Part shown: in pieces, positions 1-64,000 of the stretch
Position numbering within the stretch: the stretch's first letter is position 1
How the letters are laid out: every line of letters begins with the position of its first letter
From: Candidatus Parcubacteria bacterium
Lineage (GTDB): Bacteria > Patescibacteriota > Minisyncoccia > Phycocordibacterales > UBA918
Reading direction: 5' to 3'
Length of the DNA stretch: 64,000 nt
Assembly: GCA_046050355.1 (NCBI GenBank)
Contig: JBJOPW010000001.1
Span: 67,858 to 131,857, forward strand
Notes under the pieces: generated by a model
What the model saw: only the letters and a program-made list of their open reading frames with translations
What the model was told of the DNA's origin: nothing
The model's database searches: none
Position numbers and translations under genes: made by a program

Positions 1-1117
1 CTCGGCAGGCGGAAACCGAACTCAACGAGCGTGTCCTTGCGACTACGGTCGCCCGCATACATACCGCCAATCTGGGGCAAGGTGACGTGTGACTCGTCTA
101 CAATGGTGAGGAAGTCTGGTGTGCCATCTTCCTTATGCGGGAAGTAGTCGAGGAGTGTATAGGGGGCCTCACCGGGCTTGCGACGGTCAAAGTGGCGCGA
201 GTAGTTTTCGATACCATTGCAGTACCCTACTTCGCGAATGAGTGCGAGGTCGTGCTCGGTGCGACGACGAAGACGCTCAGCTTCGAGAATTTTGCCGTCT
301 TTCTTGAACTGTTCGAGCTGGAGCTGCAGTTCGAGTTTGATATCTTCGTAGGCCACTTTGCGTTCATCATCGGGTGAGACGAAGTGTTTGGCCGGAAAGA
401 GGAAAAAAACCTCGGGCTCTTCAATAATGGCACGGGTAATACTATCAATCTTCGTGATACCAGAGACGGTGTTTCCATCAAAACCAAGGCGGTAGATGGC
501 CCGTTCGTTGGTTGGCATGATCTCGATAGTATTACCAACGGCACGAAACTGTCCTGGTGTCAGGTCGGCATTAGTACGCTCAAAATAGAGATCAATGAGC
601 GTACGGAGCATATCAGCGCGGGTGGTACTGTATCCCTTTCCTATCTTGAGGTGCTTCTTTTTATATTCTGCTGGCGAACCAAGACCATAGATACACGACA
701 CCGACGCCACAATGATCACATCGCTCCTCGTGAGAAGTGCTTGGGTTGAAGCGTGACGGAGGCGGTCGATTTCTTCGTTGATCTGTGCTTCTTTCTCGAT
801 ATAGGTATCACTCGTCGGCATGTAGGCCTCCGGTTGGTAGTAGTCGTAGTACGAGACGAAGTAGTGCACAGCATTATTTGGAAAAAAGTCCTTGTATTCT
901 TGTGCCAGCTGCGCCGCGAGGGTCTTGTTGTGCGCAATGACGAGGGTGGGCTTTTGAATCTGCGCAATCACATTCGCTCCCGTGAAGGTCTTACCCGAAC
1001 CAGTGACACCAAGGAGTGTCTGGTGCCGCAACCCACCACGAACACCCGCCACCAGCCGCTCTATGGCTTTTGGCTGGTCTCCGGCAGGAGTCTTTTCGGT
1101 TGAGAGTTCAAATTGCA
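1..1117 (-). CDS. uvrB: Excinuclease ABC subunit B (UvrB), N-terminal ~370 aa; the gene continues past the window start
   Basis: Own translation of the minus strand from ATG (complement of 1115..1117): MQFELSTEKTPAGDQPKAIERLVAGV...LLGVTGSGKTFTGANVIAQ (Walker A)...NAVHYFVSYYDYYQPEAYMP (classic UvrB signature). Absent from the ORF track because it runs off the window edge. The plus-strand ORFs 135..377, 384..749 and 753..1103 are antisense artefacts of it. Confidence 0.85.
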
Positions 1118-1159
1118 TGTATACGAGTATACCGTGCTACAAACAATTTAAAAAGCACA

Positions 1160-1182
1160 AAGACGAGGTCTTGCCTCGTCTT
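1160..1182. repeat. REP-like palindromic element (AAGACGAGG-TCTTG-CCTCGTCTT) just upstream of the RAYT gene
   Basis: Perfect 9-bp inverted repeat read directly in the sequence. The same GACGAGG...CCTCGTC core recurs at 1705..1723, 1775..1797 and 28716..28734. It sits 32 nt upstream of the IS200-like (RAYT) ORF. Confidence 0.6.
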
Positions 1183-1704
1183 TTCGAAAAGTGTTGTATA
1201 ATACTGTGAGTGTATGGCGATAAGAAAGTTTTCATTCGCACCTGACGAAATATTCCATTGCTATAACCGTGGGGTTGATAAACGAGCAGTTTTTGAAGAT
1301 AAGCAGGACTACGGGTATTTTTTAAAGTTGTTGCGATATTTTAATACATCGGCAGTGAGAGGTAATTTAAGGTCAGTAGAAAATAAAGAGCCTATAAATC
1401 CTCCAGTAACTATACTTGCCTACTGTCTTCTTCCAAACCATTATCATCTTTTAGTACGCTGTAATGATGTTGAGGGAGGTTTGTCAAAATACATGCAGCG
1501 TGTTGCAGGCGGATATACGATGTATTTTAATCAAAAGAATAGTCGATCGGGTTCTCTATTTCAGGGTAAGTTTAAGGCAAATCACGTTGATACCGATAGT
1601 TATTTACGGAACATCTTAGCGTATGTTGGGTTTAATTTTATTGTTCATGATATAAATGAAAAAAGTCTGTATCGAGCGAGCATCAATTATAAAGACGAGT
1701 TAGT

Positions 1705-1723
1705 ACGAGGTCTTGCCTCGTCC
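1705..1723. repeat. REP-like palindrome copy (ACGAGGTCTTGCCTCGTCC) inside the 3' part of the RAYT ORF
   Basis: Same core as 1160..1182, seen directly. Confidence 0.5.
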
Positions 1724-1774
1724 TTTTCAGAAGAACAAATGCTCGAAGTTATTGAAATAATAAAAGAAATGAGA

Positions 1775-1797
1775 AAGACGAGGCAAGACCTCGTCTT
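1775..1797. repeat. REP-like palindrome copy, inverted orientation (AAGACGAGGCAAGACCTCGTCTT), inside the 3' end of the RAYT ORF
   Basis: Perfect 9-bp stem with the loop in reverse-complement orientation relative to the 1160 copy. Confidence 0.5.
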
Positions 1798-1841
1798 TGA
1801 GCATGAGAAGGTGGCTGGTGTGAAGAGTGTGGAGGATATTT

Positions 1842-3098
1842 CTACTTAGCTAATAACTGCTCACGTAAATTCTTGGTGAAATTGACGATGAAGTGGAGGT
1901 TGTGGATGGAGGCGAGGTGTGGGCCGAGTATTTCTCCAGCGCGGAAGAGGTGGGCGACATAGGCCTTCGTATACTTCCCGGCTACATAGCCGGTTGAAAG
2001 TGGATCAAGGAGTGAATGATCGTCTTTATACTGCGCATTACGAAGACTGATCTTTTTGGTCTCGGGGTAGGTGAAGGTACCACAGGGGGTAGTGATCATA
2101 TTACCAGTCATCACATAGATGGTGCCAGTGCGCCCAATACGGGTCGGGGCGACACAGTCAAAGGTATCACAACCCTGGAGCACGCCCTGGACGATGTCTT
2201 CTGGCTCGCCAATACCGAGGAGATGGCGGGGTTTATCGATTGGGAGGATTTCGTTGACGACCCGGAGCGAATCACCAAGATCGTTTTTACTAAAGCTCCC
2301 ACCAATACCAAAACCATCAAAGTCCATATCGCTGAGGATACGCGCACTTTCTTGGCGCAAGTCCATAAAGCGTCCACCTTGCACTACACCGTAGAGACCT
2401 TGTTTCTTGAGCGCTTCGTAGTTTTGCTTGTGGGCCATGATACTGCGCTTCGCCCAACGATGAGTACGATCAGACGCTTCCTTTTGGTACTCGTAGTCCG
2501 CGGTGGGACTGGTACACTCATCAAAGGCGATGATAATATCAGCGCCAATGGCGTGCTGGATATCGATACTGCGTTCGGCGGTGAAGCGATGCATCGAACC
2601 GTCGAGATGTGACGTGAAGGTTACTCCTTCTTCATCGATGATACAGAGCTTGCCGTGGTCTTCAGCGAACTTTTGACTATAGACATTAAGACCCTTCTTG
2701 ACTGGGAGTTCGGTTTCGTTTTCGTCTACTTCCCCTTTGGCGAACTTCGTCACCCCTTTGCCAAAAGCGGCGCCAAGACTAAAGACCTGAAACCCGCCGG
2801 AGTCGGTCATCGTCGGTGTCGGCCACTTGGCAAATTCATTGAGGCCACCACCAGCTTTGATTACCTCATGTCCAGGCTGGAGAAAGAGGTGGTAGGTGTT
2901 CGCGAGCGTTACTTCGTTACCGACGTACTGCGTGAGATCTTCGGGCATGAGACTCTTCACACTGGCTTTGGTTCCGACCACTACAAAGGCTGGTGTATGA
3001 ATATCACCATGCGGCGTATGAATAATGCCAGCGCGGGCGAGATTGCCCTTACCTACTGCCTCGGTCTCAAACCAGACCGGTCTCGTGTTGTCAGCCAT
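1842..3098 (-). CDS. tgt: Queuine tRNA-ribosyltransferase (tRNA-guanine transglycosylase)
   Basis: ORF 1842..3191. The likely true start is the internal Met of MADNTRPVWFETEA at 3098. Motifs: GGLNEFAKWPTPTMTDSGGFQVFSLG (the TDSGG substrate-binding region) and GCDTFDCVAPTRIGRTG (the FDCV.PTR motif). The C-terminal Zn-site cysteines appear substituted (see findings). It overlaps the RAYT stop convergently by 8 nt. Confidence 0.85.
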   Translation of the reverse strand: MADNTRPVWFETEAVGKGNLARAGIIHTPHGDIHTPAFVVVGTKASVKSLMPEDLTQYVGNEVTLANTYHLFLQPGHEVIKAGGGLNEFAKWPTPTMTDSGGFQVFSLGAAFGKGVTKFAKGEVDENETELPVKKGLNVYSQKFAEDHGKLCIIDEEGVTFTSHLDGSMHRFTAERSIDIQHAIGADIIIAFDECTSPTADYEYQKEASDRTHRWAKRSIMAHKQNYEALKKQGLYGVVQGGRFMDLRQESARILSDMDFDGFGIGGSFSKNDLGDSLRVVNEILPIDKPRHLLGIGEPEDIVQGVLQGCDTFDCVAPTRIGRTGTIYVMTGNMITTPCGTFTYPETKKISLRNAQYKDDHSLLDPLSTGYVAGKYTKAYVAHLFRAGEILGPHLASIHNLHFIVNFTKNLREQLLAK

Positions 3099-3303
3099 AA
3101 TTGGTCTACTATAGCGGGAGAATCTCACTGTGGCAAACACACAAGTGACTACAAATCTGTATACGTAAAGTTGGCTCAAGCTCAAGCGCAATCAAAATGT
3201 CACCAGACGAGGAACACGAACGATGAAGTGCGAGGTGTATTAAATATACATTGGTTGCTTTCGAGTGAAGTGCAACAAAGTCTGGGGGTATTTTGGACGT
3301 GCA

Positions 3304-3849
3304 CTATTCAGCTTTAGGAGCGATTTCGAGGAGGTCGATGGCAAACACGAGGTTCGCTCCACCAGGAATTGGACCATAACCTTGGTCACCATAGCCTTTA
3401 TCAGCTGGTATGACTAAAATACGTTTTCCTCCAACTTTCATCCCCACAATTCCCTCTTCCCAACCTTTGATGACCTTGCCTTCACCAACAGTAAAGGTGA
3501 ACGGCGTACCGCGTTTGTTCGAATTATCAAATTCTTGGCCATTTTGTAAGGTCCCAATGTAGTGTACAGAAACAGTATCACCAACCTTTACCTCGGCACC
3601 CGTTCCATAAATCACGTCATCAATGATGAGTTTCGCAAGATTGCCCGTGCTATCAGCGGCATTTACGATTGCTTCACGGAGATTACCAGCCTGATCACCT
3701 TCGTCTTTTACAAACACACTACCAACCTCTGCAGTTTGTGAAGAGTTTGAAATGGCTAATGAGGTGTCGTTTTTGGTAACGAGATACAGTGCCGCGGCCA
3801 TAGCCGTTACACTGAGAGCAATTCCAGCAATTTCTACTTTTGAAAACAT
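3304..3849 (-). CDS. FKBP-type peptidyl-prolyl cis-trans isomerase, membrane-anchored
   Basis: N-terminal TM helix, then an FKBP domain: GDTVSVHYIGTLQNGQEFDNS...FTFTVGEGKVIKGWEEGIVGMKVGGKRILVIPADKGYGDQG. Confidence 0.8.
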   Translation of the reverse strand: MFSKVEIAGIALSVTAMAAALYLVTKNDTSLAISNSSQTAEVGSVFVKDEGDQAGNLREAIVNAADSTGNLAKLIIDDVIYGTGAEVKVGDTVSVHYIGTLQNGQEFDNSNKRGTPFTFTVGEGKVIKGWEEGIVGMKVGGKRILVIPADKGYGDQGYGPIPGGANLVFAIDLLEIAPKAE

Positions 3850-3907
3850 ACCACGGCAAATTAAGGTTAAGTACCATAATCATACGGCCAAACCTCAAAA
3901 TTGCAAT

Positions 3908-4978
3908 CTAATTAATTAGAATTTCTATATTTTTAGCCATTATTTGTTCTTGCAGAGCTTCATCACTCCGTGACGCTAAAGCAGCCAAAAAACTCTTTTC
4001 GTCTACTTCGGCCATCCGGCAAGGAGTGGCTTTGGCACATTGTGTATGAGGGTATAAACGCCATAATAATGCGCTGTTTGACACCTCTAAGCCAAGCACT
4101 AAACCAGTTTTAACATCCGGACTGAAATATTGATCAAAGATAAAATTACCTAATGAGTAGAAGATGGGCACGCCTTCGATATGGCCGATATCTTGTACAA
4201 CATGCGGATGATGTCCAATCACTGCGTCAACGCCATGCTTCACAAACCACGTCGCCAGGTCTTCTTGCTCGAGGTTGTGAGTGAGTTCATATTCTTCACC
4301 CCAATGAATATACACAAACTGAAAATCAGACTCCAAACTAGCTTTCTCGAGTAATGTGGTCATAACCGCACGATCGGGTGACTCAAACAATGTATGCACA
4401 CCAAGTATTGCCACTTTCGAGTCACCAAGAGAAAGAAAGGTGAGACTCGAAGAACTCACCGTCACAGCGTCACCAAACGCTACGATATTTGCTTCCAAAA
4501 GTGCTCGCTTAGCATTGATATAACCATCCATCCCGTAATCACGACTATGATTATTAGCCAGTGAGCTATGGGTTACCTGTAGTGCTTCAAGTAGTTTTAT
4601 ATGTTCTGGCTTAGTCGAAAAACGCATCTGACCACTTGGCGTCTTGATGTGTGGTGAAGCGATAGCACTCTCAAAATTGGTAACTACCGCACTACTGCTA
4701 GCAAATAATTTGAAAAAATCATACGGTTTCACAAGATTAGCATCAAGCAACTGTTCGACATGACGACCAAGCATGCTATCACCCGTAAAATAAACAGGTG
4801 GTATCGCAATTGTGCTGTCGATTTGCGCGGTTGTAGTGGTTGCACGTATTTGTTGTTCGATTACTTTGTTAGTCAGTGTGTACTCAAGTGTTGCTGTAGA
4901 CAATAACAGTAGTACTACACAAAAAAGAGTGACCCCGAGAACACTACTGAGTACGGTTGGTTTGCTTAGAGATATCAT
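3908..4978 (-). CDS. CapA/PGA_cap family metallophosphoesterase-like protein, membrane-anchored
   Basis: N-terminal TM segment. Motifs LSLGDSKVAILGV, HWGEEY and AVIGHHPHVVQ, typical of CapA (poly-gamma-glutamate capsule synthesis family, calcineurin-like fold). Confidence 0.65.
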   Translation of the reverse strand: MISLSKPTVLSSVLGVTLFCVVLLLLSTATLEYTLTNKVIEQQIRATTTTAQIDSTIAIPPVYFTGDSMLGRHVEQLLDANLVKPYDFFKLFASSSAVVTNFESAIASPHIKTPSGQMRFSTKPEHIKLLEALQVTHSSLANNHSRDYGMDGYINAKRALLEANIVAFGDAVTVSSSSLTFLSLGDSKVAILGVHTLFESPDRAVMTTLLEKASLESDFQFVYIHWGEEYELTHNLEQEDLATWFVKHGVDAVIGHHPHVVQDIGHIEGVPIFYSLGNFIFDQYFSPDVKTGLVLGLEVSNSALLWRLYPHTQCAKATPCRMAEVDEKSFLAALASRSDEALQEQIMAKNIEILIN

Positions 4979-5375
4979 GAAATACGCCAGCCTGCTCTAC
5001 ATACATGAGATAGGTCAGACCAAGCAAAACTATACTTAACGCTAGTGTTAACGACACGATAGTCTGGGCACGTTCAACTTTTTTTCGCTTCACTTCAATT
5101 TTCTCAACATCATCATTAGTAAGAGACACCTTAACGCCAAGTAAAGAGCTGATGTCTGCTGGTGTTAATCGTTCATCAGAATGAAACACCCGATGCAGCG
5201 AATCAACGTGTGTGTGTTTATTAGTTTTATTCTCTTTGAGTACCATAAGGGCTGTATCTACGTCGTTATTATCCCACCGTGCGCTAATAAGAATTGAACG
5301 GATCTCCTCGTCTGGCGCAGTTGCAGGTATCCCGTTGGCTTTTAGAATGGTTTCTACTTGTTGTCGTTCAATCAT
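4944..5375 (-). CDS. Hypothetical small protein with a C-terminal TM helix
   Basis: ORF 4944..5408. Start probably at the Met of MIERQQVE (5375), which removes the overlap with the upstream gene. C-terminal hydrophobic segment IVSLTLALSIVLLGLTYLMYV. No recognisable domain. Confidence 0.4.
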   Translation of the reverse strand: MIERQQVETILKANGIPATAPDEEIRSILISARWDNNDVDTALMVLKENKTNKHTHVDSLHRVFHSDERLTPADISSLLGVKVSLTNDDVEKIEVKRKKVERAQTIVSLTLALSIVLLGLTYLMYVEQAGVFHDISKQTNRTQ

Positions 5376-5376
5376 A

Positions 5377-6426
5377 CTAACGTTTTTTCTTAGACGGTAG
5401 CCCATCATCGGCTATGTACTGCGCATACAATTCTAGCAGGACCAGGAAAAGACTAATCATCACTGGTCCGATAATAAATCCAACCGGTCCAAATAATGAA
5501 ATGCCGCCAAGTACCGCCAGAAGTACTACAAATGGGTGAAGATTATTGCCCCGACTCATCAAATACGGACTAACAAAATTATCGATAACAACTATTGATA
5601 TTACCGCCCAAATTGCTAGGCCAAATGCACTCGATAGTTGACCAACATAGAGAAGGTAGAGCACCCCTGGGACCATAATAGCCACGGTGCCAAGACCAGG
5701 TAAAAGCGCTCCAAGCGCACCGATGGTACCCCACATAATTGGTCGCGGGATACCAAAGAAAGCAAAACCAACACCAGCAATCACACCTTGGAGTATCGCT
5801 ACAAGCACCGTACCTGTGGCTACTGAACGAATTGATCGAGCAATCTGTTCCATAATAATCTTATCTTCAGTATCCTTTAGTGGACTAACCGATACCAACC
5901 AGGCCACCAAACGCTCGCCGTCTTTAAACAAGTAAAATGATCCAAGCATGGCGATTAAGAATGTCACTACCACTGAAACTGTTCCGGCGAAAATTGTACC
6001 CAAGTTGCCGGCAAACCAAGAAGCACTTTGCCGGATCTGTTCGGAGAGATTAATATCAAAACCGGGTATGTAGTGCTGTAGTGAAGTTTCGATACCCGTT
6101 AGCATCGTATCAACCGGTAGCTGGCCCGTGCTTTCAACAGAACGGTAAAATGAGACAAATTCATTAACCAGTAGGGTTGATATAAATGATACTGGCACCA
6201 CCACCGCACTAAATACTATCAGCGTCGCTATACAAGCCGCCAAAGAACGGCGCTGTCGAGTAATATACCGTAGAATAAAGCGGTACATGGGGTAGCAAAT
6301 AATAACCGTAATTGCCGCCAAGGCTAAAGCGGTCAAAAATGGCAGTAACATAAAAACCGCTGCCAACCCGACGAGTGCTAGTGAGCTGAAGAAAAACGTA
6401 TACTCAATTATTCTGTTATGCACCAT
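5377..6426 (-). CDS. AI-2E family transporter (PerM/UPF0118)
   Basis: 349 aa and polytopic (about 8 TM helices). It contains the conserved KDGERL region (YLFKDGERLVAWL), found in AI-2E family members, followed by a TM-rich C-terminal half. Confidence 0.65.
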   Translation of the reverse strand: MVHNRIIEYTFFFSSLALVGLAAVFMLLPFLTALALAAITVIICYPMYRFILRYITRQRRSLAACIATLIVFSAVVVPVSFISTLLVNEFVSFYRSVESTGQLPVDTMLTGIETSLQHYIPGFDINLSEQIRQSASWFAGNLGTIFAGTVSVVVTFLIAMLGSFYLFKDGERLVAWLVSVSPLKDTEDKIIMEQIARSIRSVATGTVLVAILQGVIAGVGFAFFGIPRPIMWGTIGALGALLPGLGTVAIMVPGVLYLLYVGQLSSAFGLAIWAVISIVVIDNFVSPYLMSRGNNLHPFVVLLAVLGGISLFGPVGFIIGPVMISLFLVLLELYAQYIADDGLPSKKKR

Positions 6427-6493
6427 ATTGTAGTCTAACTATAGCAAAGATTTATACTGGGATTATCATATTTTAAAGCAATCCGTGTATAAG

Positions 6494-7051
6494 CTATTGT
6501 GTTTCGAGCAACTCGCGGGCTAATGACCGAATAGAATCACTTGATTGTGGTTGCCGTTCATGTCGCCACAATTCTCCTGCTCTTGTATAGAGAACCGTTT
6601 CCGGCATAGCATAACCATCAATCTCATGATAAAACTCATCAGTTGAATCAATCACCACTGTCAGGTTTGGTAATGGTGGCAAGGTAGCGAGAAACGCCTG
6701 AGCTTGGGCGGTTGACTCCCGGCGGTTGAGGGCGATAAAGGTAATGGGTTTATCTTTAAATTCGCCCGCCACTTCATTAAGGGCAATGAGTTCATCACGC
6801 GAAAGTGGGCTCCAACTAGCCCAGGTATTAACATAAATTACTCCTTCACCCACTGTCTCATTAAACTGGACAGCGACTCCATTCATATCAGTAAAACGGT
6901 TACCATTTTGTGTGTCGAGGAGGACTCGTCCAGCATCACTTTCGACTTGTCGGTGTCGGGTTACGATTTGGTACGTAAACCAAACAAGCACCAGTATTAT
7001 AACCAGTAAAACGATCAGAACTACGCTGTTTGATTGCTTTAGTCGAAACAT
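6494..7051 (-). CDS. TlpA/ResA-like thioredoxin-fold protein, membrane-anchored, with SxxS in place of the CxxC active site
   Basis: ORF 6494..7108. Likely start at MFRLKQ (7051), just before a signal-anchor. The thioredoxin-like region NTWASWSPLSRDE aligns to the WASWCxPC motif with both Cys replaced by Ser. Confidence 0.5.
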   Translation of the reverse strand: MFRLKQSNSVVLIVLLVIILVLVWFTYQIVTRHRQVESDAGRVLLDTQNGNRFTDMNGVAVQFNETVGEGVIYVNTWASWSPLSRDELIALNEVAGEFKDKPITFIALNRRESTAQAQAFLATLPPLPNLTVVIDSTDEFYHEIDGYAMPETVLYTRAGELWRHERQPQSSDSIRSLARELLETQ

Positions 7052-7052
7052 A

Positions 7053-7526
7053 CTACCCTTTACTGTACAGTTCAAATGATTCAGGTGTTTCATTAGCAGC
7101 TGCTTCAATTAAGTTTAGTTCAACTGACTTTCCCATAAATGTGGCTTTCATAACTGCTTCATTTGAAGCCGTCGCTGTGACCAGAAAGCGCTGTGGGGTA
7201 ACCACCTGAGCACAAGTCTCGCTTGTATTAGTCACCGCGAAGGCAAAGTTTATTTGTTCTGGATACGATTCTGCTACAGTTGCTGTGTATGTGAGCAAAT
7301 CACATGGGGTTGGCATTGGTATCTCACCGACAATGGTATGTACACCATTTCGATAAAAGTGCTTGGCATCTATACGAGTAATACCGTATGGATCAGCTGC
7401 TACGGGAGTCGGAACAGTAGGAGCCTCTACAATTGTGGCCTTTTTGACCAAGTACGTATACGTGAACATTCCGAGGACGATAACACCAAGGAGAATCAAT
7501 ATGAGTACTATTTCTCGTTGTCGCAT
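7053..7526 (-). CDS. Hypothetical membrane-anchored protein
   Basis: 157 aa with an N-terminal TM helix (IVLILILLGVIVLGMFTY). No recognisable domain. Confidence 0.45.
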   Translation of the reverse strand: MRQREIVLILILLGVIVLGMFTYTYLVKKATIVEAPTVPTPVAADPYGITRIDAKHFYRNGVHTIVGEIPMPTPCDLLTYTATVAESYPEQINFAFAVTNTSETCAQVVTPQRFLVTATASNEAVMKATFMGKSVELNLIEAAANETPESFELYSKG

Positions 7527-7565
7527 ATGCTAAGATTAGTGAGTAACCTCGCTACTAGTATACAC

Positions 7566-9275
7566 CTACTGGGTGAGACTGTCTGTACCCGCATAAATTA
7601 TAATCGCTTTTTCATGAGCATCAGTCTGTGCTGATAGCAGACCGGTACCTAAGGTATTTCTCAGTTGGAGCGCTAATTGTTCTTCACCGGGCGGGTATAC
7701 GACAATCGATTTTTGCTCGCTGCGACTTTCATCAATGGTAATTGCTTCAATCGCATAACCAGCCTCTTCAAGTGAGAATTTGGCTTTTGCAGCCGCACCA
7801 GCTTGACCACTAATATTTATGATGCGTATGGGTACAAGCTGTTCAGTTTTTGTTTCAGGTTTAATTTTTGTTTGCCGAAGTTTCTCATACGCAATATCTT
7901 CAGATGACAGCGTCAAACCTTCGCCGGCATTATCAACCGATACTTGATAGTGGGTAGCGTCCTTGACGATACCAAGTACTGCCAAGTAAATACCCACAAA
8001 AACTCCACAAACAACAAGTAAGCCCAGCAAAACAAAGCGGTAATCAAATACGTATCGCCAAAGCGCAGATATTTTTTGTTGTAGGCCATGACTTTGGTGC
8101 CACGAGTCAAGGATTTCTTTTGCTGATGCCCGCATCGGAGCACCAACATTCGCGTACCGTTTAACAACCATGGTCCGATCAGGTGTCTGAGCTTGTCGCG
8201 CGTGATGAGGAATGTACGGCGCTTCGTGAACATTAACACCTGATAGAGCGAGCATTCGATCTATGTATCGTCGAATAAGCCAAAGTATAATTTTTATACT
8301 GACATAAAGAATCAACAAGGTAATCAAAATTGTTGTGTACGGAATCACCCAAAAGTAGGTAGTGCTCGTTACGAATTTCTTACCTTCTTCACCATACCCA
8401 AGTGTGGCCACCGCTCGGTATCGGCCGATATCATAAACTGCCGTATCACTTGACCAGGTGAAGGTAAATTTACGAATACTGTTGGGGAGTACATTGCCAA
8501 AGTGAGTTTGGTGATTAATTGGTATAAAACCACGTTCCTTCCCCCACATATTAAATATCTTGATATCACCCTGCGGTTGTACATGGACATTTCCATCATT
8601 CTCAAAACGCATAAAGAGGGTCGCTTCAGGCGTTTGTACAATGGCTTTACTTGCCATAAATTCGCGAATATCACCAGATTCTACAACATCACCAGAAACA
8701 CGAACAAAAAAGAGCGAGGTTACAAATTGAGCAGTTTGTACTTGCGACAGTGTTTCGCCATCGTGAGGAGGTTTGGTACCAACCAGGATGGCAGCATAGT
8801 GTCCGCCCGGAGCTGCCTGCTCGGGAATACGGACCGAAATAGGGATCTCAGCCGTTGCTTGTGGTGGTATGATGACCGGGTCAGCGGGAACAGTTATCCA
8901 CTCTGCCAATGTCTGCCCCTGTGTTTCTTCAGCAAAAATGGGAATAAGATCACCACGACCGTCTTCGCCAAGGGGCGCGAAATTTACTGGCTGCGGATAA
9001 ACTGTTAATGGATAATCATTTACATTGACCACCCGTAGCTGGCTTGTCCAACTCTGACTGGGATTCGCTTGCATCTCGAATAATGTCGGAGACACTGACA
9101 GCGTTTGCGACTCTTCTAGACCCTGTGCCGCTACAATGAGAGGACAGATAAACAACGCCAGCAAAAAGGCATATCGGTGCTTAATTTTTTTTAAGATTGA
9201 TGTCATGGTCTTTAAGATCAGTATGCACACCATCACGAACATAAACGGGTAACGACTCATTATCTCCAGGTTCAT
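7566..9275 (-). CDS. Surface/membrane protein with an N-terminal extracellular beta-rich domain, two TM helices and a C-terminal LytR_C-like domain
   Basis: Signal peptide (alternative start MTSILKK at 9206). The extracellular domain is paralogous to 9181..10167 (shared ...PLGEDG..., PQG.I.I....G.E, G.Y.A...LGYG...TILI.L). TM helices near residues 300 and 400. The C-terminus IRIINISGQAGAAAKAKFSLEEAGYAIEAITIDESRSEQKSIVVYPPG resembles the LytR C-terminal domain. Confidence 0.5.
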   Translation of the reverse strand: MNLEIMSRYPFMFVMVCILILKTMTSILKKIKHRYAFLLALFICPLIVAAQGLEESQTLSVSPTLFEMQANPSQSWTSQLRVVNVNDYPLTVYPQPVNFAPLGEDGRGDLIPIFAEETQGQTLAEWITVPADPVIIPPQATAEIPISVRIPEQAAPGGHYAAILVGTKPPHDGETLSQVQTAQFVTSLFFVRVSGDVVESGDIREFMASKAIVQTPEATLFMRFENDGNVHVQPQGDIKIFNMWGKERGFIPINHQTHFGNVLPNSIRKFTFTWSSDTAVYDIGRYRAVATLGYGEEGKKFVTSTTYFWVIPYTTILITLLILYVSIKIILWLIRRYIDRMLALSGVNVHEAPYIPHHARQAQTPDRTMVVKRYANVGAPMRASAKEILDSWHQSHGLQQKISALWRYVFDYRFVLLGLLVVCGVFVGIYLAVLGIVKDATHYQVSVDNAGEGLTLSSEDIAYEKLRQTKIKPETKTEQLVPIRIINISGQAGAAAKAKFSLEEAGYAIEAITIDESRSEQKSIVVYPPGEEQLALQLRNTLGTGLLSAQTDAHEKAIIIYAGTDSLTQ

Positions 9276-10167
9276 GGTGGTGCCGGTTCTTATAAATGTA
9301 CAGAAGTGTCAGGAGTATACTCCCTCCCATAACCATAGCGAAGATAATCAGAATGGTTTGTAGTGGTACTACAGTAAAAAAAGTTGTGTCATAAAGGTTT
9401 GCTCGCTGTAATGTGCCGTATTCAACATCCAAAAAGGCTTTATGGCGTCCGTACATACCACTACGAGGTACTTCACCTCTAAACGGCGCCCGTTCGCCAG
9501 CAGCCAGTACTTTACCTTCATTATTTACTGCAATACTAGCTACCTCTCTTCCCCGCACGTCGTACACAATAATCTCGCCCTGTGGTTTGATCGGCAGGTC
9601 GCCGATGTTTTCTAGTTCGTAACTGACCGGAATAGTCTCGCCACTCGTTACATAGCGATCAATTATAAAATTATTAAGCCGCATATATTCGCTGCGCACA
9701 TCAGCCATCGAAATCCGCATGGTTACCCCAGGAGCCCGACCGCTCATAACCGCCGCTTCTGCTTCGTCTCGTTTATCACCATTACCAAAGCCGACAAAAG
9801 CGTAGTAATCACCTTGGACGGCATTTGGGTTTATTGTTAAGGTCACCGGGATTTTGACTGATTCGCCGGGTTGCAATTCCACTCGAGCTCGTGATACGGC
9901 AATCCAACTAGTCACATTGGTCGTTTGGTCCGTCATCACGGGTGATTCAAATGTCTTGATTGAACCATCTTCACCAAGGGTAATCGGATGAACGGACGGG
10001 AAAATTTTTACTGGCACGGTACCGGTATTGGTAATCTTAATCGTGTCTTCCAGAATATCCCGTGGCTTAACTTTGTGTTCGATAACTGGTGGCGTGACTG
10101 TATATGACTGAGCTGAAGCAATCAGAGGTGTTGTCAGTAAGCAAAATGTAAGAAAAATGTAACGCAT
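9181..10167 (-). CDS. Surface protein with a C-terminal TM anchor; paralog of the N-terminal domain of 7566..9275
   Basis: Signal peptide MRYIFLTFCLLTTPLIASA. Shared motifs with the neighbour (ITLGEDGSIKTF vs APLGEDGRGDLI; PQGEIIVYDVRGRE vs PQGDIKIFNMWGKE). C-terminal TM TILIIFAMVMGGSILLTLLYIY. Confidence 0.5.
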   Translation of the reverse strand: MRYIFLTFCLLTTPLIASAQSYTVTPPVIEHKVKPRDILEDTIKITNTGTVPVKIFPSVHPITLGEDGSIKTFESPVMTDQTTNVTSWIAVSRARVELQPGESVKIPVTLTINPNAVQGDYYAFVGFGNGDKRDEAEAAVMSGRAPGVTMRISMADVRSEYMRLNNFIIDRYVTSGETIPVSYELENIGDLPIKPQGEIIVYDVRGREVASIAVNNEGKVLAAGERAPFRGEVPRSGMYGRHKAFLDVEYGTLQRANLYDTTFFTVVPLQTILIIFAMVMGGSILLTLLYIYKNRHHHEPGDNESLPVYVRDGVHTDLKDHDINLKKN

Positions 10168-10173
10168 AAGATT

Positions 10174-13100
10174 TTAGTAAACAGGAACGGCTATATAGAC
10201 AATTTCGGTGGTATAACTAGCGGCTGGTTGCATCCCAGTCACCTTTACTCTATATACAATATCATGGCTGTCATTGGCTGGTAATGGACTATACATAACT
10301 TCAGCCACATCAGTATGGAGACCAGCATAACTATCAAGCGGAGCAAATCGCGTAGAACCACCCGTGAGCGTTGCATCTGTTGTATGGTAGCCGACACAAC
10401 CAGATGCGGTAGTGATACAACCAACCGCCCAAGCAGCCGGCACAGCATTAGTTCCGGTGACGGACGGGATTGGTGTCCCATAGCCATTTTGTAACTGCTG
10501 GCGCGCAAAAGACAGCACTCGGTAGCCATCAGTAGCATTAGTGGTGACCGCCAACCGGTGAGCTGCCACCGCATCAGTGTCAATTGGTATTGAACCGAAG
10601 GTTACCGTTGCCGGGGTAGTGGCTACCGTCGTAACTACACCAGCAGTCGTCGTACCACTTGGAAGTCCACTAATACTCAGTGTCAATTTTGGTGTCTCTG
10701 CAACAAGACTTGGGTATGATTCCCCGCTTGCTGGCGCAACCGGTGCGTCTTCAAAGACTTCGTAGAGTCTGAAGTAGTACACTGCCCCCGCCCGAGCAGC
10801 TGCATGACGGAGGTAAAAGGCAAATTCAGTCGACGCACCGGCTAGATGGGTGTACCCAGTCGTATAGGTTGGCGACTCGTTGTGTGTACCACAACCACTG
10901 CCTGTACCACCCGTACAGCTGTTAGCATCAGTCAGCACTTTAGTGGTAATAGTGGCATTATCAGTACCACCACCGTCGACATAACACCACGTTGAGGTGG
11001 CCGTACAAGCTGCTTGCGTCACGACATCTTTTGGCGACGTAAATGTTGGCGACTCGTCGTATTGGAGTTTAAATTTTATGTCTTGGCCCACCACATTTTT
11101 TCGTTGACCAACCGTAACGCGTAAAGTAAATTCATTTCCATTTTGTACCTCAATTGGTGAAATAATTTCACCAGAAAGTGGACTAAGGGGGGTTTCGCTT
11201 TCAGCATCATCATAAAAGCGCCAACGTTTTGTTTGTGGTGAATAGCCGGCTGTGCGGATTTGCGGGTAGTTAAAATAACCGTCTAATGGTGTACCGTCAC
11301 TCCGTACCATACGGAAACAGTAGGTATTACGTGAGATTGCACCATTGTGTTGAATAAACCAATCGTATTCTACGTCTTCACCCGGATCAACAATATAAGG
11401 GTTAGCTGGTGCCGGATTTTCTTCAACTAAACTACCAGCTCGATCAGCTACCGAAATTAACAAATCGCCTCCGGTTGGCGGGTTGGTACTTAAATTTGTA
11501 CCGTTTGTTGTCCCTGTGGCAGCGTACCCTCGCCAGATACCACTACCAGCCGCAGTGTCAAGATCACTCCAGGTACCAACGGTCGAACAGGAAGTAGCAC
11601 GCAATCCATACTGCAACTTAAAATCATACAGACCAGCCGGTAGGTTTGCGTTGGCTACCCGTAACGTCATGCGTAGTCGCACCAGGTCACCATCTCCGAG
11701 TGGTTCGTCGGCAATTGTAATGGGGTTGTTTTCACCCAAATCTGAGACACCAACCGGCCATGGGTCGGTGGGCTTCAGGGCATTATTATTAACATAGAAC
11801 CGATAGTAATTTTGACGAACAGCGAGTCCAGAAACTGGCCATTCCACAATTTCGGTACGATACGTCATTTCCCCTGAGGCTTCACTGCGCCACAGTTCAT
11901 AGGTGGACGTGCTCGTAATACGAGCACCGGCCATTGGTAAGGGAAAGGTCGTATTAGCCCCCACGACGCGGGTATTAGCAAATATTGATGCATTGTTTGT
12001 CGCTTCAATTGGTGAGAAGATTGAGATTGATAACGCTACTGGCTCAGTACCGGCGTTGGTCGTTCCATTTGTTCGTTGTACCTCCATAGCACCGGCACTG
12101 GTCTGCAGGTTTTCAATAATCCAAGCCACTGAAGTATGTCCGCTCGGTGCAGTAGCAGCGCCCTCAAGTCGGTATGATACGGCGCCAATACTCGACAGCC
12201 AAACTTCGTGGCCAAAGTTGTTGACGTTGCCTTGAGCGGTCATGCGTTTTTGTGTGTGTATAAACGAACGCGCTAAACTATTGAGCGTTGTTGGTATTGA
12301 TTCTGTTTCTACGGTTCCAACTGCAGTATACGTATGTTCACTTCGTTGCACCTGCCAATTAATGCCGGTAAATTCAACCACGGCATAGCTCACATTGATA
12401 ATAGCCCCACCGGCTCCACGATTAAAAACGGGTGCCGTACTGGTGGGACTCCAACTTGATGTTACTTGCCCGGCATAATACACGTTACGCGCAACATCAC
12501 GGTTCTCAATACCAGTTATAAAGACCACCACATCAGTATTATCGGTAATGGTACCAAGGGCAGTGCCGGTGGCTATCAAGGCGGCACTCGCCATATTGAC
12601 ACTCCCCACCCCTCTTACCTTCATTTCATTGTCGGTGCCAGCATCCCCAATAAACTCAACGATTTCCCAGTTCACCCGTGTATTTCCGGTGGCAGCTGGT
12701 GGCCGAGAAATGGTAAAATTGCTCGGTAAGTTAGCCGCCGAAATGTACGCGGTGATATCATCGGCATTTTGCGCTCCTCCACCAGCTGTCGTGCGTCCCG
12801 GCCCAGTGTTGTGGGTGTCAGTGAGACGGACAAAGGCAGTCGTTGTGCTCGCTGGAGCAGTATAGTCAACACCAGCGGTTAGCGTTTGTGACGTACCGGC
12901 GATGGTAGCAGTGCCACGCTGCACTTTAAAATCACGCTTGGGAGCAGTGGTTAGTTCTGCATAGTTACTATAGGTTAAGGGTTCTCCATTATTGGTGAGT
13001 CTAAAGCAATACGTAGTATTATAAGCAGTAATATTGGTAGAGGTAATACTAAATTCATACTCAGCAAATTCAGTTGTACTCATGACCAGAGCAGAGGTAG

Positions 13101-16100
13101 TACTCGTGGTATCACGTTGGCCGGCATTTGCGACAATAAAGGTTGGATTTGGGTCGGTAACACCCCCGTTTGCAACCGCAATATTGGTAGTGTTGTTACC
13201 GTTGGTGAGATTAGTGCTATCAAACATATTCCAGTCATCAGCACTATCGCCAACCGGTGTCCACACACTCACCGCACTACAGGTAGTCACGCGCGGTCCA
13301 AATTCAAGGCGATAGGCGGTTGCAACAGAAGCAGCCGCACCTTCGTTTGAAAGTGCCAGGCGTAGTCGGATTGGTGTATTGGCAGGGTGTTCTGTCAGGA
13401 GGACATTTTCTGACCCACCTGTAGCTGAAGTTGCTGTAGTTTCAGACCCATTGTCGTTACGCCAATGGTAACCATTTTGGGTAATCACTGGTCCTGAAAG
13501 CGTGGTGGTACCGTTAATTGCTATCGGTGTAGATGGTGATACCGATCCAGCCGAGACACCGATATCATTAGCGGGTGAAGAAATTTCTATTTGCACGGTG
13601 TCACCATTGCTAGCCGCAGCGGTAACATCAAACACCACATAAAGACAAACGGTCTGTGTGGTTGTTACGGTCACCGAGCCACTAAACGTTGATGTACCAT
13701 TTTGACTAGTAAAGCCATCAGTATCGGTGCTACCAAATTGCGTTTCTGATCCACCATACGATTCACTGGCACAATCGTACGGAGCGGTGGTGTCTAAATC
13801 ATATCTAAGCACTATGGTATCTAAGTGATTCTGTGCATCAACAGTGCCATTCTCAGCTATCATAATATTGGTAATATTTCGACTACTGGTGTTTTCACGA
13901 AAGACAAACTGGCCGCCGACATGTTGATTTGTAGATGGCACCAAGAGCGATGCTGTCTGACTACCTAAAGCGGTCACACTGACATCAGCGGCAATGGTGA
14001 CACTTGGGAATTGTGAATATACGGGTAAGGGGGTGCCAGCATTAGTAACACGAAAACAGTACGTTGTTCCCTCACTCGCTGAGGTTGATGCAACAATGGC
14101 ATATTCTAATTCAACAAAATTAGTGTTCGTTAGCGTTAAAGAGCCAGTTTGTGAAGAGACTTCGCGCAAGCCACCATTGGGGGTTAAAAATGTCGTGTTT
14201 TCGTCGGCCACACCACCAGTACCCACTGCAATATTAGTAGTATCTCCCCCTTCGGTAATATTTGCAGATAACGACATATTCCAGGCATCATCGGCTGCCC
14301 CGACATCAGTCCAACTCGTGGTGTCATTACAGGTCGGGGCTGCTACCCCATACTCCAAACGAAATGTTGATGCGGCGCTAGATAGTGAGCCTTCGTTTGA
14401 TACCTGCACGCGCAGGCGACGAGGGTTATTCGGCAACAGTGCAGCGATTGGTGTATCAGCTACTCCGCCGGTCGCAGATGAGGCGGTAGTTTCTGTACCG
14501 TTATCGTTACGCCAGTGGTAGTGCGTTTGGGTAAGTTCATCATTTTGAATCAGTGATGATGAAGCCATACGCACTGGAGATTCAGGCATTACCAGCACAC
14601 CACCAGTGACAATCACGTCATCATTAGGAGCTTCAACTGAAACTGACAACGTATCACCATCAAGGGCAGCTTCTAGTACATCGAGCACGACGTAGAAGCA
14701 CATGGCCTGTGTCGTGGTGATAGACTGTAAGCCAGAAAAACTCGAAACCCCATTAGCGCCAGAAAATCCATTAGTGTCTGTAAGTCCATACTGAGATTCA
14801 GTGCCACTATATGATTCACTGACACAGTCATAGGGGGCCGAAGTATCAAGGTCATAAAACAATTTCACATTGCTCACCGCAGTACTACCATTAATACTGC
14901 CACGCTCGTTAACGACTACAGCGGTCACATTCCGACTACTTTGGGTTTCTCGAATTGCAAACTTGCCGCCGACATAGACATTATTGGTACCGGCGGTGAT
15001 AACACTGGTCGCTGTACCGGTTGCATACAATTTTGTAATCGGTGCGATATCAGCAAGCGTATCACCAAAATAATCATCTGGTGCTGGGTCAGTCCAACTC
15101 ACATAGATGCGCTCATCACTCATGAGATTGATATCAAGACCACGATGGTCGCCAGCAGTCACACCCGAGACGGTTCGCTCAGGACTCCAGGTTGACATAG
15201 CAGAAGTTGAAGTCGCCCAGTAGATACCTCCGGTCGTGGCTGTCGCCGGTGTCGACCGTAGTACATAGGCAACATAAACAGTACTGGTATTGATATCTAA
15301 TCCAATCGCAACCGTATTAAGACCACGTGTTGTATTCGTAAATACTGCAGTTGTTCCAGTCCATGAACCGGATGAGAACTTAGCCGTACGAACATCATGA
15401 TCAAGTGTAGTATACGTGTCATGATCAGCACCATAGGCAAGATACACATCACCGGAGTTTGGGTCAACAACAGCCGCCATACTGGTATCGTACGTAGCAC
15501 TCTCAACGGCTGCCCCATCAATAGTAGTCCAACTGGCTGACCAAGCTGATCCATTCCATACACGTGACTGAATCACGTTTAAACTAATGTCACGGTTTAT
15601 AAGGAGTACATTGCCATTAATAAGTGGCAACAATATATTCCAATCATTATCAAGATCCATAAAACGCGCACCACCCGGCTCACTCCAGCCAGTAGTGGCG
15701 GTGCACCCCGTGTCAGTATCGCAACTCACCACAAAAGAATCAGCGGCATCTGAGATACCGATAAAAACTTCGTTACCAGCATTTTTTGTGACCGTGAGGT
15801 TGTTAGTACCCGATACGTAGGTGCCGGCCTGACTTGAGTTGGTACTCGCGTTCACTGGAGCAGTACCGAGGAGGAGAGTGTCGGTACTGGTATCAAGCGC
15901 ATTATAAAATACATGGTCGGGGTTTGAGGCCGTTTCCATTGTTGCTATATGAATCGTGCTCCCAAAGTCGCCGGGTGTCCACTGGTCATACCACACCGCA
16001 ATACTCGAACAGTCAGTTTGGGCATCTACAATCACTGGTGTATTCCAGACCGTACCACCGTTTGTAGTCTTACTATACACACAACTACCAGAGAGATCTC

Positions 16101-16335
16101 GGTAAAACTTGTACCCCACCTGATCAGAAGTGAACACCGTTTGGGAGCCACCGAAGAAAAATGAGTTGGCATCGGTACTCACCGTAGCATCAATGGTATT
16201 TTGGGCAGCTTCGGCCATAGTCGGCCAGGCCATATACTCCAAAAACGTGAAGTTGAGAAAAAACATCACAGCTAACATGATGCCAGCAATCAGTCGACGC
16301 CATCCATACCAAAAAAACGCTGGAAACCTCCGCAT
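10174..16335 (-). CDS. Giant (2053 aa) Thr/Ser-rich cell-surface protein, N-terminal TM anchor, repeated beta-sandwich modules
   Basis: Uninterrupted 6.2 kb ORF. N-terminal TM (LIAGIMLAVMFFLNF). At least 4 copies of a ~150-aa module opening with (H/Y)WRNDNG(S/T)ETTA(S/T)SATGG or YYRFYVNNN and closing with TYCFR(V/L/M)TN.G.PL. W.G..W propeller-like repeats near the N-terminus. Confidence 0.8.
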   Translation of the reverse strand: MRRFPAFFWYGWRRLIAGIMLAVMFFLNFTFLEYMAWPTMAEAAQNTIDATVSTDANSFFFGGSQTVFTSDQVGYKFYRDLSGSCVYSKTTNGGTVWNTPVIVDAQTDCSSIAVWYDQWTPGDFGSTIHIATMETASNPDHVFYNALDTSTDTLLLGTAPVNASTNSSQAGTYVSGTNNLTVTKNAGNEVFIGISDAADSFVVSCDTDTGCTATTGWSEPGGARFMDLDNDWNILLPLINGNVLLINRDISLNVIQSRVWNGSAWSASWTTIDGAAVESATYDTSMAAVVDPNSGDVYLAYGADHDTYTTLDHDVRTAKFSSGSWTGTTAVFTNTTRGLNTVAIGLDINTSTVYVAYVLRSTPATATTGGIYWATSTSAMSTWSPERTVSGVTAGDHRGLDINLMSDERIYVSWTDPAPDDYFGDTLADIAPITKLYATGTATSVITAGTNNVYVGGKFAIRETQSSRNVTAVVVNERGSINGSTAVSNVKLFYDLDTSAPYDCVSESYSGTESQYGLTDTNGFSGANGVSSFSGLQSITTTQAMCFYVVLDVLEAALDGDTLSVSVEAPNDDVIVTGGVLVMPESPVRMASSSLIQNDELTQTHYHWRNDNGTETTASSATGGVADTPIAALLPNNPRRLRVQVSNEGSLSSAASTFRLEYGVAAPTCNDTTSWTDVGAADDAWNMSLSANITEGGDTTNIAVGTGGVADENTTFLTPNGGLREVSSQTGSLTLTNTNFVELEYAIVASTSASEGTTYCFRVTNAGTPLPVYSQFPSVTIAADVSVTALGSQTASLLVPSTNQHVGGQFVFRENTSSRNITNIMIAENGTVDAQNHLDTIVLRYDLDTTAPYDCASESYGGSETQFGSTDTDGFTSQNGTSTFSGSVTVTTTQTVCLYVVFDVTAAASNGDTVQIEISSPANDIGVSAGSVSPSTPIAINGTTTLSGPVITQNGYHWRNDNGSETTATSATGGSENVLLTEHPANTPIRLRLALSNEGAAASVATAYRLEFGPRVTTCSAVSVWTPVGDSADDWNMFDSTNLTNGNNTTNIAVANGGVTDPNPTFIVANAGQRDTTSTTSALVMSTTEFAEYEFSITSTNITAYNTTYCFRLTNNGEPLTYSNYAELTTAPKRDFKVQRGTATIAGTSQTLTAGVDYTAPASTTTAFVRLTDTHNTGPGRTTAGGGAQNADDITAYISAANLPSNFTISRPPAATGNTRVNWEIVEFIGDAGTDNEMKVRGVGSVNMASAALIATGTALGTITDNTDVVVFITGIENRDVARNVYYAGQVTSSWSPTSTAPVFNRGAGGAIINVSYAVVEFTGINWQVQRSEHTYTAVGTVETESIPTTLNSLARSFIHTQKRMTAQGNVNNFGHEVWLSSIGAVSYRLEGAATAPSGHTSVAWIIENLQTSAGAMEVQRTNGTTNAGTEPVALSISIFSPIEATNNASIFANTRVVGANTTFPLPMAGARITSTSTYELWRSEASGEMTYRTEIVEWPVSGLAVRQNYYRFYVNNNALKPTDPWPVGVSDLGENNPITIADEPLGDGDLVRLRMTLRVANANLPAGLYDFKLQYGLRATSCSTVGTWSDLDTAAGSGIWRGYAATGTTNGTNLSTNPPTGGDLLISVADRAGSLVEENPAPANPYIVDPGEDVEYDWFIQHNGAISRNTYCFRMVRSDGTPLDGYFNYPQIRTAGYSPQTKRWRFYDDAESETPLSPLSGEIISPIEVQNGNEFTLRVTVGQRKNVVGQDIKFKLQYDESPTFTSPKDVVTQAACTATSTWCYVDGGGTDNATITTKVLTDANSCTGGTGSGCGTHNESPTYTTGYTHLAGASTEFAFYLRHAAARAGAVYYFRLYEVFEDAPVAPASGESYPSLVAETPKLTLSISGLPSGTTTAGVVTTVATTPATVTFGSIPIDTDAVAAHRLAVTTNATDGYRVLSFARQQLQNGYGTPIPSVTGTNAVPAAWAVGCITTASGCVGYHTTDATLTGGSTRFAPLDSYAGLHTDVAEVMYSPLPANDSHDIVYRVKVTGMQPAASYTTEIVYIAVPVY

Positions 16336-16389
16336 AAGTTAATTTTGTCACGTTAAGTGAGAGTTTTCTATGTTTTTGCTGTAGAGAAC

Positions 16390-17916
16390 CTACTCGACCA
16401 CAGGTATGTCTATAGGGGAAGCATCAGGTGTAAATGGAGTTACTACGAGGTCTGGAATGGCCGCCACAGGTTCTGATACAACTTCAGTTACCACGGTTGT
16501 TTCAGTGAGGTCAAGGGTGAGGCTCGTAGTGGTTGCAATCACCTCGGTACTAGTCGCGAGGTTGAGCTCTAAATCTGGTGGTGTACTCGAGGCATTACCG
16601 TCAGGATTTGCTGCTGCTTCAAGGCCATCTTCTTCGGTTGGTGACTTAGTTGATAGCAACGCTCGAGTCTCGCCAGTAGTATCTGGACTCGGAATCTCAT
16701 CTGGCAGTGGCGCCGGTTCAGCTTCAAAAGAGGTAATTTCACCGGTGACAAGATCGTATCCGCGAGTTTCGATGTCACCATTCTCCATCGCCGCATCGTA
16801 GACAAGGACCATACGTGGATTTGAAATAGTGCCACCGTTATCATCACGAATGGTCATGAAGGCTTTTGAGTTCAGGTCATATACCTCGATAGTTTTTTCG
16901 TTGTACTGGACTCGGTGCCATACCACCAAATTATTCCGTATTACCGGTGCGAGATTATGCTCACTTGTGTTCGTCAGCTGCGTAGCTGTCTCGCCGTCAT
17001 ATAGCATAATCTGCCAAGCATCATTATCCCAGTATTGCCAAACAATGATATTGTCGGCACGGAACGGCTCCATGTTGTTGGTGCTCGTATCGGTGAGCTG
17101 ACGCTCTTCACCTGAAGCCATATCATAGACAACAATTTGATAGCGCTCATCAACTAGACGGTGCCAAACGAGACTGTCGGAAGCTGGGTCATAGTATGGG
17201 GAGGCATCGTCAACCGTGTTGTAGGTAATCTGTTGGAGGCCGTCATTATTCTTGAGATAAATTTCAAGGTCACCATCACTATCGGGGAGCGAGAACAGGC
17301 CTTGTTCGTCAGCAGCTGGAACTGTCGTTGTCGCGAGTTGGCAGTAGAAAGAACCGTCCTCAACCGCGAGACAGTTGTCTTTACTGAACTGAATCATTTG
17401 GTCACTCTCCACGGTCAACGTTGGCGTGGTTGGATCAGTGCTGGTAGCGGTTGTCGTGCCAGTTTGTTCGGTCGATGTCGCAACAGGCAGGTTAGTTGTA
17501 TCGGTAGGTGGTTCTACTTCCCCGCTTGCAGGAACATCAAGAACACCGGCATCAGGCGGTACTGGTGTAGGATCTTCCTCTGTTGCTATTGGTGTATCAG
17601 GTGGTGGAGATACATCAGGCGATGGCTCGTCGGCCGGTGCTGTTGCTTCACCAGACACTACTTCTGCTGGCGATTCGGCTCGGGTAGAAAACTCTTGCTG
17701 GATAGTCGCCACCGCTTCATCGGTTATCGTAACAGGTAGATTTGGCGCCGGTTCAGGCGGCGACTCGTTTGCATACGCTCGCTCGACAGTTTGGAGTAAG
17801 AATGAACAAACCAGCACCACCACAAAGAGCCGTACTAGTGCACGTTCAAAGACAAATCGATACAACAGGGGTGTACCTGGTGGCGACGATGATCTATTGG
17901 CTGGTAATTGTTTCAT
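16390..17916 (-). CDS. Secreted or anchored protein with a Pro/Thr-rich linker and PD40/TolB-like beta-propeller repeats
   Basis: N-terminal hydrophobic segment. PEPAPNLPVT... and a TTTATSTDPTTPT linker. Repeated ~45-aa units (IVWQYWDNDAWQIMLYDGETATQLTN; LVVWHRVQYNEKTIEVYDLNS; QIVVYDMASGEERQLTDTS). Confidence 0.6.
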   Translation of the reverse strand: MKQLPANRSSSPPGTPLLYRFVFERALVRLFVVVLVCSFLLQTVERAYANESPPEPAPNLPVTITDEAVATIQQEFSTRAESPAEVVSGEATAPADEPSPDVSPPPDTPIATEEDPTPVPPDAGVLDVPASGEVEPPTDTTNLPVATSTEQTGTTTATSTDPTTPTLTVESDQMIQFSKDNCLAVEDGSFYCQLATTTVPAADEQGLFSLPDSDGDLEIYLKNNDGLQQITYNTVDDASPYYDPASDSLVWHRLVDERYQIVVYDMASGEERQLTDTSTNNMEPFRADNIIVWQYWDNDAWQIMLYDGETATQLTNTSEHNLAPVIRNNLVVWHRVQYNEKTIEVYDLNSKAFMTIRDDNGGTISNPRMVLVYDAAMENGDIETRGYDLVTGEITSFEAEPAPLPDEIPSPDTTGETRALLSTKSPTEEDGLEAAANPDGNASSTPPDLELNLATSTEVIATTTSLTLDLTETTVVTEVVSEPVAAIPDLVVTPFTPDASPIDIPVVE

Positions 17917-18037
17917 TCAAAAGGGACTTTCAAAGCTGAAAGCTCTACGTTGTCCCATCCAACATATAATACCAGTCCTTTGTCAATGATGTTTTTTGCT
18001 TATCAACAGCTAAAAAATAATCTAAATACTGCGCCGA

Positions 18038-18793
18038 TCAAGACTTCGATCGAAAATAATTAGCGAGAAGGATTGAAAAGTCTTTGAAGGTCATAGCCCC
18101 ATCATTATTAAAATCGTAGCGGTTGTTCTGCTTTACCCATTCCGCCATAAATATACTGATATCGTCAAGTGAGACTTTTCCATCAGCATTCACATCGCTG
18201 ACAAGGAGAACCACTGCTCCGGCTTCAAGTGTCCCATCCGTACTTTCGGCAATTTTAAGTCTTAACTGACTCTCTTCCCCGATTTTTGCGTTAATTTCGG
18301 TCCCCTTGCCATCACCTGCCAGTAGGTTGGCTTCGGTGGTTGAAAACACAATTTCCCCAGTAGCACGAGCTTTGGCTCTTATGGTGGCGATAAGGTGTTT
18401 ACCTACAAACCCTTTGCGGTATGTCCCACCTTCGAGTAAAACCGCTCCATTTTCAACTCGCGGCTCACTTGTCCAAAGCGTAATTACTGACTCACCGCGG
18501 TCAATACCAAGTACTTCAATTTTGTCTTCAGGATACGCAATGCTCAGTGAGACAGCATTGACCGGTGTGTTTGCAACTGCATAGACAGCGATAAAGAATG
18601 TCTCATCTGGAGCACTTTGTGATTGTTTGGTTTCAAGTATAATTGATGATTTTGAAGAACCAACTACTGAAGCGAAACTTGCTACGACCATGAGAGCGAA
18701 CAACCACGAAAACAGGTAGCGTACCGTTGTGGTTGATGTGCGGCTTCGCCGAGCGTGTATATAGGCTACAACTAGCTGCCATAGTTTGATCAT
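18038..18793 (-). CDS. Membrane-anchored protein with a cohesin-like module and a C-terminal dockerin (two Ca-binding repeats)
   Basis: N-terminal TM. Middle domain (ITLWTSEPRVENGAVLLEGG) is homologous to the LWTTEPTYSNSAGTI.F.GG module of 19478, 21195 and 56211. C-terminus DVNADGKVSLDDISIFMAEW and DFNNDGAMTFKDFSILLANY fits the dockerin DxNxDGxVxxxD tandem pattern. Confidence 0.65.
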   Translation of the reverse strand: MIKLWQLVVAYIHARRSRTSTTTVRYLFSWLFALMVVASFASVVGSSKSSIILETKQSQSAPDETFFIAVYAVANTPVNAVSLSIAYPEDKIEVLGIDRGESVITLWTSEPRVENGAVLLEGGTYRKGFVGKHLIATIRAKARATGEIVFSTTEANLLAGDGKGTEINAKIGEESQLRLKIAESTDGTLEAGAVVLLVSDVNADGKVSLDDISIFMAEWVKQNNRYDFNNDGAMTFKDFSILLANYFRSKS

Positions 18794-19467
18794 AGTGATT
18801 GCAGTTCGCGTCTGGTTGTTTCAATTTGCTGCATGCGCACCGTCATATTGTTCTTGAGATCAGTGACGGACTTGAGCGTATTCATAATCTCTTCAGAGTC
18901 ACGACTCTTCCCTGCCAAAAGGGCTAAAATAATATCACCCTGCAACTCAACGAGTTGCGTGAAGTCCGCTGCCATAGTAAGTTCATCTTCAGCGATTCGT
19001 TGCCAAAGCGCTACACGATTTGTCTTCTCGTCTTCAGTTTCAAGAATGCGTGAGCGGAGCGTAATGTATTCATCATACACAGTCACTTCTCGTGCTAGTC
19101 GAGCTGCCATCACTGACTTTTTGTCGGCAAAATACCGACCACAGGCAAAAAACAGTCGGTCAAGCTCACTCAGTTCTGGCTTCGAAATTGAGGCAGATAA
19201 TTTGTCGAGTAGCACCTCAAAACGTTGACGTTCTGTTGGCTGACAGTCGACCACAATACGTTCGGTAATTTCATCAGCTTCATTGCGTTTGGTGAGGTCA
19301 GCTATCGTAGCCAAAACCAGTTCTTGTTCAGCTATATTTGCTTTAAGCGCTAGACTAGTTGAATCAAGTTTTTCACGAACAACTCTATTTGTGTAGATAG
19401 AAATTACCCACAAAAGGAGCCCGATACCAATAGCGAGTAGAGCTAGCTGGCGAGATGTTACATGCAT
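18790..19467 (-). CDS. Hypothetical membrane protein with a coiled-coil region
   Basis: N-terminal TM (LALLAIGIGLLLWVISIY), then helical or charged sequence. 4-nt ATGA overlap with the downstream gene. Confidence 0.45.
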   Translation of the reverse strand: MHVTSRQLALLAIGIGLLLWVISIYTNRVVREKLDSTSLALKANIAEQELVLATIADLTKRNEADEITERIVVDCQPTERQRFEVLLDKLSASISKPELSELDRLFFACGRYFADKKSVMAARLAREVTVYDEYITLRSRILETEDEKTNRVALWQRIAEDELTMAADFTQLVELQGDIILALLAGKSRDSEEIMNTLKSVTDLKNNMTVRMQQIETTRRELQSL

Positions 19468-19477
19468 ACAGTAAGAA

Positions 19478-21226
19478 TTAGCGAGTTAAGGTGGTTACGT
19501 CTGATACTTCTTTTTGTACAATTTGCTCTGCTGATTTTAACACGGTTCTTATATCTGTAATAAGGGCACCTTCGGTCGCTGTCAATTTACCGGTTTTGCG
19601 GCTACGAACAATATCCGCTTCGTGTGCATGCAGCAGTTCTTCAATAACAATAAATTGGGCATGAAGCGCAGTACCAACTTCACTACTTTCACGGTTAAGG
19701 AGTACCCGGAAGCGGCGATACCGTGCCAAGAAGTAAAAACTGCCGAGGGTAGCCAGTACGAGCAGGGCAATCAGTGGAATAATGACCGAGAGCACATCAA
19801 TCAAGAATGAACCGATTCGTACGAGACCCATAGGTTGTACAACAAATTGGACGGGGTCAGAAATACCACTTTGCGCACCAAACTCATCATGTGCAGCAGC
19901 CGTGAGGGCATAGACGCCTTCAGTGAGAGCGCTGTTCGGGATAAAACGAAACGTACCTGTTTCGTCACTCTTTACCTCGTAGATAGCTGGCTCTTGTCCA
20001 GTCTTCGTGAGGGTTACGGCGACTGTAGCATTTGGTCTTGTGGTACCAAGGAATACTGGGATGACACCGGTACTGATCTCGGTTGGCACATCGCTAAAGC
20101 GTGGTGCTTCAAATGATTCAATCTCGAACGTAAAGGTTGAGACCGTGCTGTTGCCGGCGGCATCAACCACTTCTACCACCATTGTTTGGCGACCGGGAGT
20201 CAATTTCTCGAGTTTTATTTCATTTTTACCTTCTTCATTTTTGTACTCAACTGGTGCAGCGCCATTGAGTTGTACCCTAAAGACTTTAATTGGTGAGCCA
20301 TTGGTATCAGTAGTTGATGCTACGACAATTTGTGTCGGATTCGCCAGATTGCTATCGGGTTTGAGGCTCAACACCACATTTTGGGGAGCGTTAGTATCAA
20401 CCCCGAGACGATAGTGCGCTACCTTGCCCCACCCCTCGGCATTTTTGAATTGGATATGGAAATACGATACCCCTTCATCGAGATCAGCAAGGGTAATCTC
20501 TTTGATAGGACTATCATAGACTTTGGTTGGTATGGCAGTCGGAGATTCATCAAGTGCGGTTCGTACAGCGACTACATCTCCCGGTAGTGTCCAGCGGAGA
20601 ATAGCGGTCTTGTCTTTTGACCAGCCGGCTGGGTCGCCATGGGTATCGGAGGTTATCTTTGGAGCCGCTGGTGTATTGGCTGGTGGTACGTATTCAACAA
20701 TGGTTTCGGGGGCTGGGGTCTCAGTGGCAGCAGAGATGGTATACGCACCACTCCCCATACTCGAGAGCACATTGGTCCCGCGACCATCAGCCGCTAGAAC
20801 AGAGCCACTACCAAAGGTGACACGCGCTGCTCCAGATCCCAGGGTGCGGAAGGTGATGTTCATCACTGTTCCTGACCCACCAGTGTAGCCGGTCGGCGTA
20901 CCACCGCTAAAGTTAATCGTACCAGCACTATTAGAGTAGGTTGGTTCGGTGGTCCAGAGATTAAAGATTGAACTACTGCGGGAAACCGACACTACCTGAA
21001 GCGCTTTATTATCAAAATTAATCGTGCCATCAGCGGCATTAATGGCAGCTCCTTTAGTATCAACCGCCACGCGCACAGTAAAGGTACTGCCGCTGCCATA
21101 GACACCAGTAGCTGGTGACATATTGAGAGTGGCCGCTAGAGCGAATGAACTAGAACCAAAGAGCGCAAGTAGTATAAGGAGACGACTAAACATATTAGTT
21201 AATTTCAGTGACCTCAGCCTCGGCAC
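19478..21226 (-). CDS. Type-I membrane surface protein: signal peptide, cohesin-like module, Ig-like domains, TM, cytoplasmic coiled-coil tail
   Basis: Signal peptide, then the module TFTVRVAVDTKGAAINAADGTINFDNKALQVVSVSRSSSIFNLWTTEPTYSNSAGTINFSGGTPTGYTGGSG. TM segment IPLIALLVLATLGSFYFL. Paralog of 56211..57755, with near-identical LWTTEPTYSNSAGTI(N/T)F(S/G)GG. Confidence 0.65.
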   Translation of the reverse strand: MPRLRSLKLTNMFSRLLILLALFGSSSFALAATLNMSPATGVYGSGSTFTVRVAVDTKGAAINAADGTINFDNKALQVVSVSRSSSIFNLWTTEPTYSNSAGTINFSGGTPTGYTGGSGTVMNITFRTLGSGAARVTFGSGSVLAADGRGTNVLSSMGSGAYTISAATETPAPETIVEYVPPANTPAAPKITSDTHGDPAGWSKDKTAILRWTLPGDVVAVRTALDESPTAIPTKVYDSPIKEITLADLDEGVSYFHIQFKNAEGWGKVAHYRLGVDTNAPQNVVLSLKPDSNLANPTQIVVASTTDTNGSPIKVFRVQLNGAAPVEYKNEEGKNEIKLEKLTPGRQTMVVEVVDAAGNSTVSTFTFEIESFEAPRFSDVPTEISTGVIPVFLGTTRPNATVAVTLTKTGQEPAIYEVKSDETGTFRFIPNSALTEGVYALTAAAHDEFGAQSGISDPVQFVVQPMGLVRIGSFLIDVLSVIIPLIALLVLATLGSFYFLARYRRFRVLLNRESSEVGTALHAQFIVIEELLHAHEADIVRSRKTGKLTATEGALITDIRTVLKSAEQIVQKEVSDVTTLTR

Positions 21227-22328
21227 TCACCGCGGAAGCCTGCTTTTGGCGGCGGCGTCGACGCCAATACCAGACTCCAGCGAAACTGAAGAGGACAAGC
21301 GCTACTCCAGTGGCTGCAGCCACTGCCAGCGTTATTGGTGAAAAGCGACTGATATGAGCGTTTTGTGGGGCCAAAGTAGCAATGTATTCATTCCCCGCTT
21401 TATCAACGGCGCGCACGCGGATAGTACTCTTGAGTGACTGATCAGTGAGCACATATGGACTGCGTCCTTCCGTCCACACTGTTGTGGCCGCACCAAAGGT
21501 AAAGAGTCTCGTGTCCTCAACCGGTTCTTCGATTACTTCATAGTGACTCATGCCACTTTGTTTGTCGGTAGTGTTAAAGACAATATAGTACTTCTTTTCA
21601 AAAGCATAGTCGTCTTTCTCGAGGGTAATAGAAAATTCTTCGGGCGGGATATCATCATCTGCAACAACATCTCGCCACTCATCGATAATAGTAGACCCAA
21701 CAACTTGATTGAGCGTCAATTCTGCCCCGAGTGTTTGGAGCGCTGCTTCAGTCCCAAAACCATCATTCAAAAAGGCGCGTGTTTCTGGATTAAATGTCAC
21801 CGTTCCAAAGGGAGCGACCTCCCCACCACCAACGGTGAGACCGGGAGCACGAAATACAATCTGGAGTAGTGTATTAGTGAGTCTCGGATCACCATCAACA
21901 CGCCCACAATAGCCATTTGGAATACCGCCAGCAAATGAGATGGTGCGTGCATTTTTGTCAATCACTGGCTGTTCCACCCAAATTGGAAATATTGACTGGC
22001 CAATTGAAATATCAACCGGATTTATAGCCTCGTTGTAACTAATCACCCCATCAATAGCATTAATACATTCATCTTCAGCTTCGTTCGTATCTAGTCGCAC
22101 TGAGAGTGTCACTGAATCACCACGATTAAGTGTTGGTCGCGGCGGGTCAAGGTACAAGGTGGCTGCTGACACGGAATCAGCCACCAAAAACATACACAAA
22201 AAGAGAACGAGTCGGTAGACCATACTTGTAGTATACAGAATAGAATCATACAAAAACGGCTTTTTACACAAACAAAAACTCCCCGTGGTGGGGGAAGTTT
22301 TTGTTGTATTACTCCAAGCTTGGACCAA
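21195..22328 (-). CDS. Membrane-anchored surface protein with a cohesin-like module (divergent paralog)
   Basis: Signal peptide. Module ...INAIDGVISYNEAINPVDISIGQSIFPIWVEQPV...ISFAGGIPNGYCG aligns with 19478/56211. C-terminal TM and an Arg-rich tail (WYWRRRRRQ). Confidence 0.55.
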   Translation of the reverse strand: MVQAWSNTTKTSPTTGSFCLCKKPFLYDSILYTTSMVYRLVLFLCMFLVADSVSAATLYLDPPRPTLNRGDSVTLSVRLDTNEAEDECINAIDGVISYNEAINPVDISIGQSIFPIWVEQPVIDKNARTISFAGGIPNGYCGRVDGDPRLTNTLLQIVFRAPGLTVGGGEVAPFGTVTFNPETRAFLNDGFGTEAALQTLGAELTLNQVVGSTIIDEWRDVVADDDIPPEEFSITLEKDDYAFEKKYYIVFNTTDKQSGMSHYEVIEEPVEDTRLFTFGAATTVWTEGRSPYVLTDQSLKSTIRVRAVDKAGNEYIATLAPQNAHISRFSPITLAVAAATGVALVLFSFAGVWYWRRRRRQKQASAVSAEAEVTEIN

Positions 22329-22334
22329 TATTCT

Positions 22335-23543
22335 TTAGAACACTGGGGTTGCTACGTATGTCAGCGTAGCGTTGTAGTCGTTCCCCGCTTCCTGGAGCGG
22401 AGAAATTTCAACCTTGTAACCAACGCGGGTACGACCAATATTTGGTGTAACTCCGTCTGATGGTCCATTGTGTCGAAATACTTCAACCGGTGTGGTCGAG
22501 GCAGAAACAAAGCGCTGCCCGGTTCCTCCGGCATCAAATGGATCGGTGAGACCAGCGGTGAGTGAGGCGTCTTCTGTGGTTAGACCCCAGTGACCCCACG
22601 TATTCTCATTACTGATTGTCCCGGTTGGTGGATCCCACGCCACTGGCGTGTTAGTGTACGCACCATCAATAAATCCATCGATATCAGCACCCGTTGAAGA
22701 GAGCAACTGCTGATCAACTTCTACTGTTACCGCAAAGCCGTAACTCGCATTTGTTGACACAGACAATTGCTGAGCTGATGTCGTGGCTGAACCCTGTGTC
22801 AAAACTCCAAATGGAATTGAGGTAGCAGAGGTCGAGCCAGTAATTGCTTCTTGGTTAACGGTACCGGTAGCGACACCACTTACCGTAAAGGTAAAGCTCG
22901 TGTCAACAGCGGCTGTAACCACGACTGGTGAAATGATCGCTACTCGAGTAGACCCACTATCTACTGAACCAGCAGTGATGTCAATCTCGTATGAGCCGAC
23001 AGCAGGGTTGGTCAATTGAGCGTTACCAGTGGCACCAAAGGTGGCATTGGTTCCGATCTGAATAGTGGTAGTGCCATTAGCCGGTAATGAGGCACCATCG
23101 CCGGGACAGAACTGGAGCGTAATGGTGTTGGTAGTTGTTGAAAAACCAACTTCATCAGATCCTCCACATCCGTTCCCAACAGACAAATCTGTTCCATCAT
23201 CAGTGATATCTACATCGTCAAACGCGACTGCTCCAAGAGCGAAAGGCCCGTTAGAGAAATTGAGGACAATAGATTCACCGTTTGCTACGCCAGTAGGTGT
23301 AACAAAACTGATGGTGTGATTTGATGGCACACTCGGGGCTGAATCCGAGAGCGTATCACTTACTAATCTGACATTTGCGGCCTCCGCAAAGCGGAATGTT
23401 GGTAGACCCAATGACCATAACAAAATGGCAAGTCCAACAACAGAAGCCAGTGCTTGGAGTAGTCCGAACGTTGAATTCGTTCTACTCATGACTCTACGTT
23501 GTATTAGCCAGGCGCTGCTGCGAGAGCAAAAGCAATGCAGCAA
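22335..23543 (-). CDS. Secreted Thr/Ser-rich beta-rich surface protein
   Basis: N-terminal TM or signal. Low-complexity T/S/G-rich. The C-terminal beta-strand ...ATLTYVATPVF resembles the C-termini of the two giant proteins (...TEIVYIAVPVY, ...GINVFTPVSP). Confidence 0.55.
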   Translation of the reverse strand: MLHCFCSRSSAWLIQRRVMSRTNSTFGLLQALASVVGLAILLWSLGLPTFRFAEAANVRLVSDTLSDSAPSVPSNHTISFVTPTGVANGESIVLNFSNGPFALGAVAFDDVDITDDGTDLSVGNGCGGSDEVGFSTTTNTITLQFCPGDGASLPANGTTTIQIGTNATFGATGNAQLTNPAVGSYEIDITAGSVDSGSTRVAIISPVVVTAAVDTSFTFTVSGVATGTVNQEAITGSTSATSIPFGVLTQGSATTSAQQLSVSTNASYGFAVTVEVDQQLLSSTGADIDGFIDGAYTNTPVAWDPPTGTISNENTWGHWGLTTEDASLTAGLTDPFDAGGTGQRFVSASTTPVEVFRHNGPSDGVTPNIGRTRVGYKVEISPLQEAGNDYNATLTYVATPVF

Positions 23544-23825
23544 CGTGACTCGCGACCGTCATCGTTCACAGTGTGGTCTCCACCCCACTTCTGTATAGAC
23601 GAGCGACAGGCATACTAATGCTGTAACAGTGGCTGTTCTGTCCTAGCATTCCATTGTGGTGGGAGCTAGCAGTATCATTAAATAGATACCTCCAAACATT
23701 AGTACTCATTCATTGTAGCTTGCGCGTGTCAGCAAAAGAGAAACTTATACACAAAAAACAATCTCAAGTTTACCAACTATACAGACGATGTTAGAAATTT
23801 TTATACAAAATGATATAGTATATCA

Positions 23826-24419
23826 ATGCCAGATTTGGATTCACTCCTTGAGTTTACACGCCTGATGTCAAAGCTTTCAACTACTGAGCGTTTTGTTAAC
23901 AAAATCGGTACTAATACGCGTGAGAATTTCTCAGAACACTGCACACAACTTGCTTTTACTGCTTGGTACCTGATTGAAAAACATAAAATGTCGCTGGCTA
24001 TAGAGAAAGTTCTACAATACGCTCTCATACACGACATTGTGGAAACGTATACCGGCGACTTTCCCACCCATTTACCTAACTGTGACCGACAGGAAAAAGA
24101 ACGCCGAGAACGTGAAGCCTTTGCATGTATCAAACAAGATTTTCCCGACGCTACAAGTTTATGGTTACAATACGCGCAATATGAACAAAAGATCGATGCC
24201 GAAAGTAAGTTCGTTTACGCACTCGATAAACTACTACCAGGACTTAACATTTATTTAGACTCAGGCAAAGCCTGGGCTGAGAGGGATCCGGAGAATAACA
24301 CTTGGAGTTTCGATGATCTATCAAAACGGGTAGCACACGATCAGTTAGTTTCTCAGCTATGGGAAGAAATTCGGACTCGAATCTATACAGAACATCCAGA
24401 GTTTTTCTCCCAGCCGTAA
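23826..24419 (+). CDS. HD-domain phosphohydrolase (YfbR-like 5'-deoxynucleotidase family)
   Basis: 197 aa. HD motif region H...LAFTAWYL, then YALIHDIVETYTGDFPT. One of only two plus-strand genes. Confidence 0.7.
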   Translation: MPDLDSLLEFTRLMSKLSTTERFVNKIGTNTRENFSEHCTQLAFTAWYLIEKHKMSLAIEKVLQYALIHDIVETYTGDFPTHLPNCDRQEKERREREAFACIKQDFPDATSLWLQYAQYEQKIDAESKFVYALDKLLPGLNIYLDSGKAWAERDPENNTWSFDDLSKRVAHDQLVSQLWEEIRTRIYTEHPEFFSQP

Positions 24420-24497
24420 AAAAATGTAACATATACTGTCGTCAGTAAAGAGTTCGCCAAATGACCCTAGATTCGAGGCGTGCGAGGAAATTGTTGT

Positions 24498-24520
24498 GAG
24501 CCGTACTGGCTGTACGGTGA
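24498..24520 (-). terminator. Conserved 3'-UTR stem-loop downstream of the dockerin gene 24571..25677 (GAGCCGTAC-TGGCT-GTACGGTGA)
   Basis: 6-bp stem CCGTAC/GTACGG. A homologous hairpin at 58588..58609 downstream of the paralogous dockerin gene carries compensatory changes (CCGTAT/ATACGG). Confidence 0.4.
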
Positions 24521-24570
24521 ACTGCAATTTACCGAAGCACAACAAAGAAGATAGGGTTAGTTGGTGGACT

Positions 24571-25677
24571 CTACCCGGTCCAGTTGAAGAGGAGGATTGA
24601 GAAGTCTTCAAGTCCAACCTTCCCATTACTATTGATATCCGCCGGCGGGTTTGAGTCACCGCCATTAGTACTCCACCAGAAAATGAGAATAGAAAAGTCG
24701 GTTAGATTAACCTTACCATCACGACTGAGGTCAGATGGCGAGCTGGGTGCGCCATCGACGCCTAAAAGCAGCTGCACGACACTACTATAACCACTTTGGG
24801 TCAGTAGTGGTGGTGTGCCAGTAATAGAGCGAACTTTGATTGGATAGGTGGCATTACGGAGACTCGCCGTATTGAGCGTATAGCTGTAACGACCACTAGT
24901 GTCACTGGTCGTTCGTTCGGTGCGAAGACTACTGTTCCCTACCTGGATTTCGATCGCAGCACTCGGGACTGCCTGTCCAGAAATCGTAACTGTTCCGCCA
25001 GGACTGACTTTAGTATTTGATAAGGCTAAGGTCGGCGGCAACAAAAGGCCACTGACATTTGTTACGGCGCCTTGAGTCACATCAAAGGTACTATTGAGCG
25101 TGATAGAGCGTACCCCCGTCGAGTCATTCGCCCACACACCCATGGTAGCGGTTCCTGGCGACGCTTTGGTCGAAAATTCAAAACGACCGGTACTATTAGC
25201 TCGTACGGAACCGACAGACTTGGTATCAAGAAGAAAATTAACTTGCTGATTTGGATACGCAATACCAGTAATACTGATTGACGAATCACCAAGATCGCGG
25301 GTACCACCGCCACCTCCTCCACCGCCAGATGATCCACCGCCGCCAGAACCAGCCGGTTCTATTTGACAGGTAGCCGAACAAAAATCACCACCGGTGTTAT
25401 TCGCATCGTCACACTCTTCTGCATAAGTAGTCTGCAAAATACCATCACCGCAGTATGGTCCATAGTCACAGACAGCATTGCATTGTCGCCCAGCAATGGT
25501 GGTACTGTAGAGACCAATTTCACCAGGCACATCGCACTGTTCCCCGACATCGATGAGTGCGTTCCCGCAGATACTCAAATCAATAGTGGTTGTTGCTGTT
25601 GAAATAGTGACAGCGAGTACTTCGTGTGGCATAACACCAAGCGAAGCGACGAAGAGGAGGAGAGCAGCAAGGCGCAT
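24571..25677 (-). CDS. Secreted protein: Myxococcus-type cysteine-rich repeats, Gly-rich linker, Ig-like domains, C-terminal dockerin
   Basis: Signal peptide MRLAALLLFVASLGVMPHEVLA. CGNALIDVGEQCD...CGDGILQTTYAEECDDANNTGGDFCSATCQIE fits the CGDG...EECDDGN...GDGCS..C repeat. GSGGGGSSGGGGGGGG linker. C-terminus DLSRDGKVNLTDFSILIFWW...DINSNGKVGLEDFSILLFNW is a tandem dockerin. Confidence 0.75.
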   Translation of the reverse strand: MRLAALLLFVASLGVMPHEVLAVTISTATTTIDLSICGNALIDVGEQCDVPGEIGLYSTTIAGRQCNAVCDYGPYCGDGILQTTYAEECDDANNTGGDFCSATCQIEPAGSGGGGSSGGGGGGGGTRDLGDSSISITGIAYPNQQVNFLLDTKSVGSVRANSTGRFEFSTKASPGTATMGVWANDSTGVRSITLNSTFDVTQGAVTNVSGLLLPPTLALSNTKVSPGGTVTISGQAVPSAAIEIQVGNSSLRTERTTSDTSGRYSYTLNTASLRNATYPIKVRSITGTPPLLTQSGYSSVVQLLLGVDGAPSSPSDLSRDGKVNLTDFSILIFWWSTNGGDSNPPADINSNGKVGLEDFSILLFNWTG

Positions 25678-25682
25678 AACAA

Positions 25683-26729
25683 CTACGTTAAACGAGAACG
25701 ACGGTTATGAATAAAGAATAAGATGACAATAAGTACTGCGAAGATTGGCAGCAGGATCGATAGCTTGTGTGCTATTGATAGTCCCATAAAGCCGTAACCA
25801 GCGACCTGTAGCGTGCCATATGGCAATATACTCAAGTTGAGTTCACCCTCTTGTTTGACATCCTCGCCATTTTTAATGGTATACCGCGCGATATAGCTAC
25901 CAGCCGGTAACCGGGTCGGGAGTGAGGCACTAATTTCTTCTATCGCGTAGGGAGCGATTTTTTTGAGACGACCCGTATGGTGGGTTTCCTCGAGTAATAC
26001 GGCGCCAGCGCGATCATAAATACGAAACTCAACATCTGACGGAGCAACATCAATGTTACCGGTGTTCTCAATCAACATCGAAAAATTAATCTTGCCAGGG
26101 AAATACAACCAACCAACTTTCTTTCCTTCATTGAGATCACTGACAGTAATCTTACGGACGCGGAAATCTTCGATGACTTTATCAATGACTGATAGATCGA
26201 CATCAACTTGAGCACCCAGAGAAATGCTTACGACACCCTCAGCGACCTGATCATCAGCTGGCAGCGTACGGATACGAATCTTGCCGGTATAGTCTGCAAA
26301 ATCTGCCTCAGCTGGAACCTTGATACGTACTGTCATGGGCACTTTTTGTTGTCCACGTGGCAAGGCGATACTTTGACCTTCAACAATCTCTATCCAATCC
26401 TGAATCTCTGGTGCGTCAATTGTAATTTCGGCTTTGAGATTGTCACTTGGGTTACCACGAACCAGGAGAATCTGCTGTTCGTAGGTTGAGTTGCGTGTCA
26501 GGCTGGTGTTCCGAACATACGGCGGGGTAATACCAAAACTAGCGTAACTTAAGGCTGGCCAAAAAGCCAAAGTTGCGAGCACACACAAAACAAAAGAACG
26601 AAGCAAAAACGTTGGCAAAATTACCTTCATGCGATACTCACTATTATCGAAAATATTAGCCAAAAAAGCAATAACCACTGTTCGGATAACAGTGGTTATT
26701 GCTTGTTGTATAGAGTGATGGTTTACCAA
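25683..26729 (-). CDS. Hypothetical surface protein with a signal peptide and a C-terminal TM anchor
   Basis: N-terminal hydrophobic segment, a beta-rich ectodomain, C-terminal TM LSILLPIFAVLIVILFFI followed by HNRRSRLT. Confidence 0.5.
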   Translation of the reverse strand: MVNHHSIQQAITTVIRTVVIAFLANIFDNSEYRMKVILPTFLLRSFVLCVLATLAFWPALSYASFGITPPYVRNTSLTRNSTYEQQILLVRGNPSDNLKAEITIDAPEIQDWIEIVEGQSIALPRGQQKVPMTVRIKVPAEADFADYTGKIRIRTLPADDQVAEGVVSISLGAQVDVDLSVIDKVIEDFRVRKITVSDLNEGKKVGWLYFPGKINFSMLIENTGNIDVAPSDVEFRIYDRAGAVLLEETHHTGRLKKIAPYAIEEISASLPTRLPAGSYIARYTIKNGEDVKQEGELNLSILPYGTLQVAGYGFMGLSIAHKLSILLPIFAVLIVILFFIHNRRSRLT

Positions 26730-28600
26730 CTTAATGGATTTGAGATTGCACCAGTGAAAGTGTTTTGTCCGGTGTATGATCCAGCGAGGGTGATCGTACC
26801 TGGTACCGCAATACCCCAGTAGGTTGTACCTGATGTTGGTGTCGAGGTCGCAGTTGGTTTTGGAATCTGAATCTGTAACGTTGCCGGTGACGTAGTTGGT
26901 TGAAGCGCTGCACCAGAGGCATAGGCAACCGCAGAAGTAGCATACCGCTGCTCACCTTGTGGAATTGTCGACGTGGCAGAAACTGGGCAAGGGTTAGTGG
27001 TACTAAAGGTCGTACACATAGACTCACCACCAAGGAGTTGATTAAGACCAGTGTTACCAAGGACTCGTAGTGATGACGATGAAGTCAAGTTTGGCATGTT
27101 TGTCCCCGGCTCAAGCTGATCGTACGCAATGGTACTCGTCAGGAGATCAATGGCCACGAGACTCAAGAGTTCTACCGGACTGGTGGTAGTCGCCATGGTA
27201 CCAGTGGCATTATCATCATCGACACCAGCTACACCAGCACTCCAAGCCTGCGTATCAAATGGTGTTCCAGAAACAGTTGGATCAGCAATGAACCAGAGTG
27301 GGAAGGAACATGAGTAACTGATCGTATCGTCAGTGTTGCCGGTACACGATGTTGTGGAAGCTGTACATGAAAGGTTCCAAACTGAAGCAGCTACTCCACT
27401 TGGATAACAGTTGTTTGCATTGTAAGCTCCAGCTGATCCATCACAAGTTGTTGTTCCAACCGCACTACGGAAGATAGAGACCACCGAACGCTGGATTTCA
27501 TCAGCCGCACCGCCACCAACCGCATCACAACTGTTAGCATCAGCCACCACAAAATCAAGCGTAAAACCTGTTGTTTGTGAACCCGGCACTGTAAGCACTA
27601 TATCAAGTCCACCATTAAGAGAAATGGTACCACCGGCCACTGTTGGTGCGACGTTGCTGACTTCAAAGGTAACGTTTGTACCTTGTGCACCACCTGATGC
27701 TTCGTGACCGTGCTCATCATAAAGATACGCAAATGCGTTGTAGTTAGTGTCCTGAAGAATAGTAGCCATTACTCGCGAGGTGGTGGCGTTAGCAAACGCA
27801 ATCGAGAGTGATGATGAAGCAACAGTATCACCGGCGCCACAACTGTTCGTACTGGTACTATATGAAGCCGAACCACAAACTACCAGGTAAAGTGCGTCAT
27901 CAGTATCTACAACGTCTGGGTCAGTAGAGGTTGATCTAAAGAGTAGTGTACCGCCTGGATTAACTGGACCATCATTACTAAACCCAGTGAAAACTGGTCG
28001 ACGATTCACATTAAATGGTGACGAGTTCGTCGCATTTGTACCCTGTGAGAAAGTGGTACTACAACGGGGGTTTACCGGATCATCGTCACACACCCAGGCG
28101 TACCAGTCGTTTGATTCAGCAAAGGGCGCAACTTCTACGGTCGTGGTGGCAGCACGGGCTTCAGTGCCACTTGGCGTGCCCGTAGAAACCGCCCAGCGTG
28201 TACCAGCACTACAGACAGGAGCCGCAGTACCTAAGGTGGTTGTCGACTGTTGAGCAGTTGGGGTGGCGTTTGTACTACACACAATGAGGAAGTATGGTGC
28301 ACCGTTGGCATCGCTTGCTGTTCCGACCCAAGCTACTTGATCACCTGAGTTCGTTGGCGAGGTTGAAGATGAGCTGATTAACTCACGACCCTCTTGTCCA
28401 GCCACCCAGGTTGGCGGCGTGTTAAGTACGGTCAACGTGGTCGTTGCAGTACTGGTCGCTTCGGCCTTTTCAAGCTCAGTTTTACCAATGTTAAGAATAA
28501 AGATGAAGGTAAAAATGAGCAACCCTGATAATGCTGATAATACGGTGATTTTCCCAGCGGTCTCTACATACCGTGGAAAGTTATTTTTGTTGTACAACAT
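26723..28600 (-). CDS. Thr/Ser-rich secreted or anchored surface protein (625 aa)
   Basis: N-terminal TM (ITVLSALSGLLIFTFIFIL). Extended T/S-rich low-complexity beta-rich sequence with many Cys pairs. 7-nt overlap with the downstream gene. Confidence 0.55.
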   Translation of the reverse strand: MLYNKNNFPRYVETAGKITVLSALSGLLIFTFIFILNIGKTELEKAEATSTATTTLTVLNTPPTWVAGQEGRELISSSSTSPTNSGDQVAWVGTASDANGAPYFLIVCSTNATPTAQQSTTTLGTAAPVCSAGTRWAVSTGTPSGTEARAATTTVEVAPFAESNDWYAWVCDDDPVNPRCSTTFSQGTNATNSSPFNVNRRPVFTGFSNDGPVNPGGTLLFRSTSTDPDVVDTDDALYLVVCGSASYSTSTNSCGAGDTVASSSLSIAFANATTSRVMATILQDTNYNAFAYLYDEHGHEASGGAQGTNVTFEVSNVAPTVAGGTISLNGGLDIVLTVPGSQTTGFTLDFVVADANSCDAVGGGAADEIQRSVVSIFRSAVGTTTCDGSAGAYNANNCYPSGVAASVWNLSCTASTTSCTGNTDDTISYSCSFPLWFIADPTVSGTPFDTQAWSAGVAGVDDDNATGTMATTTSPVELLSLVAIDLLTSTIAYDQLEPGTNMPNLTSSSSLRVLGNTGLNQLLGGESMCTTFSTTNPCPVSATSTIPQGEQRYATSAVAYASGAALQPTTSPATLQIQIPKPTATSTPTSGTTYWGIAVPGTITLAGSYTGQNTFTGAISNPLSW

Positions 28601-28703
28601 ACTAAATACCTATATATTGTATCGGATAAAGGCCTGAGTTATGCACTAGTTATGCACAGTAAGCAACCTCTGTGACAGCTGGTGAGTTTTAGTCACTGCG
28701 ATA

Positions 28704-28737
28704 ATTTTTAAAAAAGACGAGGTCGGACCTCGTCCTT
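28704..28737 (-). terminator. Intrinsic terminator on the minus strand, using a REP-like palindrome (GACGAGGTC-G-GACCTCGTC) followed by TTTTTT
   Basis: Perfect 9-bp palindrome at 28716..28734. On the minus strand it is immediately followed by a U6 run (plus-strand AAAAAA at 28710..28715). It lies 3' (in the minus sense) of the FtsX gene and the repeat or ncRNA region. Confidence 0.45.
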
Positions 28738-28790
28738 AGGGGCACCAAGAAACTAAAGTTCCTCAAATAAAGTGAGCGTCTGGTGGCCAA

Positions 28791-28940
28791 GAGACGTGGA
28801 CTGGGCCATTAGGGATAGTGAGAAATGGGGTGGGACCCATTTCTCAAGACTCATTGTGGATATTTGTGAGTGATAACGAAACAAATAGCCCAATGAGTGG
28901 ACAGCCTCTGTAAGAAGTCAGCTCACGGAAATTCGTCAGG
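28791..28940. ncRNA. Candidate structured RNA, tandem unit 1
   Basis: ~150-nt unit repeated at 28970..29120 (~80% identity). Three helices: 28820..28828/28837..28845, 28849..28856/28891..28898 and 28862..28867/28881..28886. Each is preserved in unit 2 by compensatory substitutions. Strand undetermined. Confidence 0.35.
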
Positions 28941-28969
28941 TAAGCATAAAGAGAGTGTGCGGTAGCTGT

Positions 28970-29120
28970 GAGACGTGGACTGGGCCATTAGGTGAGAAAA
29001 CGTGGGACGTTTTCGCAAGACTCATTGCGTAATTTTATGAGTGGTAACGAAATAAAATTGCCAATGAGTAGACAGTTTCTGTAAGAAATAGGCCCAGCTC
29101 ACGGAAATTCGCAATAGTCG
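28970..29120. ncRNA. Candidate structured RNA, tandem unit 2
   Basis: Helices 28994..29002/29008..29016 (GAGAAAACG/CGTTTTCGC), 29020..29027/29062..29069 (ACTCATTG/CAATGAGT) and 29031..29037/29053..29059 (AATTTTA/TAAAATT). These covary with unit 1. A further partial copy of the 3' motif TTCGCAATAGTCGG lies at 29190..29205. Confidence 0.35.
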
Positions 29121-29231
29121 GCGAAGAAGATTCAAGAAACATAGTGATTCGGCCTAGAAAAGACATTAGGAATAGTCTTCTCTAGGTAAGTTCGCAATAG
29201 TCGGCTTGCGCTTCGTTTGCTCACTTAATTT

Positions 29232-30461
29232 CTATTCATAGCGAATCGCATCCAGTGGATTTAGAGACGAAGCCCGACGGGCTGGGAAGATTCCAGTCAA
29301 GTACCCCACCGCCGCTGAGAAGAGAGCAATAAATACGAGGAAGCCAATCGGGAAAGAAAAGAGCTTCACTGCCTGCCCGCCAAATTGCCCCGCCACAATA
29401 TTCAAAAAGACATTGATGGTCACCCCTAAACCTACCCCCATCACGATGCCACTAATACCGCCAAGGAAGCCTACTACCACCGACTCTGACACGAAGAGGT
29501 ACTTCACATCATTTGGTGAGGCCCCAATCGTACGCATAATACCGATCTCTTTGGTACGCTCAAGGAGGGTCACCGTCATGGTATTGAACATACCAATGGC
29601 TGACACTACTAGCGCAATACCACCGAAGGTAGCAAGTACGATCTGAATTCCTTGAAAGATTTTGGAAGCTTGCTCCACGGTCTTTGAGAGTGCTGTCACC
29701 CGGTAGCCAGCGTCGATAAGTTTATTTTCTACAATCGGTAAATTCTCGTTGGTATCAACGCGTACTTGAATCCGTTCAAATTCTTCAATACCGACATAGT
29801 TGCGTAGTTCAGGCAACATCATCATCGCATTAAGGACACCTTCCTCTTTGGTAATGCCACGAACAGTGTATTCCTTATCAATAATGACTTCAGTGTTGTT
29901 GTTAGTCCCATCATTAGCCGGAATCAAAATACGAAATGATACTTTTTCACCAACAAAGGTGGCTGGATCATCAACTCCAAACAGCTTTAGTACGGCTGGC
30001 GAAAGCATCACAGAATTCGTATCACCAGCGTCAGCATCGGTAAAGACAGTGCCTTCAGTGGCCGATACGCCGGCATACCGCAGATAAGGTGGCTCCACAC
30101 CTTGAATAAAGACGTTCCCGGTGAGACCTTTGTAGGTGACGAGAGCCGGAAAGCGAGCGAGCGGAGCGGCGTCGAGTACCTCAGGCATATTTTCAAAATC
30201 AGCCACGGTCTCGGTGGTCAATTTTAGGTTTTGCGCACCAGTAGCTGAGACACCGAGCGACAAAAGGGTCTCACCAAACACGATCTGTTCTAGAATGATT
30301 TGCTGCAAACCAAACCCAAGACCAACGAGAATCACCACGGCCCCTGTCCCCACACCCATACCCAAAATCGTGAGCCACGTACGAAGCGGGTTGGTTTTGA
30401 ACATACGCGTCGAAAGCTGCGCCAGATCCTGAACTCGCATAGTACTTACATTATGACACAA
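29232..30461 (-). CDS. ABC transporter permease, MacB/FtsX family (N-terminal TM, large periplasmic domain, C-terminal FtsX 3-TM bundle)
   Basis: 409 aa. TM1 LRTWLTILGMGVGTGAVVILVGLGFGL, a ~230-aa periplasmic core, then a C-terminal FtsX-like region (IALVVSAIGMFNTMTVTLLERTKEIGIMRTIGASPNDV...). Confidence 0.8.
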   Translation of the reverse strand: MCHNVSTMRVQDLAQLSTRMFKTNPLRTWLTILGMGVGTGAVVILVGLGFGLQQIILEQIVFGETLLSLGVSATGAQNLKLTTETVADFENMPEVLDAAPLARFPALVTYKGLTGNVFIQGVEPPYLRYAGVSATEGTVFTDADAGDTNSVMLSPAVLKLFGVDDPATFVGEKVSFRILIPANDGTNNNTEVIIDKEYTVRGITKEEGVLNAMMMLPELRNYVGIEEFERIQVRVDTNENLPIVENKLIDAGYRVTALSKTVEQASKIFQGIQIVLATFGGIALVVSAIGMFNTMTVTLLERTKEIGIMRTIGASPNDVKYLFVSESVVVGFLGGISGIVMGVGLGVTINVFLNIVAGQFGGQAVKLFSFPIGFLVFIALFSAAVGYLTGIFPARRASSLNPLDAIRYE

Positions 30462-30577
30462 CTACTTTTCGTAAACATTAGATAACCCCCATGTCAAAAT
30501 GAATATAAATATAGAATAGACAAAGTATTCAGTCACTTTTCAATTTTCCATCTTCACTATTCTATATTTATTTGATG

Positions 30578-31900
30578 CTAACTTTTGTAACTAACATCTA
30601 CCCCTTGTGCAATCAACTTTTCAAAGTAACGAGTCATGTCATCAGCCTCCTTCTCAGACAAAGAGAGACCTTTGCTCCGGATCCCTTCCATTAATCGTGT
30701 ATTAAAGTCTTTCTCTTCGACGACACCAGTCACTCGGTCCGCCACTAGTTCAACGAGGTTAGCATCTTGCTCTTTACTAAGCTTCATACGGTATACCTCT
30801 TGGAGGTGATCACGGAGTCGCTCAGCGAGTTTATGTTGACTAAAGAAAACACCGGCATTGTCCTTCTTGGCACGAAAACGGCGAATATCATCTGATTGTT
30901 CAATCAATTTTTCACTCCGTTTGGCCATATCTTTGGCTACCGACTCTGGCACCTCCACTCCCCCGCGTTCTAATGGCAATACAAGTGCATTTATAAAGGC
31001 GTCGCGATCAATTTTGCCTTTAATGAAGAAACCAACCGCACGTTCAAGTCGTTGGATTTGGTCAAAGGTGTAGTCTTGTGTGAGGTAGTTTACAAGACTT
31101 TTTACCCGCAGAGTTTCTACCGAATCATACGGGAAGAGTCGTGCCAGCTGCTCGAGTTCAGTCACAATCGTCTCCCCTTCACGTACTGGCTTAATCTGTT
31201 TACGTTGCGGGTTGACCACTTCGCGCACAATAAAGCCATCTTTGAGATAGTACACCCGGTGCGCATACGAAAGATGCGCAGCGTTGTGTGACACCATAAT
31301 AATGGTACGACGGTCAAAGGTGTTAATTTCGTCAATTTTATCCATTACTTGCTGAGTCGAAATCGAGTCAAGGTTACCGGTTGGTTCGTCCGCCAGAAGA
31401 ATCTTTGGATCATTCACCATACTCCGAGCTACTGATACACGCTGTTGCTGTCCACCGGAGAGCATCGAGGGGATTTTGTGTGACACATGCCCTACCCCAA
31501 AACGATCGAGGAGCGATTGGGCTCGTCGATCACGGGTCTGTTTGTCGGCATTACAAAAAATCATTGGTAGAGCTACATTATCAAGCACCGACAGCGACCC
31601 AATGAGGTTAAACGACTGGAAGATAATACCCATCACGTAGCGCTGGAAGTACACACGTTCTGAAGGTGGATAGGAATAGATATCATCCCCTCGAATAAGG
31701 AGTGTTCCGTCTCCTGGTGGCAAAGAACCCTGAATTGAATACATGAGTGTCGACTTCCCTGACCCTGAGGCCCCGAAGAGAATGATGTACTCACCTTCAT
31801 AGATGTCCGTGTTCACATTTTGGAGCGCACGAAATTCGTTACTCTTGCCTTTATTATAAATAATCGACAAGTCACGACAAACAATCAGAGGCTTCGCCAT
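30578..31900 (-). CDS. ABC transporter ATP-binding protein (MacB/FtsE/LolD-like) with a ~200-aa C-terminal extension
   Basis: Walker [10 protein letters not shown], signature [14 protein letters not shown], Walker [14 protein letters not shown]-loop MVSHN. Residues ~230-440 are a charged helical extension with no recognisable domain. Confidence 0.85.
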
Positions 31901-32256
31901 ACGTAGCTACATTATGACACAGCATAACAATTGAAGACGTCTCTCATATCCCCATTACCAAATCAAAACAAATAAGATGTGTGATTTGTTTCAGCATGAG
32001 TCTGCTAGGATTTACAAACTTGATGCAGTTCGAGGCGGACGAGTAAAATTTTGTGAGGCGTATTAAATATACGTTTAATAAAATTTTATGAAGTCCAACA
32101 AAGAAATGCGCTAGTTTGGAGATTCTAGTTGGTAATGTTCTTAACCCAACCAAAAAGTAAAACAACAACCGTGAGGTTGTATGATTTTACTTTGTTCCAA
32201 CTTTCTATTCCTAATGAAAGTTCTGGAACCTTTTGGTGGATTAAGATATAACTAAT

Positions 32257-33732
32257 TTAATTAGTTATATTCTTAACCCAACCAAAAGTAGACTCAAAGT
32301 TCTCAAGAATCAAATCAATAATATTCTTCTCTTGAATCGGTGTAAAGAGCACGAAGTTTTCAGACTGTATGGTATTTTCAGCTTCATCAGTACAGTTAAG
32401 CCAGAATTGGTAGACAGTCGCCGGCGCAAAATCAGTAATAACCTCAACGTGGTTGGTATTATATTCAAGTACTTCTTTTTCGAGCACAATCGGTTCAACT
32501 CCACCCGCCACTCCTTCACGATAGGTCATAATACATGAAGCCGGTTCATCAGTATTCCATTCAACGATTGTCTGTACCCGTGATTCTCCCCCCGGGAAAA
32601 TAGTAGATTCATTGGTCACATTTGAGATCAGCGGAGCCGAATTATCGCGTACCGTAATAAATTGAATCGGTTGACTACGAACGCGGTCTCCGCCAGAGTT
32701 TTCGGCAATCACAAACGCGACATAGCGAGTACCCAGAGTAAGATCAGAGAGACGCATCTGGTGTGTAGTGGCTAAAGTTGGTCGCCCTACAGAATTCTGG
32801 GTACCAAGGGTGAGATCTTGGTATTCAATGAGCGCTTTCGCCGGCACGGTTGTATCCCACGCTAGGGTGGCAGCATTTTCTTCTACCTTGACGATGCGTA
32901 AGTTACGAATGTCGGGTAACGAGGCTTTGGTTTTAAACGTGTACGTTCTACTTTCACCAGTAATTTGGTACGAATCGGTGGAACGAACTTGAAAACTGTA
33001 CTCAGTAAATGGCTCAAGACCAATGAGCTTAATCTCGTGGTCAGTGACCGCACCAGCGGTTGACGATTGTGAGAAATCAAAATTGGTACCATCAAAGCCG
33101 TTAGTTCGGGCAAAACGAACTTCTGAATTGGCTTCACGATCAGTCACCCAGGACACAGTTGCTGAAGTAGTTTCTGGTACTACCGTTGGTGGACCAACAA
33201 TGGTCAAATCTTCAGTAATACCCTGAATCGCTTTGACAGTTTCGTTAAGAATTTCCTGGAGCTGTTGTGGGCTTTGGATTTGCTGAATTTGTTCAACAAT
33301 CTCTTGCGGTGTATTAGTTTGTCCGGGTCCAACCCCACTACCTGAGCCACTGTCTGAAGATTTCTCGCTATCGACATCTATTTTGTAGTCAGCGGAGATA
33401 CCTTGGTTACCATCAGCATCAGCGGAAATCACTCGAAAATAGTACGTACGACCAGGGTCGAGGTTTTCGAGGGTCACCGAATGACTGGTACGATTTGCTA
33501 CTGGCACACGGACAACTCCCAGATCTGGATTGAGACTGTAATTTACTGCCGAATCCGCGCTTTCATTCGTCTTCCAAGTAATCGTTACCGTTGTTTCGGT
33601 GGATGAAGCAACTTTTACTTCGGTGATTTCTGGTGCTTTTGTATCACTGGTTTGCGCTATAAGCGGGTTACTCGGTAACGCAAAAACACCGAGGAAGAGG
33701 AGGAGTAGCGGAAATAAACGCAACATAATCAT
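32257..33732 (-). CDS. Secreted protein with tandem fibronectin type III-like domains
   Basis: Signal peptide. Repeated FN3-like units (TETTVTITWKTNESADSAVNYSL...DPGRTYYFRVISADADGNQG; SATVSWVTDREANSEVRFART; ENAATLAWDTTVPAKALIEYQ; TIVEWNTDEPASCIMTYRE). Confidence 0.7.
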   Translation of the reverse strand: MIMLRLFPLLLLFLGVFALPSNPLIAQTSDTKAPEITEVKVASSTETTVTITWKTNESADSAVNYSLNPDLGVVRVPVANRTSHSVTLENLDPGRTYYFRVISADADGNQGISADYKIDVDSEKSSDSGSGSGVGPGQTNTPQEIVEQIQQIQSPQQLQEILNETVKAIQGITEDLTIVGPPTVVPETTSATVSWVTDREANSEVRFARTNGFDGTNFDFSQSSTAGAVTDHEIKLIGLEPFTEYSFQVRSTDSYQITGESRTYTFKTKASLPDIRNLRIVKVEENAATLAWDTTVPAKALIEYQDLTLGTQNSVGRPTLATTHQMRLSDLTLGTRYVAFVIAENSGGDRVRSQPIQFITVRDNSAPLISNVTNESTIFPGGESRVQTIVEWNTDEPASCIMTYREGVAGGVEPIVLEKEVLEYNTNHVEVITDFAPATVYQFWLNCTDEAENTIQSENFVLFTPIQEKNIIDLILENFESTFGWVKNITN

Positions 33733-33750
33733 AGGTAGTATACCATCACG

Positions 33751-36700
33751 TTATGGTGAGACTGGCGTAAAGACGTTGATACCAGAGTGAGGCGCACTGT
33801 TCACCCCAAACGGTACCTCAATTCCCCAGAAGATGTCCGTGGTTACTGGTGGCGTTGGTACGGTCGGTTTACTGAGATTAACATCAAGTGCTACTGGAGT
33901 TGAACTTGAGAGGAGTGAGCAGACGGCACAGCCACTGTAGGTGAACGTACTCGTAGCAAATTTTTGTTTATTGGCTGGAATCACTGATGAGGCGCCATCA
34001 CTGAGATCAGTTCCCTCTACTTCGATATCAAATGGTACGTTACCAGCATTTGCAATAGTCGTTGTTGCATTATAAGAACCGGTATCAGCTTGAGGGGCCA
34101 AAGAACCGTAGTTAATACCAGAATTTATACTCAGTGATCTTACCGTAAGTAGTTCAACGGCCAAGCTATCAGCAAAATCATATCCGCCACTATTATCAAT
34201 CACTTCAGTGAAGGCGAACCACTCAGCTGCGCCATCATCTGAAGGAGTTGCAAAGAATTGTATATCAGCATAACAAATTAAGTTACAGTTGTTGCCTGTG
34301 CACTGCAGATTACATTGATTACTGGTATCAACACGGTAACAATTGTTGTCATCAGGTGTACATGATGAGGTACCGGACGCGGTTTTGTAGAAGGTAGTCG
34401 TAGCCATTTTAATATCACTCGCACCGTTAAAGTCGGTAATGGTTGTCGTGGCGTAAATGCGGGTGGTTGTTCCTGGTAGCAATGCAATGTCAAACCCGTC
34501 ATTGAGGTTGACTGTGCCAATCACCGGATCAAATTGGAGACCAAGTTCAGCCACTTTAGCGTAGTAGTCGATTGGAGTTGAACCGTTTACCACGCGGAAA
34601 CAGTAGTTATCAGAAGCATTGTTAGTCGGAGTAATCACATACTCAAGTTCGGTGTAACGATCTTGATTAACTGATAAACCACTAGTCATAGTAGACGGAC
34701 TTTCAACAACCGCACCAGCACTAAACTGACCATTACTGGTAGTAAGCAAGTCGGTAGTCGCTTCACCGTCGGTAACGTTGCTGGATACCTGCATACAAAC
34801 GGGTGACGATCCGCACGATGCCTGATTTGGTACGGCTGCAAAGCTACCACTACTGACCGCTTCACAACTCGGAGCACCACCCTTGGCGGCATACTGGAGC
34901 CGGTAGGTCTGTCCTGTCACATCGAGACCAGAATTCTCTATGCCGATACGTAGACGACGAGTGACATTTGGCAAGCCACTACCTAAAGTATTCTCCGCAG
35001 CGACCCACGATGCACCACCGGCAGTTTGTTTGGCACCAAAGGAAATACCGGGATTAATCGGACCTCGTCCGCTCACCTGGTAGCTATCCCAGGCGCCATT
35101 TTGTACCCAGAAGGTAAAGCCCATACCACCACTGGTATACGAACTATCGGTAGCGGTAGTCGACGCTACAATCGAGCCAGCAGCATTATAGAGGTACACA
35201 TCAATACGATTGCTGGTTTGCCAATCAATTTCGACCAGATACCAACCAGTAGCAAAGGTGACCGTGGTAGACGCCAAGCGGGTACCGGAAACATCGTTAT
35301 CAGTTACATTCTTCGACAGTGAGAGGCGGTCTGTTCCAAACAGTTCAAGACACACTGCGTAGTTATTATTATTGGTGCCGGGAGTTTGTACACCAAATAG
35401 TGCACAACCTTCATCGGCTGATCCCGTTGTAGTATCGACGTATTGGCGATATCGAATAACTTGACCCTGCGCTGTTAGACTGCCGGTACGGAAGATACCA
35501 TCAGTGGTTCGACCTGACTTATTTAAGGCTTCAAGCGCATAGCTACCACCAAAGACTGGCGCGGTATCGGTCTGGAATAATGTCGTATCGCCACTGTACT
35601 CAGTAATATTGTTATCTTCAAAGTCGTCACTAAAGCTGAAAGTGGCAGCCGCTGAACTTGAACTGGTTGAACTTGCATTTCCAAAGTACGCAAAGACATC
35701 AGTATATGCATTTGCCGCTAGACTCGGCACCTCTACCCACACCACGGCTTCAGTACTCGCCGTGTAACGATCAAGCCAGAAATCAAGTGGCGTCACCCCG
35801 TCAATACGGGTAAAGCGAAGATCATCAAAGTCAGATTGCATCGCACTATCGTACGGTACGACAATCTTAACCGTGGTGGTCGAGAAAGTGGTAGCGGTAA
35901 TGTTTTCGATGCGGACTCGCTGCCGATTACTCCATGACAAGTTATACCACTCACTATTTGGCGCTCCTTCTCCCCCATCATCAGCACGCCAACGGTAGCT
36001 GGTCTGTGAAGTCAAAAGACAACCACTATCGTCAAAGCGTATTGAACCACATGCGTCAACACCGTCACTGTCAAACGCTTCTCCACCGATGTTGCCGTAG
36101 CTACCACTAAAGCGCCACGCATTACTGGTACTACCGACCAGTGCTGTATTGGTACCATTCCAACTATTTCCAGCATTAAAGCCAACGGCGGTAAATATCT
36201 TTGACGCATTGGCATTAAGCGCTGTGTCAGCCAATGTGATGAGGGTACCACCGTTAAGCGCTAGATTGTAGTAACCGTTACTCAAATTGGTGATAGTAGG
36301 CGTATTGATGAAATTAAGACCGGTGCTATTGAGGGCGTTAAAGCGATAGTACTGGGCATTAAAGGTACCACCAGTGACAATAAACGCGTGGGTGCCGGTA
36401 CTGATGTTACCAATGGTAGTCGAGGCACTTAGTCCACCAATGATACTAAGAGTACCGCTCTGGACAGTGGTAGTTGCATTTTCATTGATCCGAACGGTTA
36501 CTGCTCGCTCAGTGCCAGTAAGTGCAGTACCATCAAAATCGGTAGCGTACGACCAGTATTCACTCGTGGTGGCAACGGTGAAGTCTCCATAAATATTGAG
36601 GGCTCCGTCAACTACGCCATGGTCTTGTGAGTAGAGTGAGGCCCCCGCACCGGTAGTGGTGGTAGCCACCGAACTATTCCACAGGCGTAGATCAGCGACA

Positions 36701-39700
36701 TTGATTGACAAGGTGGCATAATCGTCACCACCAGTGGTTTTAGTATTGATAGTGTATGGCGCACTGTTGGTGAGACTGATAATGGTATTAGTCCAGGTCG
36801 TTGCACCACCACCAACAAGATTAGTGAACACACCACCAATACTAAGCGAAGTACCAGCTTCTTTGGTAAATGCTGATGCGGTGGTGAGGGTAAGGTTATT
36901 TGTTGTCGTGGCATTACCTTGCCAGGTCCATCCACCGGAAGCACTGGCAAACTGGACATTGTAGAACGGACTGGTACTTGCATTGATGGTCTTGCCACTG
37001 GCTGTCGCATTGAAGAGGACGGTTCCAGAAGCATGACTGAAGGTACCGCCAGTCACGAGGAATGAGCCACCAACAGAGAGTGTATTTGTCGCTGCCACGA
37101 GGGATCCAGATGCTATGACTACATCATCACGGAAGGTCGCTGAGGCATCAGTGATATTGATGGTACCAACATCAGTCTTGCGGAGCGCAAAGAGATCAGA
37201 ACCACGGGTGGTGATTGAGGCGGCACTGGCACTCGTCATATAGAGGTCAGCAGTGTTATGAGTGACAGTACCACTCGCATTAGTGAATGAACCACCGACA
37301 GCGAGGGCGCCACTTGGCAGCGTGACAGTACCAGTGTTACTGATAATAAAGCTACCGGTAGTCGTAGCATTGGTATCAGTCATACTCCAGGCACCGCCAG
37401 CACCCGTGAAGTACAAGGCTGGCACCATCGCGTCATCAAAGCGGACAATATTACCAGTTGAAGAACTGACAAAGGCAATACCGGTACCTGGCATCGAGAA
37501 GCTACCACCCGTCGCATTAAACGAAGCACCAATAGTGGTCGTACCACTACCAAAGGTTACCGTACCAGCGCTTTGAGTGTAAGAACGAGTAGTAGTCAGC
37601 GCACTATCGGCTACTGTCCAAGAACCACTACCAGTGATATAGAGGTTGTAGAATGCCCCACTATTGACGTCAATCGTACGACCAGCACCCGTAGTGGTGA
37701 GTGTGGTTGTTGATTGACCAGCGGTAAAGACAGCTCCAGCACCAAAGATGATACTGCCAGCAATACTGTGTGTCTCATTGCCCTGTGCGCGCCAAGTGGC
37801 ATTCGCAAGAGCCTCAAGCGTGCCGTCTTGCGCACCGCCACCACCGCCACCACTAAGGGTGACATTACCATTTGGTTCAAAGGTCTTACTTGTCCAGATA
37901 AGGAGCTTCTGGTCAGCTGGCAAGCTGAGCGTATCGCTGCCAGCATCAACCGCCGTGAAGAGAATATCACCATCATCACTACTATCCCAAACCGCCATGT
38001 CGGCAATTGAAAGTGGGCTAGTGTTTTCGTGGCGGACAATCACCCGATTTTCGTACAAGTGCATGTCACTAATCGATGAGATTGGATCAGCACTGACGGT
38101 TACTGCCTTGCGGATGTTGTTGTCGATATACACCGTCAACGTATCAGCCGGACTAAAGGCTACGTTTGGAATACTATATGCTCCGGTAGTGGCATTACAT
38201 GGTGTTGAGTAGGTCGTAAGCCCTGCAACGCGGAGCACAATGTTGGCGGTGACGCCGTTACAAACTGGCGAGACCGTCACCCCTTCGTCACTGTAGACAT
38301 TACCCGATACCGTGATAAGCGCAGCTGAGTCATCCCAGACGATGTACCCAGGATCACCAGCCGGATCATTGTCATATACTTCCCCATCAATTGAGCCGGT
38401 GTGGTTCGTAAAGCGCCACGAACTAACCGCCGTTCCGGTCGCGGTCACGTTGGTAGCAGCACTCACACCAGTTGAAGTGGCGAAATGGTTGTTAGTTAAG
38501 TTCTTCGCCGGGTTGTTATTAAGGACAGTACTACCAATGGTAACGCCTGTACCACCAGTAGCCCCAACTTCGATATCCACTCGTGAGAAATCGGTGACGA
38601 TTGGTGTGCCGGTAAAGATGATACCACTGGTGCTAGCGTTGCGCACCGTTGCATAGTTCCAGTTAGCAGTGCCACTACCACCAATTATCACACCATAAGT
38701 GCCCGCGCCTTGATTGGTGATTGAGGTGGATGCTCCAGCAGCCCCAATTACCGAGAGACTACCACCAGTGAGATTATAGGCTGCACCTGAAGCAAAGGCT
38801 ACGGTCACGACACGTTCACTACCACTAAGAGCGGTGCCATCAAAGTCAGTGGCGTAACTCCAGTAATCAGACGCGCTTGTTTCGGCAAACGTGCCGTAGA
38901 CGTGGAGAAGACCATTGGTGTTGTTGTGATCTTGTGAGTAGATACCACCGAGCGCATTGTAGGTAGTAGCGCTACTATTCCAGAGACGGATACGAGTATC
39001 ACTGGCCACTCCGAGTGTACTGTATGTATCGGCAGTAGTTTTTTGGTTCACTGCTATGCTGCTACCACCATAGAAGTAGAGCGTGCCCGGGAAATCAGTG
39101 GCTGCGCCACCCAGTTGATTATCAAAGGTACCCGCGAGTGCCAGTGTCGTACCCGTCGCGACTCTAAAGAGTGCGTGGTTCTGGAGAGTAAAGCTCACGG
39201 TAGAGGTCGCTGATTCAGATACGGTAAATGAACCAGTGCCATTAATACGGGTGCGAGCGAGCGGTGAAGTACCCATCGCAATGGTATGAGTTCCACTACC
39301 AGTGAAAGCAGCTATGCCACCGTTTGCTAGTACCGTCCCGTTATTATCGATACTACCGGCAATAGTGGTGGTCGCCGTATCACTGAGACTCAAGGTCGAA
39401 GCTGAAGCTACAAACACGTCGCCACTTACCGTAAGTACTGGGTCTGACTGATTGGTGGTGAAGGTTGAAGAAGCAGTACCGTTACCGATAGTGAGATTAC
39501 GGTTAACGAGGATACCAACACCACTGGTCGTGAAGGTAGAACTACCAACGCTGGCTCCGACAGCTAAGTCGTAGTAGGTCGTACCGAGCACAGTTGCGTT
39601 CGCACCACTATAGGTAACGAGCCCAGTGCCTGGTCGATACGTTCCAGACACCGAGAAGACGGTACCGCTACCCGTGAGATTAATTGGCGAAGAGCCAACA

Positions 39701-42700
39701 TCGTACACATGAGCAGCACTAATGGTGAGGCGGCCGCTGACTGTCGTAGTAGCGGCACTAGCTGGTGTAGTAGTACCAGCTACTGACCCATTACCCAAGA
39801 CTAGGTTTGCAAAGGTCCATGGCGTGGTACCACCAAGGGTATTAGTGCGGGAAATGGTTGTCGTACCTGAGCCAAGGGACAATGTGCCGTTCCCGGTAAG
39901 TTGTCCGTTAAGGAGTGAGATATTATTGGTGCCCGTGACGGTACCAGCGCTGATGGTCATATCTCCAGTGAGACTGAGTGGTGCGCCAATATTCCATGCC
40001 CCACCCACTCCGGTAAAGGAAAGGTTATGGAAGTTTTGGGTGGTGGCCGCAGTAATACTCTTACCAGTAGTGGTGGCGGTAAAGACAAAGGTCGAAGATG
40101 CCGCGGTAATAGTGGCATTCTGACCAACTACCAGTCGACCAGCCAAGCTATGCGTATCAGTACCAGCGGCGATGAATTGTGACGAGGTCGCCAGTGTAAG
40201 ACTTCCCTCAAAGGCGCTACTTGAGGCATTACCGGCGAGCGTGACTGGTCCGCCTGGAGTAAAGGTCGTGCTCGCCCAGACAAAGAGGCCATTATTCGAG
40301 AGGACAGTGAGTGACGTCGACGGTGTCGTGGTGGCACTAAAACGCATATCGGTATCTGAAGCAGTATCAAAGAGCGTCAGGTCAGCAATTGAGAGCGGCA
40401 CTGCCCCTTCATGACGAGTAATGAGTTGGTAGGCATACACATCAAGATTCGTGATGTCACTGGTTGGAGTTTTGGTGACTGCCGCACCCGAAACACCTCC
40501 GTTAGTATTGAGGTACACGGTAATCTTTGGGTCGCCAATAAACGCAACATTACTAAAGCTGTAGGCACCAGTAGTGACATTACACGAGGTTTGCGCAGTG
40601 TAACTACCACTATTAACGACGACCCGCACGTTTGGCGTTACTCCATCACACACCGGTGCACCAAGCGAGGCTCCGCCATCACTCGTGAGCACTCGTCCAG
40701 ACACCGTAATGAGATACGAACTATCATCAAAGCGAATGGCGCCAGGATTTGCATCCCCGCTATCAAAGGCCTCGCCGTACAGGTTGCCGCTTCCCTCCTT
40801 GAACCAAACAAAACTAGTTGAAGTGCCGGTAAAGGTAACGTTTGCTCCGGTACCAGCAGTCGTGGTCGCAAAGGCGACGCGGAGTAGTTGTTTGGCTGGA
40901 TTGGTACTTACGGTCGTACCATCAATCCGCAGACCCGAGGTTCCTGGAGTAACATCAATATAACCATCGTCAAATTGTGACAGCGTCGTTGAACTTAAGA
41001 GACCAAAGCCGGCTGATCCGGTACTCGCCACACTAAAGTAGCGAGCCGTCACAATACTGTTCGTGGCATTAAGCGAGAACGAACCGGTGAGTGCCGCAAT
41101 GGTTGTCGATGCCGAACTAGTACCCGTAAAGTTGAGTGAGGCCGCCGTGAAGCCAACACTCGAACCGCTCGCCACCCGCACATCTACCTGGCGTGGACTA
41201 CCGAGTACCGTACCGTCAAAGTCAGTGGCGTAGGCCCAATGTTCGGTGCCGGTACTACGGATGTAATTACCGTAAATGTTGAGATCGCCATCAACTGCGG
41301 CATGATCTTGTGAGTAGATTGAGCCAGTATCACTCGTGATGTAGGTGGTGGCTGATGAATTCCACATTGCAATATCTGCATCATTGGCTACTTGGAGCGT
41401 ACCGTAAACGTCACCACCAAAGGACTTAGTATGCATACTGTGATCGGTACCGATGAAACGAAGGAGTGAGCCCGTCCAGGTGGTCGACGTACCAGACATA
41501 GTTTGTGAGAACGTACCTGATGCGGTCAGTGACAAACCGCTCTGTAATGTAAATTGAGTGGCATTAGTCAAATTGATGGCAACCGTAGCAGTAGCGCTTT
41601 CGGTGACAGTAAAGTCGCCACCAGCACCATTAAATTCGAGGGTGGCAAAGGTTGATGATCCAACCGCTATCGTTTCACTGCCGGCGGTTGAATTAAAGCG
41701 GACAGTACCGTTGTTAGCACTAAACGCACCATTGTTATCAAATGATCCGCCCACACTGAGGATGCCACTCGGGAAAGTTGCACTCGCTCCAGCGTCGGCA
41801 ATGTAGTTACCAAGAATTGTTGTGTTGGTATCAGTAAAGACACGAGCGAACCTGGCTTCTGCAGTACTGGTACTATAGAACGAAGTTGACGTACTCTGGT
41901 TATTGAACTCAGTACCAAGCCAACCTGCATCACGTACCACCGAAGCTAGACGGAACTCGTCGATACGTCCATCATGATATTGACTCGCGCCGAGACTACC
42001 AAGTGAGAAGCCGGTTAAGGTCACGTTTGGATCACTCGCGGTACTACTCGTGATAAAGGCACCGTCAAAGTAGATACTCATATTGCCACCACCAGCGCCA
42101 GGAGACACCAACCCGATATGAGTCCATTTGTTTCGGTACGAAGCATATGAACTCGACACGCGACCGGGTACACCAGCAGCACCAAAGTCCCAGTAGAGTA
42201 TGGCATCACTCCACGGTCCATGGGTTGCCACCCGCTGCCCACCACTTTCAGTAAAGCCAAAGAGATTGGCAGCTTTTGTTTCGGCCGTTGTCACATTGTT
42301 CCAAGCAGTAACGGTGATCGTATTTGACGCATTCACCCAGGCAAACGCTGCATTGGTAAGATAATCATTGACGCCATCAAAATCGATCGCATTCCCAAGC
42401 ACACCGGCCACGACGTCAGTAGCATCCATCGCACCTACCTGACTCAAACGCCTATCAAACCGCGTACTATCAACAGTGATACCCGCTGGGTCAGAGTCCA
42501 AGTGGTACACCGCCTGGTAGCCGTTGGTCCAAACATTTTGAGCACCAAAGGCAGACGTCGAGGCGTAAGCGGTAGCACCACTATTACCGTAGTATACGTA
42601 GAAGTCGGCACTGGTTGAGGTCGCGAGACTTGGCGCTCTGAAGTACACCTCACCTCGCTTCGTACTGGTACTGACAGACACCACTTCAAGTGGTACTTCG

Positions 42701-45700
42701 GTGACTCCATCACTCGCCGTAATGCGGATATCAGCCCCACCGGTAGTAATTCCAGTGAAGAAATCATCGCCAAGATCGGCCAGATTGAGGTACACTGGGA
42801 AGTTTGTCATACTACCCATCACCTTCGATCCTTGAATAGTAATCTTCTTGCGTGCTGACCAACTATCGTTGTACCAGCCAGAAGCAGCGCCACGGACGCG
42901 TAGATTATTAAACGATGAACCATTCGTCGAAAGCGTATCGGCATCCTGAACCAGGAGTATGACTTCCCCGTTATTATGGGCAAAGGCACCTGAACCAGTG
43001 GTGACAAAATCACCACCAACCGCAAGCGTTGTCGTTGGCATAGTTACGGTACCGGCCGTGATACGCATATCGCGGGTCGTCGTCGCTGCTCCCGTGAAGG
43101 TCCAGCCACCAGCACCGGTAAACACTAAATCGTAAAAGTTATTGAGGAATGGTGTACCGCTGGTCGTAATTGACCGACCAGCCACACTACTCGTCATGCG
43201 TACCTCACCGTTGTTGTGCGCAAATTGCCCACCAGTGTTGAGGAATGAACCACCAATGGTCGTCGTACCAGTTGGCAAGGTGACGGTACCAGTGGCGATA
43301 GTCAAGGTACCGTTAAGCGCCAATGTACTCGTACTAAATGACCAATTACCACCAACACCGGTGAACGAAAGATTATTAAAGGCTGACGTACCACGTGCAA
43401 TGACTCCCGTTGAGGTACCAATAAATGAGACCGTACCAGACTGTGGTACAAAGGCATTGTTATTTGTCCAATGGCGCAGCACGTTGATATTAAAACCAGA
43501 ACCAGACGCATTGAGGGTATCGTCATTACCGATGGTGAGAGACTCACTACCAACGTTGCCTGACAAAGTAATCGTCTTAGCGGTACCATCAATAACGACA
43601 TTACCAATATTGGTACTGAGATTTGCAGCTTTTGCGTCACCCCAGAGACTACTACCAGTACCATCAAAGGTCGTTGTGCCGAGTCCACTAAACGTACCGT
43701 TGGCACCGAGACTGAGGTTGCCACCTATGTTCAGTGTCGTTGTCCCGCGAGCCAGAGTACCGTAGTTTACGGTGAGATTGCCATAGGTAATGAGTGGTTT
43801 CGTCAGGGTAAAGGTTGCATTGCCACTACTTTCACCAAAGGTAACATTATAGAACGCTAGTGAACTTGAGGCGTTTTGTGGTGTCTGGGTTGAAGTGGTG
43901 GCCGTGAAGATAATGGTTGATTGTCCCACCGTAAAGGTACTCTGATTATCCCAAACATTACTAATACGGAAGGTACTGGTGGCTGGGGCAAAGGTACCAT
44001 TATTTTGGAAATTGATAACACTGGTATCAGCTCCTGGTGCGTAGGTGGCACCAGAGAGTACTCGCAATCTGGCATCGCTACAGGTTGATTCAGCACAAAG
44101 GCTAATGGTACTACCGCCACTAGCGCTATAGAAAATATCTTCGTTGGCAGCATTGGCGTAGAGGGCCAAATTGGCATTCGTTACCGTCGTACCATCATTA
44201 GAACCAATAGTGAGATGACGTTTACTCAGTTGCATACCGGTAATGTCACCAGAGCCATCATATACAGTCACCGCTACCGCTTCGTCAGTACCACTCGCAT
44301 TTTGGATAAACACAGTAATCACATCACCTGCCACGGCAGATACGTTTGGAATCGACCAGGTACCCGCCGAAGCGACGGTCGACCACGTCACCACTACCTT
44401 ACCATTACCGCCACTTGATCCGTTGGTAATTGAGGTTACCGCTGCCGCACCTACCCCCACGCCAGCACTATAGTCTGGATCAGCGGTATTAGCAGCCTGT
44501 GTACCAGAGCCACTAATCGTCGAGGTAGCCGAAACTCCGGTGAGCGCAGTGTACGAGGAACCACCGCCGCCGCCAGCGCCAGGGTTGTGCGTATAAAAAT
44601 CACTGGCGTTTGCTCCACCACCGCCACCATAGTAGCCTGCACCACCACCACCGCCACCGGCCAAGATAGCAGTAGTCGAACCAGAACCGCCTGTGCCGCC
44701 ACCACCAATACCACCAGCGCCACCAGCCCCCACACCACCAGCGGTACCAGCACCAAGCCCTCCTTGGTAGGCTGCACCAACGGTCGCATTACTACCACCA
44801 ATGGCCCCGCCCGCTACTTGTGTTCCTCCGCCACCACCACCTGATGCAGCCGTAGTAGAGCCTGTTTCCCCAGTGAGACCACCGCCCGCCCCACCATTAC
44901 CAAGCACCAACCCATCAGTAGCTTGTGGTCGCAAAGCAAAGGTAAAGTAACGTCCTACATCAGCACCAAGCGTTGCTTGCGTCATTGTTGGTGCACCGAG
45001 TGAACCGGCACTTGAAATTGGATTATCTCGATAACACAAGAACACTGAGTTATCAGTACCATTTGCGTTCGCTGCATAAAAATTCGCATCCGCAGCATTA
45101 GGGGTATTACACGAACCACCACCTGGACCCCAAGTATTATTGTCCATTGACCCACCCACATGGACGACCATAGCGTCAGGCACCGTGCTCGAAAGATTAC
45201 TACCAGTGAAGACTGTGTTTGCGACCGTTACCGCGGTATTAGTCCCAAGCACATCATAAGGGTTGCCAGTAATAGCCGCTCCTCGGAACGCCCAGATACG
45301 CCCCGTGTATGATTCGGTAGCAGGACCCGCAAAGGTAGGGTTGGCTGGTGCCGCACCCGTACGGCGGTAATACCATACCGATACTCGTCCTTCACCAGCT
45401 GAACCAGCCTGGGTTGAAAACTCAGTCCAACCAGTACAGTTTGTAGTACAGGTGTGAGCTGTATCAGTGCGTGAATGCAGGACGGCGATGTAGAGATCAT
45501 TAACCGCTGTAGACGCAGGAATTGTTGGCGTACAAGCAGCTCCGTTAACGCCACAAGCGGTTCCTGCTCCAACATATTTAATGTTTGTTACTCCACCACC
45601 ACCGCCACCACCACCACCAGCGACGAGAAGTGGGGTTGAAGTACGAAATACTCCTGAGTAGCCGCCACCGCCACCGCCACCGGTAGAAGTCGCTGCCGTG

Positions 45701-48700
45701 CCACCAGCACCTCCACCACCCACCCGTACTGTCAGATTTTCGGCCGGAATGGTTGTAACGTTACCCTGTACAAACCCGCCACCACCACCGGCACCAGCCC
45801 CACCACCATTTGTTGAATAACTGGCACCACTACCACCACCAGCACCCCACGATTTGACCGTAACACTAGTAACCCCACTCGGAACAGTGAACGTACTGGT
45901 ACCAGCCGCAGTGTACACCACCTGTTGTGTCGAGGTGCCAGCCGCTACTTGCGCTGTCTTCCCTGATTGCAGTACACCATTAACAGCCACAGCCACAGTA
46001 CCTGAAGCGAGCGCGGTGAGTTGATCATAATCAAAGATACTACCAGAGATGGTAAGTCCTTCTGACCATTCCACCGACCAATCTTGCACCGATGGACAAT
46101 TACCGCTATCACAGAGGAGTTCGGCGTCGAGCTTAAGTACGTTGTAGATGTTTTTATCAAGTCCTGAAATATTGATTGGCGAATTAGTAAAACCAGCTGC
46201 ATTACCAGACAAGGCCGAATCTGGGACCAAGGCAAAAGTACCTGGCGTCGTTTCGTAATAAACACGATACAGCACGTTACTCAGGCCGGGAGTGGTATCA
46301 GTAAATCGAACCCGCTCCCACCGAGGACTGGCACCATCAGCAAAATTGATAGCCGTCGAACGGATTGACGCCGATGTGAAATTTGGATAAATCTGTGCAG
46401 CGATGGTCAAAGAACCGTCAAATGGTTGCGCCGCAATTGATGGGCTACTACTAAAGTTCTCTCGGGCTGTCCACACTGATCCATTCCACCGACTCGTATC
46501 ATACCGATCTGGGTTTGATCCATCATCAAAAGCCAGTGCATGGACAGTACCATCACCACCCCGCACAGTCTGGAAGCGCCAACTATTATTAATAACATCG
46601 AGACTAAATTCACCTGACGTTGTCCCGGTACCAAACGAATAGGTTTGGTAGCGGGCTGCAACCGTATCAGAATAAGCAATCACTACATCTCCATCCGTCC
46701 CTTGTGTCGTCTGGAAATCACAGTCAGCAGGCAAGCCGCGGTTATCATTACCGGTAATAGTTAATTCGGTGAAAGTTCCAAAGGCACTGCCCGTCCACGG
46801 TACGATACCAATATCAGTATCAGCATCCATATAGCAGAGCATCATGCGATCGGTTCCCTCATCGCGCTTGAGGCTACCCCAGGTCATAACGTTACCAAGC
46901 GCTACGGTATTAGTCGCCGACCACGTCGAGCCATTCCAGGTCTTCCACGGCATATTAACCGTACCGTTTGGTAAAGCCAAAACCGCCTGGTCTCCCGATT
47001 CTTCATACTCAATCACCATCCCTTCGTTTGTGTTCGCACTCACATCACCGAAGCGATTGCTATTACCCCAACTTGAGCCATTCCAAACGAGTGCTTCATA
47101 ATCAGGGGTGCCGGTATTGGTATGACGGAATACCGCAATAATTTCGTTTGAGACGGGATCACTCGCCATCTGTACCCACTCGCAGTCATTTGTGTTAGCC
47201 AAGACAAGACTTGAGGTTGCACTCCAGGATGAACCATCCCAGGTTGCATACACGGCATCATTTCCAAGACAGGCCACTGCCATAAGCTTTCCTGAAACTG
47301 TTTCATATGCAATGTCATAGCGGCGCTTCGTCGATTCGGTAGCTGAATTCACAATTTCAAATATATTGCCCCACGATTCGGTGATCGCGTCATATATCTG
47401 AATATTGATATCGAGGTCGGTTCCAAGAGTACCAAGCGCATACTCAGGCCGTGTGGTCGCTGCCTTGAGTCTGGTCCAGCGGATTTGCGCACTGACTGTA
47501 TCAGCAGAAATTGGAGCACTCCAGGCGGAACCATTCCAGGTTCGATACTGCGGGGCTTGCGCTGTCCCCTCTGCATAGGCGACCATCACGCCGTTAATCA
47601 CTGACGAGACTTGGGCGCCACCGAGGGTAGTTTCGATATCAACAGTATCATTGGTGCTAAATTGCTCTCCTGTAGTCTGGTACCAAACGGACACATTGGT
47701 CGCAGTATCAACTGTAAAGCTAAATGGGGTCGAATAATTCGACCAACTATTACTACCACCCGGGTCACGTGCCCGAGTACGCCACCAATAAGTCACGCTG
47801 TTGGTAAGTGGTGCCTGTGTCTGGTATCTGATGGTATTACCCGAATTAAATGGCGACGTATCAGCTGGGGTTGTAACATTCGAAAATCCTGCGTCAACAC
47901 CAGACATAAATGTGGTTGGTGCGGCAAAGTCTTGCGTGGTTGAAATTTGAATTTCATACTGCAAATCATCAGCTTGCGGATCAATCGTCGTAAACGTAAA
48001 GGCTGGAGTAACCGTTGCGGTCTTAGCATTATCAAAGAGTGTCAGGTGGGTTGGTGGTTCAATTTTCAAACTCCACGTCACGGTCATGTCTAAGAGTCGC
48101 GGTAACGTCGCATTACCCGAAAAGACTGAGGTGATACGGAGCACATTGTAGGTTGTTGTATCAAGTGCGGCGATCGAAATTGGTGACGATGCAAAACCAG
48201 CACTGTTGCCAGGCAGATCAGTGTCGGGCACTAACGCAAAATTATTGCTTGATACTTCATACTCAACATAGTGCCTGATAGTACCTGAAGTTACATTCTG
48301 ATTGAAGCTAATACTGCCCCAGGCATTGCCAATAGCTCGGTTATCATAGTCAATTTCGGTGGTTGTGGTGGTAGCAGCAGTGAAGCTTGTATTGATACCA
48401 ACATCGTTAGTTGAAACATTCGCTAGTGCATCATTGAGACTATTAGTATTAAACTGATCACCAGTAGTCTGGAACCACGTCGTAAGTGTCGTCGCACTAT
48501 TAACCGTAAAGCTTCGTGGCTCAGACCAGCTTCCATATGTATTGGAGCCAAAGTCATCTTTTGCCCGGACACGCCACCAATAGGTAACCCCATTAGTTAA
48601 ACCGGTATTAGGTACAAATTGAATCGTCTGGCCGGAAGAATACTGACTACGTTCAGATGGTGATGCAATATTAGTGAACTGAGAAAAGTCAGCGTTTGAT

Positions 48701-51700
48701 TCGCGGGTAATAGTTGGTGAAGAAAAATCAGCATCATTATCAATGACAACCTCATACGAGACAAGATCACCAAGCTCATCAATCGCGGCAAATTCAAAAG
48801 TTGGTGTCGTCGAAGCGAGTTGCCGATTATCAAACGGTGCGGTCAACGTCGGTTGTAGCGGTGCCGCATTAGTGATCAATCGTGGGTAGGTACTGTAGGT
48901 GTTGAGAATGGCTCCATCTGCATACACAAGACGGAAACAGTAACTTGTATTGGCTGTGGCTCCATTGTTTTGTAACGTAAAATCCCATTCTGTTTTTTGA
49001 CCAACCAAGAGCCCATTCCGATTGAGAATGGTTGGATTATTTTCTTCGTATGTCTCACTAAAATTACTATCAGAAAGTAACGTGCTTGGCAGGACTCGAC
49101 CGTCACCAATCAACTCTTCTGCTTGTACAGTATAAAATCCCGTTGCATTTGTCTGGTTGTTATATTCGGTCTTTAACCAGCTCGCTGAGCGCGCTACTGA
49201 GGCAATTCTAAACTCGTCGATCCGGCCTCGGTGATACGTACCACCAGCCGTTGATACAGAACCAAGCGCAAAACCGGTCAACGCTACGTTTGGATTATCT
49301 GACGTGGCCGCCGTTGCGATGGGCGCACCGTCTAAGTAAATACCCATGAAAGTGCCGCCAGTACCGTGTGATACGAGCCCAACGTGTGTCCACTTATTAC
49401 GATAACTCGTGTAGTTTGTTGTGAGTCGTCCCGGGGCACTACAACAGGTACCAAAGTCCCAGTATAGTACCGCATCTCCCCATGGTGCATGGGCAGCAAA
49501 CCGCTCTGCTCCAGCAGCAGTAAAGCTGAAGAGGTTTGAGTTCTGTGTTTCAGCAGTACTCACATTATTCCAGGCGGTGACGGTCACGGTCGCTGTGTTC
49601 CAGCTCCAACCAGTATTGGTTAAATAGTCGTTAACGCCATCAAAATTCAAACCATTGCCAATTTTTGAACTAGTACTGTTCGTGGCCACCATGCCTGACG
49701 ACGTTAGATTGCGTCCATTACTGGTACTATCAATCATGGCACTGGTCGGATTGGTGCCTAAGTGATACACCGCTTGGTAGCCATTATTCCAGACGTTATT
49801 TCGACCATATGTTGCTGTGGCCGCATACCCACTTGCGCCACTATTGCCATAGTAGATATAAAATCCAGTGTCGGTGGTGGTTGAGAGACTTGGTGCTTTA
49901 AAGTGAAGTTCACCAGTGTCAGCACTAGTATCAATTGCTACAAGCTCATACGGCACTTCGGTGATACCGTCACTCGTGGTAATACGAATATCGTCACCAT
50001 CACTCTGCACAGTATCAAAGAAGACGGCTGGCAAATCATCGAGATTTACATACACAGGAAAGTCAGTCACTGCTGATGATGTACCAACGAGCGCATTATC
50101 AACTTCAATCTTAATTCGACGTCCCCAAGCCGCTCCATACCAATCGCTACCAACAATCGAGTTGGCATAGCCACGCCAGAGAGCTGTTGTACTACCGACC
50201 GCACCGACATCAGACCACCCGGTAGCGATACTACAAGAAGAACCAGGAGCATACTGAAGTTTAAAAGCAGAAGTACTGGTTGCCAGTGGTACATTTGCAC
50301 CCTGAAGTGATAGCCGTAGTCGCAGGACATCATTAAGACTCACCGCTTCAGCTGAAGACAAAGCGACATTTTCGTTGACGTCAGTACCGCCGACTGGCCA
50401 GGCATCAGTTGGTGTGAAAAAGCTACCATTCGCATACCAGCGAAAGTTACTTTGCACTAATTTTGGTTTACGTAGCCAGGCGACTGACCAATCATCAAGA
50501 CTCGCACTTTGTGAGCCGAATGTAGTTAACGTAGCTTCAAGACAAATCTGACTATAAGTCGAAGTCGAAAGACTGGTGAGGTTGAGAGGCATCGCACTCT
50601 GATCAAATCCCGTACTATTACCCGGAAGTGCTCCATCAGGGATATAGGTATCACAGGTAGTGGTATTAGTATATTTGAGTTTCACCGTCACATCAGTACC
50701 AAAAGGTTCCGTTGAACCAAACGACAAATCACCCCAGGTATTTTGATTGGGGACAGACGTAAAGACGATTGGCTGGGTCGTCACGATACCCTGTGTGAAG
50801 GTGTAGCGTTTGGCGGCCATCTCGAATGTTTCGTAAGGGGCGCCAATAATTGAGGAGGGATTCGGAACTATAGATTGTTTGGTAGACCAATTGGTTCCAT
50901 TCCAATATGTCGACTCAATTTCATCACCCGCCACCGCATCATCATGACTAATTGCGACAATGGTGCCATCCCCAGCACGTTCTGTTTGTACCCAAAATAC
51001 ACCAGCCCCAGAGCCGACACCAGACACTGTTTGTTGGGCATCCCAGGTTGATGTCGCAAAGGTACGGTAGCGTAGGTTTGTGGTATCAGAGTATGTACCG
51101 AGAATATAACCTGACCGACCGGCAGTAGTTTCGTATTCACAATCAACCGGTCGACCAGCTTGTGAGTTACCGGTAATAGTAAAGTCGGTAAAAGTACCAG
51201 TCCAGACACTACCATCCCAGCGTATGGCACCAACCCGCGCTGAGTCATTGATGAAACAAAGCGTCATGAGATCAGAGTTAGGATCGGCAGCCAGTGAACC
51301 AAATTCAAAATCGTTGAAGAGTGCCTGCGTACCATTACTACTCCAACCCAAACTAGGACCGAGCCAGGTCACATAGGCAAAGTTGTTGTTAGTACCATTA
51401 GTCACGGCTATCACCGCTTGGTCGCCAGAAGACTCATACTTCACGCCAATACCGGCTCGCAGTTCTTGACCAGCCTGTACTGAACCAAGGACCCGACTAC
51501 TTATCCAACCAGTACCATCCCACACCAGCGCTTCGTAGTTGTTCCCTACCGCCGCGCCACTATCGCGCACGACGAGAATCATTTCATCTGAAGTTGGATC
51601 AGACGCAATTTCGACATGGTTACAGACATTGACGAGGCTAGTGGTGATACTACTGGTGGCTGACCACGTACTCCCATTCCAGGTGCGGTATACCGGATCT

Positions 51701-54700
51701 TTAGTGTTACTACAAGACACCACCATCGCGTCACCGGAGACACTTTCATAGCCCACGGCAATACCCTTGCGCGTGACATTCGAAACAGTGCTCGTAATCA
51801 GTGTCTGATTACCCCACGAACTGCTCGTGGCATTGTACACCTGCGCATACGTCGCATTAGATTGGTCCATCGTCACGAGAATGTATTCATCCCGCTTTAC
51901 TCCAGCAGCTGTACGGACCCAGTTAATAGTACCGCCGACCGCAATCGCCGACTGCTCAATCCCCCAGCTCGTACCATTCCAGAGGCGATACCGTGGGGTG
52001 GTGTTGGTACCATCACCATAAGCCAACATAATCTCAGAACTCACCGTTGAGTTTACAGTGACATTATTATTCACATCATTGGCCGTCGCGCCAAAGAGCG
52101 TATTCGTTTGGAATTGTCCACTGGTAGTTTGGTACCAGTTTGCAACGGTATCTCCTGCATTAACAGTAAAGCTTTGTGTTGTTGAATAATCACCAAAGCC
52201 ACCTGAACCAGTAACGTCTTTCGCGCGGACCCGCCAATAGTATGTCGTTAGGTCTGTGAGTGTGTCACCTGGTTGTAACTGATAGCGGATTTTATTGCCT
52301 TCGGTAAATGGCGCAGTGTCACCACCACTCACGGTGTTTACAAATCCTGCATCGGCACTAGAAACTCGCACGGTAGCAGTCGCAAAGGTTGAGGAGGTAG
52401 AAATTGAGAACTCGTATTCAATATCAGAAGCTCCGTCCGGGTCACTCGCGGTAAATTCAAAATACGGTGACGTTGAAGCAAACCGGGCATTATCAAATGG
52501 AGTTTGTAATGTTGGTGCTGCCGGGCGGAAATCAAGCGCAGCTTTTTTCCATAGCATGAGGGTAGCTGGAGTAGTAGAGCTTACCTGACCAGCCGTTGCT
52601 TCTTGCTGACTTTGCACTGACACGATCTGTCCCGCGCCAACCCCCTCAAGCAAGAAGACGAGATTGCCTGACGCATCAGTGTGTCCGTTTTGGTTACGAA
52701 TGTAGTTTGATTTGGTTTGGGCACCCGTTGTCGTCGCCCCATTAACTGTTACGGTAATACGATTGTTCGTACGAGCAGTAGCACCAGTCACGGCCACGTT
52801 GTACATGAGGAAATAGTCACCACTTTGACCAACCGTAATCTGATGACTGTTAGTGGTTGATGAATAGGTATAGGTACCGGTATCGTGTGCCAATGGTACA
52901 TTGAAGCGTGTTGAGGAAGCGTTTGTGTTATTGAAGTTCATTCCCGTCGTACCGTTGAAGTAGTTACCAGTGACGGCAATCACACCCGCAGTTGGTAACT
53001 TTTCAATCACAATCGAACCAGCAAAGCCTGGTGTCACAACGACGTTCCCGCCACCGGCTTCTTGTTGTGCTGTTACGGTGAGCACACTATTTGTACTACT
53101 GGCAACCACCACCCCGGACCAATGAATACTCGAGTCGCCATCACTTTCGGTAGCTGCCGTTTCCATGTACCCCTGCATAAATTGCGCACCTGGCACGGCC
53201 ATACCATTGATAAGTACTCGTCCAGTGACGTTTGTCTGCACTGTATGGTTTACTCCCGTAAGTGGAATATTGACATGGACCATGTAGGTACCAGTAGCGG
53301 ACAACGTAATATTTTGTGGCGATACAGTGTTTGAGTGTACAAAGCCGGTGTCTTGTCGAGTCTCAATCCAATCCAATGCGTTGGCCGTGGCAGTGTTGAG
53401 ACTGGTGGTTGCCGTCGATCGAGTGGTTGTGGCCGCAAAGACAATATCGCTACTTGTCATGTACTCAACATACAGTGACGCCAACCCAGATACATTAACG
53501 GTGTCGCCGGCATCAATAGTATTTAAGTTTTCGACAAACACTTCAATGTAGTCATTCGCATTGACATCAGTAAGGAGAAACGCGACGTTTGATGATGACT
53601 CTGATTGTGCACCGGCATTTTCGATATAGCCACTACGCCCAAGACCTTCTTGTACCGCCACGCCGTTTTTACGTACCTCAATACCCGAACGAGTGCGACT
53701 CGTGTTGGCATCGGTTCGTTGTACTGGCAAGTTTACTGCGACAAAGTAATCACCACTTTGACGGAGGGTTACTCGCTGTGAGTTTGATGAAGTTGAGTGA
53801 GTATAGTAGTAGTTATCAATTGAACTCGTCGACCACTGCATCGGACTAGGTACACTGTTGAGGTTCGTTCCAGCAACGGTCCGCGTACCCTTAAACCACC
53901 CGATGTTGTTAAGCGCATCAGACGCAATCTGCCACTGCCTCAGCTCTGAGAAGCTGTCCATAGTGAGTGGCCCAAGGAGATACATATAAGGACTAACATC
54001 AGGCGCATCAAAGGTATACGAGAAGGTACGTTCGTCGCCGACATTCATTGTCACGTTTGACCAGGTTATAAGACTATACTGTGGTAGTGCCGTAATCGTC
54101 GCCCCCTCGAGACCCTCGATGATAAAGCCACGTGGTACTCGCTCGGTGATATCACCGGTGTAGGTACGGTTGGCTTTGACCTTAAGCTCTACCTTATATG
54201 GTGCGGGTGGGTAGATACGGGTAGGTGCCGTACGAGTGATATCAAATGGGATATAGTCACGCACTTCAAAGGAGTCAGTAATCTTGTGTACGACTTCCCC
54301 GCTTACGTTTAGATGTTGTAGCTGAATAGTGTACTTACCCCATTCGCCCGTATCTTTAAAGGTAGCCAGGTAGTCTGGCACATCAGTAACGTTGTTCGCG
54401 TTACACGAACCAGATTGCGACACTGGCACTTCGAAGATTGCTCCCTTTGGATCGATAATCTTCATCTCTAAGTTCGCATCACAAATCGTGTCGCCACTAT
54501 CAGTCAAGGCAGCGAGATTGAGCACTACTTCCTCGTTCGGGAAGTACATGCTCTTCTTGGTGTTTACAGCCAAAAGCCCCCAGTAGAATTCAAAAGTGTC
54601 GGTGAACTTTTCACCATTTTCAAGTACCTCAACGGTCACTTCGTACTTTCCTGGTGCGAGCGTATACGGCAGTTCTTCAACTTGCATTGACCAGGTGAGG

Positions 54701-56121
54701 TCATCGTAGTATTTGATATCAAACAGGGCTGGAATCTCAGTCCCGTCGGGATTCTTGATACTCACCCGATCCACGGCAAAGGTATTCTCAGCAAAGATAG
54801 AACGGAAGATGCGATTGAAGAAACCTTGCTGTGGATCGTACGACAAGGTAAACATCGGTGACTTACCAAGAACTTGGTCCAAGTCAGCATTCACAAGTTC
54901 ATTGAGACTTGGTGCCTTCAGATCTCGTTCGTAGCCAATGGCATCGGTTGGCTTTTCAAAGTCTGATGATTCGTAAAAGCGTCCTGAGGTCACATCAAGC
55001 CATACACCATCAACAAAGACAGCTTCGGTCTCAGCTTCAATGCCTTCGTAGGCGACTTTGACCCGAAGGTTTGAGAGGTCATTACTGTATGGCGAAACAG
55101 CGAGGGCCACGAGGAAGTGGTCACCATTAAGGCTATTTGAAATCTCACCACCAACGTCAATCACGGTACCAGGGAGATACGTCGCACCCGCATCAAGTGA
55201 GTATGACACGACGAAACGCTGGATAGCACTACCAGGTTTCGCTTTGGCCGCTAGTGAGAGTCGTAGTTGTACCGTATCTAGTACCGTGCCGTTGGTGAAC
55301 TCAGGCAACGCAAAATTATCAAAGGTCAGCGACCGAGTTTTACAGCCAGCTTCGACGAGACAAGGTTCCAGGCCAAAGAGGTCAGTGGTGGTAGTACCAA
55401 CTGCAGCAGGTGATTCAGGAGTACTCGTCGTAGCCCCATCGCTAATAGTCTCAGAGGCGTCACTTGGTGAGTCACTTGCTTCCGTTGGCGTTGCTGTCGT
55501 TACCTCAGGTATCTCTGGAGTAGATGCTTCGTTTGGCGCAGAAGCTGGTTCTATGTCAGGCGCAGTTGTATCTGGTGCTACTTCCTCAACCACCGGCACC
55601 GCATCGGTGACCGGAGTCGTTTCATCAAATTGTGCGAGTGGATAGGCTACCGCCCGCATGGATGTCTCAAGCGGCGTATCACTCGGCACTGGTTCGGTTG
55701 GTGGTGTTGATTCAGTTGATGGCTCGGTAGCTGGAGTTTCAGCTGGTGGAGTATCAGTAGTAGCACCGTCTGAAGCAGCTCCATCATCTGGCGTACCGGT
55801 TGGCGGATTTTCAGTTGGCACAGCAGGAGATGGCGTTTGTGATTGTGTTGGTTCTACGTACTTGAAGTGTGCAGAATTGGCATTGGTGAAGTTTTGTAAG
55901 ATACCATCACCATCAACATCTTGAATCAAAACCTCATTCGGATTATCAAAGCCATCTGCCACTACACCTCCTGGTACAACCAGCAATTCTTCGGTCGTAT
56001 AGACCGTTCGGTCAATGTACGAGTACGCCAAAAAGCCACTGATACAGACAAATACCAGCAGAACCCGCAGAGTAAGGCGGTTTAGCTTAGGAATTACATG
56101 CGACACAACTCTAACGCCCAA
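33751..56121 (-). CDS. Giant (7456 aa, 22.4 kb) cell-surface protein: N-terminal TM anchor, Pro/Thr-rich stalk, three DUF2341-like plus LamG/concanavalin-like pairs, long right-handed beta-helix-type repeat arrays, FN3-like triplet, W.G..W propeller-like segments, Gly-rich stretches
   Basis: Single uninterrupted ORF on the minus strand. TTG at 56121 is the first in-frame start (GTG at codon 6 is an alternative). DUF2341-like units: WGRRIKIEVDN...DIRITTSDGITEVPYE...FYIYYGNSG, WSARKKITIQG...DIRITASDGVTEVPLE...FYVYYGNSG and WSNRQRVRIEN...DLRFTRIDGVTPLDFW...FAYFGNAS. Two of these are followed by LamG-like DGVNDYLTN...WNNV(S/T)TAET...GRIDEFR(I/L)ASV. Internal ~900-aa tandem duplications are visible at the protein level. 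Confidence 0.8.
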   Translation of the reverse strand: MGVRVVSHVIPKLNRLTLRVLLVFVCISGFLAYSYIDRTVYTTEELLVVPGGVVADGFDNPNEVLIQDVDGDGILQNFTNANSAHFKYVEPTQSQTPSPAVPTENPPTGTPDDGAASDGATTDTPPAETPATEPSTESTPPTEPVPSDTPLETSMRAVAYPLAQFDETTPVTDAVPVVEEVAPDTTAPDIEPASAPNEASTPEIPEVTTATPTEASDSPSDASETISDGATTSTPESPAAVGTTTTDLFGLEPCLVEAGCKTRSLTFDNFALPEFTNGTVLDTVQLRLSLAAKAKPGSAIQRFVVSYSLDAGATYLPGTVIDVGGEISNSLNGDHFLVALAVSPYSNDLSNLRVKVAYEGIEAETEAVFVDGVWLDVTSGRFYESSDFEKPTDAIGYERDLKAPSLNELVNADLDQVLGKSPMFTLSYDPQQGFFNRIFRSIFAENTFAVDRVSIKNPDGTEIPALFDIKYYDDLTWSMQVEELPYTLAPGKYEVTVEVLENGEKFTDTFEFYWGLLAVNTKKSMYFPNEEVVLNLAALTDSGDTICDANLEMKIIDPKGAIFEVPVSQSGSCNANNVTDVPDYLATFKDTGEWGKYTIQLQHLNVSGEVVHKITDSFEVRDYIPFDITRTAPTRIYPPAPYKVELKVKANRTYTGDITERVPRGFIIEGLEGATITALPQYSLITWSNVTMNVGDERTFSYTFDAPDVSPYMYLLGPLTMDSFSELRQWQIASDALNNIGWFKGTRTVAGTNLNSVPSPMQWSTSSIDNYYYTHSTSSNSQRVTLRQSGDYFVAVNLPVQRTDANTSRTRSGIEVRKNGVAVQEGLGRSGYIENAGAQSESSSNVAFLLTDVNANDYIEVFVENLNTIDAGDTVNVSGLASLYVEYMTSSDIVFAATTTRSTATTSLNTATANALDWIETRQDTGFVHSNTVSPQNITLSATGTYMVHVNIPLTGVNHTVQTNVTGRVLINGMAVPGAQFMQGYMETAATESDGDSSIHWSGVVVASSTNSVLTVTAQQEAGGGNVVVTPGFAGSIVIEKLPTAGVIAVTGNYFNGTTGMNFNNTNASSTRFNVPLAHDTGTYTYSSTTNSHQITVGQSGDYFLMYNVAVTGATARTNNRITVTVNGATTTGAQTKSNYIRNQNGHTDASGNLVFLLEGVGAGQIVSVQSQQEATAGQVSSTTPATLMLWKKAALDFRPAAPTLQTPFDNARFASTSPYFEFTASDPDGASDIEYEFSISTSSTFATATVRVSSADAGFVNTVSGGDTAPFTEGNKIRYQLQPGDTLTDLTTYYWRVRAKDVTGSGGFGDYSTTQSFTVNAGDTVANWYQTTSGQFQTNTLFGATANDVNNNVTVNSTVSSEIMLAYGDGTNTTPRYRLWNGTSWGIEQSAIAVGGTINWVRTAAGVKRDEYILVTMDQSNATYAQVYNATSSSWGNQTLITSTVSNVTRKGIAVGYESVSGDAMVVSCSNTKDPVYRTWNGSTWSATSSITTSLVNVCNHVEIASDPTSDEMILVVRDSGAAVGNNYEALVWDGTGWISSRVLGSVQAGQELRAGIGVKYESSGDQAVIAVTNGTNNNFAYVTWLGPSLGWSSNGTQALFNDFEFGSLAADPNSDLMTLCFINDSARVGAIRWDGSVWTGTFTDFTITGNSQAGRPVDCEYETTAGRSGYILGTYSDTTNLRYRTFATSTWDAQQTVSGVGSGAGVFWVQTERAGDGTIVAISHDDAVAGDEIESTYWNGTNWSTKQSIVPNPSSIIGAPYETFEMAAKRYTFTQGIVTTQPIVFTSVPNQNTWGDLSFGSTEPFGTDVTVKLKYTNTTTCDTYIPDGALPGNSTGFDQSAMPLNLTSLSTSTYSQICLEATLTTFGSQSASLDDWSVAWLRKPKLVQSNFRWYANGSFFTPTDAWPVGGTDVNENVALSSAEAVSLNDVLRLRLSLQGANVPLATSTSAFKLQYAPGSSCSIATGWSDVGAVGSTTALWRGYANSIVGSDWYGAAWGRRIKIEVDNALVGTSSAVTDFPVYVNLDDLPAVFFDTVQSDGDDIRITTSDGITEVPYELVAIDTSADTGELHFKAPSLSTTTDTGFYIYYGNSGASGYAATATYGRNNVWNNGYQAVYHLGTNPTSAMIDSTSNGRNLTSSGMVATNSTSSKIGNGLNFDGVNDYLTNTGWSWNTATVTVTAWNNVSTAETQNSNLFSFTAAGAERFAAHAPWGDAVLYWDFGTCCSAPGRLTTNYTSYRNKWTHVGLVSHGTGGTFMGIYLDGAPIATAATSDNPNVALTGFALGSVSTAGGTYHRGRIDEFRIASVARSASWLKTEYNNQTNATGFYTVQAEELIGDGRVLPSTLLSDSNFSETYEENNPTILNRNGLLVGQKTEWDFTLQNNGATANTSYCFRLVYADGAILNTYSTYPRLITNAAPLQPTLTAPFDNRQLASTTPTFEFAAIDELGDLVSYEVVIDNDADFSSPTITRESNADFSQFTNIASPSERSQYSSGQTIQFVPNTGLTNGVTYWWRVRAKDDFGSNTYGSWSEPRSFTVNSATTLTTWFQTTGDQFNTNSLNDALANVSTNDVGINTSFTAATTTTTEIDYDNRAIGNAWGSISFNQNVTSGTIRHYVEYEVSSNNFALVPDTDLPGNSAGFASSPISIAALDTTTYNVLRITSVFSGNATLPRLLDMTVTWSLKIEPPTHLTLFDNAKTATVTPAFTFTTIDPQADDLQYEIQISTTQDFAAPTTFMSGVDAGFSNVTTPADTSPFNSGNTIRYQTQAPLTNSVTYWWRTRARDPGGSNSWSNYSTPFSFTVDTATNVSVWYQTTGEQFSTNDTVDIETTLGGAQVSSVINGVMVAYAEGTAQAPQYRTWNGSAWSAPISADTVSAQIRWTRLKAATTRPEYALGTLGTDLDINIQIYDAITESWGNIFEIVNSATESTKRRYDIAYETVSGKLMAVACLGNDAVYATWDGSSWSATSSLVLANTNDCEWVQMASDPVSNEIIAVFRHTNTGTPDYEALVWNGSSWGNSNRFGDVSANTNEGMVIEYEESGDQAVLALPNGTVNMPWKTWNGSTWSATNTVALGNVMTWGSLKRDEGTDRMMLCYMDADTDIGIVPWTGSAFGTFTELTITGNDNRGLPADCDFQTTQGTDGDVVIAYSDTVAARYQTYSFGTGTTSGEFSLDVINNSWRFQTVRGGDGTVHALAFDDGSNPDRYDTSRWNGSVWTARENFSSSPSIAAQPFDGSLTIAAQIYPNFTSASIRSTAINFADGASPRWERVRFTDTTPGLSNVLYRVYYETTPGTFALVPDSALSGNAAGFTNSPINISGLDKNIYNVLKLDAELLCDSGNCPSVQDWSVEWSEGLTISGSIFDYDQLTALASGTVAVAVNGVLQSGKTAQVAAGTSTQQVVYTAAGTSTFTVPSGVTSVTVKSWGAGGGSGASYSTNGGGAGAGGGGGFVQGNVTTIPAENLTVRVGGGGAGGTAATSTGGGGGGGYSGVFRTSTPLLVAGGGGGGGGGVTNIKYVGAGTACGVNGAACTPTIPASTAVNDLYIAVLHSRTDTAHTCTTNCTGWTEFSTQAGSAGEGRVSVWYYRRTGAAPANPTFAGPATESYTGRIWAFRGAAITGNPYDVLGTNTAVTVANTVFTGSNLSSTVPDAMVVHVGGSMDNNTWGPGGGSCNTPNAADANFYAANANGTDNSVFLCYRDNPISSAGSLGAPTMTQATLGADVGRYFTFALRPQATDGLVLGNGGAGGGLTGETGSTTAASGGGGGGTQVAGGAIGGSNATVGAAYQGGLGAGTAGGVGAGGAGGIGGGGTGGSGSTTAILAGGGGGGAGYYGGGGGANASDFYTHNPGAGGGGGSSYTALTGVSATSTISGSGTQAANTADPDYSAGVGVGAAAVTSITNGSSGGNGKVVVTWSTVASAGTWSIPNVSAVAGDVITVFIQNASGTDEAVAVTVYDGSGDITGMQLSKRHLTIGSNDGTTVTNANLALYANAANEDIFYSASGGSTISLCAESTCSDARLRVLSGATYAPGADTSVINFQNNGTFAPATSTFRISNVWDNQSTFTVGQSTIIFTATTSTQTPQNASSSLAFYNVTFGESSGNATFTLTKPLITYGNLTVNYGTLARGTTTLNIGGNLSLGANGTFSGLGTTTFDGTGSSLWGDAKAANLSTNIGNVVIDGTAKTITLSGNVGSESLTIGNDDTLNASGSGFNINVLRHWTNNNAFVPQSGTVSFIGTSTGVIARGTSAFNNLSFTGVGGNWSFSTSTLALNGTLTIATGTVTLPTGTTTIGGSFLNTGGQFAHNNGEVRMTSSVAGRSITTSGTPFLNNFYDLVFTGAGGWTFTGAATTTRDMRITAGTVTMPTTTLAVGGDFVTTGSGAFAHNNGEVILLVQDADTLSTNGSSFNNLRVRGAASGWYNDSWSARKKITIQGSKVMGSMTNFPVYLNLADLGDDFFTGITTGGADIRITASDGVTEVPLEVVSVSTSTKRGEVYFRAPSLATSTSADFYVYYGNSGATAYASTSAFGAQNVWTNGYQAVYHLDSDPAGITVDSTRFDRRLSQVGAMDATDVVAGVLGNAIDFDGVNDYLTNAAFAWVNASNTITVTAWNNVTTAETKAANLFGFTESGGQRVATHGPWSDAILYWDFGAAGVPGRVSSSYASYRNKWTHIGLVSPGAGGGNMSIYFDGAFITSSTASDPNVTLTGFSLGSLGASQYHDGRIDEFRLASVVRDAGWLGTEFNNQSTSTSFYSTSTAEARFARVFTDTNTTILGNYIADAGASATFPSGILSVGGSFDNNGAFSANNGTVRFNSTAGSETIAVGSSTFATLEFNGAGGDFTVTESATATVAINLTNATQFTLQSGLSLTASGTFSQTMSGTSTTWTGSLLRFIGTDHSMHTKSFGGDVYGTLQVANDADIAMWNSSATTYITSDTGSIYSQDHAAVDGDLNIYGNYIRSTGTEHWAYATDFDGTVLGSPRQVDVRVASGSSVGFTAASLNFTGTSSASTTIAALTGSFSLNATNSIVTARYFSVASTGSAGFGLLSSTTLSQFDDGYIDVTPGTSGLRIDGTTVSTNPAKQLLRVAFATTTAGTGANVTFTGTSTSFVWFKEGSGNLYGEAFDSGDANPGAIRFDDSSYLITVSGRVLTSDGGASLGAPVCDGVTPNVRVVVNSGSYTAQTSCNVTTGAYSFSNVAFIGDPKITVYLNTNGGVSGAAVTKTPTSDITNLDVYAYQLITRHEGAVPLSIADLTLFDTASDTDMRFSATTTPSTSLTVLSNNGLFVWASTTFTPGGPVTLAGNASSSAFEGSLTLATSSQFIAAGTDTHSLAGRLVVGQNATITAASSTFVFTATTTGKSITAATTQNFHNLSFTGVGGAWNIGAPLSLTGDMTISAGTVTGTNNISLLNGQLTGNGTLSLGSGTTTISRTNTLGGTTPWTFANLVLGNGSVAGTTTPASAATTTVSGRLTISAAHVYDVGSSPINLTGSGTVFSVSGTYRPGTGLVTYSGANATVLGTTYYDLAVGASVGSSTFTTSGVGILVNRNLTIGNGTASSTFTTNQSDPVLTVSGDVFVASASTLSLSDTATTTIAGSIDNNGTVLANGGIAAFTGSGTHTIAMGTSPLARTRINGTGSFTVSESATSTVSFTLQNHALFRVATGTTLALAGTFDNQLGGAATDFPGTLYFYGGSSIAVNQKTTADTYSTLGVASDTRIRLWNSSATTYNALGGIYSQDHNNTNGLLHVYGTFAETSASDYWSYATDFDGTALSGSERVVTVAFASGAAYNLTGGSLSVIGAAGASTSITNQGAGTYGVIIGGSGTANWNYATVRNASTSGIIFTGTPIVTDFSRVDIEVGATGGTGVTIGSTVLNNNPAKNLTNNHFATSTGVSAATNVTATGTAVSSWRFTNHTGSIDGEVYDNDPAGDPGYIVWDDSAALITVSGNVYSDEGVTVSPVCNGVTANIVLRVAGLTTYSTPCNATTGAYSIPNVAFSPADTLTVYIDNNIRKAVTVSADPISSISDMHLYENRVIVRHENTSPLSIADMAVWDSSDDGDILFTAVDAGSDTLSLPADQKLLIWTSKTFEPNGNVTLSGGGGGGAQDGTLEALANATWRAQGNETHSIAGSIIFGAGAVFTAGQSTTTLTTTGAGRTIDVNSGAFYNLYITGSGSWTVADSALTTTRSYTQSAGTVTFGSGTTTIGASFNATGGSFSMPGTGIAFVSSSTGNIVRFDDAMVPALYFTGAGGAWSMTDTNATTTGSFIISNTGTVTLPSGALAVGGSFTNASGTVTHNTADLYMTSASAASITTRGSDLFALRKTDVGTINITDASATFRDDVVIASGSLVAATNTLSVGGSFLVTGGTFSHASGTVLFNATASGKTINASTSPFYNVQFASASGGWTWQGNATTTNNLTLTTASAFTKEAGTSLSIGGVFTNLVGGGATTWTNTIISLTNSAPYTINTKTTGGDDYATLSINVADLRLWNSSVATTTTGAGASLYSQDHGVVDGALNIYGDFTVATTSEYWSYATDFDGTALTGTERAVTVRINENATTTVQSGTLSIIGGLSASTTIGNISTGTHAFIVTGGTFNAQYYRFNALNSTGLNFINTPTITNLSNGYYNLALNGGTLITLADTALNANASKIFTAVGFNAGNSWNGTNTALVGSTSNAWRFSGSYGNIGGEAFDSDGVDACGSIRFDDSGCLLTSQTSYRWRADDGGEGAPNSEWYNLSWSNRQRVRIENITATTFSTTTVKIVVPYDSAMQSDFDDLRFTRIDGVTPLDFWLDRYTASTEAVVWVEVPSLAANAYTDVFAYFGNASSTSSSSAAATFSFSDDFEDNNITEYSGDTTLFQTDTAPVFGGSYALEALNKSGRTTDGIFRTGSLTAQGQVIRYRQYVDTTTGSADEGCALFGVQTPGTNNNNYAVCLELFGTDRLSLSKNVTDNDVSGTRLASTTVTFATGWYLVEIDWQTSNRIDVYLYNAAGSIVASTTATDSSYTSGGMGFTFWVQNGAWDSYQVSGRGPINPGISFGAKQTAGGASWVAAENTLGSGLPNVTRRLRIGIENSGLDVTGQTYRLQYAAKGGAPSCEAVSSGSFAAVPNQASCGSSPVCMQVSSNVTDGEATTDLLTTSNGQFSAGAVVESPSTMTSGLSVNQDRYTELEYVITPTNNASDNYCFRVVNGSTPIDYYAKVAELGLQFDPVIGTVNLNDGFDIALLPGTTTRIYATTTITDFNGASDIKMATTTFYKTASGTSSCTPDDNNCYRVDTSNQCNLQCTGNNCNLICYADIQFFATPSDDGAAEWFAFTEVIDNSGGYDFADSLAVELLTVRSLSINSGINYGSLAPQADTGSYNATTTIANAGNVPFDIEVEGTDLSDGASSVIPANKQKFATSTFTYSGCAVCSLLSSSTPVALDVNLSKPTVPTPPVTTDIFWGIEVPFGVNSAPHSGINVFTPVSP

Positions 56122-56136
56122 AAGATAACTTTTGGG
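56117..56136 (-). promoter_or_regulatory. Perfect 8-bp stem hairpin (CCCAAAAG-ATAA-CTTTTGGG) overlapping the candidate TTG start of the giant gene
   Basis: Seen directly. It overlaps 56119..56121 (the TTG start) and the would-be ribosome-binding region, so it could sequester the translation initiation region. Confidence 0.3.
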
Positions 56137-56146
56137 TTACCTATAG

Positions 56147-56181
56147 TATAACGCGCCAGTACTCGGTACTGGCGCGTTATA
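56147..56181. promoter_or_regulatory. Perfect 16-bp-arm palindrome (TATAACGCGCCAGTAC-TCG-GTACTGGCGCGTTATA) in the 89-bp spacer between the cohesin-like gene and the giant gene
   Basis: Seen directly. 26 to 60 nt upstream of the giant ORF start and 30 nt after the upstream stop. No U-tract follows on the minus strand, so it is not a canonical intrinsic terminator. Candidate operator or RNA processing/stability stem. Confidence 0.4.
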
Positions 56182-56210
56182 CGAATTTTATTGTGGATTG
56201 TTTGTGCTCA

Positions 56211-57755
56211 TTAGCGCAAAATCGTCTTTACGTCATTGATTTCTTTTTCAATCAAGGTCTCAGATACTTCGAGCGCTTGGTTGAGACCCTCCACCGCTTC
56301 TTTTTCTTTCTTAGAGAGCCGTGGACGCTTCGTGATGAGGTTGATCTGATCGTAGATCTCATCACGCAAGGCGGAGAAGATTTTTTCCATTTGATCCTGA
56401 ATTTCGCGAGTTTCGCGACGGAGTTTGTCTTCGCGCAGTTTGTTCTGCTTCCGATCGTACCAAATGTAGATAAACTGCATCAAGATTGTTACCAGGAGGA
56501 GCGCAGTAAAGATATTCCTTCCGGTAAAGTAGTCCCAAATGGTGGTTTCTATCTCTACTTCGGCCGGTTTAATCCATCCAGCCGTAATCTGCACTGCTAC
56601 ACTTGATTCTTTACTGTTACCAGCCTTGTCGTAAGCCACTACCGTGACAGTGTAGGTACCGTCCTCGAGTTCCTTGAGGAGGTAACCGATTTTTGCTTCA
56701 TCCGGAGTGACTTTGATCGGTTCGTTGTCGGCAATGGTCATCTCATAGTAATCGATGCCAGATGTCGTATCGTTCGCAGCAAAGTTAAGCTGCGGGAACC
56801 CGGTTGGTGAATTTGAGACCCGAACATCAATGGTGAAGTTTTCTGGTTCGGTAGTATCAATCATGATTTTGCGATTGAGTACCGCACCCCAGCCCACCTG
56901 ATTCTTATATTTGATACTCAAGTACTGGATACCTTCAATCGCATTTTCCTTATTGAGCGCAAACTCTTTAATTGGAGGATTTGCGATCGCTGACTTAGTT
57001 AGCTCAGGCTGGTTCTCCGATGAAGTCGCAAGCATGACAGCGAGCTCATTGACATCAAATGGTATTTCCCATTCAAATAAGCCATCAGTAGTGGCGTACC
57101 AAACCTCTGGATCAAGGAAGGTTTTTGAACCAACCTCTGGCGCCCGTGGCGGATCGCCAAACACGATGGCCTCATCCCCTCCTTCTTCTTCATCTTCTGC
57201 CGCTGGGGTTGTTGGTTCAGGGGTTGGCGTAGGGGTTGGTGTTGGCGTAGTAGCCGCTGCAACTGTAAAGGAGCCATTAGTACTCTTACTGTAGACATCA
57301 GTACCACGACCATCAGCCGCCAGCACCGACGCATTGGAGACCGTGAGGGCGCCCGTCCCCGCCGCTACTGCTCGGAACGTGACACTGACAAGATTTGACT
57401 GGGCCGTAAATGGAGATGGGCTACCACCACCAAAAGTAATAGTTCCGGCACTATTTGAGTAGGTCGGTTCAGTAGTCCAGAGTGAGAACACTGATCCTGT
57501 CTTACTGACATTTACTACGGCGAGCACCGCAGGATCAAACTTAAGGGTAGCCTCAACCGCATTGACACTCTGACCACCGGGCGATACCCGCACCGACACC
57601 GTAAAAGTCTGCCCCGGTGTGTAGCTACCCGTACTCGGTGCAATCACCACATCAGCCGCGAAAGCCACTGTAGCAAACCAGACAAAAAGCCCAAACACCC
57701 CCACAAGGGTCAGGAGTTTGTATAACGTGGTGAGTATGTGTGTGCGTGAGAACAT
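56211..57755 (-). CDS. Type-I membrane surface protein with a cohesin-like module, TM and a cytoplasmic coiled-coil tail (paralog of 19478..21226)
   Basis: Signal peptide. TFTVSVRVSPGGQSVNAVEATLKFDPAVLAVVNVSKTGSVFSLWTTEPTYSNSAGTITFGGGSPSPF. (TP)n linker TPTPTPTPTPEPTTP. TM LLLVTILMQFIYIWY and a charged helical tail. Confidence 0.65.
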   Translation of the reverse strand: MFSRTHILTTLYKLLTLVGVFGLFVWFATVAFAADVVIAPSTGSYTPGQTFTVSVRVSPGGQSVNAVEATLKFDPAVLAVVNVSKTGSVFSLWTTEPTYSNSAGTITFGGGSPSPFTAQSNLVSVTFRAVAAGTGALTVSNASVLAADGRGTDVYSKSTNGSFTVAAATTPTPTPTPTPEPTTPAAEDEEEGGDEAIVFGDPPRAPEVGSKTFLDPEVWYATTDGLFEWEIPFDVNELAVMLATSSENQPELTKSAIANPPIKEFALNKENAIEGIQYLSIKYKNQVGWGAVLNRKIMIDTTEPENFTIDVRVSNSPTGFPQLNFAANDTTSGIDYYEMTIADNEPIKVTPDEAKIGYLLKELEDGTYTVTVVAYDKAGNSKESSVAVQITAGWIKPAEVEIETTIWDYFTGRNIFTALLLVTILMQFIYIWYDRKQNKLREDKLRRETREIQDQMEKIFSALRDEIYDQINLITKRPRLSKKEKEAVEGLNQALEVSETLIEKEINDVKTILR

Positions 57756-57780
57756 AAGAACTATCTGAATTACTACTAAA

Positions 57781-58242
57781 CTATTTTGGCCTGGTCTTAT
57801 CGGCAGTGATTTTGAGCTTGACTCGCTCTTTCTCCTCCGGCTTTAAGAGTGGCAGTATTAAAATGAGTACACCGTTTTTTATCTTTGCCTCGGCCTTTTC
57901 AATATCAACACTCTCAGGCAAGATTATCCGTCGATAAAAATCACCCCAGACACATTCTTCAGTAAAATACGAACCACGCGGTTTACTTTTAGGAAAGACA
58001 ATAAATTCCGGTCGAATGCGGCGACCTTCGATGAGGACGATATCGGCATCCCCTTCAATCGAGACGTGGACATCATTCATATCAGCACCAGCTGACTGCG
58101 CATAGATGACAATCGTCCGTTCCGTCTGATAGACATCAACATCAAGCTGCGCCACTTTGTCGACAGCAGTCTCTTCCTCACTAGACTGCAGAGTCTGGTC
58201 AGAACGAACACCTCTCCCTTTGAGACGTTGTAAAAATGACAT
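57781..58242 (-). CDS. Hsp20/alpha-crystallin family small heat-shock protein
   Basis: 153 aa. Alpha-crystallin domain DVDVYQTERTIVIYAQSAGADMNDVHVSIEGD...LPESVDIEKAEAKIKNGVLILILP. Confidence 0.8.
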   Translation of the reverse strand: MSFLQRLKGRGVRSDQTLQSSEEETAVDKVAQLDVDVYQTERTIVIYAQSAGADMNDVHVSIEGDADIVLIEGRRIRPEFIVFPKSKPRGSYFTEECVWGDFYRRIILPESVDIEKAEAKIKNGVLILILPLLKPEEKERVKLKITADKTRPK

Positions 58243-58294
58243 ACCAATTCCTCTACATTATATATGTGTCAGCCTATCATGATGTAACGTTACC
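58243..58294 (-). promoter_or_regulatory. Putative sigma70-type promoter, RBS and a 10-bp palindrome for the Hsp20 gene
   Basis: Minus-strand reading gives TTACAT (plus 58283..58288), 17 nt, TATATAAT (plus 58258..58265), then GAGGAA about 7 nt before the ATG (58240..58242). A perfect palindrome GTAACGTTAC at 58285..58294 overlaps the -35. Confidence 0.35.
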
Positions 58295-58587
58295 CACAGT
58301 AAGTTTTATATAGAAGATAGAAGATTGAATACGGAATATACAATATACGAGACAAAGACAGGCACTGCCTCTTTACACTATTCAATGTTATCAGTTCAAT
58401 CTTCCCTAGAATTTTAACTTAAAACTTTGAAAGAAAATTTTCTCAGACGAGGCGCACAAAGAAGAAAAGCGAAGGGGAGTTAAATAAGGAGCTTTTCTAA
58501 TGTAATAATGAATAAGTGAACAAATTATAAAGCTGGTGGCTCTAGAATAAAATCGTTTATGACAAGGCGTCTGAACGCCAAAGAACG

Positions 58588-58609
58588 AGCCGTATTGCTA
58601 TACGGTGAG
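58588..58609 (-). terminator. Conserved 3'-UTR stem-loop downstream of dockerin gene 58657..60627 (GAGCCGTAT-TGCT-ATACGGTGA); paralog of 24498..24520
   Basis: 6-bp stem CCGTAT/ATACGG. It covaries with the CCGTAC/GTACGG copy. A second hairpin CAAGGCGT-CTGA-ACGCCAAAG lies at 58563..58583. Confidence 0.4.
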
Positions 58610-58656
58610 GATTTCGAGTGAAACACAACACAGTCAGAGGCGATTTTAGTCAGAGC

Positions 58657-60627
58657 CTAGCCGGTCCAGTTGAAGAGGAGAATCGAGAAGTCCGTCAAAT
58701 TCACCTTACCGTCCTGACTAATATCCGCGGGCGGATTGGAGTCGCCACCATCAGTACTCCACCAGAAAAGGAGAATAGAAAAGTCGGTGAGGTTCACCTT
58801 ACCATCACGATTGAGATCAGAATTATTACCCGCTGCTTGTGATGGCCCACCGACTCCATAGAGGGTGTACTGTGAGAAGTTTGATGTCAGTGTACCATCA
58901 ACTGCTCTCGCACGTACTTTGTAGGTGCCATTACTAAATCCACTGGTATCCACTGGTGTTGACCACGCCCCACTACTATTAGCGGTAACGGTGTATGACT
59001 TGCGTGACGCGGTGTTTTTGTCCTTTTCATTCTCAATGGTAACCTGAGCATTCGGGAAAGTATAGCCAGAAATCGTCAATGCTTGTCCGGGATTAACTGG
59101 ATTCGGTGAAACCAGAATCGAAGGCGGAATATTGATATTACTGAGAGCAGATTCACGAGCTCCGGCCACGGTAAAGGAAGTACTGAAGGTTGAAGACTTC
59201 GTCCCCGCTTGATCGGTGGCATAGATGCCAAAGGTGTATGCACCCCGAGCGATTTTGTCCACGGTGGCAGTATACGAACCATCATTGGTAGCGTTGGCAG
59301 TTACCGCTGCTTTGCCGTCAACGAGCACCGTTATCTTTGCTCGTGGCGAAGCATAACCAGTGATCACCACTTGTCCATCACCACTACGGTACGGACCCGG
59401 AGCTGATTCGAATCCCCCGCCCCCGCCCCCGCCACTAGCGCCGCCACTACCACCCCCACCGCCACCGCCACTGCCGCCACCAGAACTACCTGAAGTACTA
59501 CCACCACCGGTAGCCGGTCCACCACTATTACCACTACCGGAACCACTTCCAGTGCCCCCATTACCGGTACCAGTACCTGAGCCGCTACCATTACCATTTT
59601 CGGTTGAGCTACCGGTCGGCTGGTTGCTCACGAAGAAGCTAATAAGGTAGTCGTCGGGGTTAGTGTTACCTTCATCATCACGGCACCGCACGTAAAAATC
59701 TTGTTGAGAATTGGGTGTCACCGCCACCACCTGAGAATGGAAGAGGAGGCCTGAGTTAGAGAAGACAGCGGACATAGTGTTGTAATCAGCGCCTGGACTG
59801 CGCGCAAAACGACAAAACGCAAACTCATCAGTTTCGAGACTAATCTCTACATTTAAGGTCGTGCCACCAACGGTCGAGGTAGGCTGACCATTAAACCGAA
59901 ATGGGGGAATGGCTTCCGTCGTATCGACGGGGGCGACACCGACTTGATCAACAAGGGCAATCAAAAAACCAGCATTGCCAATCTCGCTAGCGGTATTATC
60001 AAAAATACGCATAGCTACTTCATGAGTACCAACCGTTGATCCATTAGTAATGCCAGGAATATCTGCCGGGGTGGTAGTAGTGCCGGTTGTGGTACTAAAA
60101 CTCGTACCGCCGGTTTGTGCGAGTGTCGTATGATTACCGATTTTTAACTCGAGCAAACTACCCGCTGCAATTCCTGTGGTTTGGTTGAGACGATACCGGA
60201 TGAGCCCCGGCGTACCCGGGACAATATCAACCTTATCATCACTTGCCGATACGACTGAACCAACCTCACGTCGCACACCGTTGACTCGTAACTCGACATT
60301 ACGGAGCTCGGAAAACTGGGCACTGCCCGCGACTGTAAAGTCTGTTGGTGGTGTAATCTCTAGATAGCCCTCAGGTGGTATACCCGTATCAACCAAACGA
60401 AAAGACAAGGTATGATTTGCAGCCCTTGTCGGCGCTGACTGCGAAATAGTGTCTTTGTACTCCTTCACATTACGAGCAAACGAAAATTGTGGCGATACAA
60501 ACAAAAAACCAATGAAGCCAAGCCACAAAGTCAAAGCAATGACCAGACGCAACGGTCTCGTGATATGCATAGGTATATTGTACCTTGTGAGGATGAACAA
60601 AATGGGTGTTCTCCCACAGTTAAACAA
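58657..60627 (-). CDS. Membrane-anchored surface protein: beta-sandwich domains, long Gly/Ser-rich linker, Ig-like domain, C-terminal tandem dockerin
   Basis: N-terminal TM (LVIALTLWLGFIGFLFV). The ~70-aa linker GSGSGTGTGNGGTGSGSGSGNSGG...GGGGGGG. Ig-like domain YTATVDKIARGAYTFGIYATDQAGTKSS. C-terminus DLNRDGKVNLTDFSILLFWW...DISQDGKVNLTDFSILLFNWTG is nearly identical to the 24571 protein at both protein and nucleotide level. Confidence 0.75.
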   Translation of the reverse strand: MFNCGRTPILFILTRYNIPMHITRPLRLVIALTLWLGFIGFLFVSPQFSFARNVKEYKDTISQSAPTRAANHTLSFRLVDTGIPPEGYLEITPPTDFTVAGSAQFSELRNVELRVNGVRREVGSVVSASDDKVDIVPGTPGLIRYRLNQTTGIAAGSLLELKIGNHTTLAQTGGTSFSTTTGTTTTPADIPGITNGSTVGTHEVAMRIFDNTASEIGNAGFLIALVDQVGVAPVDTTEAIPPFRFNGQPTSTVGGTTLNVEISLETDEFAFCRFARSPGADYNTMSAVFSNSGLLFHSQVVAVTPNSQQDFYVRCRDDEGNTNPDDYLISFFVSNQPTGSSTENGNGSGSGTGTGNGGTGSGSGSGNSGGPATGGGSTSGSSGGGSGGGGGGGSGGASGGGGGGGFESAPGPYRSGDGQVVITGYASPRAKITVLVDGKAAVTANATNDGSYTATVDKIARGAYTFGIYATDQAGTKSSTFSTSFTVAGARESALSNINIPPSILVSPNPVNPGQALTISGYTFPNAQVTIENEKDKNTASRKSYTVTANSSGAWSTPVDTSGFSNGTYKVRARAVDGTLTSNFSQYTLYGVGGPSQAAGNNSDLNRDGKVNLTDFSILLFWWSTDGGDSNPPADISQDGKVNLTDFSILLFNWTG

Positions 60628-60636
60628 TGTTTGAAA

Positions 60637-62394
60637 CTACGTTTCAAGGAATCCTCCTGCTTGATGCGACCACAACCGAGCATACGTCCCACCAAACTGT
60701 AGCAGGCTATCGTGGGTCCCGTCTTCACTGATTTTACCTTCTTCGAGCACTATAATGCGATCCATCTCGCGGAGCGTGGAGAGGCGGTGAGCAATAGCGA
60801 TGACCGTCTTCCCTGCCATCAGTACATGGAGCGCCTTTTGAATTTCGACCTCACTTTCGCTATCAAGTGCTGAAGTCGCCTCGTCCAGCACGAGAATTGG
60901 CGCATCTTTGAGCATGGCGCGCGCAATCGCGATGCGCTGCTTTTGACCACCCGAGAGCTTTACACCACGCTCACCAACGAGGGTGTCGTAGCCCTGTGGT
61001 AGAGTCTCAATAAAGTCGTGGGCGTGCGCCTTTTTGGCCACCGCAATAACCTCTTCGTCGGTAACGTCTGGCTTCCCGTAGGCGATATTCTCACGAATAG
61101 TACGGTGGAATAAGGCCGGTTCTTGTGGCACTACCGCTATCGCGGCTCGTAGTGAATCTTGAGTCACGGCGGCGATATTTTGTCCATCAATTTCGATAGC
61201 ACCACTTTCGATATCGTATTGACGCAAGAGGAGCGACACAAAAGTACTCTTCCCAGCCCCTGATGGACCAACGAGACCAAGTCGCTGCCCGGCTGGGATA
61301 GTGAGCGAGAAGTCAGTAAACACTTCAGTACTTTCATGGTTAAACAACACTTGGTTAAAATCAATCTGTCCGTCTCTTACTTGCAGTGCTTTGGCGCCAA
61401 CCTGGTCAGTAACCGTATGTGGTTGGAGTATTTCTTTAAGACCTTCTTCGATGTTCCCATACTCACGAATAAAGCGATTGAGGGCCTGTCCGGTTGTAAT
61501 AAATAGATGTCCAACCCGTCCAAGGAGACCCAGAACGAGAACAAAAACACCAACGGATATCGCCTCTTCGCGCATCAGTATGTACAAGGTACTCAAAATG
61601 AGGGCTGTCATAAGAATGGCAAAAAGAGTATTCACCACCATGATGTTTTCGCCAAAAAATGATTGTTTAAGGTCACGCTTACTCCGCTCAGTAAAAAAAC
61701 CGGCCAAGCGCTGTAGTTCATTCTCGTATTGTGAAAAAAGACGAACTGCAGAAATGTTAGAGATGACATCCACCCCTTCACCACGCGACTTTGAGGCTGA
61801 TTCTGCGTAATGGACAACGTACGGACGTCGACGTTTTACCGCGAGGATATTAAATATAAAAACCGCAATAGTAATGAGTAACAGAATTACGCCAATACGG
61901 AAATCAACACTAAAAAACAAAACTAAGGTAACTATCAAACCAACGAACTCAGAGAAAAATGTCCAAACAATTTGAAACATTAATCCTGCACTACTATCCA
62001 TAGCATTTGAGACCTTGTTTGAAAGTGCCCCAGCAAAGCGGTCACTGAAATAGGTGTGGCTATGTTTGGCCAGATAGCCATACAAAATATTGTAGCCATC
62101 TTGGTGGAACTTTATAATCCAGTAAATGAGGGTGTAGCCACTAAGACGATAGAATATGAGATGAGCAGCATACAGAGCCAAAAATAATCCACCCCAAAAG
62201 ACCACCGTGTTGGCTTGGTCAACTTGGTTTTGAGCTTGCGAGAATCGCTCTACCAACTGTGCCGATACATAAAATATAAGAATATTCGCCAACTCAGCGG
62301 CCAGTACCAGTAACAAAGAAACTATTCCCAAGGTTTTGTAGCGGGAACTGATATACCATAAAAACTTTAATGGGGTGCGCGGAATCATAGACAC
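60637..62394 (-). CDS. ABC exporter, fused TMD-NBD (MsbA/multidrug-type)
   Basis: 585 aa. Six-TM N-terminal half, then Walker A GPSGAGKST, signature LSGGQKQRIAIARAM, Walker B ILVLDEATSALD and H-loop AIAHRLST. Confidence 0.85.
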   Translation of the reverse strand: MSMIPRTPLKFLWYISSRYKTLGIVSLLLVLAAELANILIFYVSAQLVERFSQAQNQVDQANTVVFWGGLFLALYAAHLIFYRLSGYTLIYWIIKFHQDGYNILYGYLAKHSHTYFSDRFAGALSNKVSNAMDSSAGLMFQIVWTFFSEFVGLIVTLVLFFSVDFRIGVILLLITIAVFIFNILAVKRRRPYVVHYAESASKSRGEGVDVISNISAVRLFSQYENELQRLAGFFTERSKRDLKQSFFGENIMVVNTLFAILMTALILSTLYILMREEAISVGVFVLVLGLLGRVGHLFITTGQALNRFIREYGNIEEGLKEILQPHTVTDQVGAKALQVRDGQIDFNQVLFNHESTEVFTDFSLTIPAGQRLGLVGPSGAGKSTFVSLLLRQYDIESGAIEIDGQNIAAVTQDSLRAAIAVVPQEPALFHRTIRENIAYGKPDVTDEEVIAVAKKAHAHDFIETLPQGYDTLVGERGVKLSGGQKQRIAIARAMLKDAPILVLDEATSALDSESEVEIQKALHVLMAGKTVIAIAHRLSTLREMDRIIVLEEGKISEDGTHDSLLQFGGTYARLWSHQAGGFLET

Positions 62395-62426
62395 CCACTA
62401 TATCACAGGCTTATTTTGGCCCGAAA

Positions 62427-63419
62427 TCACGTAAACAACGAGACAATCACAAAGTAGACGAGGAGTGTCATCACATCACGAATCACGGTCGCTACCGGAC
62501 CACTCGTCAGGGCTGGGTCATATTTGAGCTTCGTGGCCAAAAACGGGATAACAAGCGCGACTACCATGGCGAGGGTAAGGGTGGCCAAAATAGCAGTAAA
62601 TAAGAGTGATACGAGCTCGGGCGCCCCAAACCACCATGAGGTAATTCCACCCACCAGGATACCGAGGATGGTAGCGAGGGTGCCAGAGACAATCACCTCA
62701 CGCATAAAGTACTTGCGAAACCGAGCAAAATGTCCTAATTCTGGATCAAGGGCAATGGCCCGGACAAAAATAATCTCCGTCTGTGAACCCACCGCATCAG
62801 CGAGATATACGACGAGTGGAATAAATGCCACAATGAGGACATGGGCCGCTAGCGCCTCTTCAAAGCCCTGGACAATTGAAGCTGCTAGCAGGCCACCAAG
62901 GAGACCAAGAATGAGCCATGGCAGACGCTTCCGGATGTGGAGCAGTGGTGTACCGGACAATAATGAGTTCTGTGGGTCTTCAAAATTAGTGGCCCCCGCA
63001 TGCGCCAGTGCATCATGGATCCGACCATAATGGAGAATATCGCGCACTTTGTCTGGTGTGACCACTCCGAGGAGCCGTCCAGTGGCCTGATCTACCACTG
63101 GTACTGCTTTGAGATTGTGATTGATAGCAGTGAGGGCTACCTGTTCGGCCGGAAGTGTCGCTGGTACAGATACCAATGTGGCCTTAGCGGCCGCAGCGGC
63201 AATGGTATGGTGTGAATGCGTAAAAACTTCTTTTATTGATACAACACCGGTAAGTTTTCGATTGGCATCTACCAAGTAAACATAGGCCACACTCGAGTAA
63301 GACGAGGCGTGTCTGGAGAGCAGGATCACAATCTCACCAATCGTAGCCTTGGGTGAAATTACTGGAACATTTTCCACCATGCAGTCGGTGGCGGTCTTAC
63401 CCTTAAAACGATCAGACAT
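62427..63419 (-). CDS. mgtE: MgtE-family Mg2+ transporter, short form (CBS pair plus TM domain, no N-terminal domain)
   Basis: CBS-like segments (VYLVDANRKLTGVVSIKEV; AVPVVDQATGRLLGVVTPDKV) followed by the MgtE TM region (RLPWLILGLLGGLLAASIVQGFEE...FIPLV...DPALTSGPVATVIRDV). Confidence 0.75.
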   Translation of the reverse strand: MSDRFKGKTATDCMVENVPVISPKATIGEIVILLSRHASSYSSVAYVYLVDANRKLTGVVSIKEVFTHSHHTIAAAAAKATLVSVPATLPAEQVALTAINHNLKAVPVVDQATGRLLGVVTPDKVRDILHYGRIHDALAHAGATNFEDPQNSLLSGTPLLHIRKRLPWLILGLLGGLLAASIVQGFEEALAAHVLIVAFIPLVVYLADAVGSQTEIIFVRAIALDPELGHFARFRKYFMREVIVSGTLATILGILVGGITSWWFGAPELVSLLFTAILATLTLAMVVALVIPFLATKLKYDPALTSGPVATVIRDVMTLLVYFVIVSLFT

Positions 63420-63482
63420 AGCTAATCAGTATTATAGAGGGCGCTTTCTAAATAACCAACCCTCAGGCGTGTATTACCACCT

Positions 63483-63971
63483 CTATACAGACGGTATTGG
63501 TGTGGTGGTAGCGATTTGTAGTCGTCGCTCGCGGGCCCGGACATAGTCAAGGGCATAATTAAGCACAATGAGCACGAGGAGGATAAAAAGGATGGTGGTC
63601 AGTATAAAGGTTCCCGAATCCATTCCGGGTAACGGACTATTGTTGTTTAGGCCAACTTCTATCTCCCGCTCCGCTACGGCAAGTTCACGGGCATCGAGCT
63701 CACGGTCACGGGCAGTGAGAGCGGCTGTCATTTGGTTGAGCTCCGTTGGCGCCACCCCCACTGAGACACCAACCGCATTGGCTAGATACAGTTCGGTATT
63801 ATCGGCCAAACGAGCAGTCAATGGACTAAGGAGACCACCTTCAAAGACGAGCATAAGTGCTACCACCGCACTGGCAATACGCAATAGACTGTGGTACGTG
63901 GAATTGTATCCCATACACGTAGTATACACCTTAGGCAAACAGGATGAGAAGTCCAATAAAGAACAGTGCAC
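63483..63971 (-). CDS. Hypothetical membrane protein with a coiled-coil segment
   Basis: Two hydrophobic segments (IASAVVALMLVF; FILTTILFILLVLIVL) flank a charged helical region (ARDRELDARELAVAEREIEV). The start is uncertain. Confidence 0.4.
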   Translation of the reverse strand: MHCSLLDFSSCLPKVYTTCMGYNSTYHSLLRIASAVVALMLVFEGGLLSPLTARLADNTELYLANAVGVSVGVAPTELNQMTAALTARDRELDARELAVAEREIEVGLNNNSPLPGMDSGTFILTTILFILLVLIVLNYALDYVRARERRLQIATTTPIPSV

Positions 63972-64000
63972 TCACCGATAACATCACAAAGAAGATGAGG

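Follow-up and report, generated by a model that had tools for sequence, protein, structure and literature searches.

The giant gene reported here encodes, with a probability of roughly 0.6 in our estimate, a multivalent glycan-binding cell-surface adhesin fibre of Patescibacteria (class Paceibacteria, corresponding to Minisyncoccia at NCBI). The gene is real, conserved and under purifying selection along its whole length, and all domains recognised in its product belong to extracellular beta-sandwich or lectin types, among which two putative lectin-type propellers and two DUF2341+LamG units stand out. It was found in a stretch of 64,000 nucleotides, here called the window. All nucleotide coordinates are window positions, and amino acids are numbered along the 7456-aa giant protein (Table 1).

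A continuous and conserved reading frame

The original prediction of a single 22.4-kb ORF was confirmed. The reading frame opens with a TTG codon, and by our own calculation a stop-free run of 7456 random codons has a probability near (61/64)^7456 (~e^-358). The true start may be a GTG five codons downstream of this TTG, where the gene of the relative L002 was called. Uninterrupted and colinear orthologues were found in five independent MAGs from different studies (L003, L004, L006, L008 and L009), with lengths of 7517, more than 7075, 7694, 7805 and more than 6921 aa. In the comparison with the closest orthologue, L004, synonymous sites are saturated (pS ~0.70) and pN amounts to ~0.05-0.13 in nearly every 200-codon bin. 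Nucleotide self-comparison of the giant gene found no tandem repeats, the longest repeat being 135 nt at 73% identity. Because long nucleotide repeats are missing, five colinear MAG orthologues are intact and amino-acid change is low, the gene is not an assembly artefact. Set against the contig of the closest relative (676 kb), it would amount to 3.3%.

Two syntenic JGI relatives, L001 and L002, in which the orthologue is split in two ORFs (1813+5191 aa in one case, 1632+5310 aa in the other), could raise the suspicion that the apparent single ORF is a decaying pseudogene or a chimeric assembly. However, the two frameshifts lie at different sites of the first propeller (one is an indel next to a short stretch of AAA/CCC, the other a ~14-codon deletion), the five other assemblies are intact and colinear, purifying selection extends over the full length and there are no long repeats able to cause a collapse. 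Such an explanation is effectively refuted. If the frameshifts in L001 and L002 are real, an intact giant protein would be dispensable in some populations; split "genes" in some assemblies are, in any case, to be read as frameshifted copies of one giant gene.

The giant gene is located within an island of ~50 kb whose genes encode secreted proteins of the cohesin, dockerin, Ig and FN3 types. The gene order, from an ABC transporter over a dockerin protein, HSP20 and a cohesin protein to the giant gene, is kept in L001 and L002. In L004, an open frame of 520 aa lies ahead of the giant gene. The gene downstream of it in the window encodes an FN3 protein.

Domain organisation of the giant protein

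Table 1. Location of the giant gene, of the segments of its product and of neighbouring cohesin and dockerin genes in the window.
Feature	Residues (aa)	Window positions	Strand	Basis
Giant gene, whole	1-7456	33751..56121	minus	7456 codons + stop, no internal stop
Hydrophobic segment	17-37	56011..56073	minus	read as signal-anchor or transmembrane helix
Thr/Pro/Ala/Glu/Ser-rich low-complexity stalk	90-250	55372..55854	minus	composition
Probable Ig/MG2-like beta-sandwich domains (weak evidence)	250-740	53902..55374	minus	sub-threshold Pfam
About 3 repeats of ~154 aa	745-1200	52522..53889	minus	sub-threshold BclA_C (C1q/TNF-like)
FN3/Ig-like unit 1	1203-1320	52162..52515	minus	ends in YYWRVRAKD
Predicted beta-propeller 1, lectin-like	~1360-1760	50842..52044	minus	W(N/D)G(S/T)xW blade motifs
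~100-aa repeat unit, copy 1	1790-1885	50467..50754	minus	self-similarity
DUF2341 + LamG pair 1	1992-2335	49117..50148	minus	PF10102 26.8 bits, PF13385 48.9 bits
FN3/Ig-like unit 2	2424-2545	48487..48852	minus	self-similarity, Pfam, motif
~110-aa repeat unit, copy 2	2576-2684	48070..48396	minus	self-similarity
FN3/Ig-like unit 3	2690-2805	47707..48054	minus	Ig_Rha78A_N best stretch aa 2701-2802
Predicted beta-propeller 2	~2850-3240	46402..47574	minus	paralogue of propeller 1
~110-aa repeat unit, copy 3	3244-3353	46063..46392	minus	self-similarity
Glycine-rich domain with inserted Gly-poor segment	3404-3915	44377..45912	minus	Gly_rich_2 sub-threshold
T/G/S/N-rich repeat array 1	3920-4410	42892..44364	minus	~81-aa F.NL.FTG.GG.W units
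DUF2341 + LamG pair 2	4414-4755	41857..42882	minus	PF10102 32.1 bits; 51-57% identical to pair 1
~2.5 tandem copies of ~780-790-aa unit	4760-6720	35962..41844	minus	colinear self-alignments
DUF2341 copy 3	~6725-6840	35602..35949	minus	PF10102 57.9 bits
C-terminal region	6840-7456	33754..35604	minus	no Pfam or PDB match
Cohesin proteins		56211-57755; 19478-21226
Dockerin proteins		58657-60627; 18038-18793; 24571-25677

An N-terminal transmembrane anchor followed by a Pro/Thr-rich stalk had been proposed, and both were recovered. The N-terminus is K/R-rich and continues into a hydrophobic segment of ~20 aa, which is conserved in L002 and L004 and represents the only 19-aa window of the giant protein with a Kyte-Doolittle hydropathy above 1.6. 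The stalk (T 20%, P 18%, A 13%, E 11%, S 10%) is the least conserved part among the orthologues. An LPXTG-type sortase anchor is not present, since LPxT[GAS] occurs nowhere in the giant protein and its sole hydrophobic segment is N-terminal. Together with the all-beta adhesion-type domains, anchor and stalk support the earlier reading as a surface protein. The domains behind the stalk gave exclusively sub-threshold Pfam matches (e.g. MG2, E 0.031) in a region that is well conserved among the orthologues. The subsequent ~154-aa repeats (internal alignment of aa 773-1027 vs 927-1180) matched BclA_C in two stretches with 33.5 bits and E 4.4e-8, where the cutoff is 38 bits, which makes a C1q/TNF-like identity suggestive only.

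Three consecutive FN3-like repeats of ~115 aa ending in YWWR.RA.D had been expected. The units and the motif do exist, but they are dispersed, with motifs at aa 1294, 2514 and 2778. Each unit reaches ~20-21 bits with Ig_Rha78A_N, below the cutoff of 27.4 bits, and the summed score of the whole protein, 39.4 bits, lies above it. Units 1 and 3 belong to a duplication of FN3 plus propeller, in which aa 1203-1787 and 2702-3260 align over ~580 aa with ~40% identity.

Two blocks of ~400 aa are predicted to fold as beta-propellers. The AF2 model of propeller 1 (pLDDT 79, pTM 0.81) found its best PDB fold matches among the PLL/PHL fucose lectins (E 1e-11, TMt 0.65-0.69, e.g. 8q81, 6t96 and 5mxe); all of the top 13 matches are PLL, PHL, AOL or CV39L lectins (TMt 0.52-0.69), and the model also matches the fucose-binding BP39L/CV39L, AOL/AFL/FleA and RSL. 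Regarding membership of the PLL or AAL sequence families, there was no Pfam match except a spurious one to DUF2510, and the propeller profile had no significant PDB sequence match. Propeller 2 shares 38-42% identity with propeller 1 and carries five W(N/D)G(S/T)xW motifs; this blade motif resembles the WDGxGW motif of the RSL/AAL type. Because beta-propellers generally resemble one another, the ranking of lectins at the top, with ~13% identity, is suggestive only, and the propellers are putative sugar-binding modules. The original prediction had passed over the two lectin-type propellers and the ~580-aa duplication, as well as the cassette-like LamG variation and the viral stand-alone homologues treated below.

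A considerable part of the protein consists of repeats. The ~100-110-aa unit was recognised by self-alignments (aa 1801-1972 vs 3273-3420; 2576-2684 vs 3244-3353), and its first copy has no Pfam match. The glycine-rich domain, whose DNA has the highest GC and the strongest skew of the window, scored 21.7 bits with Gly_rich_2 (cutoff 24.3) and matched phrog_11583 with E 3.7e-5. Arrays of F.NL.FTG.GG.W units, as originally described, are present, with three strict copies (aa 4248, 4329 and 5364) besides looser ones, and the orthologues are 69-73% identical in array 1, with a mean column identity of 83%. The right-handed beta-helix fold ascribed to them could not be substantiated: a beta-helix was not matched by Pfam in aa 3920-4420 and 4750-6720, and the array 1 profile found no PDB sequence match and only nine homologues, which carry no beta-helix annotation in Pfam. 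Judged by their sequence pattern, the long T/G/S-rich arrays are probably beta-solenoids. The near-colinear duplications of ~900 aa claimed before are indeed large and diverged, but their period is ~780-790 aa and the colinear alignment extends over ~555 aa. The tandem units start at aa ~4803, ~5593 and ~6366 and share ~40% identity (aa 4803-5356 vs 5593-6150; 4805-5156 vs 6366-6721; 5555-5937 vs 6320-6704); in our own reading, their inserted ...ITVSG.V.. segment may be prealbumin-like. The C-terminal region resembles the ORFs at 10174-16335 and 26723-28600, and its final ~250 aa recur in a neighbouring protein of 625 aa. The C-terminal 450 aa are colinear and 44-70% conserved among the orthologues.

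The DUF2341+LamG unit and its variation

The HMM search recovered both domain families named in the original prediction. DUF2341 (PF10102, gathering score 23.4 bits) was found three times above the gathering score, at aa ~2041-2098, ~4462-4523 and 6764-6839 (E 1.4e-15 for the last), with a score of 77.3 bits for the whole piece. LamG directly follows the first two copies, as had been claimed. LamG 1 (aa 2161-2315) matched Laminin_G_3 (PF13385, cutoff 27.6 bits) with E 1e-12 only when the segment was scanned alone; domains can therefore be overlooked when a giant protein is submitted to Pfam in one piece. LamG 2 (aa 4521-4742) had no Pfam match at E<=1 and was identified by 57% identity to LamG 1 over 226 aa (E 1e-87); the duplication of the entire pair comprises aa 1992-2323 vs 4414-4742. 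The domain behind DUF2341 copy 3 could not be shown to be a further LamG; hhalign against the pair profile gave a probability of 1.7%.

The pair models as one rigid unit (AF2, pLDDT 91, pTM 0.91). Its LamG half was matched by Foldseek to a trans-sialidase lectin domain, the receptor-binding domain of clostridial neurotoxin (BoNT HCN) and the accessory domain of AbnA (E ~1e-9, ~230 residues), and the best PDB sequence match of the LamG-half profile was 4qvs, annotated as "S-layer domain-containing protein" (E 6.6e-15). In the model, the LamG appears as a concanavalin-like jelly roll matching solved lectin-type domains. No solved structure covers the DUF2341 half in the PDB fold and profile comparisons, and we know of no function of DUF2341. 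The description of the pairing as recurrent and uncharacterised holds, with 32,695 protein cluster representatives at E<=1e-30. DUF2341 gains here a structural context, as the rigid partner of a LamG lectin domain that occurs in tens of thousands of protein clusters and in viral tail-gene neighbourhoods, which could guide a first functional study.

Among the orthologues, the LamG cores of the window gene share 25-37% identity with those of L004 and 17-31% with those of L008, compared to ~85-90% in the flanks vs L004, whereas the cores of L006 and L009, which are more distant, are still 64-87% identical. Cores of the L004 type are closer to the stand-alone protein P0045 (45-47%) than to the cores of the window. 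From these sequence comparisons, the LamG cores look like swappable, cassette-like elements that are exchanged between close lineages, which would provide a natural experiment. It must be considered that the divergence could partly represent fast local evolution and not only replacement, since synonymous sites show saturation even in the comparison with L004.

The DUF2341+LamG unit also occurs in viral contigs as stand-alone genes for proteins of ~350-375 aa, which contain a single unit without a signal peptide. One of these genes is flanked by genes for a phage structural protein and a lysozyme, and in the viral contig L016 tail-fibre and tape-measure-like genes lie next to the unit. At least 154 matches to the unit were obtained in IMG/VR and two BFVD proteins match the whole pair, while none of the cultured phages searched has the full pair. 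One possible, still tentative interpretation is that DUF2341+LamG acts as a portable receptor-binding cassette that circulates among the tail genes of phages and giant adhesins in episymbiotic Patescibacteria, and that replacement of the LamG core in a conserved DUF2341/edge framework re-targets symbiont or phage to a new host glycan. If true, the LamG cassettes of the giant gene would be the host-range determinants of the lineage.

Proposed role and relation to known systems

We infer export, topology, glycan binding and host attachment as follows. The giant protein would be exported by Sec and remain anchored through the one hydrophobic segment at its N-terminus, the Thr/Pro-rich stalk would carry it through the cell envelope, and ~7,000 residues of all-beta domains would reach outward. 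The shaft would bear two PLL-like propellers, two DUF2341+LamG units, the third DUF2341, C1q-like repeats and the glycine-rich domain, with T/G/S-rich arrays, probably beta-solenoids, between the carbohydrate-recognition-type modules. Multivalent binding of low affinity and high avidity to glycans on another cell could then attach the episymbiont to its host, with the LamG cores acting as exchangeable specificity determinants.

Other roles have to be weighed against such an adhesin. It is unlikely that the protein forms an S-layer-like coat or fibrous matrix in which lectin-type domains bind own wall polymers or sister proteins instead of a host. The match to 4qvs, the conserved gene order and the domains common to the giant protein and its neighbours point in this direction, as do the many secreted neighbours of cohesin/dockerin structural type, which could self-assemble as a surface complex. 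However, the giant protein contains no SLH or other wall-binding domain, a cassette-like exchange of LamG cores among close lineages is more in keeping with a variable target outside the cell than with a conserved self-polymer, and DUF2341+LamG is used in viral tail-gene neighbourhoods. The same neighbours would permit a cohesin-dockerin complex resembling a cellulosome, capturing environmental polysaccharides or particles for nutrients rather than attaching cell to cell, and LamG and propeller lectin-type folds are typical of carbohydrate-binding modules. We regard this as quite unlikely, because Pfam detected cohesin and dockerin modules solely in neighbouring genes and none in the giant protein, and neither the giant protein nor its neighbours showed a glycoside hydrolase, a lyase or any other catalytic domain.

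A tip adhesin associated with type IV pili, of the MshQ/PilY1 kind, is very unlikely. One pair homologue carries the JGI name "MSHA biogenesis protein MshQ", archaeal DUF2341 proteins were placed at the pilus tip by analogy (Makarova et al., PMC4858521), a pilus annotation of DUF2341 proteins is repeated in PMC11809585 and type IV pili occur widely among Patescibacteria (PMC8080830). But no pilus gene (pilin, PilB/PilC/PilM, prepilin peptidase) is present among the 38 window ORFs scanned, which make up most of the 64 kb, the N-terminus resembles an ordinary signal-anchor without a prepilin-type G/(FM)xxxE motif on inspection, and a protein of 7.4 kaa is far larger than known tip adhesins. Finally, size and repetitive shaft, together with FhaB-type domains in some giant Patescibacteria proteins (PMC11809585), may recall contact-dependent toxin delivery of the CdiA/FhaB/Rhs type, where a long shaft presents a C-terminal effector. 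This is highly improbable, given that Pfam and NCBIfam revealed no TPS, FhaB, FHA, Rhs/YD or toxin domain in the giant protein, its C-terminus is conserved and not polymorphic, and the downstream FN3 gene is not a small immunity-like gene.

Among known systems, the adhesin reading finds its closest counterparts in Patescibacteria, where proteins above 4000 aa often carry DUF2341 (PMC11809585). The giants of the Patescibacterium danicum study (>4000 aa, DUF2341 and/or FhaB; PMC11809585) share phylum, size class, DUF2341 and a proposed role in adhesion or host interaction. In that study, no full-length homologues of these giants were reported and LamG pairing, propellers and cassette variation were not resolved; they may have FhaB, unlike the protein described here. 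The giant proteins of Vampirococcus lugosii, a CPR predator, which are proposed to recognise the host, to fix it and to lend the cell a fibrous surface, are likewise membrane-anchored and encoded in a tiny genome, but they differ by description in size (1392-4163 aa), domains (WD40, PKD, DUF11, integrin) and class (Absconditabacteria; PMC8080830). The COG5306/"MshQ"-annotated proteins and the archaeal arCOG03508 proteins of type IV pili (PMC4858521) share DUF2341, and the pair homologues found here are 35-48% identical across ~95% of the complete DUF2341+LamG unit; the former are small or medium-sized and belong to pilus loci, in contrast to the giant gene with its lack of nearby pilus genes and prepilin signal.

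With regard to single modules, the seven-bladed PLL/PHL propeller lectins of Photorhabdus, the best fold match and comparable in the Trp-containing blade motif, are free soluble lectins, whereas the propellers here are embedded in a giant protein at ~13% identity. LamG/ConA proteins are cited as CPR attachment factors and are also encoded by uncultured phages including those of CPR (PMC11310336), which agrees with the stand-alone DUF2341+LamG gene in a viral tail/lysis region, although the viral proteins, with one unit and no signal peptide, are unlike the giant protein. The SPEARE proteins of DPANN (cited in PMC9563170) and Giant1-5 of Apilactobacillus kunkeei (PMC12863079) are proteins of 3,000-8,000 aa that occupy several percent of a small genome and are proposed to act in cell-cell interaction; SPEARE proteins are described as multi-domain interaction proteins, and the giant protein is without an enzymatic domain. 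Both are functional analogues only, and no homology is claimed.

The source organism is uncultured. Outside a few cultured Saccharibacteria, host recognition and attachment by ultra-small Patescibacteria are largely unknown, and the giant gene offers a concrete and conserved candidate, of which the two lectin-like propellers and the two DUF2341-LamG units are expressible modules for binding tests. As giant DUF2341 proteins of Patescibacteria have already been published, it represents a well-resolved new example of these proteins rather than a new kind.

Reality of the giant reading frame

The giant gene forms a single open reading frame (33751..56121, minus strand) of 7456 codons with a TTG start and 0 internal stops; judged from the sequence, its true start may be a GTG five codons downstream, which is the start called in the syntenic metagenome contig L002. 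Since the probability of 7456 stop-free codons is calculated as (61/64)^7456 ~ e^-358, a chance origin can be excluded. Our orthologue scan, with one genome per species, found eight loci. In five MAGs from different projects (L003, L004, L006, L008 and L009), the frame is uninterrupted and the protein aligns colinearly with that of the window throughout; leaving aside the variable stalk and the LamG cores, 100-aa bins mostly show 40-96% identity. These records are labelled Patescibacteria or Candidatus Paceibacteria (= Minisyncoccia), two of them Saccharibacteria. Hence, the original prediction of one uninterrupted protein of 7456 aa is borne out. Moreover, synonymous sites are saturated in the comparison with the closest orthologue (L004; pS ~0.70) and non-synonymous differences amount to ~0.04-0.14 in most 200-codon bins, therefore all 22 kb are under purifying selection. 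No nucleotide repeat in the gene is longer than 135 nt (73% identity), and Tandem Repeats Finder reported no tandem repeats in the gene or the window, which makes the internal duplications of the protein old and not a possible cause of assembly collapse. Rfam matches in the gene or the window and tRNAs in the window were not found.

The orthologues in the two syntenic JGI metagenome contigs L001 and L002 are each represented by two called ORFs (1813+5191 aa and 1632+5310 aa, respectively). The two frame breaks lie at different positions of the first propeller: an indel next to a short AAA/CCC run (GAAACCC) in one contig and a deletion of ~14 codons in the other. From these sequences, we regard the breaks as assembly errors or independent lesions or inactivations, which do not mark a shared gene boundary. 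Programmed frameshifting was considered and rejected, because the sites differ and no recognisable slippery sequence was seen at either of them on inspection. It must be mentioned that gene catalogues would list such split giants as two unrelated 'hypothetical proteins'.

Coordinates of the features discussed; aa numbers refer to the giant protein unless a length is given
Feature	Position	Strand	Remarks
L003 orthologue			7517 aa, uninterrupted
L006 orthologue			7694 aa, uninterrupted
L008 orthologue			7805 aa, uninterrupted
L004 orthologue			>7075 aa, uninterrupted, runs off the locus
L009 orthologue			>6921 aa, uninterrupted
L001 frame break	15288-15442		equivalent to window aa ~1750
L002 frame break	14824-14899		equivalent to window aa ~1585
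DUF2341 copy 1	aa ~2041-2098		26.8 bits (Pfam, piecewise)
DUF2341 copy 2	aa ~4462-4523		32.1 bits (Pfam, piecewise)
DUF2341 copy 3	aa 6764-6839		57.9 bits (Pfam, piecewise)
Duplication 1 (~580 aa: FN3, propeller and following domain)	aa 1203-1787 vs 2702-3260		~40% identity
Duplication 2 (DUF2341+LamG unit)	aa 1992-2323 vs 4414-4742		51-57% identity
Duplication 3 (~2.5 tandem copies)	starts near aa 4803, 5593, 6366		period ~780-790 aa, ~555 aa colinear, ~40% identity
Cohesin proteins	56211-57755; 19478-21226	-	
Dockerin proteins	58657-60627; 18038-18793; 24571-25677	-	
FN3/purple-acid-phosphatase-N protein	32257-33732	-	
MacB/FtsX-type ABC pair	29232-31900	-	
2053-aa protein	10174-16335	-	without Pfam match
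625-aa protein	26723-28600	-	

Domains, duplications and propellers of the giant protein

The only hydrophobic stretch of the giant protein is located at aa 17-37 with basic residues before it, and the stalk at aa 90-250 consists of T (20%), P (18%), A (13%), E (11%) and S (10%), in agreement with the predicted N-terminal TM anchor and Pro/Thr-rich stalk. T, G, S, A and N are abundant in the protein as a whole, which is acidic (622 D+E vs 324 K+R). An LPXTG motif is absent from its whole length. A dockerin-like motif 'DVDGDG' near aa 69 was discarded, as it is neither conserved in L003 nor matched by Pfam.

A Pfam scan of the two protein halves returned only DUF2341 and a summed Ig_Rha78A_N match. 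In a second scan with domain-sized pieces, the three proposed DUF2341-like units were all recovered above the gathering score of 23.4 bits, and Laminin_G_3 was found once, at aa 2161-2315 (48.9 bits, cutoff 27.6). The second LamG copy has no Pfam match, yet it is 57% identical to the first one, so that two of the DUF2341 units indeed run directly into LamG. A third LamG behind DUF2341 copy 3 found no support (no PDB match; 1.7% hhalign probability against the pair profile) and is not claimed. Because LamG copy 1 (pair at 49117-50148) was seen by Pfam only when its segment was scanned alone and the 57%-identical copy 2 (pair at 41857-42882) was missed, whole-protein scans of giant proteins under-report domains. 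Sub-threshold Pfam matches were obtained for BclA_C (C1q-like) at aa 745-1200, for Gly_rich_2 at aa 3404-3675 and for Ig_Rha78A_N/FN3-like at three units ending in YWWR.RA.D; these three FN3-like repeats exist as predicted, but they are dispersed (aa 1294, 2514 and 2778) and not consecutive. NCBIfam returned no family for either half, and PHROGs gave nothing for the segments except a weak phrog_11583 match in the glycine-rich domain. The window has its highest GC content (0.54) and strongest negative GC skew (-0.18) at 44001-46000, which coincides with the glycine-rich domain (GGN codons, minus strand) and is thus a compositional effect of the protein, no foreign insert. A homologue 54% identical to the glycine-rich region is encoded on a 5.2-kb contig from a 0.1-um groundwater filter labelled Deltaproteobacteria (JACRDB010000042.1, L010); this contig probably stems from Patescibacteria and ended up in a Deltaproteobacteria MAG by mis-binning.

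Chunked self-BLAST of the protein revealed three large duplications. The near-colinear internal duplications of the original prediction are therefore present, and its example sequence pair falls within duplication 3, 798 aa apart, but the period is ~780-790 aa instead of ~900 aa and colinearity extends over ~555 aa. The motif F.NL.FTG.GG.W occurs within ~81-aa repeats at aa 3920-4410, where orthologues show 83% mean column identity, and at aa 4760-6720. Neither region matched Pfam families or PDB sequences, only 9 database homologues were found, none of them (0/9) annotated as beta-helix, and hydrophobic autocorrelation was uninformative in this respect. A beta-helix fold, predicted from composition and periodic motifs, is plausible.

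The first propeller was modelled using aa 1320-1795 together with 15 homologous segments, which resulted in an all-beta propeller (pLDDT 79, pTM 0.81). In the PDB, the model is most similar to the seven-bladed fucose lectins PLL3, PHL, PLL5, PLL2 and PLL4 (E 1e-11 to 1e-9, TMt 0.65-0.69), followed by CV39L/BP39L, the fungal AOL/AFL/FleA/AofleA and RSL. The blade motif W(N/D)G(S/T)xW is present in six copies in propeller 1 and five in propeller 2; it resembles the WDGxGW motif of RSL/AAL-type lectins. Since searches against lectin families at the sequence level (Pfam, PDB profile) gave no match, the likeness to lectins is one of fold and not of family membership.

The DUF2341-LamG unit, its spread and its variable cores

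Homologues were searched with 1151-aa and 361-aa segments of the giant protein and one alignment. Query aa 1985-2345 found 187 proteins, many of them only ~350-375 aa long with 35-48% identity over ~95% of the query; the consensus of these short homologues opens directly with the DUF2341 domain, without a signal peptide. The AlphaFold model of DUF2341+LamG with the homologue alignment reached pLDDT 91 and pTM 0.91, and according to this model both domains pack together as one rigid unit. In the PDB, its LamG half resembles the trans-sialidase lectin domain, the HCN of botulinum and tetanus toxins, AbnA and the S-layer protein 4qvs; the DUF2341 half has no counterpart there by structure or profile search. 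A single-sequence search of the segment against PDB sequences found nothing, and the later profile search the LamG half only.

An exhaustive HMM search among 1.84 billion cluster representatives returned 267,908 at E<=1e-3, 124,910 at <=1e-10 and 32,695 at <=1e-30, so the pairing, predicted as a recurring architecture, is highly recurrent. The top proteins are chains of 2,000-7,900 aa with up to 14-21 matching stretches, the best of which span the full pair. The unit also occurs in viral sequences: at least 154 stretches in IMG/VR encode it and two BFVD proteins match the whole pair (TMq 0.78 and 0.67). On the viral contig L016, the unit is flanked by genes with matches to tail-fibre and tape-measure-like PHROGs, and the gene for the stand-alone homologue P0048, on another viral contig, has a phage structural gene (Phage_phiTE_241_C) on one side and a phage lysozyme gene on the other. 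The pair is absent from the cultured phage genomes of INPHARED, where P0048 matches cyanophage 'virion structural protein' genes only, through its LamG half. A groundwater virome study has already reported ConA/LamG proteins from CPR phages, those of Paceibacteria among them (PMC11310336).

In a six-way orthologue alignment, the LamG cores (aa ~2101-2300 and ~4521-4742) share 25-37% identity with L004, compared to ~85-90% in the flanks, whereas L006 and L009, although much more distant, retain 64-87% in the cores, above their overall 55-65%. L008 carries two further core types. The L004-type cores are 45-47% identical to the stand-alone P0045 and only 28-30% to those of the window, and the module edges (start YG.NVW.N.Y..V.HL, end GRIDE.R.S...R..W...E.NNQ) are kept in all types. 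This incongruence between core and flank is best accounted for if the LamG core was replaced within a conserved frame; fast local evolution is the less favoured explanation, though some room must be left for it.

Gene neighbourhood and possible function

The giant gene belongs to a ~50-kb island of secreted proteins, all on the minus strand, which fills nearly the whole window (~7500-33700 and 56200-60700) and also encodes Big_13/Big_6/Big_7/FN3 proteins. Its two cohesin and three dockerin proteins suggest that this Patescibacteria genome encodes a cohesin-dockerin assembly at the cell surface; carbohydrate-active enzyme domains were not detected in the island. The 2053-aa protein shares domains with the giant protein (aa 1852-1986, 7050-7198 and 2348-2417) and the 625-aa protein its C-terminal aa 7202-7452; this ~250-aa domain may serve proteins of the island as a shared module for assembly or anchoring. 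L001 and L002 share with the window the gene order ABC transporter, dockerin protein, HSP20, cohesin protein and giant gene; in L004, the giant gene is preceded by an open frame of 520 aa.

A strong hairpin with a 17-bp stem (TATAACGCGC...GCGCGTTATA, 56146-56182, minus strand) is located in the gap from the stop of the cohesin gene (56211) to the start of the giant gene (56121), and it also occurs in L001, L002, L003, L004 and L008. Regions of ~85-150 nt containing it have predicted fold energies of ~-32 to -50 kcal/mol; in the six genomes the outer stem sequence is conserved, with compensating changes in the variable inner stem and loop. The sequence after the hairpin is TATACTATA(A/G), resembling a -10 box, instead of a T-run, and the hairpin has no match in Rfam. 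The hairpin could be the cohesin gene terminator or a regulatory element of the giant gene. Among the few plus-strand genes of the window is an IS200-like Y1 transposase ORF (1214-1849; PF01797, E 7.6e-7), which adjoins a tRNA-guanine transglycosylase gene.

The best-supported reading is that of a putative extended surface fibre with lectin-type modules for multivalent glycan binding to another cell. The protein would be exported by Sec and held by its N-terminal anchor, the fibre would display several lectin-type modules that bind glycans on the other cell, and the LamG cores could act as exchangeable specificity elements. Rival readings are a structural coat protein and a complex that captures polysaccharides together with the cohesin-dockerin neighbours. 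Neither a pilus tip adhesin nor a toxin-delivery protein passes the feature tests, and no pilus, secretion-system or phage genes were found among the scanned window ORFs. An artefact, the remaining rival, fails them as well.

Giant DUF2341-bearing proteins of Patescibacteria are already published: 82 of 149 Patescibacteria proteins >4000 aa contain FhaB and/or DUF2341 (PMC11809585). In the literature searched, we did not find the conserved orthologous family of ~7-7.8 kaa under purifying selection, nor the very wide spread of the DUF2341-LamG unit and its presence in viral contigs, with tail-fibre genes as neighbours on one contig and genes for phage structure and lysis on a second one. The same applies to the modelled lectin-type propellers, the rigid DUF2341-LamG model and the apparently cassette-like LamG variation; we consider all of these useful additions. 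Generally, the interpretation as a surface fibre agrees with published proposals for giant proteins of CPR bacteria (PMC8080830, PMC11809585) and with the proposed role of LamG/ConA proteins in CPR attachment (PMC11310336).

Follow-up and report, generated by a model that had tools for sequence, protein, structure and literature searches.

The 64,000-nt window analyzed here is derived from a Parcubacteria/Paceibacteria genome and encodes two cohesin-like proteins and two dockerin proteins, which raised the question of whether one cohesin–dockerin gene pair is a copy of the other and what the pairs may do at the cell surface. Cohesin–dockerin gene pairs occur twice (pairs A and B) inside a conserved cell-surface gene cluster of this ultra-small Parcubacteria bacterium. 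The cluster covers 50 kb or more (10174..60570 as a minimum), and the pairs are anciently duplicated. Our preferred reading, to which we assign a probability of about 0.7, combines two anciently diverged paralogous modules, a separate repeat at stop codons and a putative docking of dockerin to cohesin that tethers secreted proteins to the membrane.

Domain order of the cohesin and dockerin proteins

Both open reading frames of pair B were confirmed on the minus strand, on which the other cohesin, dockerin, surface-protein and Hsp20 genes and the repeat copies described below also lie. Cohesin B (56211..57755; 514 aa, identical to NCBI RLZZ360_99) is a predicted type-I membrane protein with a signal peptide (residues 1-32), a cohesin module (33-166), a disordered, Pro/Thr- and acid-rich linker (~167-200), two Ig/FN3-like domains (~201-392), a TM helix (~412-432) and a cytoplasmic coiled-coil tail (433-514). 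It scored 41.7 bits against Pfam Cohesin PF00963 (E 1.6e-10; gathering score 24.1 bits), and the best Foldseek matches of its AF2 model (mean pLDDT 83) in the PDB were type I cohesins (6kgf_C, E 1.3e-10, TM 0.75). Cohesin A (19478..21193, ~571 aa), also of type I, comprises a signal peptide, cohesin, Ig-like domains, a TM helix and a coiled-coil tail, and matched Pfam Cohesin (35.7 bits) and Big_13; it differs from cohesin B by one extra Big_13 region. Its maximal ORF extends to 21226, but since NCBI-called orthologues are 571 aa long, the start is probably at 21193; the JGI call for the present genome is 547 aa (P0121). A start at 21193 would abolish the overlap with 21195..22328.

The two cohesin proteins shared 35% identity over 428 aa in BLASTP (E 4e-58), with a second segment over the TM helix and tail (24%, E 3e-9). 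As originally predicted, the exact string LWTTEPTYSNSAGTI[T/N]F is present in each; in both, one signal-like segment lies at the N-terminus, and a charged, helical tail follows a single C-terminal TM segment (hydropathy, AF2). Between the paralogues, the cohesin module is best conserved (50%), and within family B it is the cytoplasmic tail (89% mean identity).

Dockerin B (58657..60570) is a secreted protein of 637 aa. Its maximal ORF reaches 60627, but the start was set at 60570 because the genome's database annotation (P0241) gives 637 aa. A signal peptide is followed by the conserved N-terminal motif DTISxSAPxxxxNHTLSF, a beta-rich region (35-320), a Gly/Ser-rich, disordered linker (321-395), two to three Ig-like domains (398-573) and the dockerin. 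Pfam assigned Dockerin_1 (PF00404; 32.5 bits, gathering score 22.9 bits), Big_6 and Big_13, and the alignment to the C. thermocellum CelS dockerin (2mte/1daq) spanned both Ca2+ loops. The AF2 model and Foldseek indicated chains of Ig-like domains; pLDDT was low (30-50) within the dockerin. Dockerin A (24571..25677; 368 aa, secreted) contains a signal peptide, a Cys-rich DUF4215/myxo-type repeat, a Gly-rich linker, Ig-like domains and a C-terminal two-repeat dockerin. It matched Big_7, DUF4215 and NCBIfam TIGR02232, and scored 22.4 bits for Dockerin_1, i.e., 0.5 below the gathering score, with both Ca2+-loop motifs present. Dockerins A and B were 42% identical over the C-terminal 247 aa (E 2e-53). 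They share the Gly-rich linker, Ig-like domains and a canonical two-repeat C-terminal dockerin, whereas their Ig-like domains differ by Pfam (Big_7 vs Big_6/Big_13).

Two further proteins carry related modules. The adaptor-like protein 18038..18793 (251 aa) combines a signal peptide, a cohesin-like module and a C-terminal dockerin; it matched cohesin B (BLASTP, E 9.5e-11) and both dockerins (42-44%), and its dockerin scored 22.8 bits, 0.1 below the Dockerin_1 gathering score, with both Ca2+ loops present. The third cohesin-like protein, 21195..22328 (377 aa), is anchored by a C-terminal TM segment, has the variant motif IWVEQP...TISFAGG and is 35% identical to cohesin A over 147 aa (E 1.4e-18). 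At E<0.01, Pfam returned no match for 21195..22328 and no Cohesin match for the cohesin-like module of 18038..18793. A motif scan found two DxNxDGxVxxxD-type loops in each of the three dockerins. The dockerin proteins have a signal segment only (hydropathy, AF2) and no enzyme or binding domain recognisable by Pfam or NCBIfam.

Judged from this ordered, full-length domain correspondence, the two cohesin genes are true paralogues, and so are the two dockerin genes. Thus, the predicted paralogy and the domain names held, the latter by Pfam, the Foldseek matches and the CelS alignment, whereas "close" paralogy did not fit identities of just 35% and 42%.

Putative docking at the membrane

In the preferred reading, the membrane partner (19478..21193, 56211..57755) would present its cohesin at the membrane-distal N-terminus on top of Ig/FN3 domains, with a TM helix below them and a strongly conserved coiled coil in the cytoplasm. 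The secreted partner (24571..25677, 58657..60570) would be exported by Sec, carry Ig-like domains and end in a canonical two-repeat EF-hand-type dockerin. After export, the dockerin would bind Ca2+, fold and plug into the cohesin, and the secreted Ig-rich protein would thereby be tethered non-covalently to the cytoplasmic membrane. The adaptor-like protein, with its cohesin and dockerin, and the third cohesin anchor could permit branching, and the assembly may be part of a surface apparatus including the neighboring 7456-aa and 2053-aa proteins. We infer the cohesin–dockerin binding, its Ca2+ dependence, the pairing of partners and any link to the giant proteins.

The giant protein (33751..56121, 7456 aa) is encoded directly downstream of cohesin B and has an N-terminal hydrophobic segment. 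A regex scan found no dockerin or cohesin motif in it; its orthologues carry Laminin_G_3 and DUF2341, and two locus A proteins, of 2053 and 625 aa, share segments with it (BLASTP). The 2053-aa protein (10174..16335), whose gene closes locus A on the downstream side, is partly paralogous to the giant protein (BLASTP segments at 29-41% identity), and its length is kept in L003 and L004 (2051-2053 aa). An Hsp20/alpha-crystallin gene (57781..58242; Pfam HSP20, E 2.2e-10) lies between dockerin B and cohesin B, and does so wherever the interval was readable (L001, L002, L006, L007, L009); in L005, it is directly upstream of cohesin B. Matches to Hsp20 in ten relatives showed 77-98% identity, with four of them truncated by the end of the locus. 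A passive-anchor model does not account for such extreme conservation of the cytoplasmic tail and of the neighboring Hsp20.

Alternatively, the cohesin-like proteins might not be dockerin receptors but membrane-anchored parts that assemble or anchor a CPR Pam-type pilus built by donor-strand exchange (analogues of PamR/PamC/PamD), with the dockerins having another Ca2+-dependent role. We regard this as unlikely, albeit the most credible alternative. The chaperones and anchor of the Pam system are Ig/FnIII proteins whose TM helix is C-terminal (bioRxiv 10.64898/2026.03.03.709456), and 25683..26729 and 9181..10167 each encode beta-rich domains between a signal peptide and a C-terminal TM segment. 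In addition, the C-terminal region of a secreted 402-aa protein (22335..23543, minus strand) weakly matched NCBIfam NF058581 CPR_Pam_pilin_C (E 3.5e-5), but with 23.9 bits against a cut-off of 55 and over 37 of 148 profile positions. The Pam paper (bioRxiv 10.64898/2026.03.03.709456) contains neither cohesin nor dockerin nor Paceibacteria. Moreover, the N-terminal modules score above the Pfam threshold for Cohesin, and the solved structures that they match are cohesins rather than PapD-like chaperones, and the cohesin B and dockerin B genes were neighbors in 6/6 genomes examined. The pilus and docking models are not mutually exclusive. The 402-aa protein and dockerin B are also similar at their N-termini (BLASTP, E 5e-7), where the motif SDTLSDSAPSVPSNHTISF is confined to these two proteins; the C-terminus of the former resembles that of the 2053-aa protein.

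A hairpin repeat at stop codons

The DNA likeness of the two dockerin genes had been predicted to continue into the 3' UTR. A match past both stop codons does exist, but it amounts to 49% identity over ~120 nt with a few conserved blocks, and it is not specific to the two dockerin genes. Covariance-model (CM) searches found four copies of this repeat in the window, in two subfamilies. Subfamily 1 includes 58540..58659, which opens with the TAG stop of dockerin B (CM R1 125, R2 91.7 bits; folding z-score -4.3), and 3185..3306, which starts at the TAG stop of an FKBP gene (3304..3849; R1 82.7, R2 78.2 bits). The latter copy is unrelated to dockerin genes. Subfamily 2 includes 24455..24573, starting at the dockerin A TAG stop (R1 104.7, R2 82.5 bits), and 32009..32127 in the spacer between an fn3 and an ABC ATPase gene (R1 59.9, R2 71.8 bits), which begins ~130 nt past the fn3 stop codon where no long ORF ends.

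Rfam contained no match for the repeat. Metagenome contigs yielded 113 CM matches in 120 loci, several with two to three copies. Covariation was strong: paired cells made up 92%, and 223 cells showed double changes as compared to 50 in shuffles (0/500). For 57 of 98 copies, an ORF of 80 codons or more on the same strand stopped within -9 to +12 nt of the repeat's 5' end, as compared to 6/98 on the antisense side. The repeat is an imperfect, dispersed hairpin that sits preferentially where the preceding gene stops, in sense orientation. Its occupancy varies: the site 3' of dockerin B is empty in L001, L002, L006, L007 and L008 and occupied in L009, while the site after dockerin A holds subfamily 1 in L003/L105, subfamily 2 in L096 and none in L004. 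The likeness downstream of the two dockerin stops has nothing to do with gene duplication; it represents two copies of the dispersed repeat.

Age of the duplication and comparison with cellulosomes

The family search covered three of the four genes (cohesin A, cohesin B and dockerin B), and each has its own large orthologue family, with identities of 49-89%, 63-89% and ~55-84%, respectively; dockerin A orthologues are present in L003, L004, L096 and L105. Identities in alignment A5 were bimodal, with 63-89% vs 29-34%, the latter across families. Both loci were syntenic in all relatives examined. The order dockerin B, Hsp20, cohesin B, giant gene is kept in L001, L002, L006, L007 and L009, that of locus A is wholly kept in L003 and L004, and two other genomes carry both loci on one contig in the same gene order (L001+L004; L003+L007). 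Dockerin DNA identities were 74-84% (A-A), 69-88% (B-B) and 62-77% (A-B), and the distance matrix grouped dockerins by type, not by genome. These comparisons suggest that the duplication had taken place before the sampled Paceibacteria lineages diverged.

The dockerin ends had been called near-identical. This was overstated, the last 56 codons being 82% identical in protein and 77% in DNA; their strong likeness probably reflects purifying selection rather than recent copying. Ectopic conversion of the dockerin 3' ends, carrying downstream sequence between the loci, could produce such likeness, and we consider it improbable. It would fit the excess of identical codons in the last 56 codons (27/43 vs 16.3 expected from codon usage, P ~5e-4), the identity of the final ~20 nt of the CDS and the presence of the locus B repeat in the window and L009 only, the locus A repeat being found in several genomes. 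However, type-specific residues are kept among orthologues (DLSRDG, ILIF and DINSNGKVGLED in dockerin A; DLNRDG, ILLF and DISQDGKVNLTD in dockerin B), and third-position identity between dockerins A and B within the window (61%) did not exceed that between dockerin A of the window and dockerin B of L009 (61%). Since the downstream repeats belong to different subfamilies, neither was copied from the other. The codon identity beyond what protein conservation predicts leaves room for a degree of constraint at the nucleotide level or for a conversion in the distant past.

The originally predicted duplication of the two-gene module onto both sides of the giant gene, read as a recent segmental event, would account for the same domain order, the near-identical dockerin protein sequences and some likeness past the stop codon, but it is refuted by the separate orthologue families and the conserved synteny, and is further contradicted by the low identities and by the dispersed repeat. 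In addition, the pairs are differently spaced: the Hsp20 gene splits pair B, and ~3.3 kb with three other genes splits pair A.

Cohesin and dockerin are the defining modules of cellulosomes, and the best PDB matches were cellulosomal, yet a cellulosome-like complex of extracellular enzymes degrading polysaccharides is highly implausible, since none of the three dockerin proteins had a glycoside hydrolase, a CBM or any further catalytic domain by Pfam or NCBIfam. A cellulosome scaffoldin carries multiple cohesins, whereas each cohesin protein here has a single one and neither SLH nor sortase anchors. The type I cohesins matched by the AF2 cohesin model include the non-cellulosomal A. fulgidus cohesin 2xdh, and the docking proposed here is most likely a non-cellulosomal variant of the known interaction.

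Cohesin and dockerin paralogues of the two loci

All cohesin and dockerin genes in question are carried by the minus strand. The 514-aa product of 56211..57755 (cohesin B; gene RLZZ360_99 of a 'Candidatus Parcubacteria bacterium' MAG) and the 582-aa product of the maximal ORF 19478..21226 (cohesin A) shared 35% identity over 428 residues (E 4e-58), and a further segment, comprising TM helix and tail, aligned at 24% (E 3e-9). The length of NCBI orthologues of cohesin A (571 aa) suggests a start at 21193, while the JGI call for the same genome was 547 aa. The exact string LWTTEPTYSNSAGTI[T/N]F was common to both proteins, each possessed one N-terminal and one C-terminal hydrophobic segment, and both scored above the gathering score (24.1) of the Pfam family Cohesin PF00963, with 41.7 bits for cohesin B and 35.7 bits for cohesin A. 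The cohesin module was their best-conserved part (50%), which fits similar cohesin surfaces being recognised by both dockerin types.

An AlphaFold2 model of cohesin B was computed from an 80-sequence alignment (mean pLDDT 83). Residues 33-166 formed a beta-sandwich (pLDDT ~80-94), followed by a disordered linker, two more beta-sandwich domains, a long helix from residue 412 with the TM segment and a second helix reaching the C-terminus. The top 16 Foldseek PDB matches were type I cohesins (target TM 0.66-0.77), the best being 6kgf_C (E 1.3e-10, target TM 0.75); the non-cellulosomal Archaeoglobus fulgidus cohesin 2xdh and the Clostridium perfringens GH33 cohesin 2vo8 were also among the matches. 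The predicted structure agrees with the nine-stranded jelly-roll beta-sandwich fold of the Cohesin domain. All-against-all BLASTP and motif scans revealed four cohesin-like modules in the window, at 56211, 19478, 21195 and 18038. The first three proteins carry a C-terminal TM segment, and the module at 18038 is fused to a dockerin instead. The Pfam search returned no match for the modules of 21195..22328 and 18038..18793, which are linked to cohesins A and B by BLASTP only.

The dockerin genes behaved similarly. The maximal ORF 58657..60627 (dockerin B; 656 aa, with the start probably at 60570 and 637 aa according to annotated starts) and 24571..25677 (dockerin A; 368 aa) were 42% identical over the C-terminal 247 residues (E 2e-53), and each encodes a Gly-rich linker, Ig-like domains and a terminal dockerin. 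Type I dockerins are built from a tandem pair of segments in which an EF-hand-like Ca2+ loop (D-x-[NDS]-x-[DN]-G-x-[IV]-x3-D) is followed by a helix, and this arrangement was found here: the motif scan detected two Ca2+ loops in each of the three dockerins of the window, namely DLNRDGKVNLTDF and DISQDGKVNLTDF in dockerin B, DLSRDGKVNLTDF and DINSNGKVGLEDF in dockerin A, and DVNADGKVSLDDI and DFNNDGAMTFKDF in 18038..18793. Dockerin B aligned with the C. thermocellum CelS dockerin (1daq/2mte) over both loops. With Pfam PF00404 (gathering 22.9 bits), dockerin B scored 32.5, and dockerin A (22.4) and 18038 (22.8) fell marginally below; most dockerin B orthologues carry PF00404 in precomputed Pfam. 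The AlphaFold2 model of dockerin B showed a chain of Ig-like domains, predicted with confidence and interrupted by a disordered Gly/Ser linker; confidence was low for the dockerin itself. The structural neighbours of the model were Ig-repeat S-layer proteins and adhesins with low TM scores. The two halves of the dockerin are nearly identical, a feature that goes with a dual binding mode in known systems. Thus, BLASTP, Pfam and motif scans agreed with the original prediction as to the shared motif, the cohesin architecture and the layout of Gly-rich linker, Ig-like domain and dockerin.

The closeness assumed for the paralogues had to be revised. The genes had been described as close paralogues produced by duplication of a two-component module; identities of 35% (cohesins) and 42% (dockerins) do not agree with closeness. 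Orthologue families were searched for three of the four genes, and each was populous and near-constant in length, with identities of 63-89% for cohesin B, 49-89% for cohesin A and ~55-84% for dockerin B. In a joint alignment, identity to cohesin B was bimodal (63-89% within its family, 29-34% to family A). Gene order was compared in loci from relatives' contigs (numbered with L). The order ABC transporter, dockerin B, Hsp20, cohesin B and giant gene (33751..56121) was found in L001, L002 and L006, the order dockerin B, Hsp20 and cohesin B was kept in L007 and L009, and the complete order of the cohesin A/dockerin A locus was kept in L003 and L004; the pairs L001/L004 and L003/L007 each lay on a single contig. 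Because the families are separate and gene order is conserved, the A and B modules must have split before the sampled Paceibacteria lineages. A recent segmental duplication is ruled out by the low identities, by the synteny of both loci in relatives and by the nature of the shared flank, which is a dispersed repeat. The paralogy proposed for the module therefore stands, the recent segmental event does not, and the cohesin/dockerin paralogy is real but ancient, inside a conserved Paceibacteria surface-protein cluster.

One of the syntenic loci, L009 (CAYSNO010000025.1), is labelled 'uncultured Candidatus Saccharibacteria bacterium'. Its dockerin B/Hsp20/cohesin B locus was 85-98% identical to that of the Parcubacteria window, so the label or binning is probably wrong.

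Recent gene conversion, which would make the dockerins alike within one genome, was considered as the main explanation for their similarity. The last 56 codons of dockerins A and B in the window were 82% identical at the protein level and 77% at the DNA level, and 27 of 43 codons were identical compared to 16.3 expected from codon usage (P about 5e-4); some nucleotide-level constraint or old exchange is therefore possible. Despite this excess, conversion was rejected as the main explanation, since 12 dockerins from seven genomes grouped by type (DNA identity 74-84% for A-A, 69-88% for B-B and 62-77% for A-B) with no same-genome effect: third-position identity was 61% for the same-genome A-B pair and also 61% for a cross-genome A-B pair. 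Type-specific residues of A and B were retained among orthologues, and the 12-sequence comparison gave no signal of recent within-genome conversion.

A dispersed hairpin repeat behind the dockerin genes

Nucleotide identity extending from the dockerin genes into their 3' flanks had been taken as a sign of duplication. The regions downstream of dockerins A and B did share conserved blocks (folding z about -4.3), and these blocks proved to belong to a repeat of ~120 nt. Four copies were found in the window, all on the minus strand: 58540..58659 behind dockerin B, 24455..24573 behind dockerin A and, detected with a covariance model, 3185..3306, which starts at the TAG codon terminating an FKBP gene, and 32009..32127 in an fn3/ABC spacer. 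This covariance model had been built from four copies, to which the latter two were additional, and the window hits were reproduced with a second model. The copies behind the two dockerin genes were 49% identical and belong to different subfamilies. At the dockerin B site, the repeat was present in the window and L009 and missing in L001, L002, L006, L007 and L008; at the dockerin A site, it was present in the window, L003, L096 and L105 and missing in L004; the window and L096 share one subfamily there, and L003 and L105 share the other. The covariance model also detected a copy behind an MgtE-like gene in L007. One pattern scan of metagenome contigs yielded 120 loci (L013-L132) with 113 model hits, several short loci having 2-3 copies; of these loci, only L096 and L105 were clearly orthologous to window sites. 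The shared 3' flank is thus a dispersed, probably mobile, hairpin repeat and carries no information on gene duplication. In practice, short 3' flanks shared between genes of such genomes should not be read as evidence of gene duplication.

The position of the repeat relative to genes was strongly biased. Among 98 near-full copies, 57 had the stop codon of a same-strand ORF (at least 80 codons) at -9..+12 nt of the repeat 5' end, compared to six with the mirror-image placement. The stop codon coincided with repeat bases 1-3 in 21 copies, and TAA occupied bases 10-12 in nine. The repeat ends are complementary and variable in sequence, while the conserved core is internal (CTTTGTTG; CGTA-loop-TACGCCTC; N19; CGCCTYG). 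In 67 aligned copies, 92% of cells were paired (23-58% in slid controls), compensatory changes occurred in 19 of 26 pairs, and double-change cells numbered 223 compared to ~50 in shuffles (0/500), figures that lean towards structure as the alignment was fitted to the model. A U-G pair was invariant in 64 of 66 sequences and marks the structured strand.

Known classes were considered for the repeat. An intrinsic terminator of the canonical kind was rejected: the scan flagged only an internal hairpin at 58590-58605 behind dockerin B and nothing behind dockerin A, and the U-rich stretch of the repeat is paired inside helix 1. Integron attC sites are likewise stop-codon-proximal, oriented imperfect palindromes, but this reading was dropped: the genes on either side are chromosomal, conserved and syntenic, the conservation of the repeat lies in its interior, and the ends lack RYYYAAC/GTTRRRY. 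Rfam gave no match at gathering in the whole window or in five metagenome loci; the sole match at E<=10 was rli28, on the opposite strand (E 0.55). Of the marks of MITE/REP-type elements, multiple copies, terminal inverted repeats and presence/absence polymorphism at orthologous sites were found. Many copies have TA(G/A)...(C/T)TA termini, and the flanks of filled and empty sites were too diverged to define a target-site duplication. No mobilising enzyme was identified for the repeat; the window does contain an IS200-like Y1 transposase ORF (1214..1849, plus strand; Pfam Y1_Tnp E 7.6e-7), but the hairpin repeat at its flanks is another one. This palindrome, AAAGACGAGG-TCTTG-CCTCGTCTTT, occurs around the ORF at 1155-1183, 1705-1729 and 1770-1802, with a fourth copy at 28715-28735, and the arrangement resembles that of RAYT/REP or IS200/IS605.

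Like ERIC/IRU (127 bp, enterobacteria), REP/BIME and MITEs such as Correia, the repeat is an imperfect palindrome of ~120 nt, multi-copy, intergenic, patchy at orthologous sites and situated at gene 3' ends, with its hairpin kept by compensatory changes. Unlike them, it has a conserved internal core with a freely varying terminal helix sequence, a strong orientation bias to the upstream gene, a frequently overlapped stop codon and no Rfam match. The literature searched described no such repeats in CPR, and the family is apparently undescribed. It may act as RNA, stabilising or regulating 3' ends, as DNA in the manner of MITE/REP elements, or in both ways. The stop-codon-abutting repeat is a candidate for a new RNA or mobile-element family.

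Neighbouring genes and a possible surface apparatus

A life attached to host cells is assumed for CPR/Patescibacteria, whose surface machinery is mostly unknown. The cluster in the window, which is widely conserved, pairs membrane-anchored cohesins with Ig-domain proteins that bear a dockerin, and giant surface proteins are encoded next to them. It offers a concrete, testable hypothesis on how Paceibacteria surface structures are built or anchored without the usual SLH or sortase anchors.

The Hsp20 gene beside cohesin B (57781..58242) was 77-98% identical in ten relatives. In the comparison of the 57781..58300 region (L001, L002, L005-L012), five relatives showed 92-98% identity over the full length of the Hsp20 gene, and in these five the flanking surface genes were less conserved (cohesin B 84-89%, dockerin B ~70-84%). 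A conserved motif, CTGTGGGTAAC...TATATAATGT, precedes Hsp20, whose conservation and linkage are unusually tight for a small heat-shock gene. In cohesin B, the most conserved part was the cytoplasmic coiled-coil tail (residues 433-514), with a mean identity of 89% across 45 orthologues compared to 73% for the cohesin module. This conservation points to an intracellular partner, and anchoring by a single TM helix with a conserved cytoplasmic tail of ~80 residues likewise suggests a connection with an intracellular component. Together, Hsp20 and the tail hint at a cytoplasmic partner, for which a passive-anchor model has no explanation.

Further observations concern the spacers and neighbouring genes. 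Cohesin B and the giant gene are separated by an 89-nt spacer from stop to start, and this spacer contains a perfect 17-bp-stem palindrome at 56146..56182 (GTATAACGCGCCAGTAC-TCG-GTACTGGCGCGTTATAC), which may serve there as terminator or attenuator. An HD-domain (YfbR-like) gene, 23826..24419 on the plus strand, is inserted between dockerin A and the pilin-like gene 22335..23543; it is one of two sizeable plus-strand ORFs in the window and the sole one in the surface cluster. With tblastn, the orthologous sites of L003, L004 and L096 gave no match to this gene, which is therefore a lineage-specific insertion. No tRNA genes were present in the window.

Pam pili of CPR form by donor-strand exchange, and both the chaperones and the anchor of the system are TM-anchored; the pili were reported mainly in Saccharimonadia and Microgenomatia, and the 2026 preprint on them does not mention cohesins, dockerins or Paceibacteria (bioRxiv 10.64898/2026.03.03.709456, Troman et al.). 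The Pam system, a surface apparatus specific to CPR, and the window cluster are alike in their Sec-exported Ig-like surface proteins and C-terminal TM helix anchors. The secreted protein 22335..23543 matched the NCBIfam model of the Pam pilin C-domain, NF058581, at 23.9 bits (cut-off 55; profile positions 3-39 of 148), and none of the other cluster proteins matched further Pam models in NCBIfam. The match is below threshold, a lead and not membership in the Pam pilus family, whose pilins carry a truncated Ig acceptor domain at the C-terminus. PDB sequence searches with 22335..23543 and 25683..26729 returned nothing useful. The products of 25683..26729, 9181..10167 and 7566..9275 have a signal peptide, beta-rich domains (with weak WxLIP_PGBD and ASH/PapD-like matches among them) and, in the C-terminal part, a hydrophobic segment that is terminal in 25683, lies ~50 residues before the end in 9181 and is double, ahead of a LytR_C domain, in 7566. 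By analogy, this architecture recalls the TM-anchored PapD-like chaperones PamC/PamD.

Several cluster proteins share segments. BLASTP linked the 2053-aa surface protein 10174..16335 to the giant protein (7456 aa) and to the C-terminus of 22335, and 26723..28600 (625 aa) to the C-terminus of the giant protein. BLASTP and the motif scan matched the N-terminus of dockerin B to that of 22335..23543. After the signal peptide, D-T-[IL]-S-x-S-A-P-x4-N-H-T-[IL]-S-F occurred only in 22335..23543 and 58657..60570, and it was nearly invariant in 60 dockerin B orthologues. The shared motif may act as a donor strand, or it may serve in processing or recognition.

These features allow a joint reading, in which the cohesin-dockerin joints are the membrane attachment of a Paceibacteria-specific, Pam-related filament or giant-adhesin apparatus and the ~120-nt element is an undescribed 3'-end RNA or mobile class; as a whole, we consider it unlikely. 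Under the filament part, the invariant N-terminal strand of dockerin B (DTISxSAPxxxxNHTLSF) may be a filament-capping donor strand, its C-terminal dockerin may plug into the TM-anchored cohesin, and the conserved cytoplasmic coiled coil beside Hsp20 may couple the outside structure to the cytoplasm. Under the element part, the repeat may land on, or supply, the stop codon of the upstream gene.

Comparison with known cohesin-dockerin systems

The ancient paralogues can be compared with several characterised systems. A cellulosome is very unlikely, as Pfam and NCBIfam revealed no catalytic or carbohydrate-binding domain in any dockerin protein and each cohesin protein has a single cohesin. The cohesin fold is the same as in the clostridial cellulosome type I pairs CaCohA2-Doc0917 (6kgf, C. 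acetobutylicum) and C. cellulolyticum 2vn5/2vn6 (Foldseek E 1e-10), and the dockerins have the same two tandem segments of ~22 residues, each with a Ca2+ loop and helix. Sequence identity to solved cohesins was ~10-24%. Unlike in the clostridial systems, there is no multi-cohesin scaffoldin in the window, and the genes belong to a CPR bacterium in which no context for polysaccharide degradation is evident.

In a cultivated Saccharibacterium, an envelope protein with a dockerin domain has been reported to be essential (PMC10633639), and this type of interaction may therefore matter more generally in the radiation. The literature searched contained no description of a cohesin-dockerin system in Parcubacteria.

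In the window, dockerin and cohesin genes are co-located and this arrangement is conserved, an adjacency that supports their putative binding. The export signals and membrane topology of the proteins are predicted. By analogy with what is established for such pairs, Ca2+ would make the dockerins of the secreted Ig-rich proteins fold, and these proteins would dock onto the cohesins at the membrane-distal end of the TM-anchored proteins; the 18038 protein would serve as adaptor. Its cohesin plus dockerin composition (18038..18793) is the architecture of an adaptor scaffoldin. The same logic, a cell-bound cohesin that takes a secreted dockerin, underlies anchoring scaffoldins such as C. thermocellum SdbA/OlpB/Orf2p (via SLH) and R. 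flavefaciens ScaE (via sortase); unlike these, the window proteins are anchored by a TM helix with a cytoplasmic tail and not by SLH or LPXTG.

Many prokaryotes possess non-cellulosomal cohesins and dockerins, and a 2009 survey by Peer et al. reportedly found the modules widely in bacteria and archaea. Like the window system, these modules occur outside cellulolytic organisms, few per genome, in varied proteins or proteins of unknown function. The window differs from them in its large and tight cohesin orthologue families, in the C-terminal TM segment with a conserved cytoplasmic coiled coil, and in the fixed neighbours, i.e., the dockerin protein, Hsp20 and the giant protein. The window system is a non-cellulosomal variant of the cohesin-dockerin system.
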